Assembly: GCF_902713615.1 (NCBI RefSeq)
Contig: NC_052162.1
Coordinates: forward strand, 130,534,653 to 130,598,652
Source of the DNA: Scyliorhinus canicula
Lineage: Eukaryota
Direction: 5' to 3'
DNA length: 64,000 nt
Part shown: piece by piece, positions 1 through 64,000 of the stretch
Layout: each line of letters starts with the position of its first letter
Numbering within the stretch: position 1 is the stretch's first letter
Notes under the pieces: model-generated
Databases searched by the model: none
What the model saw: the letters and a program-made list of their open reading frames with translations, nothing else
Told to the model about the DNA's origin: nothing
Program-made: the position numbers and the translations under genes

Positions 1-687
1 ATTCAAGTCTGGAAGTCTGTAGGTGAGTTAATCAATAAGTTGATTGCTTTCTCTTGGAGATATCTGCATCCTGACTGGTGAACTTTGAATCAAAGAAAAC
101 TACATTTTGCAGCCTGGCAACTGCCTGAAATAGGGGGACCGTAACAGGGGGTGATAAAGAAAGACAGAAATCCACTTCGATCTTGGCGACAAAGGCACTT
201 GAAAGTTAGAAATATGTGGTCTGATATCGGGCTACCGATGTGCAGATGTGATTTGTTCCATGTGAAACAAATAACATATAATTTCAAGATGAAGACTGGA
301 TCCCAAACATATCCACTTGACAAACACCATGAATGAAATGGTTAATGTGGCCAGGAGATTGAGAGAACGTGTTGACATCATCAACGCGGAAAATGACTTT
401 AAAACAACCAGGATTCAATTAAATATACTGGTCATGGTCACAAAGTGAATAAATTGGGGAATAATACTCAGTGAGGACTGTCCACAAGTTGGATTAGGGG
501 TAAAGAGAGAGCTGAAGAATCTTTGACATCCATGCTCGATCAGATGCTGGAAGTATATGTCCTTACGTACGAGTAATCCAGAACACACTGTGCTCCTTCA
601 GAAGAAAAGATCGAGTTTATGTTAACCCAGGTGGGGCCAGAACTGAACTGGATTCAGAGAGAGTACTGCCCCCCTCAAGGTGTGGAT

Positions 688-1226
688 TGTAAGAATCCTG
701 GGGGACCCTTTGTTGATTAACAAACATTAAACTAAAATTCTTTGACTAGCTGTGGATTTATTTTGAATGTGATTGTTACACTTCTCCTGTTTTTATTCCT
801 GTTGTGATTACGCTCTGGGTAAGGATGGTTGGCAGGTGACAGGATGGGAAATTGTGGTTTGGGTCTTCACTGACCAAATGTTTTATTGATCCGAAAGGTG
901 TAAAAGGGACCAAACTCCAGCAGAAATCGAGCAGAGCCGAGAACAGACGACTTGCTGTGTGGGAACAGGGAGATAACCAGCTCCCAGAGGACAGAGAAAA
1001 CAAGAGTGCCTGGAATCCTAGACAACACCTGGGTGTCAAGGCCACCATGTTTTCACTGCTTGGCATGGGGATGCTGACTCCCTGTACCGGGGACGGAGCG
1101 TGGGGAAGACAATTGTTTGAGAGTTTGACGTGGCTTGGGCGGGTACAGATGGTTCAATGACAGGTTTTGTAATTGGTCCAATCAAATGTTAGCTCAGCAA
1201 TGATTGGGTTAAATCATTCTCCATCG
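688..1226 (+). mobile_element. Possible LTR start preceded by degenerate internal retroelement sequence (1-687)
   Basis: Polypurine-like CTCAAGGTGTGGAT directly before TGTAAG at 688. May resume after the nested inserts, up to ...CGAACA at ~4930. Confidence 0.3.
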
Positions 1227-1360
1227 TGTTACAAGACCCTGGACTAGTGGGCGGTCAATTCCAGCCCCACCTGACTCGAAGTCACAACACAAGTGAATTA
1301 ACCAATAATACTTAGTTGGCCCATGGCTGCCCAATAATTACAGTAATGAGGTTTGTAAAC

Positions 1361-3166
1361 GACTTCCGGTGACGGCGGGCAGGAGGCAGCTGCGCGTTGG
1401 AGGGCTCCCGTTCGAGAACGGCATTGTCGAGGATTGACGCCCGGTCCTAGGGGCAGCGAAGGCGGTGAAGGCCAGGAGGAAGCACAGGGAAGGGATATGT
1501 CGAGGTCCAGTAAGAAAACGGCTGTGAAAACATCTGAAAATTCATCAGGGAGTAGAAAGGTCACCGTGGGGTCACCAAGGAAAATGGAGGCTGGAGCATC
1601 AGGGGAGGCCGCATTGCTTACGGCTGAAGAAATAACCAAGGTAATGGCTGCGGAATTCGAAAGGCAGTTTACAAAATACATGGAGACAATGAGGAAGGAG
1701 ATGAGGGAGGTTTTGAGTGTGCTGGTGGAGGATGCGATTTCCCCGGTGACGACGGAGTTGGCGAGCGCAGTGGCGGAGGTGCGGGAGCAAGGGGAGGCGC
1801 TGAAGGAAGTGGAGGAGACATTATCGCAGCACGGTGATCAACTTACGTCAATGGGGAAGGAGATGCGGAAGGCGATGGAGATTAATAAGGATCTGCGAGG
1901 AAAAATGGAAGACCTGGAAAACAGATCCAGGCGACAGAATTTGAGGATTGTGGGGCTGCCTGAAGGAGTTGAAGGGCCGAGGCCGACTGAGTATTTTGCT
2001 GCGATGCTGGCGAAACTATTGGGGGAGGGGGAGGATCCCTCCCGACATGAGCTGGATCGGGCTCATCGGTCGCAGAGGCCTGTACCAAAGGCGAGTGAGC
2101 CGCCAAGGGTAGTGACTTTGTGCTTCCGTAGGTACAGTGTGAAGGAGAAGGTCCTGTGCTGGGCCAAGCAGAAGCGGGTGGTGCAGTGGGCTGGAGCCGG
2201 TATACGTCTATACCAGGACTTTACGGTGGAGCTGGCGAGGAGGCGGGCTGCTTTCAACCGGGTGAAGAGGGCACTGTACATTAGCAAGGTGCAATGCGGC
2301 ATTGTATATCCAGCGAAGCTGAGGGTGATTTACAAGCTCATGGACTTTTATTTTGGAACGGCGGAGGCAGCGGAGGAGTTTGTGAAGGCAGAAGGACAGT
2401 GGCAGAACTGAGAAATGGCCATGTGCCAACGTAACCTCATGACTATACTTTCTTTTTATTTGTCTGTTTGTTTCACTGCGTGCGGGCTAAAGGAGCCGGT
2501 GTTGTATATATTTGGACAAGGGAAGTGATGGGACTTTCACTCAAAGTGAGGGCTCTTTGGGGTGTAGGTGGATATGTGGGGTTTGTGCGCTAAAAGGGGA
2601 TTTTTGAGCTTTCCTAGGGTCGGGCAAGGGACATGGCGGGGGCCTCCATGCTGGCCGGTCTAAGCCGGCCAGTGAACGGGAGTGAAGTGGGGGGAGGGGC
2701 TGCGGCCATCGGAGCCTAGCAGAACAGGGTCCGAGTGGTCTAGCCGGGATGGAAAGTTGGGGGGAAGGAACCGAGGTTAGGGGGAAGGAGTTTTACAAGA
2801 GGCAGTGGACGGGAGGAGTTGGGGAGGAGGGGTTTACAACTCTTGGGTATCATGTACAGCACTCTTTCAGAGGTTGGACGGTATTGTGTTTGTGTGTGTG
2901 AGGGGGGGGGGGGGGGTGGACTCTATGGTGACCATGGGCAGTCCCAGACTCCTTTTTTCTTTTTCTCCTTTGTTTTTTGTTTCCACCGTGCTTTATTGGA
3001 TGCATATATTGACAGGTGGACCGTTGTTTGGGGTGGTGGGAGGATGGGATCGTTGTTATTGTTAAGGGGATTGATTTTGTATTTGTTACCGTTTACTGTC
3101 TGTGTGTGGGGTGTAAATTTTGGAAGGAAAATGTGAAAATGGAGAATAAAAACATTTATTTAAAAA
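1361..3166 (+). mobile_element. ORF1-only L1-derived element (HAL1-like), full length with TSD
   Basis: Starts GACTTCCGG, encodes an intact L1 ORF1, has ~750 bp with no ORF2, then AATAAA (3145) and a short A tail. Flanked by a perfect 16-bp TSD AATGAGGTTTGTAAAC (1345-1360, 3167-3182). Confidence 0.85.
1497..2411 (+). CDS. LINE-1 ORF1p (coiled coil, RRM, CTD), 304 aa from first ATG
   Basis: Heptad-rich N-half, then L1 ORF1 motifs LENRSRRQNLRIVGLPEG, LDRAHRS, YQDFT, YPAKL. The ORF-track start at 1434 is TTG; first ATG is 1497. Confidence 0.92.
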   Translation: MSRSSKKTAVKTSENSSGSRKVTVGSPRKMEAGASGEAALLTAEEITKVMAAEFERQFTKYMETMRKEMREVLSVLVEDAISPVTTELASAVAEVREQGEALKEVEETLSQHGDQLTSMGKEMRKAMEINKDLRGKMEDLENRSRRQNLRIVGLPEGVEGPRPTEYFAAMLAKLLGEGEDPSRHELDRAHRSQRPVPKASEPPRVVTLCFRRYSVKEKVLCWAKQKRVVQWAGAGIRLYQDFTVELARRRAAFNRVKRALYISKVQCGIVYPAKLRVIYKLMDFYFGTAEAAEEFVKAEGQWQN

Positions 3167-3657
3167 AATGAGGTTTGTAAACATAATTATTGTTTATTGA
3201 TAACAAGAACTACGAAGAAATATGCAGCAAACACAACTGGTTAACTATTATGTAATTTCTAATTCCCCACTTTAATTTTCCCCCCACTCTCTACATACAC
3301 ACACACACGACAGACAAACACAGAGGAGAAGAAAGGGGTAAAATAAAATCATAAATGGAAGGGAAAAAAGTCTTTGTTTCAGATGGTGGTTTCCAGCATC
3401 TTACTTCTCTTCAAACTTTGCTTTCAGTTTGTGGTTTTTATTGTGGATTCATCCAGGTCTCTGTCGTTTCAGAATACAGCACGCACAGGCCTTTCCCGAG
3501 AGAGAGGATGAGGGAGGGAGAGGGAGAGGAAGAGAGAGATGGCAAGGGAGAGAGAAGGAGGATCCTGCGTCTTTGTTTACAGCTGTAATGGTTTTCCTGT
3601 AGATAAATTCATTCAGGTTCTCTGCAAGTTCAGAAATACAGCACTCACAGCATTTGT

Positions 3658-4004
3658 GGGCAGCAGGGTAGCATGGTGGTTAGCATAAATGCTTCACAGC
3701 TCCAGGGTCCCAGGTTCAATTCCCGGCTGGGTCACTGTCTGTGTGGAGTCTGCACGTCCTCCCCCTGTGTGCGTGGGTTTCCTCCGGGTGCTCCGGTTTC
3801 CTCCCACAGTCCAAAGATGTGCGGGTTAGGTGGATTGGCCATGCTAAATTGCCCGTAGTGTCCTAATAAAAAAGTAAGGTTAAGGGGGGGGTTGTTGGGT
3901 TACGGGTATAGGGTGGATACGTGGGTTTGAGTAGGGTGATCATGGCTCGGCACAACATTGAGGGCCGAAGGGCCTGTTCTGTGCTGTACTGTTCTATGTT
4001 CTAT
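3658..4004 (+). mobile_element. HE1/V-SINE-type tRNA-derived SINE, CR1-like (TTCTATG)n tail
   Basis: Pol III A/B-box-like head, core GTGGGTTTCCTCCGGGTGCTCCGGTTTCCTCCCACAGTCCAAAGA. Near-identical to 41494-41844. Confidence 0.88.
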
Positions 4005-4289
4005 TTCTGGAAAGACACAGAGAGCGAGTAGCAGGATCTCGTCTGTGTGCTGCCAGAATCAAACTGAAACTCCTTGGGATCCAATCACCACCTGTTACCG
4101 GGCAGAGTACGGCCTTTTGGGCCAATTCATTGGCTATCAGCCAATCAATCAAACTGAGTCCCACCCCATCTCCCTCTGGTCTGAAGCTCCTCCTTTTAAA
4201 ACCAGCAGAGACTAGCAGAGTGTTCTCTTCTGTAACTTCTGCTGCTTGCATTAAATGTACAGGCCCACGAATCATCCATGGATCAAAAG

Positions 4290-4608
4290 CATAGAATTTA
4301 CAGTGCAGAAGGAGACCATTCGGCCCATAAAGTCTACACCGGTCCCTGAAAGAGCACCCAACCTGAGCCCACACCTCCACCCTATCCCCATAACCCAGGA
4401 ACCTCACCTAACACATGGACACAAAGGGGCAATTTACCATGTCCAATCCACCTAACCTGCACGTCTTTGGACTGTGGGAGGAAACCGGAGCACCCGGAGG
4501 AAATCCACGCAGACACGGGGAGAATGTGCAGACTCCACACAGACAGTGACCCAAGCCGGGAATCGAACCTGGGACCCTGGCTCTGTGAAGCAACAGTGCT
4601 AACCACTG
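4290..4608 (-). mobile_element. HE1/V-SINE-type SINE
   Basis: Reverse complement of the same core; tail ...CTGCACTGTAAATTCTATG. Confidence 0.85.
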
Positions 4609-5040
4609 AAGGTCCCCTACTGTGCAATGTAAAATAAGTAGAAGAAAGGATTCCCCTAACACAGAAATTTGCTGAGGTTTTACATATTCCACTAACTGGG
4701 ACCATGGCAGCTGGGGCAGAGCAGGGAGCATTTACCTGGAGATGGTGCTTCTACCCAGAGTGTAATGGTAATGCTGCTGCACTTTGATACTACTGCTCAG
4801 ACATTAGACTGTGTCAGCTCTTATTTATACTGAATAAAATCTAACCACTGTCACCAATAAGAGTTATCACTTCGAATCATTTCAGAGTTTGGGGAAAGGG
4901 TAATTTGACTCCCTGACCCCATTTTCGAACATCGCTGTATCAAAAATAAAATCTCATCTCCCTCTCTGGCTCTTTTGCCAGTTACCTTCGAGGGGCTCAC
5001 TTTCTATTCAAGAGCCTGCCAACCCCTCTCATCTGTTTTT

Positions 5041-6197
5041 GGCAGCACAGCTTCACAGCTCCAGGGTCTCGGGTTCGATTCTCACTTGGGTGACTGTCTG
5101 CGCAGAGTCTGCAAGTTCTCCCGGTGTCTGCATGGGTTTCTTCCGACTGCTCCTGTTTCCTCCTGGGGCTCCAGTTTCCTCCCACAGTCGAAAGATGTGC
5201 CGACCAGGCTAAATTGCCCTTAGTGTCCAAAAAGGTTAGGTGGGGTTGCTGGGTTGCAGGGATGGGGTGGAATTGTGGGGTTAAGTAGGGTGCTCTTTCC
5301 AAGGGTCGATGCAGACTCGATGGGTCAAATGGCCTCCTTCTGAACTGGAGATTCTATAATGCATATATTTACTGATGAAACCCGGAGCCAAATTAAACAT
5401 TATTACTTTAGTTTTCTTCTTTTTAAAAAAAATTTAGAGTACCCAATTCATTTTTTCCAATTAAGGGACAATTTAGCGTGGCCAATCCGCCTACCCTGCG
5501 CATCTTGGATTGTGGGGGTGAAACCCATGCAAACATGGGGAGAATGTGCAAACTCCACACGGACAGTGACCCAGAGCCGGCATCGAACCTGGAACCTCGG
5601 CGCCGTGAGGCAGCAATGCTAACCATTGCGTCACCGTGCTGCCCATTAAATGTTATCACTGATTAAAGTTTATTGATGAAGCAGAAATGGATAAAAACAC
5701 AGAAAGTTATTTCAGGATCAAAGACAACCAGTGTAAAATGATACGCACAATGTTCTGGATCCAAATGGTTTCTCTTCAGCTGCTTGTTGTCCTGTCCCTG
5801 TGACTCTCCACTTTGGACTTGTTGACTGAACACTGAGGGTCACATCATTATCAACACAACATTATCAACAGGGCAGCACCGTAGCATTGTTGGTTAGCAC
5901 AAATGCTTCACAGCTCCAGGGTCCCAGGTTCGATTCCGGCTTGGGTCACTGTCTGTGCGGAGTCTGCACATCCTCCCCGTGTGTGCGTGGGTTTCCTCCC
6001 ACAGTCCAAAGATGTGCAGGTTAGGTGGATTGGCCAGGATAAATTGCCCTTAGGGTCCAAATTGCCCTTAGTGTTGGGTGGGGTTACTGGGTTATGGGGA
6101 TAGGGTGGAGGTGTTGACCTTGGGTAGGGTGCTCTTTCCAAGAGCCGGTGCAGACTCGATGGGCCGAATGGCCTCCTTCTGCACTGTAAATTCTATG
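5041..6197. mobile_element. Three SINEs: 5041-5358(+), short A-tailed form 5418-5645(-), 5871-6197(+)
   Basis: All share the V-SINE core and Pol III-type head. Confidence 0.85.
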
Positions 6198-7074
6198 AAA
6201 ACACTGATCTTGTGCCCCAATGGATCGGAGGCTAATTTCCCAGCCAGTCCCCAGCACTGTCCTGTCTATTAGTGTGACACCCACAGCAGTTTAACTGGGA
6301 CGGAGGCACCGTTATTCTCAGCTATATTCTGCCCTCAGCTCCATCGCCTGGATGTCATTGACTTGAGGAAGAGAGAGAGAGACAGAAAGCTCAAATGGGA
6401 ACTTGAGATAAGTGACTCTAAACCAACACTTCAACATTTGTCAGTCAAATACATGTTATTTATACGGTGGGTTTTATTGTTATATTTCGGCAATGGGGGC
6501 TAAGGGTGGGGACTTTAAAATGGGTAAAAGAAAATTGCAGGGCCATGGAATTAACCGGTTAGCTCTTCCAAAGGGCCAGCTTGTGCATGATGGGCCAAAT
6601 GATCTCCACCTTTGTTCTATCAGCCTCGTGTGTGTTTAAAGAGAGGGAGTGATCGTCAATTGTGGGTGAAATATTAAATAATGCAGTATTTTCTCTGTAA
6701 GTTTAGTTTAACACTTCAATCTCCCCTGAACCTTGTCTGAAGCGGCCGATGGAGTTTAATACAGAGAAGTGTGAGGGGATGTGATTGAGCAGAAGGGATA
6801 GGGAGATGTAATAGAGACTGAACGACAATAGTTCTGAAGAATGAGCAGGGGCTGAGGGACGCGGGGTTAATGTTTAAGAGGCGGCAGAACCATTGAGAGA
6901 AACATCAGCAAAGCAAATAGGATCTGACTCCGAAGGCTTCCTGCATCGAGAGAGGAGGCAGACACAGCATCAGCTTGCAGGTGTTTCCCATAGATTGTTC
7001 TTCCGCTGGAATAGGTCACTAGCCTGACGTCAGAGGCGATTGCTTGAGGGGCAGCAATCCACATCAAGCATGTT

Positions 7075-7455
7075 TTTTAAAAAATTCTTCCATGGGACGT
7101 AGGTGTTGCTCACAAGAGGCAGCATTTGTTGTTCATCCCTAATTGCCCATGGACCGAGTGGCTCGCTCAGCCATTTCAGATGGCGGTTAATAGTCAGCTA
7201 CATTGCAGGAGGTCTGGAGTCACATGTAGGCCGGAGCGGGTAAAACCAGTGGTTTACCGTCCCTAAAAGTGACCCGGGTAGGTTTTTAAATCGATGATAG
7301 CTGTTGTCACGGCCAGCATTACCGAGACTAACTTTATGAATGAACTCAATCCAAATTCACCAACTGTCGCCGTGAGATTTGAACCCACGTCCCCAGAGCT
7401 TGAGCCTCAGTTTCCAGATTACCTGTCCAGTGACAGGACCGCTAGGCCACCATCA
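7075..7455 (-). mobile_element. Second SINE-like family (S3)
   Basis: Reverse complement of 8148-8510. Confidence 0.7.
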
Positions 7456-7604
7456 CCCCTAGAGAGAGTCGCTCTCACCCTGTCACAGGCGTGTTGCGAG
7501 GGTTCGCAGATTGTTGAAATCCTGGGCTTCCGAAACAGGGGAGTGAGAACAGTAGAAGGGAATAAACATTCTAAAGCTCTCGTTCGACCCCTAAATTGAG
7601 CAAT

Positions 7605-7949
7605 ATAGAACATAGAACAGTACAGCACAGAACATGCCCTTCGGCCCTCGATGTTGTGCCGAGCAATGATCACCCTACTCAAACCCATGTATCCACCCTA
7701 TATCCGTAACCCAACAACCCCCCCTTAACCTTACTTTTTTTTAGGACACTACGGGCAATTTATCATGGCCAATCCACCTAACCTGCACATCTTTGGACTG
7801 TGGGAGGAAACCGGAGCACCCGGAGGAAACCCACACACACACGGGGAGGACGTGCAGACTCCGCACAGACAGTGACCCAGCCGGGAATCGAACCTGGGAC
7901 TCTGGAGCTGTGAAGCATTTATGCTAACCACCATGCTACCATGCTGCCC
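7605..7949 (-). mobile_element. HE1/V-SINE-type SINE
   Basis: Reverse complement of the 3658-4004 subfamily. Confidence 0.88.
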
Positions 7950-7977
7950 ATGTCCATGTCTGACAGGCAAACTATAG

Positions 7978-8098
7978 GAAAGAAGTGCAGCGCTCCGAAA
8001 GCTCGTGATTCGAAACAAACCTGTTGGACTTTAACCTGGTGTTGTAAGACTTCTGACTGTGCTCACCCCAGTCCAACGCCGGCATCTCCACATTATGA
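7978..8098 (+). mobile_element. Penelope-like element terminal (pLTR) fragment
   Basis: GCAGCGCTCCGAAAGCTCGTG...CATCTCCACATTATG matches the termini at 17613 and 39634. Confidence 0.75.
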
Positions 8099-8147
8099 GA
8101 ATTTTGGAAGTGAAGACGATGAACAATTTCAAAACGAAATTGAACCA

Positions 8148-8510
8148 GGAGATGGTGTCGTGATATTGTCACGAGACTAGCAATCCAGAGACCCAGAGTC
8201 AAGCTTTGGGGTTCTGGGTTCAAATCTCACCACGGTGTAAAAAATCTTGAATTAAAAGTATGTGATTACCATGAAACCATTGCCGATTGTCGTAAAAACC
8301 CTTCTGGTTCACAAATGTCCTTCAGGGAAGGAAGTCTGCCGTCCTTACTCGGTCTGGCCTACATGTGAGTCCAGACCCACTGCGATGCGCTTGACTGTTA
8401 GCTGCCCCACTGAAACGACCTAGCAAGCCACTCAGTTCAAGGGCAATTAGGGATGAGCAACAGATGCTGACACAGCCAGTGACCTCCAAATCCCAAGAAC
8501 AAATTTATAA
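8148..8510 (+). mobile_element. Second SINE-like family (S3)
   Basis: Head with GGTTCAAATC B-box, body GGAAGGAA.TCTGCCGTCCTTAC..GGTCTGGCCTACATGTG, tail GGGCAATTAGGGATG. Other copies at 7075, ~34080 and 61722/62727. Confidence 0.7.
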
Positions 8511-8619
8511 AACCTTGAGGTAGATACATTTGCCGGGTTAATGGACTGGAACAGGGCAATGGGACTGAATGTTTTGCAGCCTGGACTCAATGAGATAAAT
8601 GGCCTCCTTCACTTCCCCA

Positions 8620-9300
8620 GGGACTAGGTGATCTAAAGAGAGGAATTTCAGCTGCTCCAGTCTCTCCAACTAGCTGAATTCCTTCATCTCGGGTATCATT
8701 CGCGTAAATCTCCTCGACACCGTCTTGGAGAACTTCACATCTTTCTTAAGGTGCGGGGCTCACATATAGGGTTCCATTCCAGAGGGACAGAATTGAAAAG
8801 CAGGGAGGAAATGTTCAACTTGTTTAGACCCAGGGTTAGACTACACCGGGAGCTCTGACAACATTGGTGATCTCCATTTAGAAAAAGGAAATAGAGTCAC
8901 CGGAAAAGGTGCAACAAAGATTCACAAGAATAATACCAGAACTGAGAGCATTTCACCCTCAGGAAAGGCTGGGGCTGTTTTTTTCTGGAAAAGAGAAAAC
9001 TGAAGGGTGACATGGTGGAAGTCTTTAAGGTGATGAAGATGTTCAATAATCCAATAGAAATGTCATGAGAAATCTCTTTACCCAGTGAGGGGTGAGAATG
9101 TGGAACTCACTACCATAGTGAGTGGTTGAGATAAACAGCAGGAATTCATTGAAGGGGAAGCTAGATACATAGATGAGGGAGAAAGGAATAGAAGGAGATG
9201 CTGATGGGGGGAGATGAAGAGGGGTGGGTGGAGGCTCATGTGGAGCATCAATACTGACACAGACCAATTGAGCCGACTGACCTGGCCCTGTGCTGTAGAC
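8620..9300. mobile_element. Degenerate CR1-type LINE 3' fragments
   Basis: Similar to CR1 3' ORF2/UTR blocks elsewhere in the window (e.g. 27297-27762). Confidence 0.55.
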
Positions 9301-9505
9301 TCAAAGGAACAGAGACAAACGTATTTATTTTATATTTATCTGTAGTGGTAGGAAAAAAAACTACTTACTGTCCAGGATAAAATAAATGTCCTTCATCAGT
9401 TTTTGTGGTTAATTTTAGTGGGAATGTGCTCTCCCAGGCTCAAAGAGCATCAGCCCACTGAAAGCAGAGTTATAAGCTCGGCCAGTCCAGCAGAATGAAC
9501 ATGGT

Positions 9506-10393
9506 TCAATCCTGGATGTGATTAACAGACGCAATATCTGCAGACTCCGACCCCTTGTGAACTCGCTGGTGTCTCAAAAGGTTGGACAATCGAGTGAATC
9601 CTTTCCCACAGGTAGAGCAGGTGAACGGTCTCTCCCCAGTGTGAAGTCGCTGATGTGTCAGCAGGTTGGATGACTGAGTGAATCCCTTGCCACACACAGA
9701 GCAGGTGAACGGCCTTTCTCCAGTGTGAACTCGCTGATGTGCCAGCAGAGTGAACGAATCACTGAATCCCTTGCCACAAGCAGAGCACGTAAACGACCTC
9801 TCCCCGGTGTGAACTTGCCGGTGTCGCAACAGGTTGGTTGAGTGACTGAATCCCTTCCCACAAACAGAACAGGTGAACCGCCTCTCACCAGTGTGAACTT
9901 GCTGGTGAGTCACTAGATTGGATGACTGAGTGAATCCCTTTCCACATACACAGCAGATAAACGGTCTCTCCAAAGTATGAACTCGCTGGTGTGAATGCAG
10001 GTTCGATGACTGTGCAAAACCTTTCCCACACATAGAGCAGATGAATGGTTTCTTCCCGCTGTGAACTCTCTCATGTGTCAGCAGGGTGGAAGAATCACTG
10101 AATCTTTTCCCACACTCCAAGCAGATGAACGGTTTCTCTCCGGTGTGAACTCGCTGGTGAATCAGCAGGTGGGATAACTGAGTGAATCCTTTCGCACACT
10201 CAGAGCAGGTGAACGGTCTCTCACCAGTGTGAACACGTTGGTGTGTTTGCAGGTTCGCTAACCGTATGAATCCCTTCCCGCAGTTAGGGCAGGTGAACGG
10301 CCTCTCCCCAGTGTGACTGCGTCGATGCGTTTCCAGCACAGATGGACAACGGAATCCCTTCCCGCAGTCACCACATTTCCACGGTTTCTCCAT
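9506..10393 (-). CDS. C2H2 zinc-finger protein ZNF-A, 10 fingers, 295 aa
   Basis: Starts [14 protein letters not shown] in ACCATGG context. Ten CxxC-x12-HxxxH fingers with TGERP-type linkers; tail SVNHIQD; shared splice acceptor at ~10760. Confidence 0.92.
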
Positions 10394-11519
10394 GGTGCGA
10401 GAATCCTTCTGTCTCTCCAGGTCTGAGGATCAAATGTAACTGTCCACACACAGAATTTGTGTATGGTTTCTCCCCAGTGTGAATGGTGTAATGTTTCATC
10501 AAAATGTGTAGCTGGTTAAAGTTCTTTCTGCAGACAGGGGAAAACTTGAAAATTCTCATTGAAATGTGTTTGTATTGGTGTTTTTCCAGTCACGCTGATG
10601 TCTAAAACCTCAGAATCAGACAGAACAGACAAACATTTCCTCTTCTCGATTCAAAGAATGATGATGTTCAGGTCTCGAGGAATTGGAATCATCCTGTCAG
10701 ATCTTAATGTGACTTTTGGTTTGATATTTCTGTCGGCAAATTCTCCCCTTCTAATATCCTGTGAAAGGAGTTTACAAAGGTCAAACATCTCAATTTAGGA
10801 ATAGAAATTTAAACCTGACAAATCTTCTATCTATGCGTATTGCACTGCACTGTTTTACTTGCTCATTTGTACTTGGGCGATGTGTGGATGATGATTGATT
10901 GGGCAGCAAGCATGTCCTGGAACTTGCGGCCTACGAGGCTGGTGGAAGCAGAAAGGATCAATGGTTTCAAACTGAACTTGGATGGACACTCGAAGGAAAT
11001 TAATTTGCTGGCGAAGAGGGATTATAGAGGGGAATAGGACTGACTGGATTACTCCACAGAGAATTGGCATGGACTGAAGTTGCGGAATGGATGGCTTCTG
11101 TGCTGCAATGACCTTTGGAAATATATAACAAAGCTACAGCACTATATTACAAGACCAGAAATATTAACACATGTAATTCATTGGAAAACCATAAATATGT
11201 GCAAAATAACAATCCAACAACATATCTATGCATTTTATTAATTTACTGTTCCTTTAAATATCAGTCATCTCCTGGGGAAACCATCCCTTTAATTGTGACC
11301 ATCAGGAAATAGATCATTCTTTTAGCCAGTCAAATAAATGTGTCAAGCTGAGTGAGCAAAGAGAGAGTGAGAGAGACCAACCTTTCCAGAATCTGCAGCC
11401 TCCCTGGATTCACTTCCTTTCCTTTTCCTTCCTGCAAGTCACCAATTTCCCCCAGAAATAGAAAAGAAATGGAAATGATTTTCTCCCACATGCTGCTCAG
11501 AGGAAGTTTCAATCTAAAG

Positions 11520-12016
11520 CTCATTGACTGACTTCCGCCTTGTGGCGTCACAATGGAGCCCCGCTCTGCATCAGCCAATAGGAATCACTCTGCTCCACGA
11601 TGACGTCTTCTGGTTTCAGTGCGCAGGCCCGGCGCGCGTACACGGGAACCCCGCCCCCGCCATTGTTCCTCGCCCCCTCCTCGAGACAACGTTTCCAGGT
11701 AACCGACTGCCGGCTCCGGCAAGAGTGAGAAGCCGCTCGGTGAACTCCCCCTCCCCCTCTCTCTACGGCGGCTGGCTGGTCCGAAAAGAGATCGGGAGCG
11801 ACAGCCGCACTGCGCCTGCTCCGGACACCTCGGTTCAGCAGCGCTCTCTGCGCCTGCGCGCTAGGCTGCCAGCTGAGGGAGTGGGGGAGGGGACTTTGCA
11901 AAATGTCTTCCCATCATTTTCCTCCCAGTCCTGCAGTCTGACTTTAAACAGCATAGCATCTGTTTATAGTTTCACACACAGACTGAAACTTCCTCCTCTG
12001 TCCAACATCTGTGAGT
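11520..12016. promoter_or_regulatory. CpG-rich putative bidirectional promoter P1 and first-exon donor
   Basis: Local CpG enrichment, CCAAT (~11575), TGACGTC (11601), NRF1-like TGCGCCTGCGC (~11849), donor GTGAGT at 12011. Lies between divergent ZNF-A and ZNF-B. Confidence 0.7.
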
Positions 12017-12116
12017 AAAACACTTTCTTTCTCCCCCTGGGAACTACAGAAAGTTGTGGGACTCTGGAACTGGAATTAAAGATTTTGTAGAACCTGTTTT
12101 TATTGTCTGAGATATT

Positions 12117-13206
12117 TGGAAAAAAATAATTTTAGACTACCCAATTATTTTTTCCCCCAATTAAGGGCAATTGGCATGGCGTACTCTGCACATCTTTGCG
12201 TTGTGGGGGTGAGACCCACGCAGACATGGGGAGAATGTGCAAACTCCACACGGACAGTGACCCTGAGCCAGGATCGAACCCAGGTCCTCGGCGTCTGGGG
12301 GCAGCAGTGCTAACCACTGCGCCACCGTGCTGCTCTATTGTGCGAGATATGTAAAGACAAATTTATCCTGTCTATTCAAATACTGCGTTAATATGTGATT
12401 CATTTATGTTTTTAATTTGATTGTTACTGTAAACGTTTTTAAAATGTGAAACATTTTGTTCCTGTGAGATTGTCTGAGAATTTGTTGATTCCGAGATTGT
12501 AACAACATAAATGTGTCTGATTATATATCTTGCCTATTGTATACATTATTTCTGTTTCAGTGATAATGTTCATTTATTATGATTTCTAGTCTAAGTACTG
12601 CAGTACATTACATGTTTCCAGTCATTACAGTACAGGAGTCCATTCACCAACTTGAGTCCACACCATCTCTTTGTAGAGCAATCAAGTCAGTTATTCCCCC
12701 ATTTCCCCGTAACTTTATTTCTTTCAAATGTCCATTCAGTTTCATTTTGAAATCATTATTATCTCTGCTTCCTCAATCCTCATAGGCAGAAAGGTCCAGG
12801 ACATGACCACTCACTGCCTAAATAAAGCACTTCCTCATAGTCCTAATGTACCTCTCATCAAGTAATGCAGTGCTGTATAATTTGCAGAGTTTTGATCCAC
12901 TAAGCATATATACTTTGAAATTATTCATCATCTCCACTTCCATTAGCCACATAGTAAGTAATTTTTAAAAAATAGGTTTAGAGTACCCAATTATTTTCTT
13001 TTCCAATTAAGGGGCAATTTAGCCTGGCCAGTCCACCTAACCTGCACATCTTTGGGTTGTGGAAGCGAAACCCACGCAAACACGGGGAGAACGTGCAAAC
13101 TTCACAGAATGTGCAAACTCCCCACGGACAGTGACCCAGGGCCGGGATTCAAACCCGGGTCCTCAGCGCCGTAGGCAGCAATGCTAACCACTGGGCCCTG
13201 TGCCGC
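12117..13206 (-). mobile_element. Two short A-tailed V-SINEs (12117-12333, 12962-13206) in the ZNF-B intron
   Basis: V-SINE core with imperfect flanking repeats TATTGTnnGAGATAT and ACATAGTnAGT. Confidence 0.8.
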
Positions 13207-13817
13207 CTACATAGTTAGTGAATTGACACATGCCGTTGTGCCATGGCAGGAAGCAGTGAGCATGGATTTGTTGATCAGTGCGAAGCAGCACCTTTTGCAA
13301 CTTGGGAGGATGCAGATTAGGTAAAGCAGAGTGAGAATAGAGGAATCATATGTGCAACGGCGATTTACAGCTTTTGGGGAATGAGAGAGCAAAGATATGC
13401 CAGAGAAAATGGAATTGTTTGTTCTGAATGTATATCCTGTCCTGACAATGATGACTTTGTAAACTGTTTTCACAGAATACTAGAAGGGGAGGATTTCCAT
13501 ACAGGAATCTCAAGCCAAATAGCACGTCAAGATCTGGGAGAGTCACTCGAACCATTGGGTCCTGAATATCATCAGCCTTTGATTCTGGAAAGAGAAATGT
13601 TTGTCTGTTCAATAAGTTTTAAGCATCAATGCGGCTGAAAAAGCTCTGAGACACACACACATGCGAGTGAGAGCGTTCCAGTGCAACAATTGTTGTAACA
13701 AAGTGCACAGCCAGAAAATATATTGCACCATTCACAGTCAAGAGAGACTATACACGTTTTGTATGTGTGGACGGGTTTTCAACTTCCAAACTGGGGAGAT
13801 ACAAGGACACCCGCATC

Positions 13818-14639
13818 ATGGAGAAACCGTGGAAATGTGAGGACTGTGGGAAGGGATTCCGTACCCCTTCTGCACTGGAAACTCACCGACGCACTCACAC
13901 CGGGGAGAGGCCATTCATCTGCTCCGTGTGTGGGAAGGGATTCACTCACTCATCCCATCTGTTTACACATCAGCGAGTTCACACCGGGGAGCGACCATTC
14001 ACTTGCTCTGAGTGTGGGAAGGGATTCTCTCACTCGTCCCACCTGCAGACGCACCAGCGAGTTCACACTGGGGAGAGGCCGTTCATCTGCTCCGAGTGTG
14101 GGAAGGGATTCAGCGAGTCGTCCACCCTGCAGAACCATCGCGTAGTTCACACTGGAGAGAGGCCATTCACCTGCCCTGTGTGTGAGAAGGGATTCACTCG
14201 GATAACCAACATGCTGCGACACCAGCAAGTTCACACCGGGGAGAGGCCATTCAACTGCTCGGTGTGCAAAAAGGAATTCACTCGATCAACCAGTCTGCTG
14301 ACGCACCGACGTGTTCACACTGGAGAGAGGCCGTTCAGCTGCAATGAGTGTGGAAAGGGATTCCCTAATTCATCCAACCTGTGGAAGCACCGGCGAGTTC
14401 ACACCGGGGAGAAACCGTTCACCTGCTCTCTGTGTGGGAAAGGATTCAGCGAATCGTCCCACCTGCTGAGACACCAACGGGTTCACACCGGGGAGAGGCC
14501 TTTCACCTGCTCCGAGTGTGGGAAGGTATTCGCTGATTCATCCAGCCTGCGGAGGCACCAGCGAGTTCATACTGAGGAGAGAGGCTGTTCGCCTATTCCG
14601 AGTGTGGGTACAGATTCATGGAATCGTCCAAGCTGCTGA
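13818..14639 (+). CDS. C2H2 zinc-finger protein ZNF-B, 9 intact fingers plus a frameshifted tenth
   Basis: ATG 13818 gives MEKPWKCEDC. Acceptor TTTTCACAG at ~13475. The final ERGCSPIPSV... is an out-of-frame degenerate finger. Confidence 0.9.
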   Translation: MEKPWKCEDCGKGFRTPSALETHRRTHTGERPFICSVCGKGFTHSSHLFTHQRVHTGERPFTCSECGKGFSHSSHLQTHQRVHTGERPFICSECGKGFSESSTLQNHRVVHTGERPFTCPVCEKGFTRITNMLRHQQVHTGERPFNCSVCKKEFTRSTSLLTHRRVHTGERPFSCNECGKGFPNSSNLWKHRRVHTGEKPFTCSLCGKGFSESSHLLRHQRVHTGERPFTCSECGKVFADSSSLRRHQRVHTEERGCSPIPSVGTDSWNRPSC

Positions 14640-14685
14640 GACACAGTCACACCAATTGGAGCCCTTTAGATGCTCTGACTGTGGG

Positions 14686-15330
14686 TGTTAATTGTATCAA
14701 TGGAGGTTAAGTATATATAGGTGGAGAGCATTGATTCAATGGTTGGTTACATGAGCGCGTATAAAGAGACACTTACTGACATAGCGTGAAGTTAGGAGAT
14801 ATATACCTGTAATGTTTCAATCTGTGATTAAATCTATACCAAGTAAAGACTGGCTCCAGTTTCTTCCTTCACTGTAAGACTATCAGGATTATAATAAACA
14901 GTGAATGTTTGCCTTATGATGAAGGATGGAAACTAAAAGAAAAGAACATTCCAGACAGCAGCTTACGTTCCCAGCAGCTTTTATGCGAAATGGCTGAAAG
15001 CGAGTCGAATTTGTCAGTGTCTGATTACCCGCCAATGTTCTCCGAGTCTGAACCAAACGACCAATGGAAGAACCAAGTGGAGATGTGGACACGTGTGGGT
15101 TACGAGGAAACCAGTTCTGGCCTTGACATTGTCACTTCCTGTCACTTCCGAACAAAAGTCAAATTAGAAGCCAAGTATTCTGTGAGCCGGATTACCGATA
15201 GTTGGATATTGATGGAAGGTTTGGCTCTTTTGTTCGGGCTGAATGATGAGACTATGGAAGATGGTTTAATGACAGCCTCTGACGCACAGTCAGACTTTGT
15301 CAGGTTTTGAATGAGGGTGAAAAAGTGTTC
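14686..15330 (+). mobile_element. Short LTR plus degenerate gag, Copia (GalEa-like) LTR retrotransposon relic
   Basis: TGTT start, TATAAA, ~200-bp LTR-like block. From 14990 it reads MAESE..YPPMFSESEPNDQWKNQVEMWTRV, resembling the gag N-terminus of aquatic Copia elements. Confidence 0.5.
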
Positions 15331-15911
15331 AGCAGATCCGGATATCACAACAAAGGACAGGATTGGAACAGAATCGGTGAATAAACCCGAGGAATGACGG
15401 CGGGGAAACAATTGACTCATGTTTCTGGTCTGATTCAAAATATCATCGTGTGATAGAAAATCAAGAACTTCACAGTGAGACAGAGAATTCGGAGGCTGAC
15501 AATGATGATAATCACACTGAAGGAATTGTGCGAGTCGCAAAGTTACGATCCTGGTTGGGACGGTTAACGTTTAAAGAGAAATTTGAACACCCTGTGATTA
15601 ACTGAGAGAATTATGCCATGATGTTTCATTTTTTTAAACGAAAATAAGCTTTACTATACATGTAAAATAAACTAAAATTTAAAAACCAGCATTAAGAACT
15701 GAATATATTGTCAATAAAGACTATGAACGTCATTCCACTTTTTAACCTCACCTCAAGATGTCCCTGATACTAATGATATCTTGAAGGTTCCTCACTTCTG
15801 TTCCTGGGACCACGTCAAAACTGAACTCCTCAGTCCGTGTGGGCTTCGCTGCATCCTTGCTGTGGGATTTAAACATGAAGAACATTCCTAGTTCCTACTA
15901 CACCTTCTAGT

Positions 15912-16675
15912 CCCACAGTTGGTTCACAGATCCTGCTCCCACAGCTGGTTCCCAGCTCCTGCTCCCACAGCTGGTTCCCAGCTCCTGCTCCCACAGCCGG
16001 TTCACAGCTCCTGCTCCCACAGCCGGTTCCCAGCTCCTGCTCCCACAGCTGGTTCACAGCTCCTGCTCCCACAGCTGGTTCCCAGCTCCTGCTCCCACAG
16101 CCGGTTCACAGCTCCTGCTCCCACAGCCGGTTCACAGCTCCTGCTCCCACAGCTGGTTCACAGCTCCTGCTCCCACAGCTGGTTCCCAGCTCCTGCTCCC
16201 ACAGCCGGTTCACAGCTCCTGCTCCCACAGCTGGTTTCCAGCTCCTGCTCCCACAGCTGGTTCGCAGTTCCTGCTCCCACAGCCGGTTCACAGCTCCTGC
16301 TCCCACAGCCGGTTCCCAGCTCCAGCTCCCGCAGCTGGTTCACAGCTCCAGCTCCCACAGCTGGTTCCCAGCTCCTGCTCCCACAGCCGGTTCCCAGCTC
16401 CAGCTCCCACAGCTGGTTCCCAGCTCCAGCTCCCACAGCTGGTTCACAATGATCCTGCTCCCACAAGCTGGTTCCCAGCTCCTGCTCCCACAGCCGGTTC
16501 ACAGCTCCTGCTCCCACAGCTGGTTCACAGCTCCTGCTCCCACAGCTGGTTCACAGCTCCTGCTCCCACAGCCGGTTCACAGCTCCTGCTCCCACAGCTG
16601 GTTCCCAGCTCCTGCTCCCACAGCTGGTTCACAGCTCCTGCTCCCACAGCTGGTTCACAGCTCCTGCTCCCACAG
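15912..16675. repeat. Minisatellite, 26-bp unit CAGCTCCTGCTCCCACAGCYGGTTCM, about 29 copies
   Basis: Direct tandem repeat; 26-aa (3-unit) periodicity in the spurious ORFs. Confidence 0.95.
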
Positions 16676-17285
16676 ATGACTGCTTCCAAGCTAAGTGCAG
16701 CCTGCCTGCGTTCTGTGAGAAACACCCAGAATTCCAACCAAGGCTCCAGCCTGAATCCCCATGGTAACAGATCAGTTTGCATATCCAACATTATGTAAAT
16801 TAACTTCCAGGTTCAGAACCAAACCATTTTTGAGGTCTGCATGAAGAATTCACCGCTCTAACAAAGACAGGACAATAATTGTCAGACCCACTGCCTCCAG
16901 ATCTCCAGCTAAAAGAGCCCAAGCTGCCATTTTACAGTCCTTACCCATCAAGTTTTGACTTAAGTCAACATGGACTTTTGAGGGTGTTTTTGTCAGATTC
17001 TCAACCCAGGTTTTCCATTGATCTTACATGTAAAGAAAATCCTAAACTAATTCATATTTGTAAAACAAATGTCACTGGATTTGGTTGTCATGCCCCCTTA
17101 GCAACATATATGAATTATGAAACTAGATCTTTGCAACATCATCCCAAGGAAGAAATGAAAATCTATTAACCTTGCAATATAAATTTAGAATATTACAACT
17201 TGCAACATGCTGTCAATGTCTTTAAGGGAGACCTGGGCCAACCTTTCCAGAGTCTGCATCCTCCCTGGATTCACTTCCTTTCCCT

Positions 17286-17809
17286 CAGTAAGAAGTCTTA
17301 CAACACCTGGTTAAAGTCCAACAGGTTGGTTTTGAATCACTAGCTTTCAGAGCTCTGCTCCTTCCTCAGATAATTTAAACCTGGTGTTGTAAGACTTCTT
17401 ACTGTGCTCAAGCATCTCCACATCATGGTTTCCCTTCAGTTGCTGCAAGTTACCAATTGAAGCACAGGATGACAAAAAGTATTTTACTCGCAGATGTTGG
17501 AGATAAGAGGAGGTTTTAGTTGGCGTGAAGCTCAATCTTCATTCGCACAAACCCGTGCTCTGATTGGCTGGAGGACCAGAATCTTGGGTCCTCCAACTCC
17601 TCCCTTTGATCATATCATGATGTGGAGATGCCAGCGTTGGACTACGTTGGGCACAGTAAGAAGTCTTACACCACCAGGTTAAAGTCCAACAGGTTTGTTT
17701 CAAATCACTAGCTTTCGGAGCACAGCTCCTTCCTCAGGTGAAGGAGCAGCGCTCCGAAAGTTAGTGATTTGAAACAAACCTGTTGGACTTTAACCTGGTG
17801 TTGCAAGAC
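17286..17809. mobile_element. Two Penelope pLTR inserts with inverted halves (17286-17427, 17613-17809)
   Basis: Same pLTR sequence as 39634-39760, present in both orientations. Confidence 0.8.
17706..17740 (-). ncRNA. Minimal type-I hammerhead ribozyme motif (Penelope type)
   Basis: Minus strand reads CAC-CTGAGGA-A-GGAGC-TGT-GCTCC-GAAA-GCTA-GTG: CUGANGA and GAAA cores, 5-bp helix II, CAC/GTG helix I, palindromic AGCT in place of helix III. Confidence 0.75.
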
Positions 17810-17976
17810 ATTGATTATACCAGCAGTGGTTTGAATATCTTCCGCACATGCACAGCGTCCACCCTTCCTTTGGACATGGGCAGTCTTGGGCTGTAGTGCA
17901 GTAGTGAGAGAGACAGGCTTCCAACACTTGAAGAAATGCAACTCGATTTTATTGAACTCTTAACTATCATACATAC

Positions 17977-18100
17977 TTCCCGTACCAGCCTCCCCGGACA
18001 GGCGCCGGAATGTGGCGACTAGGGGCTTTTCACTGTAACTTCATTGAAGCCTACACGTGACAATAAGCAATTTTCATTTCATTTTCATTTTCATTTTCAT
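17977..18100 (+). mobile_element. Truncated SINE with tail T2 (GGCGCCGGAATGTGGCGACTAGGGG...GTGACAATAA)
   Basis: Same tail at 27955, 30033, 30529, 39250 and 61354; ends in (TTTCA)n. Confidence 0.75.
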
Positions 18101-18292
18101 GTGGTGGATAGAGCGGTTTCCCCAGTACGGGAGCTGTGGCCGCCATTACTTAATCAGAGCCCAATCTCTAAACGCCTGGGACTTTAAATGAAAAGTGGAC
18201 ACAAATTACACGTGGAGAGTCACTGGATTTGGTTGTCATGCCCCCTTAGCAAAACAGTTCATCTTCAGGCATAAATATTTAATGTAAAATTA

Positions 18293-18460
18293 AAAACAGG
18301 AAATGCTGGATAAACGCAGCAGCTCTGGTAGCATCTGTGGAGAATGGTCAAATGGACTCTAAATGATAACTCTCTCTCCACAGATTCTACCACACCTGCC
18401 GAGTTCATCCAGCATTTCCTGTTTTTATTTTAGGTTTCCAGCATTTGCAGTATCTTGCTT
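18293..18460. mobile_element. Small palindromic repeat (probably Penelope-derived)
   Basis: AAACAGGAAATGCTGGATAAAC...TCATCCAGCATTTCCTGTTT inverted arms. Related half copy at 51289-51380. Confidence 0.6.
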
Positions 18461-18848
18461 TAATAAAGATTTAAAGAATTGGGTGACGAACTCGGGAGGA
18501 CAAGAGATGAATATAATTAAGACCCAAGAAGCCGAGCGGTAACGTGAACGTTGATTTATTTACGGTCACAAAATGTCTGCCAAGGCAGCGAATATATTTA
18601 CAGAGTACAGTCCGTTGGGACAACCAACATGCTGGTCCTTGTCAGGGTCGGCCTTTATACCAAGTTATGAGCCCGAGTAGAGCGGAAGCTCATACTCCAC
18701 GAGTCCCAAGGGAAGGTCAATCAGGGTTTCCCCGTGGGCCTCATGGTGTTATTACAAATACGAAACTGAAACCGAGAGTTAGTACCTTCAGGTGAACAGA
18801 ATTGAGGAAAAAGGACACGATACGATATAGGAGCATAAGTGGACCATT

Positions 18849-19509
18849 CTAATAATAATCTTTATTATTGTCACAATAGGCTTACATTAACACTGCAATG
18901 AAGTCACTGTGAAAATCCCCTAGTCACCACATTCCGTCCCCTGTCCGGGTCACAGAGGGAGAATTCAGAATGTTCAATTCACTTAATAGTACGTCTTTCG
19001 GGACTTGTGGAAGGAAACCGGAGCACCCGGAGGAAACCCACGCAGACACAGGGAGAACGTGCAGACTCCACATAGACAGTGTCCCAAGCCGGGAATTGAA
19101 CCCGGGTCCCTGCCGCTGTGAATCAACAGTGAATTAGAGTAACAATCTATAGGGAGGTAGAAGTGTGCGAGGGGAAAGACATTTATTGTTCGAATGGGAG
19201 AAACATACTAACCAGAATTGTCCGTTCTGATTTTCTTATCCTTTACTGACAGTGAAGACTTGATGATGTCATCCCTATCACATTCATTCATAATCTTTAA
19301 GAAAACATCTATAACTTTTTTTTAATTAAGGGGCAATTTAGCGTGGCAAATCCACCTACACTGCACATCTTTGGATTGTGGGGGTGAGACCCATGCAGAC
19401 ACGGGGAGAATGTGCAAACTCCACACGGACAGTGACCCAGGGCCGGGATCGAACATGGGTCCTCGGCGCCATGAGGCAGCAGTGCTAGCTACTCCGTCGC
19501 CGTGCCACC
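18849..19509 (-). mobile_element. V-SINE with T2 tail (18849-19131) and short A-tailed V-SINE (19315-19509)
   Basis: V-SINE core with two different 3' ends. Confidence 0.8.
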
Positions 19510-20179
19510 CATTTTCAGAGCCATACTTCGAGCCCAATGGAGGATCCCAATTTCTCCATGACAGATAGGCTCTGGAACCCCTTCAAGCCCTACGACCTTC
19601 CAAGCTCCCTTTACTCCTCCAGCTCTGAGCCTCACCCTTCACCCACATCAATCCCCCACTGTGTGCCGCAATTTCAACTGCCAGGGTCTCGATCTGTGAA
19701 ATTCTCTCCTCCTTTAAGATCATTCTAAAAATGTACTTCTTCGACCTAGCTTTAGATATCTGTAATCATTTTGAGACTGTTTACGATGTTATAGGTTCGA
19801 TATAATTGCAAGTTGTTGTTATTATTTTGCATTGGTAAGACTCAGGAATGTCACACAAACATTCTAAGTCCTGGTACAAAAATTATCTCCAGTTATTTCC
19901 AGACTGGAAACTGTGTGTCTCTCAGTTTCACTCTCAGTCAGGACCAAATCCCAGTTTTACACCAATCTCTGATCTGACAGCACATTTCCAGCATTCACCA
20001 TGGTTCTTCCTGACTCTAAACACAGTTGTAAAGGAGCTTCAGTTTCACGTCTCGGAGCTCTGAGCCATGGAAGAACGTGGCTAGGACAGATTTTTAACAC
20101 AAGATTATTCAAGATTAAACCACACATTCAGTCCTGGGTGTGCATAACAGCATCAATAACAGCAGATTCTAACCCTTAG

Positions 20180-20683
20180 TCATTTGTGAGCCTGCTGGTG
20201 TTTCAGCAGGTTAGATGGCTGAGTGAATCCCTTCCCACACAGAGAGCAGCTGAACATCACCTCAGTGTGAATTCGCCGGTGTGTCAGCAGGTTACCGAAC
20301 CTACTGAATCCCTTCCCACACACAGAACAAGTGAATGGTCTATCCCCGGTGTGAACTCGCTGGTGTGACAGCAGGTTAATTGACTGAGTGAATCCTTTCC
20401 CACACACAGAGCAGGTAAAAGGTCTCTCTCCGGTATGAGTGCGTTCGTGTATCTGCAGGTGCTGTGACCGAGTGAATCCCTTCCCGCACTCGGAACAGGT
20501 GAACGGTGTCTCCCTTTTGTGAGTACGTTGATGTCTCTGCAAGTGCCAAGAATCGGTGAATCCCTTGCCACACTCGGAACAGGCGAACGGCCTCTCCCCG
20601 GTGTGACTGCGGCGGTGAACCTCCAGCTCAGACGGGGATCTGAATCCCTTCCCACAGTCCCCACATTTCCATGGTTTCTCCAT
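20180..20683 (-). CDS. C2H2 zinc-finger protein ZNF-C, 6 fingers, 167 aa
   Basis: [10 protein letters not shown] start in ACCATGG; six fingers; ends HK-TGA; shared acceptor at ~21050. Confidence 0.88.
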   Translation of the reverse strand: MEKPWKCGDCGKGFRSPSELEVHRRSHTGERPFACSECGKGFTDSWHLQRHQRTHKRETPFTCSECGKGFTRSQHLQIHERTHTGERPFTCSVCGKGFTQSINLLSHQRVHTGDRPFTCSVCGKGFSRFGNLLTHRRIHTEVMFSCSLCGKGFTQPSNLLKHQQAHK

Positions 20684-21648
20684 GGTGCCAGCGACTTTGT
20701 GTCTCTCCAGGCTGGACGATTTGTTGAACTTTCATCCACACGCAGAGCATGTGACCAGAATTTCTCTCCTCTGTGAATGGTGTAATTTTTTTTCAGGCTC
20801 TGTAACTGGATAAAGCTCTTTGCAGAGTCAATTCACTGGAACACCCTCACTCGGGTTTGTGTGTTTCTGCGCTTTTCCAGCCGCCACTGATGTTTGAAAT
20901 TGTTTCCCACTGATAGACAGCTGCACGTTTCTCCTTCTACATTCAAAGGCTGCTAATATTTAGATCCTCATGGATTGAGTGACTCGGTCAGATCATGTCA
21001 CGGTGTTCGATTTGAGTTTCCTGTCAGGAAATCCTCCCCTTCTATTATCCTGTAAAAGGAGTTTACTTAAGTCATTACTCAGTATAGTACAGAAATTGCA
21101 AACACACTGTACTAATTCCTGTGGATTTCCACCCCCCCCCCCCCCCCCCCCCCCCCAAGTTGTAAATCCCACACCACACCTCTCCTTACTCCCTGGGCTG
21201 AAATTCAAACCCATCTGCAATTTTACTTTCCTCCCTTCCCAGTTTTTTCACTCTTTCTACTCTGGGTGGGTTCCGTTATCCAGCCCCTCTGCACAGAGAC
21301 AATAAAAATCAACAAATTAATCATTTTCTCCCCTGGTCATGGGGACCCTATTGGTGACAGTCCCCCAAATGATCAGATTCCTCCAGGTCAATTTCAGAAC
21401 CGTTTTGTTGTAGATCCTATCACAATCCCTCTTCCTGTTTTCAACACGGCTCTAATTCAGGTCCCGAGTCCTGCACCAGGTGTTGGTGAAACCTCCCAGA
21501 ATCACAAGACTTGTTCAGGCACAGAAGGCGGCCATTTGGCCTGTCGTGTCTGCGTCTGCTCTTCAAATGAGCATCATGACTTAGTGCCATCCATCTGACT
21601 TTTCCCCATGTACCCCTGCACATTGTTTCTATTCAAGTAATTTTATGA

Positions 21649-21985
21649 GTGGCATGGTCGCACAGTGATTAGCATCATTGCTTCACAGTTCCAGGGTCCC
21701 AGGTTCGATTCCCGGCTTGGGTCACTGTCTGTGCGGAGTCTGCACGTTCTCCCCGTGTCTGCGTGGGTTTCCTCCGGGTGCTCCGGTTTCCTCCCACAGT
21801 CCAAAGCTGTGCAGGTTAGGTGGATTGGCTATGCTAAACAAAATTGATTTTGGTGTCCAAAAAAGGTTAGGTGGGGTTACTGGGAACTGGTGGAGGTGTG
21901 GGATTAAGTAGGGTTCTCTTTCCAAGGGCCAGTGCAGACTCAATGGGCCGATTGGCCTCTTTCTGCACGATAAAGTCTATGACTC
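21649..21985 (+). mobile_element. HE1/V-SINE-type SINE
   Basis: Head, core and CR1-like tail. Confidence 0.85.
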
Positions 21986-22199
21986 TATGATAATCATCGA
22001 ATACCCTCTTGAATGCCTCAATTGAAGCTGCATCCACCACCCTTCCAGGCAGTGCATTCCAGACCCCCAACCAACTCGTTGTCCTCTCCAGCACTCGACC
22101 CTTTTGCACCCGCTGCGGGTTTCTGATCAGTGAATTGACCTGAATGATTTCCTGGGTTTCTCTCCACAGCCACTTTCGAATCTGCTGGGGCTTCCCACC

Positions 22200-22870
22200 A
22201 GACCACCTGCCTTCTTCCGGCTTCAGCTCTGCGCATGCTTCAATCACAGCGGACACCGCCCCTCATTCACTCAGATTGCTTGGAGGACCAGCCGCCCCCG
22301 CTCGGTCCTCCAGCCCTGCCCCTCTTCCTATTGGTCCAGACAGCCGTCAATCACCAGTGTAGTGAGCTGGAGCATGCTCAGTGCAGAAGGTATGTCTCGT
22401 CGGAGCTCGCTGTGCTGAGAAACAGGTGTGTGTGTGTGGTGTGGGGGGGGGGCGGGGCGGTAGACGAGCCTGCGGGATGGGTTCAGAGGCTTCATAGCCA
22501 GATGTCAGAGCTTGGCCGCCAGTAATAATTCCCCCCCCCCCCCCCCCAAATGTTGAACCAGATGCACCTGGTCAGGTTTGGTCAAATGAACTCGGCGAGC
22601 GGCCGCCATCTTTCTGGTGAAAGGCCTGACATGCGTAGCGGCCTGACGTATGCGTAGCCAATGAGGGCGATCTGGGCTCAAGAGTCCCGCCCGTCATTCA
22701 CACGGATTGGGCGGAGGACCAGTCACTCCAGTTCGGTCATCCAGCTCCGCCTCTTCTTTCCATTGGTCTTCAGTTGCCGTCAATCACCAGGGCATTGTGA
22801 GGTCACAGCCGATTCAGGAACAGCCGCTGAGACAACTGGGCTTCCTCTTGTATGGATTGGATTTGTTGAT
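22200..22870. promoter_or_regulatory. CpG-rich putative bidirectional promoter P2
   Basis: NRF1-like TGCGCATGC (22230), CCAAT boxes, YY1 GCCGCCATCTT (22602), two copies of the GGAGGACC..GGTCCTCC module. Lies between ZNF-C and ZNF-D. Confidence 0.7.
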
Positions 22871-22960
22871 TGTCACCTGTGGGGAGGGGCAGTGAAAAGT
22901 ATCGAGCAGCTCAAACAGATGATTTAGTACATGAAAATAAAAAGAAAATATATAATGGAA

Positions 22961-23790
22961 TCATAGAATAGAATTTACAATGCAGCAGGAGGCCATTCGG
23001 CCCATCAAGTCTGCACCGGCCCTTATAAAGAGCACCCTACTGAAGCCCACGTATCTACCATATTCCAGTAACCCCCACTTAACATTTTTTGGACACTAAG
23101 GGCAATTTCTCATGGCCAATCCACCTAACCCGCATATCTCTGGAATGTGGGAGGAAACCAGAGCACCCGGAGGAAACCCACGCTGACACGGGGAGAACGT
23201 TCAGACTCCGCATAGACAGTGACCCAGCCGGGGTCTCTGGAGCTGTGAAGCAACTATGCTAACCACTGTGCTACCGTGCTTCCCCGGGGAAACACAAGGT
23301 ACATACTGTAAATACATAGACATCAGCATCGGGTGAAGCGTAAAGGGGCGTGGTATTAATCAGGTCAGTCCATAAGAGGGTCACTTAGGAGTCTGGTAAC
23401 AGCAGGGAAGAAGCTATTTTTGAATCTGTTTGTGCGTGTTCTCAGACATTTGTATCTCCTGCCCAATGGAAGAAGTTGGAAGAGTGAGTAAGCCGGGTGG
23501 GAGGGGTCTTTGATTATGCTGCCCGCTTTCCCCAGGCAGCGGGCGGTGTAGATGGAGGCAATGGATGAGAGGCAGGTTTGTGTGATGGACTGGGCTGTGT
23601 TCATGACTCTGTAGTTTCTTACAGTCTTGGGCCGGGCAGTTGCCATACCAGGCTGTGGTGCAGCTAGATAGGATGCTTTCTATGGTGCATATGTAAAAGT
23701 TGGTAAGAGTTAATGTGGACATGCCAAATTTCCTTAGTTTCCTGTGCTTTCTTGGTGGCAGCGTCAACGTGGGTGGATCAGGACAGGTTT
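22961..23790 (-). mobile_element. V-SINE (22961-23285) abutting a Rex1/Babar LINE 3' fragment (23290-23790)
   Basis: Translation FYICTIESILSSCTTAWYGNC, homologous to 35263-35853. Confidence 0.8.
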
Positions 23791-23866
23791 TTGGTGGTGC
23801 TAATGCAGAGGCCGCAAACTCGGATTTAATAACCCGCAGAGGGGACAATAAATCAGAGATGGAGAT

Positions 23867-24162
23867 TGTTGTGAAACCAATGTGTTGTTGGAAAACAGAA
23901 GGTCAGGGTTACAGCCAACAGCAACTTCTGTTTATAGAACTGTAATGACTTAGACCAGGCCTTTGAGATTGGCCAATTGGAATGAGTTCCCTGATTTTGT
24001 GGGCCAATAAGGGAACCTCTTCTTTGTATATAACAGGGTGTGTCAGATCCTCTGCACTCCCAGTGTAGACAGCAAGCTGAGTGCACATGGTCATACTGCT
24101 GTTGGTTTTGTAAATAAAAGGGATTCTGGTGAAGGGACTTCTGCCTCTGTGGACTTATTACA
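23867..24162 (+). mobile_element. Short solo-LTR-like element
   Basis: TG...CA ends with CCAAT, TATA and AATAAA in LTR order. No TSD found. Confidence 0.5.
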
Positions 24163-24189
24163 ATAAACCTTTAACATCATAACTCATCC

Positions 24190-24660
24190 CTTCACAGGAA
24201 CATTGTAAAACAAAAGTGTGGCACCCAGACATATCAGGAAATATTGGGACAGGTGACCAAAAACTTGGACCAAGAGGTGAGTTTTAAAGAGCTCCAGAAA
24301 GGAGGAACGCGAGGTAGAGACGGCAGTGTGTAGGGAGGGAAATTCAGTGCTTGCGGGCTGAGGGAACTGAAAACGCACTCTCAGAGTGATGGAACAATTA
24401 TAATAGGAAACGTCCATGTGGCCAGAATCAGAGCAGCGCAGATATCTCTGAGGGTGTTGGGCTCGTAGAGTTTACAGAGGTTGAGGGACGAGGCCATCAA
24501 GAGATTTGGAAACAAGGATGAGAATTACAATACATTGCTTGATTGAGAGCCAATGTATATCAGGGAGAATGGGGTGATAGGGGAACAGGACTTTCTGCAA
24601 GTTAAAACACAGACTGCAGACTTTGGAATGACTTCAAGTTTACAGAAGGTAGAATATGGG
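24190..24660 (-). mobile_element. L2-type LINE 3' fragment
   Basis: Degenerate purine-rich antisense L2-like sequence; family call by recognition only. Confidence 0.45.
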
Positions 24661-25227
24661 AGGTAAGCTATTGTTATCTCCAGTGAAAATTTGTTAAAAA
24701 GATAAGGAAAAAATAATCTACGCTTACTTTATTTGGATTTCAGCCCAGGGAGGAGGGAGAGTGTGTGGGATGGGGATTTACAGCTTTGGGGGAACAAGAG
24801 AGGGAAAAATGTTCCAGAGAAACTAGAATTGTCTGTTCAGAATTTCTATCCTGGACTGACAGTGATGACTTTTGTAAACTCCTTTTACAGGATATTGGAA
24901 GAAAGGAGTTACAGACAGAAAACTCAGACCAAACGTCAGATCAAGGTCTGCGCGAGTCACTCATTTAATCAGGACCTGAATATTATCCTCTTTGATTGGA
25001 AGGATGGATGTTTGTTCTGTCTATGGGGAAAGATTTCAAACATCAATGTGACTGGAAAAGCACCGAGACACACACACCGAGTGAGAGTGAACTGATTGTG
25101 GGAAGAGCTGTCACCAGTTACACAGCCTGAAAAAATATTGCACCATTCACCAACGGAGAGAAACTGTTACATGTGTTCCTTGTGTGGATGAGGCTTCAAC
25201 CTGGAGAGATACAAGGACACCAATACC

Positions 25228-25734
25228 ACGGAGAAACCGTGGAAATGTGAGGTCTGTGGGAAGGGATTCAATTATCCATCCCGGCTGGAATACCATCTAC
25301 GTAGTCACACTGGGGAGAAACCGTTCAGCTGCTCTGAGTGTGGGAAGGGATTCATTCATTCATCCCATCTTTTGAGACACCAGCATGTTCACACCAAGGA
25401 GAAACCGTTCACTTGCTCCATTTGTGGAAAGGGATTTAATCAGTCAGCCAACCTCCTGACCCACCACCGAGTTCACACCAGGGAGAGGCCGTTCATCTGC
25501 TCGGTGTGTGGGAAGGGATTCACTCAGGCAGCCAGCCTCATGTTACACGAGCGCATTCACACTGAGGAGAAGCCGTTCAGCTGCACTTACTGTGGAAAGA
25601 GATTCAAGCTTTCAGGCAACCTTATTGTACACCAGCGCATTCACACTGGGGAGAAGCTGTTCACCTGCTCCGTGTGTGATAAGGGATTCACTCGCTCGTC
25701 CATTCTGCTGAGACACAAGGAAAGTCACAAGTGA
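25228..25734 (+). pseudogene. C2H2 zinc-finger gene ZNF-D, 6 fingers, family start codon changed ATG to ACG
   Basis: ACC-ACG-GAG-AAA-CCG-TGG at 25225. Frame is open to TGA 25734, with an in-frame TGA at 25189 upstream. Acceptor CTTTTACAG at 24890. Confidence 0.7.
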
Positions 25735-26344
25735 CCGCGGGGATTTGCTATTGCTGCTGTTAAGCACGTCCAGGATTGAATCATGTCCATTCTGACAGTT
25801 GGGGTTTGTTTTTGCTGATGCCAATCCACCCTGTACCTGGGCCAGAATTTAATATCCTGGATCTAGAACAGATTGCAGTTCTCGGGGCTGCAGTGTCTCT
25901 TTAAGAACCGCTGTCTGTGATCCTTCCCTGTAATTGAGGAACTCTCATCAGAAATTGGTTCAGAACAAGATTCTAAACTTTTACTTCAAGCCTAAATTGA
26001 TCTTTGGTACGAACTCTACAATTCAGCGTGTTAACATTTCTGATTAGAAAGTGCTGATTAATCCTTGCTGTCAATTCTTACTGACTTGCACGTGGCACAA
26101 AGTGGCACCTCCATTATCCAACAGAGAGAAGGGGAATTGGTGGAAATTTGAGAGTCCCCAAATGTTATTCCTTCTGGCTGGTACAGAAATCCCCCGGCAC
26201 AAGAATTTGATCCAAGGACCCATGTGATGACCCCGGGGTCTCCCGTCATTCACCGACCACGTTGCACAGCGGGCATTTCGTGCGCAGCGTGGCCGGTAGA
26301 TCGCGCCCCCCAGTGTGAGATTTCGGAGTCCGTTGGGACGGTCA

Positions 26345-27290
26345 AGAGAAGTGATGTTGAAGTCAGATGTGAAATATTCGTTCAACACCTACCAGTGAGC
26401 TCTGGCTCCACCCCAGATTTCCCCCATGTTCCTTAATGGGCCTTACTCTTCCCATTGATATACTTATAGAATATCTTGGGATTTTCCCTACTTTTACCAG
26501 AGAGAGCTTTCTCATACCCTCTCTTTGCTCTCCTAATTGATTTCTTAAGCTCCATCCTGCACTTTCTGTAGTCCACTAATGCCAATGCAGACTTGCTCCC
26601 CTTATACTTGTTAAAAGACTCTCTTTTCCTTCTCATCGTATCCTGAATGTCTGGTCACCATGGTTCTCTGGGTTTGTTACGCCTTCCTGTTACCCTAAAG
26701 GGCACATATTGGGCCTATACCCTCCCCATTTCATCTTTGAAACCCCCCCCCCCTTCCACTGCTCTTCTGTAGGTTTCCCCACAAGTAACTCTTTCCAGTC
26801 TACCTTGGCCAGATCCTGCCTTATTTTGTTAAAATCTACTCTCTCCTGATCCAAAACCTTTTTTTGCAACTTGTCTATTTCTTTGTCCATAACAGATTTA
26901 AATTGAACCGTGTTGTGGCCACTATCACTAAAATGCTCCCCCACCAACACATCAACTACCTATCCGCTTCATTCCCTAGAATAGGTCCAGCACTGCACCA
27001 CCCCTTGTTGAATCCTCTACATATTGAGCTAAAATGTTCTCCTCCATACATTTTAAGAACTACTCCATCTAAGCCCTTAAAATGATGGCCATCCCAATTA
27101 ATTTGGGGGAAGTTGAAATTACCTCACATAATTAGGCTCATTATTTTTAAGCTCCTCCACAAATTGTGCACATATTTGCTCCTCAATTCCCCGCTGCTTA
27201 TCTGGGTGTCGATAATAAACAACTAGCAATGTAGCTGTCCCTTTTTTATTCCTAAATTCTACCCACAAAGCTTCATTTGATGCCCCATCC
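26345..27290 (-). mobile_element. CR1 LINE ORF2 fragment (endonuclease/linker)
   Basis: Peptides EALWVEFRNKKG..LLVVYYR, VGEHFSDSGHNTVQF, SRENPKIFYKYINGK. Confidence 0.8.
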
Positions 27291-27296
27291 AAGATA

Positions 27297-27762
27297 CCTG
27301 GAGTATTGTGTTCAGTTTTGGTCTCCCTACCTGAGAAAGGACGTACTGGCACTGGAGGGTGTGCAGAGGAGATTCACTAGGTTAATCCCAGAGCTGAAGG
27401 GTTTGGATTATGAGGAGAGGTTGAGTAGACTGGGACTGTACTCGTTGGAATTTAGAAGGATGAGGGGGGGATCTTATAGAAACGTATAAAATTAAGAAGG
27501 GAATAGATTGGATAGATGCGGGCAGGTTGTTTCCACTGGTGGGTGAAAGCAGAACTAGGGGACATAGCCTCAAAATAAGGGGAAGTGGATTTAGGACTGA
27601 GTTTAGGAGGAACTTCTTCACCCAAAGGGTTGTGAGTCTATGGAATTCCTTGTCCAGTGAAGCAGTTGAGGCTCCTTCATTAAATGTTTTTAAGGTAAAG
27701 ATAGATAGTTTTTTGAAGAATAAAGGGATTAAGGGTTATGGTGTCCGGGCCGGAAAGTGGAG
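27297..27762 (+). mobile_element. Young CR1 (HER1-like) 3' fragment
   Basis: LEYCVQFWSPYLRKDVLALEGVQRRFTRLIP...RTRGHSLKIRG. Confidence 0.88.
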
Positions 27763-28272
27763 CGGAGACATGGCTGCAGGGTGACCAGGGATGGGAATTG
27801 GACATCCAGGGTTATTCAGGAAGGACAGACAAAAAACGAAAAGGCAGTGGAGTTGCATTACTGGTTAAAGACAAATTTAACGTAATTCTGAGGAAAGAAT
27901 GGTAGAGCTGAGAAACACCACCAGCAAAAATTTGTAGTGGGGGTTGTATAGCGAGGGTTCCTGTACCAGATCTTCCCGAACAGGCGCCGGAATGTGGCGA
28001 CTAGGGGCTTTTCACAGTACCTTCATTGAAGCCTACTTGTGACAATAAGCAATTATTATTATTATTATATAGACCCCCAAACTATAATATTGATATTGGG
28101 AATGGCATTAAACAGGAAATTCGAGATGCATGCGATAAAGGGACACCTGTACTTGTGGGTGATTTTAATCTGCATATACATTGGACAAATCATAGCAGTA
28201 ACAGTACGATAGAGGAGGAATTCCTGGAGTGTGCATGTGATGGTTTTCTGAACCAATTCATTGAGGAACCAA

Positions 28273-28920
28273 GGGCGCGATTCTCCGCAAATCCGGCGTG
28301 CCGTGAAGGCTGGCGTGAAACTGGCCGTGTTTCACGCCAGCCTCGAAGCTCCGTCCCGGGACCCGATTCTCCCCCCCGGGCGGGGCTAGTATCGGGGCCG
28401 GGGGAATCACGGGGGCGACGCGCACGATGATGTCAGCCGCGCATGCGCGGGATGGACGGCTCCAACCCACGCATGCGCGGATGACGTCATCACGCAGACG
28501 TGTCAAACCCGCGCATGTGCGGGCCGTTATGCCCCTCAGCCGACCCGCGGACTGATCCTGTGGGGCGGCTGAAGAACAAATAGTGCGCGGGTGCCTACCG
28601 ATCGCAGGCTCATGCCACCCTTGGCACGGCCGTGGTGCGGCCGTGTCAATCGGTGCCATGGTTGTCCGGGACGGGCACTTTGCGGCTGTTTTCACGAACA
28701 CTGAAAGCAGGTGTGATCGTGGCCGTGAAAACGGATGTAAACTCTGCGGTATTCGGCCCATCGGCCTGCGGAGAATCGCTGTTCGTCGTAAAAATGGCGA
28801 GCAGCGATTCGTGTCGGGGGGCGGCCGGAGGGGGAGGAGAATAGCGGGAGGCTGTGAAAATTGTCGGGAAGGCCCTCCCGCTATTCTCCGACCCGTCGTG
28901 GGCAGCGGCGAATCGCGCCC
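28273..28920. mobile_element. GC-rich MITE with TIR GGGCGCGATTC (PIF/Harbinger-ISL2EU-like, non-autonomous)
   Basis: GGGCGCGATTCTCCGC...GCGGCGAATCGCGCCC. Inverted homolog at 43515-44253. Confidence 0.8.
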
Positions 28921-31108
28921 CAACTTTTTTCCCCAGGGCCCACCTTTGCTAACCGGCCAACCTTCAGGACCCACGCGAGCCAACCTTCACAACCTATGCC
29001 GACCAACCTTTGCAACGCACGCCACGTTCACTTACCTTTAATGTGAAAGTGGAGCTTGCTTGGTCCTCACAATCTCATTTAAATCAGATTCAAAGGAGGA
29101 GAGGGCAACGGGCATATCAGGTGCAGGCTCAGCCAGTTCCTTTGTGCCGTCTTCACCTTTATGAAAATACAACCTCGCACATGTAGGTCATCATGAAGGG
29201 CAATAGCGGCAAAATGCATGTTTTACTCAGCCCTGATTACTCCTGGTAGATTGTGCACCAGAATGCTGACGGCCTCATGGGCCTTTGGTGTGTTTTCAAT
29301 GTAGTATTACAGGTCAGCTACACCAGCATAGTTTTTTAATTTGAAGTCAGCTCTAAGTTAATAAAGGTACAGTCACCAAAGTCCCAGATGACTATAGGCT
29401 GCTTTCCCCTTTGAGAGGGAGAGCTAACAGGTGCCGATTTAACTTTAGGATCACCACACCTCAGAGGAGTGGCAAGGTTGAGAAGGCAGAGCCTTAATGG
29501 ATAGCCTCAGCCGGTACATAGAACATATAGAACATACAGTGCAGAAGGAGGCCATTCGGCCCCTCGAGTCTGCACCGACCCACTTAAGCCCTCACTTCCC
29601 CCCCTATCCCCGTAACCCAATAACCCCATCTAACCTTTTTGGTCACTAAGGGCAATTTAGCATGGCCAATCCACCTAACCTGCACGTCTTTGGACTGTGG
29701 GAGGAAACCGGAGCACCCGGAGGAAACCCATGCAGACAGGGGGAGAACATGCAGACTCTGCACAGACAGTGACCCAAGCCGGGAATCAAACCTGGAACCC
29801 TGGCTCTGTGAAGCCACAGTGCTGTCCACTTGTGCTACCGTGCCGCCCGGGAATTGAACCTACGCTGTTGGCCTTGCTTTGCATCACGAAGCAGCTGTCT
29901 AGCCAACTGAGCTAATAACTGACTCTGGGGTCTCAACCTCAAAAGGACTTTGGTTGCTTTGTTCCTGAGTTACATTTCTTCTTTGTAGGCTGTTAACCAA
30001 AGGCTCTGGATCTCTATACAGAGCCAACACTGATAATAATAATAACCTTTTATTGTCACAAGTATGAAGTTACTGTCAAAAGCCCCTAGTCGCCACATTC
30101 CGGCGTCTGTTCGGGAAGCTTGTACGGGAATTGAACCCACGCTGCTGGCCTTGTTCTGCATCACAAACCAGCTGCCTAACTCACGGAGCTAAACCAGCCC
30201 ATAGCACTGCTCTATCCTGCCCTGGACTCTGCTGAGTAGCTCTCTCCAGTAGTTACTGTTGCGAGTCCGATAGGTAAACTGCTTATTTGAGTCTTTGGCC
30301 CTCTCTTACTTTTCAGAAAGGCATTCTTCATCACAGTTCACTTACCTTGCTTTCCAGCAGCTGGAAAATGGAAGCAACACTGCTGCATGATTTGGCACCA
30401 AAAGCACGTACCTGAAGGGTGCTTGATGTCACGTGTACGAGCAGGATGCATGACATGCTCTTGTGCTCCCACTTCTGGCGGGAAGACTGCACATCCTCAT
30501 TTATTTCCATTTAAAAAGCAGCAGCGGGATGAAATGAAAATGAAAATCGCTTATTGTCACAAGTAGGCTTCAAATGAAGTTACTGTGAAATGCCCCTAGT
30601 CGCCACATTCCGGCACCTGTTCGGGGAGGCTGGTACGGGAATTGAAACGCGCTGCTGGCCTGCCTTGGTCTGCTTTCAAAGCCAGCGATTTAGCCCTGTT
30701 CTAAACCAGCCCCTTGGCACGGCGGCACAGTGGTTAGCACTGCTGCTTGTGGCACTGAGGTCCCAGGTTCGATCCTGGACCCGGGTCACTGTCCGTGTGG
30801 AGTTTGCACATTCTCCCCGTGTCTGCATGGGTCTCAACCCCACAACCCAAAGATCTGCAGGTTAGGTGGATTGGACACGCTAAATTGCCCCTTCATTGGA
30901 AAAAAAATAATTGGGTACTCGAAATGTATTAAAAAATTAATTAAGTGGCAGCAGCCGCCATTCTCGATGTAAAAGCCGGTAGCAGCTGTTGGGCATGTCC
31001 CCCGCTATTGGGACCACCGCAGGAACAGTGTGACCGATCGCTCTGCAACCCTCCTAACACCCACCCACGACCAACCCGAGGGACACGGCCCTTATTTTGA
31101 GAACCCTG
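28921..31108. mobile_element. hAT-like non-autonomous DNA transposon carrying nested SINEs
   Basis: Right end TTTTGAGAACCCTG; left remnant CAACTTTTTTCCCCAGGGCCC. CR1 sequence rejoins across the block. Confidence 0.5.
29362..30935. mobile_element. SINE cluster: H2-T1 (29362-29915,-) split by V-SINE (29518-29849,-); H2-T2 (30033-30200,-; 30529-30712,-); short V-SINE (30716-30935,+)
   Basis: H2 head GGGCTGGTTTAG...GTTCAATTCCCGTAC; tails match 47411-47640 and 17977-18100. Confidence 0.75.
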
Positions 31109-34100
31109 AACTGGGGAACATCGTTGACTGGGTATTGTGCAATGCAAAATGAATAATTGCCGATTTAATTGTGCGAGAACCCTTGGCAATGAGCGAACAT
31201 AATATGTTTGAATTATTTATCAAGTTGATGAGTGACGTAGTTGATTCTGAGACTCGCTTCCCAAATCTAAATAAAGGAAACTACGATGATACGAGTCACA
31301 AGTTGGCTATGATGGATTGGGAAACATTATTTGAAGGGACACCGACACCGGCAATGGCAAACATTGAAGGAGCACTGGGGTAAACTACGGCAATTGTTTA
31401 TTCCTGTCTGACGCAAAACTAAAACTGAAAACGTGGCCAATCCATGGCGTACTTGAGAATTTAGAGATGGTATTAGATTCGGGGAAGAAACATCTCCATT
31501 CGCCAGAAAACATCACAGCCATGAGAATTGGGAGCATTTCAGCAAAGGAGTACCCAGGAATTGATTAAGAAGGGGAAAAGAGAGGGCAGCACGGTGGCTC
31601 AGTGGTTAGCACTGGGACTATGATGCTGAAGACCCAGGTTTGAATCCCGGCCCTGGGTCACGGTCCGTGTGGAGTTAGCACATTCTCCCCGTGTTTACGT
31701 GGGTTTTAACCCCACATCCCAAAGATGTGCAGGGGAGGTGGATTGGTCACTAAATTGCCCCTTAACTGGAAAAAAACATAATTGAGTACTCTAAATTTAT
31801 AACAACAAAATAATTTTTTTTTAAAGAGGAAAATAGAGTACAAAAGTAAGCTTGCGGGCAATATAACAACTCCCTAGAAGTATCTATAGGTATGTGAAGA
31901 GAAAAGGATTGGTGAAGACAGTCAGAAACTGGGGAATTTATAATGGGGAACAAAGAAATGGTTCACCAATTAAATACATACTTTGGTTCTGTCTTCATAA
32001 AGAAGGACACAGATGACAGACCAGAAATGTTGGGGAACACAGAGTTAAGTGAGAGGGAGGAACTGAAGGGGATCAATATTGGTAGAGAAATGGTGTTGGG
32101 GAAAGTGATGGGATTGAAGGCTCTGAAATCCCCAGGCCTGCTAATCTGCATCCCAAAGTACTTAAAGAACTGGCCTTAGAAATAGTGGATGTATTGGTGG
32201 TCATCTTCTAGGATTCTATAAACTCTGTTCCTGCAGATTGGAGGGTAGATAATGTAACCCCACTATTTATAAGGGGGGGGGGGGGTGGAGGTTAGAGATA
32301 GACCAGTCAGCCTGGCGTCGGTAGTGGGGAAAATTCTAGAATCCATTAGGGGGGAAATTCTAGAATCCATTATCAAAGATTTTATAGCAGAGAACTTAGA
32401 AATCGTGGCGGGATTGGATAGAGTCAGCATGGATTTATCAAAGGCAAATCATGTTTGATAAATGATTGGAATTCTTCAAGTAAAGTTGATGAGGGGGGAG
32501 CCAGTAGGTGTGGTTTACTTGGAGTTTCAGAAGGCTTAAGACCCACATAAGAGATTAGCGTGTAAGATTAAAACGGATGGAATTGGGGGTAGTGCATTGA
32601 GATGGATAGAAAACTGGTTGGCAGACAGGAAACAAAGGGTAAGAATAAACAGGTCTTCTTCCAAATAGATTAGGAATAAATGCATCATTTTTCTAATTGG
32701 GTACCGCAGGGATCGGTGCTAGGACCTCAGCTATTCACAAGAAATATTCATGATTTCAATTTGGGAACTAAATGTAATATCTCTAAATTTGCAGATGACA
32801 CAAAGCTGGGTGGGCGGAGGGGGGGGGTGGGGTTGGTGGTGAGCCTTGAGGAGGATGCAGAGATGCTTCAGTGTGATTTGGACAGGCTGAGTGAGTGGGC
32901 AAATGCACGGCAGATGCAGCATATTGTGGATAAATGTGAAGTTATCCACTTTGGTGGCAAAGACAAGAAGGTAGATTATTATCTGAATGGCTATAAATTA
33001 AGAGAAGAATATGCAACGAGACCTGGTGTCCTCGAACACCTGCAGCTAAGCATGCAGGTACGACAGGTGATAAAGAAGGCAAATGGTATTCTGGCCTTTA
33101 CAGTGAGAGGAGTCGAGGATTGGAGCAGGGACGCCTACTTCTACAGGACCTTGGTGAGGCCACATCTGGAATATTGTGTGCCGTTTGATCTCCTCATCTG
33201 AGGAAGGATGTTCCTGCTCTCCAAACTGATTCCTGGGATAGCAGGACTAATGTATGAGGAGATATTTAGTCGCCTTGAATTATATTCGCTGGAGTTCAGA
33301 ATAATGATTGGCACATCTCAGAGAAACCTATAAATTCTAACAAGACTAGACTCTGGATCTGTACTCAATGGTGTTTAGAAGGATGAGGGGAGACCTTATT
33401 GAAACTAGATAGAGTGGGCGTGAAGAAGATGTCTCCATGAGTAGGAGAGAGAAGAACCCAATGGCACAGCCTCAGACTGAAGGGACGATCCTTGAAAACT
33501 CAGATATTGAGGAATTTCTTCAACCAGAGGGTGGTGAGTATGTGGAACTCATTGCTGAAGAAGGCTGTGTGTCTTCAAGACAAAGGTAGATAGGTTCTTG
33601 ATTAATAAGTGGATCAGGGATTACGAGGAGAATACAGGAGATTGGGGATGAGAAACATATCAGCCATGATCGAATGGCGGAGATGACCCAATGGGTAAAT
33701 GGCCTAATTCTGCCCCTATATCTTATGTTCTTAGACATGGTCAGTGCAGGAAGGATGTTGCCAATGGTGGGAGAGTCCAGAACCAAGGGTCACAGTCTAA
33801 GGATACAGAGTAGACCATTTAGGACAGATGAGGAGAAATTTCTTCACCCAGAGTACTGCACGCCTGTGGAATTCGCTACCACAGGAAGCAGTTGAGGCTA
33901 AAACATTGTGTGTGTTCAAGAAGGAGTTAGATGTAGCTCTTGCGGGTTAAGGGGATCCAAGGCTATGGGTGGAAGACGGGAATGGGTTACTGAGTTGGAT
34001 GATCAGCCATGATTGTAATGGATGGCAGAGCAGGCTCGAAGGGCTGAATGGCCTCCTCCTGCTCCTTTTTTCCATGTTTGGTTCATTGATGTCCTTTCTC

Positions 34101-34879
34101 AAAGGAAATCTACCATCTTTTCCTGGCTTGGCCCACATGTGGGTGACTCTTAAATGCCTGAGCAACTCATTTCAATAAATGCTGGTCCAGTGAGCGATGA
34201 CCACATTCCATGAGTCAATTTTTTAAGAAGTCCGCCAGAGGGAGCGGGACCAGATTTCTTTGTGTGTCAGGCACAAAACACACTTCCAGAAGAGACCTGG
34301 CCAACTAATGGGCAGCCGAATGCGCTGCCGGGGAGGGTGGGTACTGAGGGTGAGGGCTGGCGCTTCACATGTGCTCCCTCAGGGAGAACAACCGCTGCAG
34401 AGCTTTCGCAAGGAGCTGCTGACCTGTGAAAAATAAATAGCGATAGGGTAACTATTCAGTGTGTTTATAAGCAGCATATTCAAACACAATTGCAAACACT
34501 TCCAGGCAGCCACCCATCCGAGCAACATAAAACTCTGACCTCTTATCACCGAAGCACAAGATAAAACCATTTGTATTCAGGCTTCCTCCAGGTAAAGGCC
34601 AATAATACGTCATCTTTCAAGTTATTTTTCTGTCTGTTAAGTAGGTTTGAATCCTGACATTTTTCTGCTCAACCACTCCAAGCTTCCCACCATTCAGAAT
34701 GGAGTTCTGTCTCCTAACTTTTGGTCCAATAACTTAACCTGTCACAATGCCCCTTTGTAACTTTCTTCAATCTTCTGACCCCATCTAGATTATTTATCTC
34801 ACCACCTCTTGGTGTCATCGGCAAACCTAACTCTATGGCTTGTTTAGTCTTTCACCCAACTTGTTAATAAATAGTCATG

Positions 34880-36097
34880 AGGCACATCATCTCCACACTC
34901 CCAGAATGCCTAGATCCACTGCAATTCGCAAAGCGCCACAACCAGTTCACAGCAGATGCCATCTCCCAGGCCCTACACTCATCCCTGGAGCCTTCCACAC
35001 CATAATCCCAGCCAATCTCATACCAAAGTTTCAAAACCTAGGACTTGGTGCCTCACTCTGCAACTGGATCCTCGACTTTCTGAGCCATAGACCACAATCA
35101 GTAAGGATAAACAACAACACCTCCTCCACAATGGTCCTCAATAACAGGGCCCCGCAAGGCTGCGTACTTAGTCCCCTACTATACTCCCTGTACACACGCA
35201 CATGACTGTGTGGAAAATTTGACTCCAACTCCATCTACAAGTTTGTTGACAACACAACCGTAGTGGGTCGGATCTCGAATTCCCTCCTGAGGACGGAGAT
35301 AGAGGACCTAGTGGAGTGGTGTAATGACAATAATCTCTCCCTCAATACCAGCAAAACTAAAGAGCTGGTCATTGACTTCAGGAAGCAAAGTATCGTGCAC
35401 ACCCCTGTCTTCATCAATGGGGCCGAGGTGGAGATGGTTGACAGCTTCAAATTCTTAGGTGTGCATTTCACCAAAAATCTGTCCTGCCCCACCCACGATG
35501 CCTCCACCACCAGGAAAGCACAACAGCGCCTATACTGCCTCAGGAAACTATGGAAATTCGGCATGTTCACATTGACTCTTACCAACTTTTACAGATGCAC
35601 CATAGAAAGCATCCTATCTGGCTGCATCACAGCCTGGTATGGCAATTGCTTGCCCCAGGACCGCAAGAAACTTCAGAGAGTCGTGAACACCGCCCAGTCC
35701 ATCACACGAACCTGCCTCCCATCCATTGACTCCATCTACACCTCCCGCTGCCTGGGGAAAGCGGGCAGCATAATCAAAGACCCCTCCGACCCAGCTTACT
35801 CGCTCTTCCAACTTCTTCCATCGGGCAGGAGATACAAAAGTCTAACGCACTAACAAATTCAAAAATTTCCCCGCTGTTACCAGACTCCTAGATGACCCTC
35901 TTATGGACTGATCTGATTAATACTACACTCCTGTCTGCTTCACCCGATGCCCGTGTCTATGTATTTACATTGTGTACTTGTGTTGCCCTATTACATATTT
36001 TCTTTTCATGTACTAAATTATCTGTTTGCGCTGTGCGCAGAAAAATACTTTTCACTGTACCTCAGTACACGTGACAATAAATAAATCCAATCCAATC
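34880..36097 (+). mobile_element. Rex1/Babar-type LINE, 5'-truncated RT and 3' end
   Basis: [63 protein letters not shown]; ends AATAAA and (TCCAA)n. Confidence 0.85.
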
Positions 36098-36378
36098 TGA
36101 GACCCCAGTACAGATCCCTCGCCGAAGGTTGGGGTGAGGGTGTCTGAGACCCCAGTACAGATCCCTGGCTGAAGGCTGGGCAGAGGGTGTCTGAGACCCC
36201 AGTACAGATCCCTGGCTGAAGACTGGGGTGAGGGTGTTTGAGACCCCAGTCCAGATCCCTGGCTGAAGGCTAGGGTGAGGGTGTCTGAGTCCCCAGTACA
36301 GATCCCTGGCTGAAGGCTGGGGTGAGGGTGTCTGAGACCCCAGTACAGATCCCTGGCTGAAGGCTGGGATGAGGGGGC
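36098..36378. repeat. Tandem repeat, 47-bp unit, 6 copies
   Basis: TGAGACCCCAGTACAGATCCCTGGCTGAAGGCTGGGGTGAGGGTGTC repeated. Confidence 0.95.
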
Positions 36379-36471
36379 TCCGTTAGTCACATTCTGCTCT
36401 CCATTGGTAACTATTATCCCGGCCTATTGCCTCCTTCCTCTTATTTAGTTATTGTTGAACTTCGCTGACAG

Positions 36472-37779
36472 ATGATGGATATCACTGGGCCATTAGAGAG
36501 TCTCGATCACCAGACCAGCCTTGTTAATACCTTCTCTGCCCTGTTCAACAAGGAGGATTTCAGCGACATCAAACTGATTGTGAACAAAAAGCTCACACTG
36601 AACGCCCACAAGTTCATCCTGGTCGTGCGTAGCGACGTCTTCAGGACCCTGCTGGACACTGAGCGTTGGTCGGATGCTAAAGACCAGACTGTCCACCTCA
36701 CTGAGGAAGAGGAGTGCCTGGATCACTTCCAGGATTTCCTGAGGTATCTCTACAGTGGGAGTGTCACCCTCAGCACTGTCAATGTGCTTCCCCTTCACCT
36801 TCTGTCAGAAAAGTACAACGTCCAGGAGCTGAGAGAAAGCTGCCAACAGTTTATGTTGGCCAATGTGGCTGCCCCGGGCTCCTCCAACTGCGCCATCACA
36901 TGGCAGAGATATGCCAAGCTGACTGGCCTAACCCAACTGGAAGAGAAATGCCTCAGTTTCACAACCTGGAACATTGACACCATCATAGAGTCCCCAGACT
37001 GGATATCGATGGAACCTCACCAACTCTCTGCTCTCCTCCAAAGATCTGACCTGGTGGTGGAAGATGAAGTGGTCCTTTTCCAAGCCCTGGTGAGTTGGCT
37101 GTCCCTGCATCCTGCCCATACTGAGGAAATGCTGCAACACATTCACTATCCTATGATGCCCCCAGAGAAACTGTTTGATCTCCAAGCCCCAGGGGCAATA
37201 TCTACCTACCTGCACCAGGAGAGCTTGCTGGTCTACCAAGTGCATCTTTTGCCCATGGATGCCATCAGCCAGCGCCATGATATCACCACCATCCCATTTA
37301 CCATGAGACTATATACGTCAGGACGTTGTAGCCACCTCTGGGACATCACAGGATATCAGCAAATGAGTAAAATTTTGATGGCGACATCGTTCTCAACCAC
37401 CCATTTCAAACTGACGACTCAATGGCATGTTACCTTTTTCCCAAAAGGTCAAAGTATCTCAGCTAAGCGGCGAAGGAACAATTATATCTATCGCATGGGT
37501 TTTGATGAAGTTTGTCAAGACAATGACTTTTCAACTCGCTCTGCCTCGGTGAACAACCGTGATCCGGCTGGCAAGACACATTCTCACAAACTGAGCATTC
37601 TGATTTATCGATGTGACAACAGTGTGTGGTTTGTGGGTGATGTGACGGCCCTTGAGGTCCCACACTCGGGCAATGCCGAGTTTGCAGATCTAATCCCCTT
37701 GTTGGAGCGGGACAAGTACATCAGCAATGACACAATGAAGCTGCACCTCATCGGAGAGACCACCTGGGAGAAATGTTAG
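36472..37779 (+). CDS. BTB/POZ-BACK protein (BTBD17-like) with MATH/TRAF-like C-terminus, single coding exon, 435 aa
   Basis: BTB: FSDIKLIV, AHKFILVVRSDVF, FLRYLYSG, LSEKYNVQELRESC. BACK: WISME..LLQRSDLVVEDEVVLFQALVSWL, IHYPMMPPEKL. Acceptor-like CTGACAG immediately before the ATG; AATAAA at ~37944. Confidence 0.9.
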   Translation: MMDITGPLESLDHQTSLVNTFSALFNKEDFSDIKLIVNKKLTLNAHKFILVVRSDVFRTLLDTERWSDAKDQTVHLTEEEECLDHFQDFLRYLYSGSVTLSTVNVLPLHLLSEKYNVQELRESCQQFMLANVAAPGSSNCAITWQRYAKLTGLTQLEEKCLSFTTWNIDTIIESPDWISMEPHQLSALLQRSDLVVEDEVVLFQALVSWLSLHPAHTEEMLQHIHYPMMPPEKLFDLQAPGAISTYLHQESLLVYQVHLLPMDAISQRHDITTIPFTMRLYTSGRCSHLWDITGYQQMSKILMATSFSTTHFKLTTQWHVTFFPKGQSISAKRRRNNYIYRMGFDEVCQDNDFSTRSASVNNRDPAGKTHSHKLSILIYRCDNSVWFVGDVTALEVPHSGNAEFADLIPLLERDKYISNDTMKLHLIGETTWEKC

Positions 37780-38023
37780 ATGATGAAGATGAAATTCATT
37801 TGAAGTCATGAAGAGTTTTCATAGAGTGTGATAGATTATTGATTTATTTGATGTCTCTAGGTACTGATTGAGTACATAGCTAAAGAATAGAATTATTCAA
37901 AAGGCCATAACCGCAAAAAGATAGTAATTGTTTCAGATGATGAATAAACTATTGAACTTTAGGGTCATGTCTGCAGAAATACAGACATTGTTTCAATGAA
38001 TGTCTCACTTATGTATCAGGGAA

Positions 38024-38870
38024 TGTTTCATAAAATGAAAAGACTATTGCATTCAGTGCACTTGGTAATAAAAATGCATCAATTAATTAGTTACATTAAG
38101 GTCTGTGGCCAGCAGTGGTGTAGGAAATTTATTCTCATGAGACTGGCCTGGACTAACTTTGATAGGCATCAGTAAATCTTTTTTTAAAATAAATTTAGAG
38201 TACCCAATTCATTTTTTCCAATTAAGGGGCAATTTAGCGTGGCCAAGCCACCTAACCTGCACATCTTTGGGTTGTGGGGGCGAAACCCACGCAAACACGG
38301 GGAGAATGTGCAAACTCCACACGGACAGTGATCCAGAGCCGGGATCGAATCTGGGACCTCAGCGCCGTGAGGCAGCAGGGCTAACCCACTGCGCCACCGT
38401 GCTGCCCTGACATCAGTAAATCTTAAGTAACGACCAATGGTTGATTAATAAATCATGCTCTAAGTAACAAACATCTTGAACAAATCAGGATGTCTCAGCT
38501 GAGAATTAGAAGCCAATGAGAGTAAATGAGGGATTAGACCATAGAAAAGGATTCTCTTAAAAGTAGGAGCTCGTGGGCGTGGTTTTGTTCCTGAATTTCT
38601 GCCTTCCTAAATTTTTGAATTATCTATTTGTTTGTGATTTCTTCATGCTTTTATGCTTAATGTTTTTTGTTTAACCATGTCTTTGACCCTTGTACGTATT
38701 GTTTGATATTTCATTTCTAAATTTTGATTCAGTTCTTTTCAAGTGCATGCAAGTGAATAATTATCAATAAAGTTGTACTTTGGGCACCTCCAATCAACCG
38801 GACTATCAACTCTTATTAGAAGATAAAATAAGAGATCCCATAGAGTGGTTGGGGAGAAATTGTTCCAACT
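38024..38870 (+). mobile_element. Solo-LTR-like repeat containing a short V-SINE (38179-38407,-)
   Basis: Homologous to 60702-61330. The SINE is flanked by TSD CATCAGTAAATCTT (38167, 38411). Confidence 0.65.
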
Positions 38871-38920
38871 GGCAAGAACCAGAGCATGGACAGATTTAAG
38901 ATAATCTGCAAACATTTTTA

Positions 38921-39552
38921 TCATACAATTCCTACAGTGCAGAAGGAAGCCATTTGGCCCATCGAGTCTGCACCAACCCTCCGAAAGAGCACTCTACCTA
39001 GGCCCAATCCCCCACCTTATCCCACCTAACTTGCGTAAGGGTGGCACAGTAACACAGTGGTTAGCACAGTTGCTTCACAACACCTGGGTCCCAGGTTCAA
39101 TTCCCGGCTTGGGTCACCGTTTGTACGGAGCCTCCACATTCTCCCACATGCTGCACATGCTGCGTGGGTTTTCTCCGGTTGCTCCGGTTTCCTCCCACAA
39201 GTCCCGAAAGCATGCTGTTAGGTGAATTGGACATTCTGAATTCTCCCTCTCTGTACCCGAACAGGCGCCGGAATGTGGTGTCTAGGGGATTTTCACAGTA
39301 ACTTCATTGCAGTGTTAATGTAAGCCCACTTGTGACAATAATAAAGATTATTATTATTATGTTTCAACACTAAGAGGCAAATTAGCATGGCCAATCCACC
39401 TGCACATTTTTGGAATGTGGAAGGGATCCGGAGCACCCGGACAAAACTCGCACAGACACAGGGAGAACATACAAACTCCACACAGTCACCGAAGGCCAGA
39501 ATTGAACCCAGGTCCCTGATGCTGTGAGACAACAGTGCTAACCACTGTGCCC
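38921..39552. mobile_element. V-SINE(-) interrupted by V-SINE with T2 tail (39038-39359,+)
   Basis: Halves at 38921-39030 and 39367-39552 rejoin; the insert ends AATAAAGATTATTATTATT. Confidence 0.8.
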
Positions 39553-39633
39553 TTGTGCAACATGTCTCTGCTGATAGTAAACTTGGACCTTTTAAGTTTA
39601 AATTAATTAGTAATTTCTCTGTTTAATTTACGC

Positions 39634-40620
39634 CATGATGTGGAGATGCCGGCGTTGGACTGGGCTGGGCTCAGTAAGAAGCCTGAAAATATCAGGTTAA
39701 AGTCCAACAGGTTTGTTTCAAACACTAGCTTTCGCAGCGCAGCTCCTTCCTCAGGCGAATGAAGAGATGGGTTCCACAACTACATATATAGACAAAGTCA
39801 ATGATGCAAGATAATACTTTGAATGTGAGTCTTTGCAGGAATAAAGTCTTCAGAGGTCCAGACGGAGCGACTGGAGAGAGGGATATTCACAGGTTAAAGA
39901 GGTGTGAATTGTCTCAAGCTCGGATAGTTGGTAGGATTTTACAACCCCCGGCCAGATGATGTGGGGTGAATATAATGAGACATGAATCCAAGGTCCCGGT
40001 TGAGGCCGTACTCATGTGCGGAACTTGGCTATCAGTTTTTGCTTGGCGATTCTGTGTTGTCGCGCGTCCTGAAGGCCGCCTTAGAGAACGCTTACCCGAA
40101 GATCAGAAGCTGAATGCCCTTGACTGCTGAAGTGTTCCCCGACTGGAACGGAACATTCCTGTCTGCCGATTTTTGCGCGATGTCTGTTCATCCATTGTCA
40201 CAGCATCTACGTGGTCTCGCCAATGCAGAACCTCATGATGCTCCACTTCTCTAGCTTCCACCTGAAACACATTAAAGAAGCCATCCCCTATGGACAAGCC
40301 CTCCGTATACACAGGATCTGCTCAGACGAGGAGGAATGTAACAGACATCCTTCAGGATGCACAACAACGCAGAATCGCCGAGCAGAAACGTATAGCCAGG
40401 TTCCGCAAGCATGAGTACGCCCTCAACCGGGACCTGGGATTCATGTCTCATTACATTCACCCCCCACCATCTGGCCAGGGTTTGCAAAGTCCTACCAACT
40501 GTCCTGGCTTGAGACAATTCACACCTCTTTAACCTGTGATTATCACTCTCTCCAGTCGCTCCGCCTGGACCTGTAAAGACTTAATTACCTGCAAAGACTC
40601 GCATTCGCTCGCATTCAAAG
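39634..40620. mobile_element. Penelope-like element relic with inverted segments
   Basis: pLTR and endonuclease C-terminus on minus (39634-40220). Plus strand encodes FSSFHLKHIKEAIPYGQALRIHRICSDEE (RT thumb) and RRIAEQKRIARF..LNRDLG. Hammerhead-like motif at 39723-39757(-). Confidence 0.82.
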
Positions 40621-40689
40621 TTTCAAGTCTTCTTATTTTATGCCAGACCACATCTATGTTTACATTAGTTATACTCTGGCCTGTGTTTT

Positions 40690-42830
40690 ATAGCCCCACC
40701 ACAGCATGTCTTAAACCAACCATATAAATCCACCCAAGAAAGAAACACCCTTTCCCCAGCAATAAGAACTAGCCCCCCCCCCCCTCTCCTAGCAGCTGAT
40801 GGTGACTAGTTCTTTAAAGTAAGAAATTAATAGCTGCCACCTCGGGTAGGACCCCTCAATCAACCCCCTGGCAGTGTACTTGACCTTCTCCAGATGTAAA
40901 AATTCCATGAAATCACCCAAGCAGACCGAGGCACTGGGCGGATTAGGAGATCTCCATCCCAGCACAACTCACCTCTGAGCTATCAATAAGACAAAGACGT
41001 GGACATCCACCTTCACCCCCGGCAAGTCCAATACCCCGAAAATGGCCACTGAAAGACAAGGCTCCAGATCAGTTAGGAATTGCTAACACGGTGCGCAAGA
41101 AGGAGACCTAAAAACGTACCAGCTGGGGACATGACCAGAACATAGAAGTGTGGCTAGCTGGCCCTCGGGAACTGCACTCCTGAAACCACTCATCCTGGCC
41201 TTAGTTTGGAGAGCTCTAAGGGGGCAGCACAGTGGTGCAGTGGGTTAGCACTGCTGCCTCACGGCACCATGTTTACGTGGGTTTTGCCCCCACAACCCAA
41301 AGATGTGCTGGGTAGGTGGATTGGCCACGCTAAATTGCCCCTTCATTGGAAAAAAAATTAATTGGATACTCTAAAATTTATGTATCAAAAAGGTGAGCCC
41401 TATGTACCACCTTGAGCTGAATTTGACTGAGTTCGTGCACAGGTTGTGGAGTTTATCCTGCAAAGGGCCTCATGCCAAATATCCTCATCTAAAGGGGCAG
41501 CAGGGTAGCATGGTGGTTAGCATAAATGCTTCACAGCTCCAGGGTCCCAGGTTCGATTCCCGGCTGGGTCACTGTCTGTGTGGAGTCTGCACGTCCTCCC
41601 CCTGTGTGCGTGGGTTTCCTCCGGGTGCTCCGGTTTCCTCCCACAGTCCAAAGATGTGCGGGTTAGGTGGATTGGCCATGATAAATTGCCCGTAGTGTCC
41701 TAATAAAAGTAAGGTTAAGGGGGGGGGTTGTTGGGTTACGGGTATAGGGTGGATACGTGGGTTGAGTAGGGTGATCATGGCTCGGCACAACATTGAGGGC
41801 CGAAGGGCCTGTTCTGTGCTGTACTGTTCTATGTTCTATGTTCTAAAGTAGGTCCAAGTTCCCCCTCCCATTTTTCTCGCACCCCATGCAGTGGGGCTAG
41901 CTCCCTAGACAGGATTTGCCCATAGATACCTGAAATGCCTCCCTACTTCCACACCCACCACGAGACCCTATTAGTGATAGGATTCTTTTCAACAAGGAGG
42001 GTTGCGGAGCCGAGGGAAATGTCGGAGAAGTCTTTCGGACAAAACCATGTATTTGGAGCTAATGGAACGAGTCCGTCCTGGAAAGTTGAAACTTCATCGA
42101 GAGCTCCACCAAACTACCAAACCATTCCTCCACAAACATCCCCAAACCTCTCAAGGCCCCTTCCCTCCCACACGTTGAACGTTGCATCTAGACTTGATGT
42201 TACTGATGGGGCTAGCAATGATATGGAGCCCAATTTATAATACTGCCTAAATTGCCTCCATATCCTGAGAATGGACACCACCACCAGGTTCGAAGAGCAC
42301 CTCACGGGAGAGAAAGGGAGTGAGGCCATTGCCAAAGCCCTTAAACTAGAGCCTCCACAAGAGCTCACCTTCATCTGTCCCCATATAGAGCCCGGCTCCC
42401 CCATCCACTCCAGCACCTTATCAATGTTGGCCACCCATTAACCAAGGGCAACTTGGATAATGCTAGACTCCCTGACTGCCGCTCCCTCGGAAGGAAAGTC
42501 CTACGGATTCTTGGGGTCTTCCCCGCCCAAATGAAGGAGGCAAATAACTTCTTAATCCTATCAGAAAAAGATTTAGGAACCAAAATAGGAAGACACTGGA
42601 AAATAAATAAAAACCTTGGGAGGAGAGTCTGGATCCTGCCCGCCAAGGACTGTGGGAAGTTATTCCACTTCTCCAAGTTGGATCTCACTCTGCTCACCAG
42701 ACCAGCATAATTTAATCTGTGCAGCGATGGACAATCATGGGCCTCCCGGATGCCCAGATAATGACAGCCATCTCTGGCAAGATGAAAAGATAATATCCCC
42801 AGATTGGCTCCCCTCTCCGGGGCCTAACTG
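40690..42830 (-). mobile_element. Degenerate L1 ORF2 3' portion with nested SINEs (41221-41391, 41494-41844)
   Basis: WNNFPQSLAGRIQTLLPRFLFIFQCLPI, FIWAGKTPRI, LRIWRQFRQYYKL. Confidence 0.8.
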
Positions 42831-43514
42831 GAAAATGGGAGAGTGGTACAGTGGTTAGCACTGCTGCCTTACATGTCTGGATTCTTTCGGCAGCACACTA
42901 TTCGCTGGCGGCGGGATTCTATACTCCCACAGCTTGTCAATGGGATTTCCCATTGAAGCCGCCCCACGCAGCCAGCAAACCCGCAGGTGGGAGGGATACA
43001 CTGCCGGCGGAAAAATTGAACCGCAATGGCCAGAGAATTCCGGCCCATGTCTCTGTTTATATTTCATAGGGATCTATCTTAGCTATTGTTACATTAGACT
43101 CTGCAATGGGTTATATTACACAAGATCATTTCTGTGAAAAACTGCATTAGACCACATCTCAGTTTTAACTTTACAATAGACCCTTACTCACTAATGCGAC
43201 ACTAAATCATGTTCCCAACTGTAAGTAGGTCTGGGTGGCTAGACTTTAATTTAACTGGCCCATTTTTATGTTGTATCCAGCAATAACTAACAAGGTCAAG
43301 GAAACCATAAGGATCTCAACCCAAAACTAAAGAGGTCATTTTATTTTCTGCATTAAGCACATGTATTAATCAAATTACTCTATCAAGGGAGTAACCAGCC
43401 ATGAAACAGATGATTGTACAAATAATGAGCCTTGATTAAGTTATAAATAATGAATCAGTAATCATATTTGAAAGATTGCGGTTTCATTCAAAATTTGTTA
43501 CGTTCAATTATTAT

Positions 43515-44253
43515 GGGCGCGATTCTCCGCACTCCCGACGGTGCGGAGAATAGCGTGGCTCGTAAAATTTTACGGCCACGCTGTTCCGACGCCCTCCCGT
43601 TATTCTCCCCCCCCCCCCCACGCCCAACTCCCGATACGAATCGCTGCCGCCGTTTTTTTACGGCCGGCAGCGATTCTCAGCTGATGGATGGGCCGAGTTC
43701 CCAGCCCTTTACGGCTGTTTTTACGAATGGCAAACACACCTGGTCTGGCCGTTCGTAAAAACGGCCGTAAACTGTCGATTTTTAAAACCATGGCACCGAT
43801 TGGCACGGCAGTACCACGGCCGTGCCAAGGGTGCCATGGGCCCGCGATCGGTGGGCACCGATCACGGGCAGCGGGCCCGATGCCCGTGCACTCTTTGTCC
43901 TTCCGCCGCCCCGCAGTATCCATTCGCGGGGCGGCTGAGGGGCATCCCGGCCCGCGCATGCGCGGGTTTCGCGCAAATGCGCGATGACGTCATCCGCGCA
44001 TGCGCGGGTTGGAGTCTTCCAATCCGCGCATGCGCGGCTGACGTCATATGACGCGTCAGCCGGCGCTAACTCTGGCAAGCGGGCTTAACGAAATTCGTTA
44101 AGCCTGCGATGCCGGAGTTTACGGCGTCGGGATGCTAGCCCCGACCGGGGACCAGAATCAGTTCCCGGTCGGGAAGGGGGGGGGGCTGGCGTCAAACCCG
44201 CCCGGATTTGACGCCAGCCTTACGATTTCTCCCCATATGGGAGAATCGCGCCC
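43515..44253. mobile_element. GC-rich MITE, second copy (inverted relative to 28273-28920)
   Basis: TIR GGGCGCGATTCTCC at both ends; AT on both flanks. Confidence 0.85.
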
Positions 44254-44507
44254 ATGTCTCAGGGTTTGCGTGTGAAGTTGCAATTTCAGACAAATTCTGA
44301 AATCCTATTAATGAAGGATCCCTGATAAAGATCCTGAGGAAATGCACACCATGATCCTTTTGTTTGGCCCAGTGGATAGAGAAATAGTTTAAAACCAAGA
44401 AATTTGAACTCCATTATATTTCCGTCTGATGCACGGAGGCCAGGTACTTGTGACAAAGGACTGGTCAGATTAACCCTAGCAGCAGCTAGAGGCAAGAGGT
44501 TCAAAAG

Positions 44508-45387
44508 TTAAGTTCATAAGTTCATAAGATACAGGAGCAGAATTAGGCCATTTGGCCCATTCCGTCTGCTCCGCTATTCAATCATGGCTGATCTCATCCT
44601 GACCTTACTTCCACCGACCGGCCAATTTTCCATAATCCTGAAACGTATAACCAATTAAAAATCTGTCTAACTCCTCCTTAAATTCATTCACTGTCCCGGC
44701 ATCCAACGCACTCTGGGGTAGCAAATTCCGCAGATTCACAACCCTTTGGGAGAAATAGTTTCTCCTCAACTCCGTTTTAAGTTTGCTACCTCTTATCCTG
44801 AGAATATGACCTCTCGTTCTAGAATACCCTGCCAGAGGAGGCATCCACCCCACATCTACTTTATCCATACTTTTTATTATCTTGCACACTTCAACTTGAC
44901 CTCCCCTAATTCGTCTAAACTCTAGTGAGTACAGGCCTAGATTGTTCAATCTCTCTTCATATGACAAACCCCTCATCGCTGAAATCAACCTCGTGAACCT
45001 CCTAAATTAACTTAAATCCTGACTCTGACATAGATGATGGGCACTCAACGGTAGCATTGTGGTTAGCACAATCGCTTCACAGCTCCAGGGTCCCAGGTTC
45101 AATTCCGGCTTGGGTCACTGTCTGTGCGGAGTCTGCACGTCCTCCCTGTGTGTGCGTGGGTTTCCTCCGGGTGCTCCGGTTTCCTCCCACAGTCCAAAGA
45201 TGTGCAGGTTAGGTGGATTGGCCATGATAAATTGCCCTTAGAGTCCAAAATTGCCCTTAGTGTTGGGTGGGGTTACTGGGTTATGGGGATAGAGTGGAGT
45301 TGTTGACCTTGGGTAGGGTGCTCTTTCCAAGAGCCGGTGCAGACTCGATGGGCTGAATGGCCTCCTTCTGCACTGTAAATTCTATGA
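44508..45387. mobile_element. CR1 3' end (44508-45005,-) and V-SINE (45039-45387,+)
   Basis: GLSYEERLNNLGLYSLEFRR; SINE core. Confidence 0.85.
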
Positions 45388-47410
45388 AAAGCCAGGGCTC
45401 CGTAATGTTTAGCTCTCGGCCGCGTGCTGAAGACGCTCATTTGAGCCAAGAATCACATGTCCACCTCTGCAAGTGGGGTTGCACCTCAGATGGAACCTTG
45501 AGGGGGTAGCCCTTCACTGGATGATCACCCACACAAAGTTGTAAGAATCATTGCCCTGTGTTGTTAAGCAAACCTTTTTTCCATTAATAAATTTATTATC
45601 CAAAGAATACTATCTTGCCTTAATTAAGTCTTGTCTGAACCAATGTATTTTTTCCACAGGATGTGGGTGTCACTGGCTGAGGCAGCATTGCCTATTCCTG
45701 ATTGTCCGTGAGAAGGTGGTGATGAGCTGTTTTCCTGAACATCTGCAATCCATGTTACAATGAATGAAGAAAGTGTTATATATTACATTTCATATTTCTG
45801 GCAATAATGTTATTTAAAACTGTGGTTTAAAGTATATTCAGGCAGTGTGACTAGTAAAAATGTAATTAAAGAGTCATAAAAGGTGAGGAAATGATTGATT
45901 GTAACCATTTACCTGTTTACAGAGAGAAGGCTAATGGGATATTGATTCTGATTACTGGAGATTCCCTGGAGAGTTGATAAATTATGAGGGATTGTTTTTA
46001 GTCCCAGCTAAACAGGTGATGGGACATCTTAGTGGGATACAGATAATGTAATTAATGGGGGGAGCCAGGTCAGTCAGTATTTTGCAGTTTTGTCAAAGGC
46101 AGAGGTTAAGCAAAAGAGTCTGACAAGACAGAAGGATTTTCAGGAAGTTCCTGAAAAGGGTCTCTCTCTCTCCAAGTGACTGTACAGATATAAGTGGCAT
46201 TTGAACTGTATTGGGTTGCTTAATTGGAATTAATGGCAGGTGTAGATTGTAAATTAAAGTTTTGCCTTTTATTTAAGAACTGTTTGATAATTGGAAAGCT
46301 ATTTCATTGATCTTAATATGGTTAAATCTGTGTTTAGTTTCATCATAAAAGATACATGTTGGTCAGAGTCATCACTCCTTTCCTTGAAGTTCTACAAATT
46401 TCAAAATTATTGGAGGTTCTTGACCTATATCTCTGAGGCCTGGTCCGGTATCCGAAAGATGATTTGGAAGTACACCCACAGTGCTGTTAGGAAAGGAATT
46501 TACGAAGTCACTCACAGATTAGGGTGTCTGAGATCAGTTGTGTCACCGATATATGGGAAAGACAAAAATCTACATCGATCTGTTTAATTCAAAGCTGATT
46601 TTACATTGATCCAGAATACTACACTACGGCCTAGTTTTACGTGTTATTAACATCAGCAGAAAGAAACCTCAACTGTCAGAGCTGAAACATAGAACATTTA
46701 CTGAACAGCAGGAGACCATTCAGTACATTGTGTTGTGCCATTTGGAAAAGAGCTGTCCAGTCTAATCCTACTTTCCAGCTCTTGATCGGTCGCTCCGTGT
46801 GTTCCAGCATCTCAATTGCCTTTTTTTTAAGGTGATGAGGGTTTCTGCCTCTCCTGCCCTTGCATGCAATGAGTTCCAGATCTCCACCACTCTCCGGGTG
46901 AAAGAATCATAGAATTCCTATAGTGCAGAAGGCGGCCATGCGGACCATCGAGTCTGCACTGATCCTTCAATACATCACCCGCCCTAATCCTGAAACCCGA
47001 CCTAACCATTGGACATGAAGGGGCAATTTAATCACGGCAAACTCACCTATCCTGCACTATGGGAGGAAACCGGAGCATCCGGAGGAAAACCACACAGACA
47101 AGGGGAGGATGCGTAAACTCCACACAGGCAGTCACCTGAGGTCAGAATCAAACCCGGGTCCCTGGCTCTGTGAGGCAACAGTGCTAACCACTGTGCCACC
47201 ATAGCATTACACCACTAACCCCACTATTCCTTCAATTACTTGAAATCTACTCCCTCTGGTTATAATCTCCCTAAGGGAATAGATCCTTCCTATCCACTAT
47301 GTCCATGCCCCTCATAATTTTATACACCTCGGTCAGATGTCCCTTCAGCCTCCCCCACTTTACAGAAACAGCCTCAGTCTCTCCAATCTTTCATCATAGT
47401 TGAAATATAC

Positions 47411-47640
47411 CGGGGTTGTTGTAGATCAATTGGCTGGGCAGCTGGTTTGTGATGCAGAGTGAGGTTAACAGCGTGGGTTCAATTCCCGTACCGGCTGAGG
47501 TTATTCATGACGGCCCCACCTTCTCAACCTTGCCCCTCGCCTGAGATGTGGTGATCCTCAGGTTAAATCCACCACCAGTCAGCTCTCCCCCTCAAAGGGG
47601 AAAGCAGCCTATGGTCATCTGGGACTATGGTGAATTTACT
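47411..47640 (+). mobile_element. SINE with H2 head and T1 tail
   Basis: GGGTTCAATTCCCGTACCGGCTGAGG...GGTCATCTGGGACTATGGTGAATTTAC; tail-only copy at 60238-60377. Confidence 0.7.
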
Positions 47641-48361
47641 AAACAAAATACTCTGGCTGTGGTCTGACTGGCATTTTATTCAGCTCTTGCATAACCGCCT
47701 TCCTCTTGTAATAAAAACAGAAAATTCTGGAAAGTCATGGGTGTCATACTTCAGGAAGGATGTGATGTCATTGGCGAGAGTGAAGAAAAGACTCATGAGA
47801 ATGGTTTCTGGGATGAGGAACTTCAATTATGAAGATAGATTGGAGAAGTTCAGACTGTTTTCCTCAGAAAGAAGAGGGCTCAGAGGAGATTTGATCCAGG
47901 TATTCAGCATCGATGATGGCTCTGGACAGAGTGGATAGGGAGAAAATGTTCACACTCAGGAAAGGGTTGATAATGAGAGGGCACAGATTTAATATAATTC
48001 GTAAAAGAAGCAAAAGTGATGTGAGGAATGGTTAAGGTCTGGATTTCACTGCCTGAGAGTGTGGTGGAGTGAGGTTCAATTGAAACATTCAAAGGGGAAT
48101 CACTGTTATTTGAAAAGGAAGAATATGCAGGGTTACAGAAAGAAGGCAGGAGACTGGGATGAGAGGTGAGTTAATCATTCAGAAAGCTGGTGCAGACACG
48201 ATGGGCAAAATGGCCTCTTTCTGTGCCAAATAAATTTGAAACACTCAGCTGGTCTGGCATCAGTTTTAGAGAGAGAAACAGAGTTAGCATCTCAAATCTT
48301 CACCATATATCAACAGGAAATGCTGGAACTACTCGCTGTTGTTATACTTTGTGCCTTGGTT

Positions 48362-49213
48362 TGTTCCGACATCCTGGGCCAGTGCGCAGTCAATTCCAGC
48401 CCCACTTGACCCAGAGTCACAACAAGAATTAACCAATAATTCTTCAAAAAATGCCCAAAGATTGTCCCTTGGTTATCCAATAATTACAGACACCAGGTTT
48501 GTGAGTTTAAACACAATTATTGTTTATTTATCACATGAACTACAATGAAATATGCAGCAAATACAACTGGTTAACTATGACCTAATTTCCCACTTTAACT
48601 TGCCCCCCCCCCCAACTCTTCAGACACGCACACATGACAGACAAACACAGAGGAGAAGAAAGGGGTAAAAAAAAACATACGTAAAAGGGAAAAAGAGTCT
48701 TTGTTTCAAATGGTGGTTTCCAGCACCTCTCACTCCTCTTCAAGCTTTGCTTTCAATTCGGGGGTTTTGTTACCGTAGATTCATTCAGATCTCTGTTGTT
48801 TCAGAAATACAACACTCACAACCTTTCTGGAGAGAGCGTCCCGGTTTTTGTTTGCAGCCTGTAATGGTTTTCCTGCTTCCAGGAGTCAAATTGAGCTCCT
48901 TGGGACTCTGAAACTCATTCTATTGGGGTAGGATCCAATCATCACCTGTTACCGGGCAGAGTACAGCATTTTGGCCAATTCATTGGCCACCAGCCAATCA
49001 ATCAAACCAAGTCCCACCCCATCTCTCTCTGGTGCCAAAAAGTCGGAGGCCTCCTGTACAAACAAGTAGACTGTTCTCTCCTGTAATTTCTGAATTCCTC
49101 ACTCTTCTCCTCTGCTTGACTTGGACACATCACCATTGATACATGCATCAGAAATGATAACGGCACAATAAAAGAAAGGGCAAATAAGGGAATAAACAAG
49201 ATGGACCTTTACA
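48362..49213 (-). mobile_element. Solo-LTR-like element, uninterrupted paralog of 1227-4290
   Basis: TG...CA ends; collinear with 1227-1360 plus 3183-4290. Confidence 0.7.
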
Positions 49214-49529
49214 CCGTCAATCAGAAGAAGTATCCTGCAATCCTTCTTAACTACCTGATCTAGCTACCAGGGATCTGTGGACATACACTCCAATTTTCTT
49301 CTGTTCCTCTACACTTTGCACTGTCGTACGAGTAATATTCTTTTCCTTTGCTTACCCTCCCCAAATATATTTATTACCCCACACTATTCCAGATTCATCT
49401 CCATTTGTTAATTTTCGACCCACCTGATCAATCTACTGATATATTCCTGCAGTCTACAGCTTTCGTCCTCACTGTAAACCCCAACGTTGCAAATGTCTTA
49501 ATCATGTTCCCTATGTTAAAGGTTTATAT

Positions 49530-50378
49530 TGTTACAAAATGAGATATTAGGCAGTTTGGTCCAGAAATGGGATTGATGATGTAGCAGGCAAGTTAGGGGT
49601 TAAACAGACTTAGGGGAAATCAAACTGCTAGCACGGAGTCAAAGGGTTGAATTCATACGAGGGTTCAGTTACATTGTCCCAATTTGATTTAAACTCATTT
49701 GTGGGAATACACAGGTATTCAAGATCCATTGTCCAATGTGACACTCCTGTCTAACCAGCCATTAGCCCATTACAGAATTTGATGGCTTCTTTGTCTGTCA
49801 ATGGGAGGTTGGTTACATACCAATAGCATGGCTCTGTTCCTTTGTACATCAAACAGCCAAGATTACAGCGGTGGGTTTACGTCTGGAGAACCAGGGGAGA
49901 ACCTTTGTTTGAGGGGCTGGGCGGAGCTGAGAGAGAGAGAATCCTGTTTTGAACAGGTTACAGAGAGAAGGCTTTGGAAAGCGACGGAGAGAGGTCATAA
50001 AGTTTCCACCGACGCAGACTTTGGAAAAGGGTTCTGAAAGAACTTCCCCAATAGAAGAAACATTGCTTCACAAATACAAATATCACCCTTGCCTACTTGT
50101 GTAAGTGAAATGTTCATTTAAAGTGGTGTTTAATGGGAACTTGTGTGTTAAAGTTAACTACATATAATCTGATATTGTTAGTGTTGAAGTTTAAAAGTTT
50201 AAATACTGTTTTTATTTTGTATTAATACAAGTTTGTTTTATAAAATAACCAAGCTCTATTTCTTATGTTATCACTCCTGGAACTAATTGATCTTTCTGCA
50301 CCGTCTGAAAACTTGAAAAAGTTGCGGCTCTGGTCCAATATTTAGCGACTGATGAGAGCTGACCACGTGTCCATAACA
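49530..50378 (+). mobile_element. Solo LTR with 4-bp TSD
   Basis: TGTTA...TAACA termini flanked by ATAT (49526-49529, 50379-50382), inside a CR1 fragment. Confidence 0.8.
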
Positions 50379-51797
50379 ATATCTAAATTGTTGATATTTG
50401 CCACAAAATGCAATGGACCTGAGACTGAGCCAGCCCGAACCCCACTGGAAACAATCTTGCAGTCACAAAAACACCTCTTGACCATTGCCCTTTGCTTCCT
50501 GCTGCTACAGCTGATGACACTTCCTGTTCATGTGATTGTCCAGCATACGAGAAGCATCCTGGTGTTTCCACGTGGAACTGGATCAGCACTACATGGAATT
50601 AAGATGTCCTATCATGCCTTTATTTACAAGTTAACTGACTTAATCAAATTCAATTTCAGATTAAAATAAATAAAGACTCAACAGCGACCATTGCGCTGAA
50701 GTCACTTTACAATGAATCAACTGAAATGTTATACGTATTATCTACAGATGTCAGATTTTAATTTAACAAAATATTCAGGCTTCTTCAGGGATATTATCCC
50801 TTAGAATAGAATCTCGATGGTGCAGAATGAGGCCATTCAGCCCATTGTGTCTGCACCAACCCTACCCAGGTCTACTTCCCCCGCCCCCTCCCAGTAACCG
50901 CGGGGCTACTTTAAAAAATATAACCTGCACATCTTTGGACTCTGGGAGGAGACCGTGTGAGCACCCGGAGGAAATCCACGCAGACACGAGGAGAAATTGC
51001 AAACTCCACACAGTCACCCGAGGCTGGAATCGAACCCGGGTCCCTGGCACTGTGAGGCACAGTGCTAACCACTATGCCACCGTACCGCACCCCCCCGCCC
51101 CTTAGCATTATCTTCATTCTCTGGTTAGGAAAGTTGAGCAGGTTGTAATTGTGAGAAATTAGCAAACTGGCTACAGCTTTCAACCGATTGAGTGACATAG
51201 TTTTACTTTCTAATTGATTAATATGGTGACCAGACCAGAACTGTGCTCAGCAATCTTGTTGTTCTCTTAATTTGCGTTTTATCACTATAGACAGAAAATG
51301 CTGGATAAACTCAGCAGGTCTGACAACATCTTTGGAGAGAAACAGAGTTAACGTTTCGGATCTAAATGATCCGCTTCAGAAATGTTTTATAAAGCATTGT
51401 AAATAATTTGAGCATAATCTCCCATCTCTTATATTCTAAGGTTAGACCAGATATCTCCTTGACCACCTGATCTACCTTCAGGTATCTGTGGATATGCACT
51501 GCAAGGTCTCTCTGTTCCTCTATAATTCTCAGCATCATTGTTTATTGTCTATTGCCTTGTCTCTTTGCTTTCCCATCTCGTACTGCTCCAGATTGAATTC
51601 CATTTGCTATTATTGTGACCACCTGACCAGTCCTTTGGGATCATCCTGCAGTCCACGGTGTCCTTCCTTGTCAAACACACGCACAGTTGTTTTACCATCT
51701 GCAAACTTCTTGATCATGCTCCCACTTTTAAGTCTAAATTATTGATATATACTGGAAAACTGTGGAGCCCCACTGGAAACAGGCATCCATAAACCAT

Positions 51798-52946
51798 TCA
51801 GTCCTCGATGTGATTAACAGTAACAATAACAGAAGAATCCAACCCTTGCTGTCGCATGTGAACTTGCTGGTGTCTGAGCAGGTTGTTGGACTGAGCGAAT
51901 CCCTTCCCACAGGCAAAGCAGTTGAACGGCCTCTCCCCAGTGTGAACCCGCTGGTGTGCCAACAGCTTCTGTTTACTTTTAAATCTCTTCTCGCAGTCAG
52001 AACATTGAAAAGGTTTATGATCAGTGTGAACAAGTTGGTGTGTGGTCAGGTGGGATGACTGGGTAAATCTGTTGCCACACACGGAGCAAACGTACGGTCT
52101 CTCCCCAGTGTGAACTCGCTGGTGTATCAGAAGGTCAGATGAATCAATGAATTCCTGCCAACACACAGAGCAGGTGAACGGCCTCTCCCCAGTGTGAACC
52201 CGATGGTGTCTCAGAAGGTGGGCTAACCGAGTGAATCCCTTTCCACAGAGAGGGCAGGTGAACGGCCTCTCCCCTGTGTGAATGTGTTTGTGTTTCAGAA
52301 GATCCTTTTTGCTTTTAAATTTTTTCTCACACTGAGAACAATCAAAAGGCCTCTGATCCGTGTGAACAAATTGGTGTGCCAAAAGGTGAGATGAACAAGT
52401 GAACCCCTTCGAACACATGGAGCAGGTGAATGGCCTCTCCCCAGTGTGAGTACGTTCATGGTTCAGTAGATCCTTTTTACTTTTAAAGGTCTTCTCACAG
52501 TCAGAACATTTAAAAGGTCTCTGATCAGTGTGAACAAGTTGGTGTGTCAGGAGGTGGGAGGACTGAGTGAATCCCTTTCCACACACTTTGCATATGAATG
52601 GTCTCTCTCCAGTGTGAGTGCGTTGGTGTATCAGTAGATCTTTTCTGCTTTTGAAGCTCTTCTCACAGTCAGAACAATTAAATGGTCTCTGATCAGAGTG
52701 GACCTGATGATGAGTCCGGAGTGTTGATAAAGCATTAAATCCCATCCCACACTCAAGACAAGTAAACGGCCTCTCACCAGTATGAACATGCTGGTGTGTG
52801 TAGAGACTGGATGACTGAGTGAATCCCTTCCCACACACGGAGCAGGTGAACGGCCTCTCCCCAGTGTGAGTGCGTCGATGAGTTTCCAATTCAGATGGGT
52901 AACTGAATCCCTTCCCACAGTCCCCGCATTTCCATGGTTTTGCCAT
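51798..52946 (-). CDS. C2H2 zinc-finger protein ZNF-E, 13 fingers, 382 aa
   Basis: [10 protein letters not shown] start; 13 fingers with TGERP and TDQRP linkers; tail GLDSSVIVTVNHIED. Confidence 0.93.
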   Translation of the reverse strand: MAKPWKCGDCGKGFSYPSELETHRRTHTGERPFTCSVCGKGFTQSSSLYTHQHVHTGERPFTCLECGMGFNALSTLRTHHQVHSDQRPFNCSDCEKSFKSRKDLLIHQRTHTGERPFICKVCGKGFTQSSHLLTHQLVHTDQRPFKCSDCEKTFKSKKDLLNHERTHTGERPFTCSMCSKGFTCSSHLLAHQFVHTDQRPFDCSQCEKKFKSKKDLLKHKHIHTGERPFTCPLCGKGFTRLAHLLRHHRVHTGERPFTCSVCWQEFIDSSDLLIHQRVHTGERPYVCSVCGNRFTQSSHLTTHQLVHTDHKPFQCSDCEKRFKSKQKLLAHQRVHTGERPFNCFACGKGFAQSNNLLRHQQVHMRQQGLDSSVIVTVNHIED

Positions 52947-53444
52947 GATGCTGGTATCCTTGTGTCCCTCCAGATTGGATGATCAATTGAAGCCTCGTCC
53001 ACACACAGAACACAAGTATGATGTATCCCTGATGGAAATGGAGCAATATCTTTTCAGGCTGTCTGACTGGTTGAGCCTTGTTCCAGTTAACCGACTGTGA
53101 AAAGTCAGGATGTCTGTGTTTCAATTCTTTCCCAGTCTCACTGATGTTTGAAATCTTTTCTCACAGATGGAACAGACGAACATTTCTCCTTCCACTTTCA
53201 AAGACCAATGATATTCAGGTCCTGATGAATCATGTGACTCAATCAGATCTTGGTGTGATGTCTCATTTCAGTCTGTAAATCCCGTCTTGTTTCCTGCAAA
53301 AGTTTAGAAAAATCATCAGTAAGTCCAAAGTAGAAACTCTGAACAGACAATTCTAGTTTCTCTGGAACATTTCTTCCTGTGGTTCCCCCAAAGCTGTAAA
53401 TCCCCTTCCCCCACACTCCCTCCTCCCTGGGCTGAAATCCAAAC

Positions 53445-53789
53445 TAGAATTTACAGTGCAGAAGGAGGACATTCGGCCCATCAAGTCTACACCTGCTCTT
53501 GGAAAGAGCACCCTACCCAAGGTCCACACCTCCACCCTATCCGCACAACCCAGTAACACCACCCAATACTAAGGGCAATTTTGGACACTAAGGGCAATTT
53601 ATCATGGCCAATCCACCTAACCTGCACATCATTGGACTGTGGGAGGAAACCGGAGCACACTGAGGAAACCCACGCAGACACGGGGAGAACGTGCAGACCC
53701 CGCACAGACAGTGACCCAAGCCGGGAATCGAACCTGGGACCCTAGAGCTGTGAAGCAATTGTGCGAATCACAATGCTACCGTGCTGCCC
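53445..53789 (-). mobile_element. HE1/V-SINE-type SINE in the ZNF-E intron
   Basis: Same subfamily as 5871 and 45039 (duplicated ATTGCCCTTAG). Confidence 0.85.
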
Positions 53790-54199
53790 TCCACTCCCAG
53801 TTTTCTCCCTCCCTCTCATCTGCCTGGGTTCAGTTCTCCAGCTCCTGTCTGCAGACTGACAATAAAATTAATGGGTCTTATTGGGGGTTTGGGCTTTGAC
53901 AAGGAAACCTCCCAGGGTTTCCTTTTTTGCCAGAAATCAGAGTCCTCATTGATTTGGGTGCAAAGTGTCAGCTCTTATTTATTATCCCCCCTCCCCCATC
54001 CTGTGATGTGAACCACCCTCCAGTGTGTGAAGCAGGATGGTGCCCGTTAACCTGGGCCTGTTCCTGGAAGGGAGGGAGAAGCTAGCAGCTGCAAACCAGG
54101 GAGCTGACAATGATGGTGAAGGGTTTGCGGACCCACAAAATGTTTCCAAATCCTCCCACCCACCGCCTGACGCTGACTCCGCTTCTCCGGGACAAACAA

Positions 54200-54950
54200 G
54201 GGCCCAGGTCACCAATGACATTGCGCATGCGCCACACGCTTTGACACCACGCACGCGCACGGAAATCCATGTCCAGCTGCTGCACTGCGCATGCTCCGCA
54301 TCACAGCGCCCGGGGAGTGACTGACGGAAGCTCCCGGCCAATAGGAAGGGGAGGCGGGACTGGAGGACCGAGCGGGAGCGTCTGCTCCTCCAACCAATCG
54401 GGCGGGGGTTGAGCTCGATCTCCCTCATTGGCTAAACGCAGTAAGACGTCTTGCACCAGGAAACCCAAGGAACAACTGGGCAGACAGGGAATATCACCAT
54501 TAGAACAAACAGTGTCCCTAGTTCCAACAACGAATAAGTGATGATAAATTAATGGCGACTCCCAATGGCGGGGATTTCACCCAGGGTTCCCCGCGGCGCA
54601 GAATGTCCCCATCCGCCAAACAGGGCATCTCTGCACATGCGCGGTTCAGCGGTGCGCTTCGGGCATGCGCGGTGTGAGTGCTCGTTTGTTTGTCGCTAAG
54701 GGACCGGGAAGAGGAGCCGGAGGAAGGGAACCGGCGGCTGGGCGGAGGCGGTTCAGCAAACACCGGTATCGGCCGCAAACACCGGAAAACATTTGAAACT
54801 CCCGCATTTGCAGCTCCGGAACCTTTTCCCGGCAACAGGCCCAGGTTAACGGCCGCCATCTTCTTCCAGCGGAGAGAAGAGCGCTTCGGCGGCCATGTTG
54901 GTGAGAGTGGGCGGGGCTTCAGGGTCCCAGTGACCAGGAGAGAAAAAAAA
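54200..54950. promoter_or_regulatory. CpG-rich putative bidirectional promoter P3
   Basis: NRF1 TGCGCATGCGC (54222) plus variants (~54286, 54633, 54662), CCAAT boxes, GC boxes, YY1 GCCGCCATCTT (54852). Lies between ZNF-E and ZNF-F. Confidence 0.78.
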
Positions 54951-55990
54951 TGATTGCCTCAGTTGTCACTCTGCACACGGGTGCGAGAGTACTGAATCAA
55001 GCCAGAGTCGAGGGTGAGGAAAAAAACTGGGAGTGGAGGAAATAGGTGGGGGAGATTGTGCCGTGGGGTTGGATTTCCTCACGGATATGTGGATGGATTT
55101 CATCAAAAAGATGTGGATGAGGGCAGCACAGTGGCGGAGGTGGTAGCACTGCTGCCTCAGAAATCCCAGCCCTGGGTCACTATGTGTGGCCCAAAGATGT
55201 GCAGGGTAGGTGGATTGGCCACGCTGAATTGCCCCTTCATTTAAAAAAAAAATGAATTGGGTACTTTAAAGTTTAGGAAAAAACAGATGTGGGTGGTGAA
55301 TGTGTGGTGCGAGCCTTGACAGCTACAGGGGATTTTTCCAATTAAGAGGAAATTTAGCGTTACTAATCCACCTACCCTGCATATCTTTGGGTCAAGGGGG
55401 TGAGACCCACGCAAACATGGAGACAATGTGCAAACTCCATACAGAAAGTGACCCGGAGCAAGGATCGAACCCGGTTCCTCGGTGCCGTGAGTCAGCAGTG
55501 CTAACCAGTGCGCCAACGTGCCGTTCCCGAGAGGAAGACATTTCCATAGAAACTAGAATTGTCCAATCTGAATGTCTATCCTGCACTTTTAATGCTAACT
55601 TTTGTAAATTCCCTTCACAGGGTCTAAGAAGAGAAGGTTTGCTCAAACCAAAATCAAGTCAAGATCTGGCAGCGTTGCTCAATTTTTCAGCGCCCGATTA
55701 TCATCAGCCTTTGAATGGAGGAGGAAAAATGTTTGCCTGCTCCATTTCCAAGGAAGGATTTCTAACTTCAGTGTGACTGCAACTTTGTATGATTTTATTC
55801 TATTATAAAAGCACTGCCACACACATTGGAGTGCCAGTGTTCCAGTACACTGACTGTGGAAAAAGCTTTAATCAGTTACACATCCTGGAAAAAGTGCACC
55901 ATTCACAGTGAAGAAAAACTGTACATTTGTTTTGTGTGGAGACGAGGGTTTAACTGATCTAAGTTGGCGAGACACAAGGACACCAGCACA

Positions 55991-56983
55991 ATGGAGAAAC
56001 CATGGAAATGTGGGGACTGTGGTAAAGGATTCAGTTATCCATCCCAGCTGGAAATACATCAGCGCAGTCACATTCGGGCCAGCACTGTGGAAAAACCTTG
56101 GAAATGTGAGGACTGTGGTAAAGGATTCTATTACCCATCCCTGTTGGAAATCCACCGACGCAGTCACACTGGAGAGAAGCCATTCACCTGCTCTGTGTGT
56201 GGGAAGGGATTTACTCAGTCAACCTGCCTCATGTCACACCAGAAAATTCACACTGAGGAGAGGCCGTTCAGGTGCATTTCCTGTGGAAAGCGGTTCAGGC
56301 AGTCATCCCATCTGACTGCACACCAGCAAACCCACTCTGAAGACAAGCCATTCAGCTGCACTTCCTGTGGAAAGGGATTCCGGCAGTCATCCAGCCTCAT
56401 TGAGCACCAGCGAGTCCACACTGGAGAGAGGCCATTCACCTGCTCTGTGTGTGGGAAAGGATTTGCTTGGTCATCCGGCCTTAGGTCACACCAGCAAGCT
56501 CACATTGAGGAGAAGCCATTCAGCTGCACTTCCTGTGGAAAGAGATTCACGCGTTCATCCAGCCTCATTGAGCACCAGCGAGTTCACTCTGGGGAGAGGC
56601 CATTCACCTGCTCTGTGTGCGGGAAGGGATTCACTGGGTCATCCAGCTTCCAGAAGCACCAGCGAATTCACACAGAGGAGAAGCCATTCAGCTGCACTTT
56701 TTGTGGCAAGGGGTTCAGGCAGACTTCTGACCTCAATGTACACCAGCGAGTTCACACTGGAGAGAGACCATTCACCTGCTCCGTGTGCGGGAAGAGATTC
56801 ACAAAGTCTTTCACACTGCTGACACACCAACGCACCCACACTGGAGAGAGACCGTTCACCTGTTCTGGATGTGGGAAGGGATTCACTCAGTCATCTAACC
56901 TCATGGCCCATCAGCGGGTGCATAAGTGTCTGCAGCGGTTAGATTCTGTTGTTATTGCTGCTGGTAATCACACCCAGGATTGA
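55991..56983 (+). CDS. C2H2 zinc-finger protein ZNF-F, 11 fingers
   Basis: ATG 55991 gives [10 protein letters not shown]; first finger duplicated; tail RLDSVVIAAGNHTQD; acceptor CTTCACAG at 55620. Confidence 0.93.
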   Translation: MEKPWKCGDCGKGFSYPSQLEIHQRSHIRASTVEKPWKCEDCGKGFYYPSLLEIHRRSHTGEKPFTCSVCGKGFTQSTCLMSHQKIHTEERPFRCISCGKRFRQSSHLTAHQQTHSEDKPFSCTSCGKGFRQSSSLIEHQRVHTGERPFTCSVCGKGFAWSSGLRSHQQAHIEEKPFSCTSCGKRFTRSSSLIEHQRVHSGERPFTCSVCGKGFTGSSSFQKHQRIHTEEKPFSCTFCGKGFRQTSDLNVHQRVHTGERPFTCSVCGKRFTKSFTLLTHQRTHTGERPFTCSGCGKGFTQSSNLMAHQRVHKCLQRLDSVVIAAGNHTQD

Positions 56984-57639
56984 TCGAAACTACTTGGTTT
57001 GTTTCTGCTGATGTTTAACTCCAGCCAGTGAAAGTGTTGACTATCTAGTTCATTGTTCATATGTTGATTATAGCTTATATTTCAGGAAATTAAAGTTATG
57101 AATTGAAAATGCAAGAAAACCTAATTTAAAACATGTACTGATGTAAATGTAATTCAAAGAAGTTTGGAGTTTGTTTCATTTGAATGATTGGGCTAAGTTG
57201 ACTTCAGAATTTAACAGCTTGTAAGATAGGTAAACTGCAGTCATTTCCTCTGCAGTTATTACAGGAAAAAGATACGTTATTGGCAGGGTTTCCCAGAATT
57301 AAGGAAGTAAATTAGTTAATTTGCATTTCTACCTGAAACAGGCCATTGGTTTCACGCCACCTTGGAGATGTTGGAGCTTAGGGAGAATCTTCGGTTTCAA
57401 TTTAACTGGGTGTTAGCTGATGGTTTTAGTGGTTGTAGCTTGGACTTGCGGTGTGCAGTTTGCAGCTCGGTGAGAGAAGGTAGCCAAGTAAATGACATTA
57501 TTAGACCTGCACTGTAAGCAGAGGAAATGCTAACTTCATAATTCACAGCTTGGAATGCAAGTACGAGCAAATCTTCATGTCAGTTTTGAATTCATGAGGG
57601 AAATGAACGTGAAAGATTTCCTAGATTGCAGCTAGTGGA

Positions 57640-57835
57640 AGAATCTAAATGGTAGAACTCTTGTGAATACTGACAGGCAGAGAGATCTGGGCGTGCATGT
57701 CCACTGATCACTGAAAGTGGCAACGCATATGGATCAGGTGGTCAAGAAGGCATATGGCATGCTGGTCTTCATCGGTCGGGGCATTGAATATTGAAATTGG
57801 CAAGACATGTTGCAGCTGTACAGGACCTTCAGCCT

Positions 57836-57867
<32 letters not shown>

Positions 57868-58670
57868 ACACCACCAGAAGCACGTGGATGCTTTGGAGAG
57901 GGTACAGAAGCGGTTTACTGGGATGTTGCCTGGTATGGAGGGCATTAGCAATGAGAAGAGGTTAGATAAACTCGATCTATTCTCACTGGAACGATGGAGG
58001 TTGAGAGGCGACCTGATAGAGGTTTACAAGATTGAGTGGCATGGACAGAGTGGATAGTCAGATGCTCTTTCCTAGTATTGGAGAGTCAAGTACTGGAGGA
58101 CGTAGGTTTAAAGTGCGCGGGGAAAAGTTCAGAACAGATATAGAACATAGAACGATACAGCGCAGTACAGGCCCTTCGGCCCTCGATGTTGCACCGACAT
58201 AGAAAAAATCTGAAGGCCATCTAACCTACACTATGCCCTTATCATCCATATGCTTATCCAATAAATTTTTTAATGCCCTCAATGTTGGCGAGTTCACTAC
58301 TGTTGCAGGTAGGGCATTCCACGGCCTCACCACTCTCTGCGTAAAAGAGGCAAGTGTTTTACACAGAGGGTAGTAAATATCTGGAACGCGCTGCCTGAGG
58401 AGGTGGAGGGAGCAGGTACAAAGAACAATGCAGCACGGGAACAGTCCCTTCGGCCCTCCAAGCCTGCGCCGATCACGTGTCCTATCTAGACTAACCGCCT
58501 GTATCCTCTATAGCCCGTCTAGGTACGATAGCGGCATTTAAGGGACATCTAAACAAATATATGAATAGGGTGGGAATGGAAGGATACAGACTCCGTAAGT
58601 GCAGATGGTTTTAGTTTCGGCAGGTTTGGAGGGCCGAAGGGCCTGTTCCTGTGCTGTATTGTTCTTTGCT
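57640..58670 (+). mobile_element. CR1 3' fragment with nested antisense CR1 tails
   Basis: PHLEYCVQFWSPHHQKHVDALERVQKRFTGMLPG; tail GGGCCGAAGGGCCTGTTCCTGTGCTG. Confidence 0.8.
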
Positions 58671-58799
58671 CCTCACAGAGCCTTGTGGCAAATAAATTAA
58701 TCAATAGAATTAGCTGGGAAGCATCGAGAACGCAACCAGAACAAAGGATTGAGGCAACCACAGTCAAGAGATATTAAATAAAACATCTTGCTCCAGTGA

Positions 58800-60110
58800 A
58801 TAGAATCAATAGAGACCCTATAGTGCTGAAGTGAGTCATTCGGCCCATCTGGTCTGCACTGACCCTCCGAAAGAGCACTCTACCTCTGCCCTATCCATGT
58901 AATCCACCCCCCCCCCCCATTGATCATGGCTAATCCACCTAACCTTCACACTTTTGGACTGGGAGGAAACCGGAGCACCTGGAGGAAACGCACGCAGAAA
59001 CAGGGAGAAGGTACAAACTCCACACAGACCGTCACCCAAGGCCGGAATCAAACCCAGGTCCCTGGTGCTGTGAGGCAGCAGTGCTAGCCACTGGTGTCAC
59101 CATGCTGCTGGAACTGAGCAGAATTAAAGTAAATTCTAGATGACTATGGCAAACTTATTGGTAGCTCCTGAAGGCTTACATAACTTGAAGATTAATTTGT
59201 CTTATAAGGATAATTCTCGGGGGAAGCAAGGACTAAAGCTGAGTGCATAACATATATAGTTATAATCTGTAGTGTTAAGTTAATACTGCTTGTTTTGTGT
59301 ACTTCTTTTAAATACAATAAAGTTTGTATTTTTTGTTGGAAAATGCAATCTTGTGGCATAGTTCTGTTGATTTAGAGTCATAGAGTTTAATTACTGGAAT
59401 TAGGAGCAATTCAGCCCCTCAAACCCCTCTGCCACTCAGTCAGATCATGGCTGATCTCTCCCCGGTATCAAATCCACCTCCCTACCCCTTTAACCCATTT
59501 TTAAAATCAGAAATCTTTGAATGTTTACACCCTATCAATGGGATTTTAATATTGTGGGTGTATTGTTTATTTTCATGCTGCAGTGAACTATTTTAGAAGT
59601 TCTAGAAGAGAATTGTCGGAAACAGGATTTACCCCCTCAGCATTCATAGATCTCACTAATACATCTGATTCTGTCAAAGGGCAGAAGTTTACAAGATTCT
59701 GGGGAAATCCGACTGTCCACCAATGCCCCTCATCTGAGATCCTGCTCGGTCCTCCAGTCCCACTCCCTCGCCTTCCTATTTGTCCGGAACTGCCATCAAT
59801 CACTCATAGAATCCCTACAGTGCAGAAGGAAACCATTCAGCCCATTGAGTCTGGACCAACCTTCCAAACGAGCACCCTACCTAGGCCTAATCCCCTGCCC
59901 GATCCCCGAAGCCCATCTAACCTTTGGACACTAAGGGACAGTTTAGCATGGCCAATCCACCTAACCTGCACATCTTTGGACTGTGGGAGGAAACCGGAGC
60001 ACCCGGAAGAAACCCTCGCAGACACGGGGAGAACGTGCAGACTCCGCACAGTCACCCAATGCCAAGATTGAAGCCGAGTCCCTGGCACAGTGAGGCAGTA
60101 GTGCTAACCA
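58800..60110 (-). mobile_element. Two V-SINEs (58800-59108, 59806-60110)
   Basis: V-SINE core in reverse complement. Confidence 0.8.
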
Positions 60111-60701
60111 TTCCCCGGGAATTGTGAGATGTCAGTGTCCTGGGGGAGGGGCAGGTTTATAAATCGATTGCAGCCACAGAGCCGAATGGGAAACACACCA
60201 AGCTCATTGGTCCCAGAGCTTTCCTGCACCAACTGATGTTATTGATGAAGACCCTCCCTTCTCAACCTTCTCCCTTGCCTGAGGTGTGGTGGTCCTCTGG
60301 TTAAATCACCACCAGTCAGCACCTCCTCATAAAGAGGAAAGCAGCCCATGGTCATCTGGGAGTATGGCGACTTTACGTATTGTATGTTGGCGAGAAATAA
60401 GAGGCCAAATCTCTTTTTTTGGGGGGGGACACCAGATGTAACTGTGGGGGTGGGAAGGGAAGACATTACATGTGATTCTCAAGAGTCTGATGAGTTGGCA
60501 AAGAATGGAACCAGGAGAGAGCAGCCCCATCCAGCTGGAGAGGTGTTGGAGCAGAATGATGTGGTCGAGCTTGTCAAAGGCTACAAACAGGTCGAGGATG
60601 AGAAGCGAGATGATCGTCATTATTTTTGGTGCTAGTTGAATGCATGTAGTTGGGAGGTGAAAATTATTTTTAAAGTGTCTTGACTGCGGGAACCCAGTCA
60701 T

Positions 60702-61330
60702 TGTTTCACATAATGAATTAACCATTGTATTCCAGTGTATTCAGCACTAGGAATGTATCAACTAATCAATTACAGCAAGACTCTGGGCCGAGCTGTGTAA
60801 CAGTGTAACATGGAAAACGTGAGAAACGTATCCAGTAATTTTCCTAACTCTGTGCATGCAGACGCTGAGCTAGTTTTGATAGGCACTAGTCAATATTAAG
60901 TAATGTCCAATGTTTGATTAATAAATCATCCTCTAAGTAGCAAACATTAATTTGAACAAACCAGGAGGTTTCAGCTGAGAATTAGAACCCAATGAGAGTA
61001 AATGAGGGGTTAAACCAGGGCTAAGAATTACCTTAAAAGTAGGACCTCGTGGTCGAGGTTTTTGTTACTGAATTCTTGAATCATCTATCTTTGTTTGTGT
61101 TAAAGTGATTTCTTTATGTTTTATGATTTTTGCCATGTTTTTGACCCTTTTATATATTGTTTGATTTTGTTCCCCTAAGTTTTGATTCAGTTTTTATCCA
61201 CGTGTATTTAAGTGAATAATCAGTAATAAAATCATATTTTTGACACCTCCAATCAACTGGATGATCGACTCTTATTAGAAGGTAAAGTACGAGTCCCAAC
61301 TTTGAGAAGAGCTGTTCCAATGTTGTGACA
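60702..61330 (+). mobile_element. Solo-LTR-like repeat
   Basis: TGTTTCA start, CCAAT/TATA-like/AATAAA order, ends GTGACA; homologous to 38024-38870. Confidence 0.6.
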
Positions 61331-61815
61331 GGAAGAATTGGAGCAATTCAAACATGAAATGAAATGAAATGAAAATCGCTTGTTACGAGTAGGCTTCAAT
61401 GAAGTTACTGTGAAAAGCCCCTACTCGCCACATTCCGGCGCCTGTCCGGGGAGGCTGGTTCGGACATGGAGTTCCAGGTAAAATTGGCAGGGATTTGGAA
61501 CATGACAACACGTTCAAGGAGTTTGGCGAGGAAAGGGAGGCTGGAAATGAGGCAGTAATGTGTAAGGATGGTGTGGTCAAGGGCTTGTTTTTTTGAGGTG
61601 GAGGTGATGGTGGCCGATATGAAGGATAGAGAGACAGTACTTCAGAGAGAGTGAGAGAGATGTGAACAATGTCAGTGAACATGGAGATGTTGGGTGATCA
61701 GCAGGTAGTGGGTGTCGAAAGACCCAGAGTAATGATCCATGTTCAAATCCCACCACGGCTGTTGGTGGAATTTGTATTGGAAAAAAAATCTGGAATTAAA
61801 AGTCCAATGATGACC

Positions 61816-62726
61816 GAGGTACGGTGCCAAAGAGGCCCGGCCAACCACGCCCACATGTTCTGGTCTTGCCCCAGACTTGTGGAGTACTGGACAGCCTTCT
61901 TCGAGGCTATGTCCAAAGTGGTGGGGGTGAGGGTGGAGCCATGCCCGATAGTGGCGGTCTTCGGGGTTTGAGACCCGCCAGATCTATTCCTGGGGAGGAG
62001 GGCGGACGCCCTTGCCTTTGCCTCCCTGATCACCCGCCGTAGAATCCTGTTTGGCTGGCGGTCAGCAGCACCGCCCAGAGCTGCAGACTGGCTGTCCGAC
62101 CTCTCGGAATCTCTCCAAATGGAGAAAATCAAATTCGCCATCCGAGGGTCAGACGACGGCTTCCACAGAACGTGGGAGCCATTCATGCAACTGTTCCGGG
62201 ACCTGTTTGTGGCCAACGAACAAGAGGAAGAATAGTCGGGTGGCCAAGAATCAGGGGAAAATGGACGGGAATCGAGGGAAGGTAGCCGGGGGGAGGGGGG
62301 GCTACGGGTTCGTTATGGGGGTTTGTCCTCATGGTTTTATGCTTATTTCTTTTTCTTGTTGATTTATTGTTTTTGTATTGGAGGGGAGGGGTTACTGTTT
62401 TTCTCTGTTGTGATAAAATTTGTTGTTGAAGACTTGAATAAAAATTATTCCAAAAAAAAGGAAGGACAAAGCCGCAAGCGACAGTCTGATGGCAAGCTAA
62501 GGCCCAAAACCAAATTGTAAATAAATGCCTATAAACATGTGCCTCGGCCATATTGGGGAATGTAAAATATGTATGCCGGTTAAAGGGGATGGCCACAGTT
62601 GTTATTATGAAGATGCTTACCTGTAAATATACATGTTAATTTTTGCGTGTTTTTTTTTCTAATAATTTGTAATTTGTTGGATATAAAATGTGAAAACTCA
62701 ATAAAAAACATTTACAAAAAAAAATA
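61816..62726 (+). mobile_element. 5'-truncated L1 (ORF2 Cys-rich end and 3' UTR) inserted in an S3 SINE
   Basis: RCQRGPANHAHMFWSCPRLVEYW; A tail; TSD AATGATGACC (61806-61815, 62727-62736). Confidence 0.85.
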
Positions 62727-63510
62727 AATGATGACCTAGGAAACCATTGTCAACTGTTGTAAAAACCCACCAGGTTCACAAGTGCCCTTTAGGGAAGGAA
62801 ATCTCCCACCCCTACCCAGTCTGGCCTACATGTGATTCCAGATCCACAGCAATGTGTTTGACTCTTAACAGCACCTCCCCCCCAGGGCAAATAGGGATGG
62901 GCAATAAATGCAGCTCCAGCCAGCAACACCCACGCCCCAGGAACAAATAAAACAAATAGAGATGAGTGAGCAGAAGGTGAGTTTTGTGGATAAGGGGAGC
63001 CTTGAAAGAGCATGAGAGATGGGAGAGAAACTGGTTCAGGGCTCAGACAAGGAGGAACCACAAGAGGCAGTCTGGCCCGGTGAGCCAGTGGGAGGGAGCG
63101 GGAGCAGCAGATCAGATTGTGTCAATCTCGGTGACAAATCAGCTCCATGAGCTCTGCACACCTATTGTTGGGCATTCATACAAAGAGGTGAATTTGAAGC
63201 TGGAGGTGGCCAATCGGCCCCTCAAGCCTGCTCCACCATTCAGTAAGAACACAGCTGATCTGACTGTAACCTCAACTCCGTGTTCCCACATATCCCAATA
63301 ACCTTTCACCCCCTCACTTCCTGTTACAATCCTTGGCCAACCCGTGGGATGTGGGGTGACATGCATTTAGGGACCAATGATGTTTTCTTTGTCGTAGATA
63401 AAGGATGAGATTCAAGACGCTTACCAAGTGAATAAAGCTGTAAGACTTCAGGGATTTTGAATTTTAAAAAAAAACTATAGACAAGGTCAGAAGGATAATA
63501 ACATTGACAA

Positions 63511-64000
63511 AGGGCTGGATTCTCTGCACCCCGACGCGGAAATCGCAGCCGGCGCAGGGGCGGAGAATCCATTTTCCCGCAAGGAATCAGGACCGCCGCC
63601 GGATCCCCGATTCGGGGAGTACGCCGCACCGTCTGGGACCTATCGGGGGCCATTTTCAGAGGCCCGCTCTGCCATTCTCCGGCCAAAGTCCCAACGGCGT
63701 GGAACTAACCTGCTCCAGGTCGGGCGGGATACTCGCGTGGCGGCTGCGTACTCAGTCCGCGGCTGCCCTGGTCGTGGGCGGGCCGATCGGAGGGAGGGGG
63801 GCCTTATAGACGACCGGTAAATGCTTCTGTGGGCGTTGAGGACTGGCCGCGCGACTGATCGGAGGGTTTATATTTTGGGTCCAGCTCCGCGGTCCGAGTC
63901 CGCCATGGAGGACAGTGCGGCCGCTGGAGGCAGCCGCCATGCAAATGCCTCCGACCCGGAAGTGTGGGGGTCCGTATCTGCAGCAAAAGCTGCGAGATCC
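63511..64000. mobile_element. GC-rich MITE-like element running off the window end
   Basis: Begins GGGCTGGATTCTC, similar to the GGGCGCGATTCTC TIR; CpG rich. Confidence 0.6.

What the first reader, a model, noticed from the sequence alone, without database searches (positions are those of the whole stretch)
1345..3182. Complete ORF1-only L1 (half-L1/HAL1-like) retroposon with TSD and an in-window empty site
Seen: a 1.8-kb unit with 5' UTR, stop-free ORF1, G/T-rich 3' region, AATAAA and A tail, bounded by a perfect 16-bp TSD, with no ORF2. The host LTR paralog at ~48481-48530 reads straight across the site. Established: HAL1 elements encode ORF1p only, rely on ORF2p in trans, and are best documented in mammals. 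Inference: an independently derived, recently mobile shark half-L1 family whose ORF1p is kept under selection. Its terminal AATGTGAAAA..AATAAAAA.CATTT motif also ends the ORF2-bearing L1 at 62690-62726, a candidate helper.
Basis: partly seen in the sequence, partly recalled or inferred. Interest (0 to 1): 0.78.

Follow-up and report, generated by a model that had tools for sequence, protein, structure and literature searches.

The report
ORF1-only L1 retroposon in catshark
This is a complete 1.8-kb jumping element in the small-spotted catshark that kept the RNA-binding gene (ORF1) of an L1 element but lost the copying enzyme gene (ORF2); it belongs to a small family also present in a sister species, the shark counterpart of the mammalian "half-L1" (HAL1) parasites of L1.

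Summary
Window 1361-3166 (+) is a retroposon flanked by a perfect 16-bp target-site duplication (1345-1360 and 3167-3182). It has a 136-nt CpG-rich leader, an intact 304-codon ORF1 (1497-2411), AATAAA and a short A-run. There is no endonuclease or reverse transcriptase.

ORF1p is a complete L1-type protein (human ORF1p 2ykp: sequence E 1.7e-8, fold E 1e-10). The post-ORF1 region consists of the L1 inter-ORF spacer, about 55 nt of the ORF2 3' end, and the L1 3'UTR. ORF2 was excised at a short G-rich microhomology.

It is not a one-off. Two other ORF1-only copies, each with its own duplication and the same 5' end, lie in Scyliorhinus torazame; the window is S. canicula. One shares the same junction at 85% identity. 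ORF1 dN/dS is 0.41 (p = 6e-4). The ORF1 clade is sister to an autonomous catshark L1 ("L1-A").

The helper proposed at 62690-62726 is wrong: it is a 259-bp 3' fragment with no ORF2. Recent mobility and trans-mobilisation are inferred, not shown.

The scan noted at least nine similar ORF1-only elements elsewhere in this genome, all unchecked. Verdict: new member of a known kind (HAL1-like), apparently undescribed outside mammals.

The parts
1345..1360 (+). Left target-site duplication, AATGAGGTTTGTAAAC
   Evidence: Identical 16-mer at 3167-3182. Homology to the S. torazame copies L001 and L003 starts right after it.
1361..1496 (+). 5' UTR, presumed internal promoter. GC 0.66, CpG o/e 0.98
   Evidence: All three copies begin G(A/G)CTTCCGGTGACGGCGGGC immediately after their own TSDs. 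This is the fastest-evolving segment, 72.6% identical to L001. Promoter function is inferred.
1497..2411 (+). Intact ORF1, 304 aa plus stop: disordered N-terminus, about 100-residue coiled-coil helix, RRM, CTD
   Evidence: phmmer against PDB: human L1 ORF1p 2ykp, E 1.7e-8, covering residues 104-296. AlphaFold model with mean pLDDT 84.7. Foldseek top hit 2ykp_A, E 1e-10, TM 0.79. NLRIVGLPE, ARRR and YPAKL align to the human motifs. 87% aa identity to S. torazame P0001.
2412..2825 (+). Remnant of the L1 ORF1-ORF2 inter-ORF spacer
   Evidence: Aligns to the spacer between ORF1 and the ORF2 start in the autonomous L1-A copies L004 (about 5831-6245) and L002 (6064-6260).
2826..2834 (+). Deletion junction at the GGAGGGGTT microhomology
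   Evidence: In L1-A the same 6-9 nt occur twice: near the end of the spacer and about 20 codons before the ORF2 stop. The junction is shared by win and L001, which differ only in G-run length.
2826..2878 (+). Remnant of the last ~19 codons of ORF2
   Evidence: Nucleotide alignment to the L004 ORF2 end. Peptide GVYNSWVS..LFQ against L1-A GFYNSWALFIMHFQ.
2879..3161 (+). L1 3' UTR: G-run (~2901-2917), T-rich stretch, conserved terminal ~140 nt with AAAATGTGAAAA (3128-3139) and AATAAA (3145-3150)
   Evidence: 78.6-80.5% identical to the last ~140 nt of L1-A in L004 and L002. The 12-mer is invariant in 6 of 6 aligned 3' ends. It is absent from the L1-B 3' end.
3162..3166 (+). Short A-tail, 5-7 A (its boundary with the TSD is ambiguous)
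   Evidence: L001 has 9 A.
3167..3182 (+). Right target-site duplication
48362..48836 (+). Paralogous uninterrupted copy of the host repeat (a paralogous 'empty site')
   Evidence: The joined flanks align across it as a single HSP at 77.5% identity. Sequence read.
62468..62726 (+). Separate 5'-truncated L1-type 3' fragment carrying the same terminal motif. Not part of the element and not ORF2-bearing.
   Evidence: It follows another L1's own AATAAA and A-run at 62438-62467. Only about 60-140 nt resemble the element's 3' end, at 76%.

Best explanation
The element is a full-length member of a non-autonomous, ORF1-only derivative of a catshark L1 lineage. By architecture it is a 'half-L1' (HAL1-like) retroposon.

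Origin (inferred from homology). An L1 related to the L1-A lineage lost essentially all of ORF2 by a deletion between two copies of a short G-rich motif (GGAGGGGTT). One copy lies near the end of the ORF1-ORF2 spacer, the other about 20 codons before the ORF2 stop. What remained was the leader, ORF1, most of the spacer, about 55 nt of ORF2 and the 3'UTR.

Propagation.
- Shown: the same architecture occurs at independent sites, each with its own TSD and with the same 5' end.
- Inferred: the 1.8-kb RNA is transcribed from the internal CpG-rich leader and polyadenylated at its own AATAAA.
- Inferred: it is translated into a trimeric ORF1p that coats its own RNA.
- Inferred: it is reverse-transcribed at A-rich nicks (GT/AATG, TT/AATG, TC/AAAC) by ORF2p supplied in trans by an autonomous L1, giving 14-17-bp TSDs.

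Persistence. The junction is shared by copies in S. canicula and S. torazame. Their non-coding parts differ by about 11.5%, against 6.1% for orthologous DNA, while ORF1 stays open with dN/dS 0.41. This points to a self-propagating ORF1-only lineage at least as old as the species split, with selection acting on ORF1p.

The third copy, L003, has a different junction and an L1-A-like 3'UTR. This suggests 3'-end exchange by template switching at the G-run.
For: Anatomy:
- TSDs, ends and ORF were read directly.
- ORF1p is L1-type by sequence and by fold.
- There is no EN or RT.
- The spacer, the ORF2 3' remnant and the 3'UTR are homologous to autonomous L1-A in L002 and L004. In those loci an ORF2 with Exo_endo_phos and RVT_1 domains lies between the two parts.

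Family status:
- L001 (S. torazame) aligns to element positions 17-1825 at 85.4%. It has an intact 305-aa ORF1 and its own TSD, AATGTAATGACTTGTGC.
- L003 is ORF1-only with TSD AAACCATGAATATT.
- The window is S. canicula, assembly GCA_902713615.2.

Selection:
- dN/dS is 0.41, 0.41 and 0.59 for the three pairs. Binomial p is 6e-4 and 1.3e-3 for the two pairs that include the window copy.
- ORF1 is 92.3% identical between win and L001. The spacer is 88.4%, the 3'UTR 88.5% and the leader 72.6%.
- Orthologous S. canicula / S. torazame DNA differs by 6.1% over 8.6 kb.

Phylogeny: the ORF1-only clade (100/99) is sister to L1-A (100/99) within catshark L1s.

Lead only: at least nine other first-reader notes describe TSD-flanked ORF1-only L1s of 1.0-2.8 kb in this genome.
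Against: - Only three copies could be examined, and only one comes from this genome. Genome-wide copy number and age distribution are unknown.
- The direct autonomous parent was not found. That parent would have the same leader and an ORF1 at least 85% identical. L1-A ORF1 is only 58-60% identical in protein, so the junction microhomology is read from a relative and not from the parent.
- Pairwise dN/dS mixes selection on the active lineage with neutral decay after insertion. It would look the same if the copies were repeatedly spun off from a selected autonomous parent.
- No intact ORF2 lies in the window, and both L1-A copies seen are decayed. The helper is therefore unidentified.
- Transcription, translation and trans-mobilisation are all untested.
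Confidence: 0.8

Rival explanations
1. Recurrent by-product. ORF1-only copies are generated again and again from a still-autonomous parental L1, by splicing of the L1 RNA or by reverse-transcriptase template jumping between the G-rich tracts that bracket ORF2. They do not themselves found new copies. The conservation of ORF1 then reflects selection on the parent.
For: Two different junctions exist. Win and L001 retain an ORF2 remnant; L003 has none and joins directly to an L1-A-like 3'UTR. ORF2 loss or rearrangement at G-runs has therefore happened more than once. G-runs flank ORF2 in L1-A, L1-B and this element. Pairwise dN/dS cannot separate this reading from a self-sustaining lineage.
Against: Win and L001 share the same non-canonical junction and the same ORF2 remnant, yet differ by 11.5% in non-coding sequence and sit in different species. 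Imprecise template jumps would not land on the same spot repeatedly. In L1-A the junction has no consistent GT...AG pair. All three ORF1 sequences at least 85% identical to this one sit in ORF1-only elements. Both copies at about 60% identity sit in ORF2-bearing elements.
Confidence: 0.13
2. One-off internally deleted L1 copy, or a post-insertion genomic deletion of ORF2.
For: Only one copy lies in this 64-kb window.
Against: L001 has the same architecture and the same junction at another locus in another species, with a different TSD. L003 is a further independent ORF1-only insertion.
Confidence: 0.02
3. A host gene derived from L1 ORF1 (L1TD1-like domestication), or a processed pseudogene of such a gene.
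For: The ORF is intact, dN/dS is below 1, and NCBI annotates the S. torazame copies as 'uncharacterized protein'.
Against: The copy is flanked by TSDs and carries L1 spacer, ORF2-remnant and 3'UTR sequence. Copies lie at non-syntenic sites with different TSDs, and one has a frameshift.
Confidence: 0.02

Closest known systems
Mammalian HAL1 (half-L1) families. Smit 1999 and Bao & Jurka 2010, as summarised in PMC5753468.
   Same: A non-autonomous L1 derivative that encodes ORF1p only. It keeps L1-type 5' and 3' ends, inserts with TSDs, and is presumed to use ORF2p in trans. It is short enough to be copied full-length. HAL1s are reported to have arisen independently several times (PMC5753468).
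   Different: Its ancestry is separate. ORF1 nests among catshark L1s and is only about 25% identical to human ORF1p. It retains about 410 nt of inter-ORF spacer and about 55 nt of the ORF2 3' end. The A-tail is very short. It occurs in a cartilaginous fish. In the literature I could search, HAL1 is described only in mammals. Repbase and Dfam could not be queried.
Autonomous catshark L1 'L1-A' (S. torazame loci L002 and L004)
   Same: The ORF1 clades are sisters, at 58-60% aa identity. The inter-ORF spacer, the ORF2 C-terminal codons, the 3'UTR G-run and the terminal ~140 nt including AAAATGTGAAAA..AATAAA are homologous, the last at 78-80%.
   Different: L1-A carries an ORF2 of about 3.7 kb with EN and RT, decayed in both copies seen. 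Its leader is longer and barely alignable.
Spliced or internally deleted L1 insertions (for example SpIREs in human; from my own knowledge)
   Same: An L1-derived insertion that lacks internal sequence yet has normal ends and a TSD.
   Different: Those are dead-end copies with canonical splice junctions. Here the junction is a G-rich microhomology with no GT-AG in the nearest relative, and the form recurs across two species with ORF1 conserved.
L1TD1 (domesticated L1 ORF1 gene of mammals, PMC4161310)
   Same: An ORF1p-homologous protein with no ORF2.
   Different: L1TD1 is a single-copy syntenic host gene. This element is a TSD-flanked, multi-site retroposon.

Membership tests
HAL1-like (ORF1-only non-autonomous L1 derivative), defined by architecture | Encodes an intact L1-type ORF1p (coiled coil, RRM, CTD) | tested here: met
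   PDB 2ykp E 1.7e-8 over residues 104-296. The model has helix 43-144, RRM 148-240 and CTD 244-298, with pLDDT above 90. Foldseek 2ykp_A E 1e-10, TM 0.79. Pfam Transposase_22 is only sub-threshold, E 0.099.
HAL1-like (ORF1-only non-autonomous L1 derivative), defined by architecture | Lacks ORF2 (endonuclease and reverse transcriptase) | tested here: met
   No ORF other than ORF1 has a family hit. tblastn with catshark EN and RT proteins finds nothing except a remnant of about 19 codons from the C-terminus.
HAL1-like (ORF1-only non-autonomous L1 derivative), defined by architecture | L1-type retroposition hallmarks: TSD, 3' AATAAA and A-tail, A-rich nick site | tested here: met
   TSDs of 16, 17 and 14 bp in the three copies. 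Nick contexts are GT/AATG, TT/AATG and TC/AAAC.
HAL1-like (ORF1-only non-autonomous L1 derivative), defined by architecture | Multi-copy family of the same architecture, arising from independent insertions | tested here: met
   Three independent copies in two species, two with the same junction. Genome-wide copy number was not testable with these tools. At least nine unchecked scan notes of similar elements exist.
HAL1-like (ORF1-only non-autonomous L1 derivative), defined by architecture | ORF1 kept under purifying selection within the ORF1-only lineage | tested here: inconclusive
   Pairwise dN/dS is 0.41-0.59, with p = 6e-4 for win against L001. With three copies and no parent, selection on an autonomous parent cannot be excluded.
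HAL1-like (ORF1-only non-autonomous L1 derivative), defined by architecture | Mobilised by ORF2p supplied in trans | not testable with these tools
   Needs a retrotransposition assay or population data.
Mammalian HAL1 families (Repbase HAL1, HAL1b and others), defined by descent | Shares ancestry with mammalian L1/HAL1 lineages | tested here: not met
   ORF1 groups with catshark L1-A and L1-B at 100/99 support, apart from bony-fish, coelacanth and frog sequences. Identity to human ORF1p is about 25%. It is therefore HAL1-like by convergence and not a member by descent.
Autonomous LINE-1 | ORF2 with APE endonuclease and reverse transcriptase | tested here: not met
   The relatives L002 and L004 do have them.
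Spliced L1 insertion | Junction corresponds to canonical GT...AG splice sites in the parent | tested here: inconclusive
   No consistent GT-AG pair lies at the homologous positions of L1-A.

The most novel reading that the evidence does not exclude
An ORF1-only L1 lineage arose in the common ancestor of two catshark species and has replicated in both since then as a protein-coding parasite of autonomous L1s. It is a major share of young L1-type insertions in these genomes. It renews its 3' end by template switching onto the helper's RNA at the G-run that follows ORF2. Chimeras such as L003 would then be direct sequence records of which autonomous L1 served as helper.
Probability: 0.3. Interest if true: 0.65.

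Novelty: new member of a known kind. Interest (0 to 1): 0.5.

Why it matters
According to the literature I could search, HAL1 elements are the only known non-autonomous retroposons that keep a LINE protein gene, and they have been described only in mammals. An independently evolved counterpart in a cartilaginous fish, separated from mammals by more than 400 million years (my own knowledge), would have three consequences.

- It would show that "keep ORF1p, steal ORF2p" is a recurrent, stable strategy wherever L1s with a Type II ORF1 are active.
- It gives a natural test of what ORF1p contributes in cis.
- It matters for annotation. NCBI currently lists these ORFs in S. torazame as "uncharacterized protein" genes.

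The shared junction across two species and the 3'-end chimera offer a way to date the lineage and to identify its helper.

Tried and rejected
- Pfam at the default threshold gave nothing for ORF1p. At E up to 10 only a sub-threshold Transposase_22 hit appeared. The PDB sequence search and the fold search settled the identity.
- The exact-sequence look-up of the window ORF1p found no record.
- The search of the scan's notes by sequence was blank.
- I looked for an orthologous empty site in S. torazame. The BTBD17-like neighbour gave a collinear orthologous locus (L006), but it covers only window 33.5-48.7 kb. A word search with the nearest zinc-finger ORF (9506-10393) was swamped by paralogs and returned no ortholog. 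The insertion could therefore not be dated this way.
- A conserved 3' stem-loop as an RT-recognition signal was rejected. RNAalifold on six 3' ends predicts no pairs, so the shared motif is sequence-level and most simply a polyadenylation region. The perfect 14-nt inverted repeat in the L004 3'UTR is not conserved.
- I tested the lead from scan note s1-213855, inverted repeats bracketing ORF2. No spacer-to-3' arms were found in L1-A (L004) or in the element.
- The bacterial promoter/terminator scan is irrelevant to a vertebrate element.
- Bao & Jurka 2010 (PMC2923044) is not held. Its content is cited only through PMC5753468.
The consensus lines printed by the aligners were ignored.
Full report
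**1. What is at 1345-3182**

- The 16-mer AATGAGGTTTGTAAAC occurs at 1345-1360 and again at 3167-3182.
- The insert (1361-3166) starts GACTTCCGGTGACGG.
- It ends with AAAATGTGAAAA (3128-3139), AATAAA (3145-3150) and a 5-7-nt A-run.
- The only long ORF is 1497-2411, 304 codons.
- Within the 64-kb window the element is single-copy. BLASTN of the element and tblastn of ORF1p find only itself, plus a 59-nt match at 76% near 62668-62725.

With the insert removed, the joined flanks align as one HSP to 48362-48836 at 77.5%. A paralogous copy of the host repeat therefore spans the site uninterrupted. I did not test whether that repeat is an LTR. It has a single paralog in the window and none in the S. 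torazame loci I fetched.

**2. The protein**

Pfam at normal thresholds finds nothing. Transposase_22 appears only at E 0.099.
- phmmer against PDB sequences matches the human L1 ORF1p trimer 2ykp/2yko at E 1.7e-8 over residues 104-296. The NLR(I/L)(V/I)G(L/V)PE, ARR and YPAKL motifs align.
- An AlphaFold model built on 35 homologs has mean pLDDT 84.7. It shows a disordered N-terminus, one long helix (43-144), an RRM (148-240) and a CTD (244-298).
- Foldseek returns 2ykp_A first, at E 1e-10 and TM 0.79.

ORF1p is therefore a complete Type II L1 ORF1 protein.

**3. What follows ORF1**

There is no endonuclease or reverse transcriptase. The 755 nt after the stop codon are not a novel UTR. Comparison with two autonomous L1 copies from S. 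torazame makes this clear. I call that lineage L1-A. In locus L004 it is complete but decayed; in L002 a second L1, L1-B, is nested inside it.
- 2412 to about 2825 is homologous to the ~550-nt spacer between ORF1 and ORF2 of L1-A.
- 2826-2878 matches the last ~19 codons of L1-A ORF2 (GVYNSWVS..LFQ against GFYNSWALFIMHFQ).
- The rest is the L1 3'UTR. It has a G-run just after the ORF2 stop position, as in L1-A and L1-B. Its terminal ~140 nt are 78.6-80.5% identical to L1-A.

The junction falls in GGAGGGGTT. In L1-A this motif occurs both near the end of the spacer and about 20 codons before the ORF2 stop. I infer that ORF2 was removed by a microhomology-mediated deletion or a template jump. No consistent GT...AG pair fits the junction in L1-A, which argues against splicing. 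L1-A is a relative and not the parent, so this argument is not conclusive.

**4. Family or one-off?**

A word-based protein search found four S. torazame proteins, and I fetched their loci. The window itself is S. canicula, assembly GCA_902713615.2, record LR744046.1.
- **L001** aligns to element positions 17-1825 at 85.4%. It begins with the same GACTTCCGGTGACGG, has an intact 305-aa ORF1 (87% aa identity), and has the same junction and ORF2 remnant. It is flanked by a different 17-bp TSD in unrelated flanks.
- **L003** is a third TSD-flanked ORF1-only copy (TSD AAACCATGAATATT) with the same 5' end. It has a frameshift near the ORF1 N-terminus, an internal spacer deletion and a different junction. 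It has no ORF2 remnant, and its 3'UTR is 83% like L1-A but only 65-72% like the window copy and L001.

The nick contexts GT/AATG, TT/AATG and TC/AAAC fit an L1-type endonuclease. The consensus TT/AAAA is from my own knowledge.

The scan's notebook lists at least nine other first-reader notes of TSD-flanked ORF1-only L1s in this genome, 1.0-2.8 kb long, several of them 1.83-1.86 kb. These are unchecked leads. I could not read their sequences, so they do not count as evidence here.

**5. Selection and age**

Nei-Gojobori dN/dS:

| Pair | dS | dN | dN/dS | Binomial p (excess of synonymous changes) |
|---|---|---|---|---|
| win - L001 | 0.151 | 0.063 | 0.41 | 6e-4 |
| win - L003 | 0.149 | 0.061 | 0.41 | 1.3e-3 |
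| L001 - L003 | 0.095 | 0.056 | 0.59 | 0.07 |

Identity between win and L001 by segment:

| Segment | Identity |
|---|---|
| Leader | 72.6% |
| ORF1 | 92.3% |
| Spacer | 88.4% |
| 3'UTR | 88.5% |

For calibration, a collinear orthologous stretch (window 33.5-48.7 kb against S. torazame L006) differs by 6.1% over 8.6 kb. The two same-junction copies are thus about twice as diverged in non-coding sequence as the host genomes. The ORF1-only form is therefore at least about as old as the species split, or its lineage evolves faster than host DNA. ORF1 remained open in both.

An ML tree places the three ORF1-only sequences in one clade (100/99). That clade is sister to L1-A (100/99) inside a catshark L1 group, apart from teleost, coelacanth and frog ORF1s. 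The origin is therefore independent of mammalian HAL1. The two S. torazame copies group together (87/76).

Given that grouping, the L1-A-like 3' end of L003 is best read as a 3'-end replacement at the G-run within the S. torazame lineage. An independent deletion is the alternative.

Recent mobility of the window copy is plausible: the TSD is perfect, the ORF is intact, and leader CpG o/e is 0.98 against 0.48 for the window. It is not demonstrated. A 16-bp TSD would stay perfect with a probability of about 0.3 even if the insertion predated the species split (my estimate from the 6.1% divergence).

**6. The proposed helper**

That does not hold.
- The window does hold an L1 ORF2 C-terminal fragment at 61669 to about 62362, matching L1-B ORF2 residues 737-861 at 50%.
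- That fragment ends with its own AATAAA and A-run at 62438-62467.
- Bases 62468-62726 are a separate 259-nt 3'UTR fragment of a related lineage.
- No intact ORF2 exists anywhere in the window.
- The 12-mer AAAATGTGAAAA is invariant in all six 3' ends of the HAL-like, L1-A and 62726 group and absent from L1-B. No conserved RNA structure accompanies it. With the UGUAAA upstream and AAUAAA downstream, it most simply marks a polyadenylation region shared by one L1 subgroup.

The best helper candidate on present evidence is an active member of the L1-A group. This is an inference.

**7. Comparison with what is known**

HAL1 is defined as a non-autonomous L1 derivative that encodes only ORF1p. It is reported to have arisen several times within mammals (PMC5753468, citing Smit 1999 and Bao & Jurka 2010).
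- Full-text searches found no description of HAL1-like elements in sharks or other non-mammals.
- Bao & Jurka 2010 itself is not held, and Repbase and Dfam could not be queried.
- By architecture the element meets every testable HAL1 criterion. By descent it is not a member of the mammalian families.
- I rate it a new member of a known kind.

**8. Verdict**

It is wrong about the in-window helper and unproven on recency.
- Confidence in the HAL1-like family reading is 0.8.
- The main rival, at 0.13, is recurrent generation from an autonomous parent without self-propagation. Only a genome-wide census can exclude it.

Noticed in passing
window 3658-3866, 7709-7950, 41495-41736 and about 25 other sites: A SINE-like repeat of about 200-240 bp is very abundant in the window. 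It has roughly 28 copies at 69-98% identity, on both strands.
   Followed up: no
L002:4600-15540: A nested pair of L1s in S. torazame. The older L1-A is interrupted by a near-intact L1-B, which has a 281-aa ORF1 and an ORF2 in two overlapping frames of 543 and 864 aa, and ends at about 14308. The L1-A 3' part resumes near 15050.
   Followed up: partly
window 2901-2917; L004:9957-9985; L002:14060-14110: A long G-run lies immediately after the ORF2 stop in three different catshark L1 lineages. It is reminiscent of the G-rich tract of mammalian L1 3'UTRs. Both ORF1-only junctions fall in or beside G-runs.
   Followed up: partly
window 33565-48699 vs L006: This region is collinear and orthologous with S. 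torazame BFAA01001442.1, with 6.1% mismatches. About 3.1 kb (window 42849-45927) is present in S. canicula but absent from the S. torazame contig at L006:16159-16165.
   Followed up: partly
window 36472-37779: An intronless BTBD17-like gene (BTB, BACK and TRAF_BTBD17 domains) sits inside the zinc-finger cluster. It belongs to a multi-copy shark family, with paralogs at 76-82% identity in both Scyliorhinus species.
   Followed up: partly
L003:11083-11988 and L004:2051-3088: Both the L003 ORF1-only copy and the L004 L1-A copy in S. torazame also lie next to C2H2 zinc-finger arrays that are 70-77% identical to window 56000-56980. This may only reflect how large these clusters are.
   Followed up: no
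window 40795-42781 (-) and 32680-33198 / 35263-35853 (+): Further decayed LINE pieces. There is an L1 ORF2 RT and C-terminal fragment on the minus strand, and there are RVT_1 and ALKBH8_N-type hits on the plus strand.
   Followed up: no

What the first reader, a model, noticed from the sequence alone, without database searches (positions are those of the whole stretch)
9506..56983. Six zinc-finger genes built as three head-to-head pairs on bidirectional CpG promoters
Seen: strand order -,+ / -,+ / -,+ (A/B, C/D, E/F). Each pair brackets a non-repeat CpG-rich island with NRF1, CCAAT and YY1/CRE motifs. All six share the M(E/A)KPWKC start position and a homologous intron end/acceptor, and none shows a KRAB, SCAN or BTB exon. 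Established: NRF1/NF-Y/YY1 typify bidirectional promoters, and tandem ZNF families expand alongside transposons. Inference: the unit of duplication may be a divergent two-gene cassette of a KRAB-less chondrichthyan ZNF family, possibly a TE-surveillance system.
Basis: partly seen in the sequence, partly recalled or inferred. Interest (0 to 1): 0.7.

Follow-up and report, generated by a model that had tools for sequence, protein, structure and literature searches.

The report
Mirror-paired fingers-only shark zinc-finger genes
Six catshark zinc-finger genes that encode only DNA-binding fingers sit as three back-to-back pairs around related promoter islands; this is a lineage-specific variant of a familiar fast-duplicating gene family, and the scan has met it in several other windows of this genome.

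Summary
The layout is real. Six C2H2 finger arrays lie at the stated places in the order -,+ / -,+ / -,+. All six share a conserved splice acceptor 337-370 nt upstream of the shared start position.

- Only five genes have the ATG. D has ACG and no usable start.
- NRF1 and YY1 motifs are clear in the E/F island, partial in C/D and absent from A/B.
- The C/D "island" is no richer in CpG than the finger exons.

New here:
- The stretch between acceptor and ATG is the wreck of a leader plus about three fingers, with stops in all frames. No upstream coding exon can feed the array through this acceptor.
- The ATG sits at the glycine position of a TGEKP-type linker.
- A spliced transcript contig joins an exon in the E/F island (54753-54900) to F's finger exon. 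Stranded reads run the other way, towards E, from about 54200. Two-way firing is therefore supported for E/F only.
- The three islands share one exact 10-mer CCAAT box, found nowhere else in the window.
- Each pair is an inverted duplication.

A simple left=left, right=right cassette phylogeny is rejected; the gene tree is star-like. The transposon-surveillance idea is untested. Earlier agents of this scan reported the same layout on other DNA of this genome.

The parts
9506..10393 (-). Gene A coding region: 295 aa, 10 fingers, C-terminal tail ...VNHIQD
   Evidence: The public annotation starts a 617-aa model at this ATG, and that model runs leftwards out of the window.
10394..10758 (-). Gene A: 5' untranslated part of the finger exon, a decayed leader plus about 3 fingers. 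The acceptor AG is at 10759-10760.
   Evidence: Stops in all three frames; alignment A1.
13476..13817 (+). Gene B: decayed leader/finger region, which serves as 5'UTR
   Evidence: Homologous to the coding leader of S. torazame P0150 (E 0.001).
13818..14639 (+). Gene B coding region: 273 aa, 9 fingers. The tail is a frame-shifted finger.
   Evidence: This exact product is annotated in GCA_902713615.2.
20180..21049 (-). Gene C: finger exon. ATG at 20683, 167 aa, 6 fingers, and a premature stop before the tail.
   Evidence: The 167-aa product is not on record, and no gene was listed at C's place.
24891..25734 (+). Gene D: finger exon. ACG stands in place of the ATG at 25228. It has 6 fingers and a TGA before an in-frame tail. 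Probably a pseudogene.
51798..52946 (-). Gene E coding region: 382 aa, 13 fingers, with a two-finger module repeated
   Evidence: This exact product is annotated. It is 65% identical to Heptranchias P0025.
52947..53293 (-). Gene E: decayed leader/finger region (5'UTR). The acceptor is used in RNA-like contigs.
   Evidence: The X1 and X5 contigs end at 53292-53297 and carry 24-29 further letters.
54753..54900 (+). Gene F exon 1: non-coding, inside the CpG island, with donor G|GTGAGA
   Evidence: X5 contig 11 joins 54753-54899 to 55620-55877. X1 contig 5 covers 54334-54901. F-strand raw reads lie at 54800-54999.
55621..56983 (+). Gene F finger exon. The decayed leader ends at 55990; the CDS is 55991-56983 (330 aa, 11 fingers, signature finger duplicated).
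   Evidence: There are four upstream ATGs with short ORFs.
54188..54752 (.). E/F promoter core: NRF1 sites at 54223, 54287, 54636 and 54664; CCAAT boxes at 54338, 54392 and 54425; the perfect palindrome AAGACGTCTT at 54443-54452, close to the mirror midpoint
   Evidence: Raw RNA depth is about zero from 54200 to 54799, between the E-strand and F-strand reads.
53788..54187 (-). Presumed exon 1 region of E. It mirrors F's exon 1 and intron start (54029-54187 ~ 54866-54711; 53788-53862 ~ 55039-54963).
   Evidence: E-strand reads at 30-70x in X21, but with fixed differences from the window, so close paralogues may supply them. Mirror alignments. The donor was not mapped.
11441..11980 (.). A/B CpG island, with CCAATAGGAA at 11575 and ATGACGTCTT at 11600
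   Evidence: RNA-like contig runs from 8 studies hold 0.17-0.33 of its words. No splice was mapped.
10831..11208 (.). A-side arm of the A/B mirror block. Its partner is 12535-12889 (67% identity over 384 nt).
22254..22845 (.). C/D promoter region. It holds two direct copies of the core shared with E/F (22254-22389 and 22655-22845), an exact YY1 site at 22602 followed by a possible donor, and CCAATAGGAA at 22325 (-).

Best explanation
These are six members of a shark-and-ray family of fingers-only C2H2 zinc-finger genes.

Gene structure. Each gene has a short non-coding first exon in a CpG-rich promoter and one large exon. The first 337-370 nt of the large exon are the wreck of an older coding region: a leader of about 45 residues plus about three fingers. 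This stretch now serves as 5'UTR. Translation starts at an ATG that sits where the glycine of a TGEKP-type linker would be. It is followed at once by a signature finger (KPWKC-G/E-D-CGKGF-xx-PS-x-LE-x-H-x-R-S/T-H). An ACG-to-ATG change at a CpG is a plausible origin of this start codon.

Pairing. The genes lie in mirror-image pairs made by inverted duplication that took the promoter along. Two promoter halves therefore stand back to back around a shared NF-Y (CCAAT)/CRE-like core, with NRF1 and YY1 sites in two of the three islands.

Expression. In E/F the island is transcribed both ways from points about 150-550 bp apart.

Status of the copies. A, B, E and F are kept by selection as finger arrays. 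C and D look like copies on the way out.

Inferred, not shown. The proteins are sequence-specific DNA binders with fast-changing contact residues. How they act without an effector domain is unknown; the invariant first finger or the short C-terminal tail are the candidates.
For: - Arrays and frames.
- Acceptor and decayed region, with stops in all frames in all six genes.
- The decayed region is homologous to leaders that are read in frame in S. torazame proteins: F against P0191, E 1e-4 over 50 aa, and B against P0150, E 0.001.
- Both ATG and ACG/Thr versions exist in other sharks: MEKPWKC in Pristiophorus and Mustelus, TTEKPWKC in Heterodontus and Heptranchias.
- Annotation starts A, B, E and F at this ATG.
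- The F exon 1 splice, contigs ending at E's and F's acceptors, and opposite-strand reads on either side of a silent 54200-54799.
- Selection on the arrays: there are no stops in 1,615 codons of array, against several stops and frameshifts per ~120 codons in the adjacent wreck. Variation is concentrated at helix positions.
- Mirror blocks.
- Shared promoter elements.
- Only C2H2 domains; no KRAB or SCAN.
Against: - E's first exon and donor were not mapped. The E-strand reads at 53800-54199 differ from the window at about 8 fixed sites, and high-depth contigs map there, so near-identical paralogues may supply most of them.
- A/B and C/D have no splice evidence, only a word share for the A/B island.
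- F's mRNA carries four upstream ATGs, so translation of the main frame is not assured.
- The ACG-to-ATG direction is inferred, not polarised by a rooted tree.
- No binding or repression data exist.
Confidence: 0.7

Rival explanations
1. One reading: one ancestral divergent two-gene cassette (left gene, promoter, right gene) was copied as a unit. The left genes would then be orthologous to each other, and so would the right genes.
For: All three islands share the exact 10-mer CCAAT box, and C/D and E/F share a core of about 150 bp. Promoters and genes were therefore copied together at some stage. Earlier agents report unit-wise copies elsewhere in this genome. One flipped bipartition, {A,C,F | B,D,E}, is not rejected (p-AU 0.27).
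Against: The left|right split is rejected (p-AU 0.015), and so is {A,D,E | B,C,F} (p-AU 0.015). The tree is star-like and no bootstrap tree has either group as a clade. A/B and E/F each carry pair-specific mirror blocks that are absent from the other pairs.
Confidence: 0.35
2. These are not truly shared promoters. Each pair has two independent one-way promoters that merely stand back to back, because an inverted duplication copied a one-way promoter.
For: NRF1 sites lie on both flanks of the E/F core (54223/54287 and 54636/64). Exon-1 sequences are mirrored. The read-supported limit of E-directed RNA and the start of the spliced F contig are about 550 bp apart, with no raw RNA reads between.
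Against: The central CCAAT/CRE-like module (54261-54452) is single, not mirrored. One contig reaches 54334 in the F direction. Under the usual operational definition (divergent starts less than 1 kb apart) the distinction is one of degree.
Confidence: 0.35
3. The cluster is a graveyard. All six are transcribed pseudogenes that lost their N-terminal coding part, and the open arrays are a residue.
For: The leader and three fingers are wrecked in all six genes. D lacks a start and C's product is not on record in the annotation. C and D have premature stops before the tail. The 5'UTR carries upstream ATGs. Earlier agents found about half of the copies dead elsewhere.
Against: The copies are only 64-76% identical in the aligned intron end, wrecked region and first finger, yet 55 of 55 fingers keep their zinc ligands and no array has a stop. 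The ATG and a good Kozak context are kept in most copies. E has a 65%-identical counterpart in Heptranchias. The same M start is predicted in Pristiophorus and Mustelus.
Confidence: 0.15
4. An effector-domain exon exists further upstream, or is used in other tissues, and was missed.
For: S. torazame models P0150 and P0191 have N-terminal extensions read through the homologous leader.
Against: Stops in all frames behind the acceptor in all six genes. F's exon 1 joins directly to that acceptor. P0150's N-terminal 232 residues have no relative in the protein collection searched and no Pfam hit. tblastn finds no copy in the window.
Confidence: 0.05

Closest known systems
KRAB zinc-finger gene clusters of tetrapods (KZFPs)
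   Same: Tandem clusters in repeat-rich DNA. The whole finger array sits in one large last exon. Contact residues (-1, 2, 3, 6) are hypervariable on a rigid TGEKP-linked scaffold. Finger modules are duplicated internally, and many copies are dead.
   Different: No KRAB or any other effector domain. The coding region starts inside the array. The genes are arranged as mirror-image head-to-head pairs. No TRIM28-type pathway can be inferred.
FiNZ zinc-finger genes of cyprinid fish (Wells et al. 2023, PMC10547256)
   Same: A lineage-specific, highly expanded fish ZNF family outside the KRAB system, proposed to track transposons.
   Different: FiNZ genes are defined by a conserved N-terminal domain. 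Here the N-terminal region is decayed, and the family marker is the first finger itself. The main text of that paper does not mention sharks or cartilaginous fish.
Vertebrate bidirectional CpG-island promoters (divergent gene pairs less than 1 kb apart; NRF1, NF-Y, YY1 and GABPA sites enriched) - from general knowledge of that literature
   Same: Head-to-head genes, a CpG island, and NF-Y/NRF1/YY1 motifs in E/F. Opposite-strand RNA lies on the two sides of a silent core of about 550 bp.
   Different: Typical pairs are unrelated housekeeping genes. Here the partners are paralogues and the promoter is itself a partial palindrome left by an inverted duplication. A/B lacks NRF1 and YY1 sites.
Annotated shark ZNF models with the same signature finger: Pristiophorus P0031, Mustelus P0143, Heterodontus P0194, Heptranchias P0025, S. 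torazame P0150/P0191, Rhinoraja P0059
   Same: The [20 protein letters not shown] first finger. The M start is at the same place in two of them.
   Different: Several models read further upstream (Thr in place of Met) into leaders or unrelated sequence. None of these N-terminal parts has a known domain.

Membership tests
C2H2 (Krueppel-type) zinc-finger proteins | Tandem C-x2-C-x12-H-x3-H fingers joined by TGEKP-like linkers | tested here: met
   55 fingers in six arrays. Pfam zf-C2H2 and zf-H2C2_2 match all six with E-values from 1e-36 to 1e-80.
KRAB-ZNF (KZFP) | N-terminal KRAB domain (PF01352) encoded by upstream exons | tested here: not met
   No Pfam KRAB hit. No recurrent tblastn hit with 116 N-termini. 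Stops in all frames behind the acceptor. F's exon 1 is non-coding and joins that acceptor.
SCAN-ZNF / BTB-ZNF | SCAN or BTB domain in the same transcript as the fingers | tested here: not met
   No such Pfam hit in the six products or in the island ORFs. The only BTB domain in the window belongs to a separate intronless BTBD17-like gene at 36472-37779.
FiNZ ZNF | Conserved N-terminal FiNZ domain | not tested
The products have no N-terminal non-finger region at all.
Bidirectional promoter | Two divergent transcription starts less than 1 kb apart | tested here: inconclusive
   E/F: F's exon 1 is shown by a spliced contig, starting at or before 54753 (one contig reaches 54334). E-strand reads end near 54200, but they may come partly from close paralogues. 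A/B has only a word share in RNA-like runs. C/D was not tested.
Bidirectional promoter | CpG island with NRF1 / NF-Y / YY1-type motifs | tested here: met
   Met for E/F, partly for C/D and weakly for A/B.
Shark/ray fingers-only ZNF family (as named by earlier agents of this scan) | Signature first finger KPWKC..CGKGF..PS.LE.H.R(S/T)H straight after the start | tested here: met
   Invariant W, K, P-S and L-E in all six first fingers. The same finger is found in five other sharks and a skate.

The most novel reading that the evidence does not exclude
Cartilaginous fishes carry a large, undescribed ZNF family that shed its N-terminal region and gained a new start codon inside a finger linker. It multiplies as palindromic gene pairs on a conserved NF-Y/CRE-like (with NRF1 and YY1 sites in two of three islands) two-way promoter. 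It represses transposons without any canonical effector domain, using the invariant first finger or the short C-terminal tail to recruit partners.
Probability: 0.15. Interest if true: 0.65.

Novelty: new variant of a known kind. Interest (0 to 1): 0.4.

Why it matters
If fingers-only ZNFs in sharks and rays do police transposons, they would be a KRAB-independent answer to the same problem in the oldest jawed-vertebrate lineage. Their effector would have to be something small, either one finger or a tail of about 15 residues.

The pair structure is also a clean natural case of a bidirectional promoter being born from an inverted duplication of a one-way promoter.

As it stands, this window adds three things to what the scan already reported on this family:
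- transcript evidence for one pair;
- the origin of the start codon;
- a negative result for the simple cassette phylogeny.

It is not a new kind of system.

Tried and rejected
- Whole-protein homologue search with E was swamped by generic ZNFs and gave only two useful shark hits.
- Exact-product look-ups for transcript contigs found only the genome annotation. A's 295-aa and C's 167-aa products are not on record. No DNA was returned because the sample file is too large.
- Pfam on the longest island ORFs and on the leader found nothing.
- P0150's long acidic N-terminus looked like a possible family effector. It has no relative in the protein collection searched, no Pfam match, and only insignificant tblastn hits at 8.0-8.5 kb. 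I rejected it as a conserved domain.
- A resemblance between the peptide encoded antisense to F's exon 1 (MAAVNLGL...) and the start of Heterodontus P0194 (MAAINPGL...) is not significant (E 4.8). It probably reflects only the shared YY1 motif.
- A skate leader (P0059) did not align to B's leader.
- Literature searches found no description of this family or of paired ZNF promoters in sharks.
- The first two attempts at the second run search failed because the server was busy.


Full report
WHAT IS THERE

A six-frame scan finds 55 canonical C2H2 fingers, all inside six open frames:
- A 9506-10393 (-)
- B 13818-14639 (+)
- C 20180-20683 (-)
- D 25228-25734 (+)
- E 51798-52946 (-)
- F 55991-56983 (+)

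The order is -,+ / -,+ / -,+. The gaps between the start positions of partners are 3.4, 4.5 and 3.0 kb. Pfam sees nothing but C2H2-type families in the six products. An exact-product look-up places the window in assembly GCA_902713615.2; earlier agents call the species the small-spotted catshark. The annotation holds B (273 aa), E (382 aa) and F (330 aa) exactly as read from the shared ATG. A's ATG is the start of a 617-aa model that runs out of the window. C's 167-aa product is not on record, and no gene was listed at C's place.

GENE STRUCTURE

Homology between the six genes does not stop at the ATG. It runs on for 337-370 nt to a conserved acceptor (TTTYRCAG|G) and a further ~150 nt into the intron.

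Translated, the stretch between acceptor and ATG is the wreck of a coding region. It reads as a leader (consensus about ...DL.ESL..SGPEYHQPLNVEGE) followed by three fingers. All of this is broken by stops and frameshifts, and every one of the six genes has stops in all three frames. No upstream coding exon can therefore be read into the array through this acceptor. That is a stronger argument for "no KRAB/SCAN/BTB" than a failed search, although the search also failed: tblastn with 116 non-finger N-termini gave a best E of 0.002 for one query, with scattered places.

The wreck is homologous to leaders that are read in frame in gene models of the sister species S. torazame. F matches P0191 at 40% over 50 residues (E 1e-4). 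B matches P0150 at E 0.001. P0150's long N-terminal part has no relative in the protein collection searched and no domain, so it is not a family effector.

The ATG stands where the glycine of a TGEKP linker would be (H-K-D-T-x-T-M-E-K-P-W-K-C). D has ACG (Thr) there, as do the Heterodontus and Heptranchias models. Pristiophorus and Mustelus models start at MEKPWKC. ACG to ATG is a CpG transition, so a start codon born inside the linker is a plausible origin. The direction of change is inferred, not shown.

D has no ATG and a closed frame 12 codons upstream. C and D both have stops cutting off the C-terminal tail. These two are probably dying.

The other four arrays are clearly maintained. The copies are only 64-76% identical in the aligned block of intron end, wrecked region and first finger. 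Yet none of 1,615 array codons is a stop and every finger keeps its ligands. Variation is concentrated at helix positions.

The first finger is a family signature: W-K-C, P-S and L-E are invariant. It recurs at 79-89% identity in five other shark species and recognisably in a skate.

TRANSCRIPTS (E/F ONLY; ONE CALL ALLOWED)

In one search, contig sets X1 and X5 behave as RNA, because their contigs begin or end at the predicted acceptors.
- X5 contig 11 joins 54753-54899 to 55620-55877. F therefore has a non-coding exon 1 inside the CpG island, with donor G|GTGAGA at 54900/54901, spliced to the conserved acceptor.
- X1 contig 5 covers 54334-54901.
- For E, contigs stop at 53292-53297 with 24-29 further letters. 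The acceptor is used, but the upstream exon was not shown.

The raw stranded runs read E's exon on one strand and F's on the other. On the E strand they cover 53800-54199 (30-70x in X21). They give about nothing from 54200 to 54799. On the F strand they give a depth of about 2 at 54800-54999.

This is the pattern of divergent transcription from points 150-550 bp apart. One caveat applies. The E-side reads differ from the window at about eight fixed sites, and high-depth contigs map there, so near-identical paralogues elsewhere may supply most of them.

F's mRNA has four upstream ATGs. The first lies in exon 1 and opens the old leader frame for 53 codons.

For A/B, only indirect support exists: RNA-like contig runs from eight studies hold 0.17-0.33 of the island's sampled words. 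C/D was not tested.

PROMOTERS

Against a window CpG o/e of 0.48:
- E/F: 54061-55080, o/e 0.78, a real island.
- A/B: 11441-11980, o/e 0.79, a real island.
- C/D: 22461-22880, o/e 0.63, no richer than the finger exons.

Motifs by island:
- NRF1 (CATGCGC): five in E/F, one in C/D, none in A/B. All other NRF1 sites in the window lie in two unrelated islands.
- Exact YY1 sites occur only at 22602 and 54852.
- A/B has a CCAAT box and a CRE-like ATGACGTCTT.

The islands are nevertheless related. The exact 10-mer CCAATAGGAA occurs three times in the window, at 11575, 22325 and 54338, that is once per island. I estimate about 0.1 exact matches by chance from sequence length alone; the tool's shuffle control covers only the one-mismatch count. 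C/D holds two direct copies of a ~150-bp core that E/F holds once, in the opposite orientation.

MIRROR STRUCTURE

Each pair is a partial palindrome.
- E/F: 54029-54187 mirrors 54866-54711 (F's exon 1), and 53788-53862 mirrors 55039-54963. The intron ends mirror each other as well.
- The midpoint of the exon-1 mirror blocks (about 54449) falls on a perfect palindrome, AAGACGTCTT, at 54443-54452.
- A/B: 10831-11208 mirrors 12889-12535, a block found in no other pair.

The pairs were therefore made by inverted duplication that included the promoter. SINE insertions have since broken the symmetry.

WAS THE PAIR THE UNIT OF COPYING?

A maximum-likelihood tree of intron end, wrecked region and first finger is star-like. 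AU tests give:
- left | right: rejected (p 0.015);
- {A,D,E | B,C,F}: rejected (p 0.015);
- {A,C,F | B,D,E}: not rejected (p 0.27);
- partners as sisters: A+B p 0.18, C+D p 0.36, E+F p 0.07.

The shared promoter elements say that genes and promoters travelled together at some stage.

CONTEXT AND VERDICT

Earlier agents of this scan reported the same layout in at least seven other windows of this genome. They judged the family old, shared by sharks and rays, apparently undescribed, and about half dead. They noted that two-way promoter use had not been shown. I found no paper describing the family. The main metazoan ZNF survey does not mention cartilaginous fish in its main text.

My verdict is that this is a real, lineage-specific variant of the familiar fast-evolving ZNF cluster. 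This window adds transcript support for one divergent promoter, the decayed N-terminal region and linker-born start codon, and a negative test of the simple cassette phylogeny. The transposon-surveillance function remains conjecture.

Noticed in passing
window 36472-37779 (+): Intronless 435-aa ORF with BTB, BACK and BTBD17-type TRAF domains (Pfam E 5e-18, 4e-22, 3e-9). It sits in the 26-kb gap between pairs C/D and E/F and is unrelated to the ZNF genes.
   Followed up: partly
window 28161-29160 and 43461-44360: The two strongest CpG islands of the window (o/e 1.04 and 1.24, about 90 CpG each). They are inverted copies of each other (28427-28851 ~ 44047-43593 at 74%; also 27367-27647 ~ 45003-44724). 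They hold four of the five full NRF1 sites and three of the four full CRE sites in the window. They lie to either side of the BTBD17-like gene, have no Pfam hit, and are not homologous to the ZNF promoter core.
   Followed up: partly
window 9506-9556, 51798-51857, 56924-56983; remnants at 20127-20182 and 25735-25781: A conserved C-terminal tail (..LDS.VI..VNH.QD-stop) ends A, E and F. In D it lies in frame behind a TGA, and in C it is frame-shifted behind a stop. It is a possible short effector motif and was also noted by another first-reader finding.
   Followed up: partly
window 14571-14639: B ends in a frame-shifted finger (..CSPIPSVGTDS..C-stop). Similar endings close S. torazame P0191 and Heptranchias P0025, so this second tail type may be old.
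   Followed up: no
window 55991-56170: F carries a tandem duplication of the start-plus-signature-finger unit ([10 protein letters not shown]... then VEKPWKCEDC...).
   Followed up: no
window 52000-52700: E is built from a repeated two-finger module (CEK.FKSKKDLL.H alternating with [15 protein letters not shown]). The same alternation is seen in Heptranchias P0025 (65% identity), so this subtype predates the split of those shark orders.
   Followed up: no
window 53800-54199: RNA reads and high-depth contigs map here with about 8 fixed differences from the window. At least one near-identical (95% or more) expressed copy of this promoter-proximal segment probably exists elsewhere, although the ZNF genes inside the window are only about 70% alike.
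   Followed up: no
window 3658-4004, 7605-7950, 41495-41844, 53445-53789 and more than 20 other places: A SINE-like repeat of about 330 bp (70-98% identity between copies). Copies lie inside the first introns of several of the ZNF genes, and at 21652-21991 / 22960-23279 as an inverted pair around the C/D island.
   Followed up: no
window 15900-16692: An array of about 800 bp of tandem repeats (copies 90-96% alike, offsets in multiples of about 26 bp) in the tail-to-tail gap between B and C.
   Followed up: no
window 9506-10393 and leftwards: The public annotation starts a 617-aa product at A's ATG, and the model runs left beyond window position 3818. No finger motif lies between 1 and 9500, so the model must splice to a distant array. 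It may be a merged read-through model.
   Followed up: partly
window 28026-28430, 32680-33201, 35263-35853: LINE fragments in the D-E gap: a GDFN-type endonuclease-like ORF, an RVT_1 fragment (E 1e-5) and an ORF with an ALKBH8_N-type hit.
   Followed up: no
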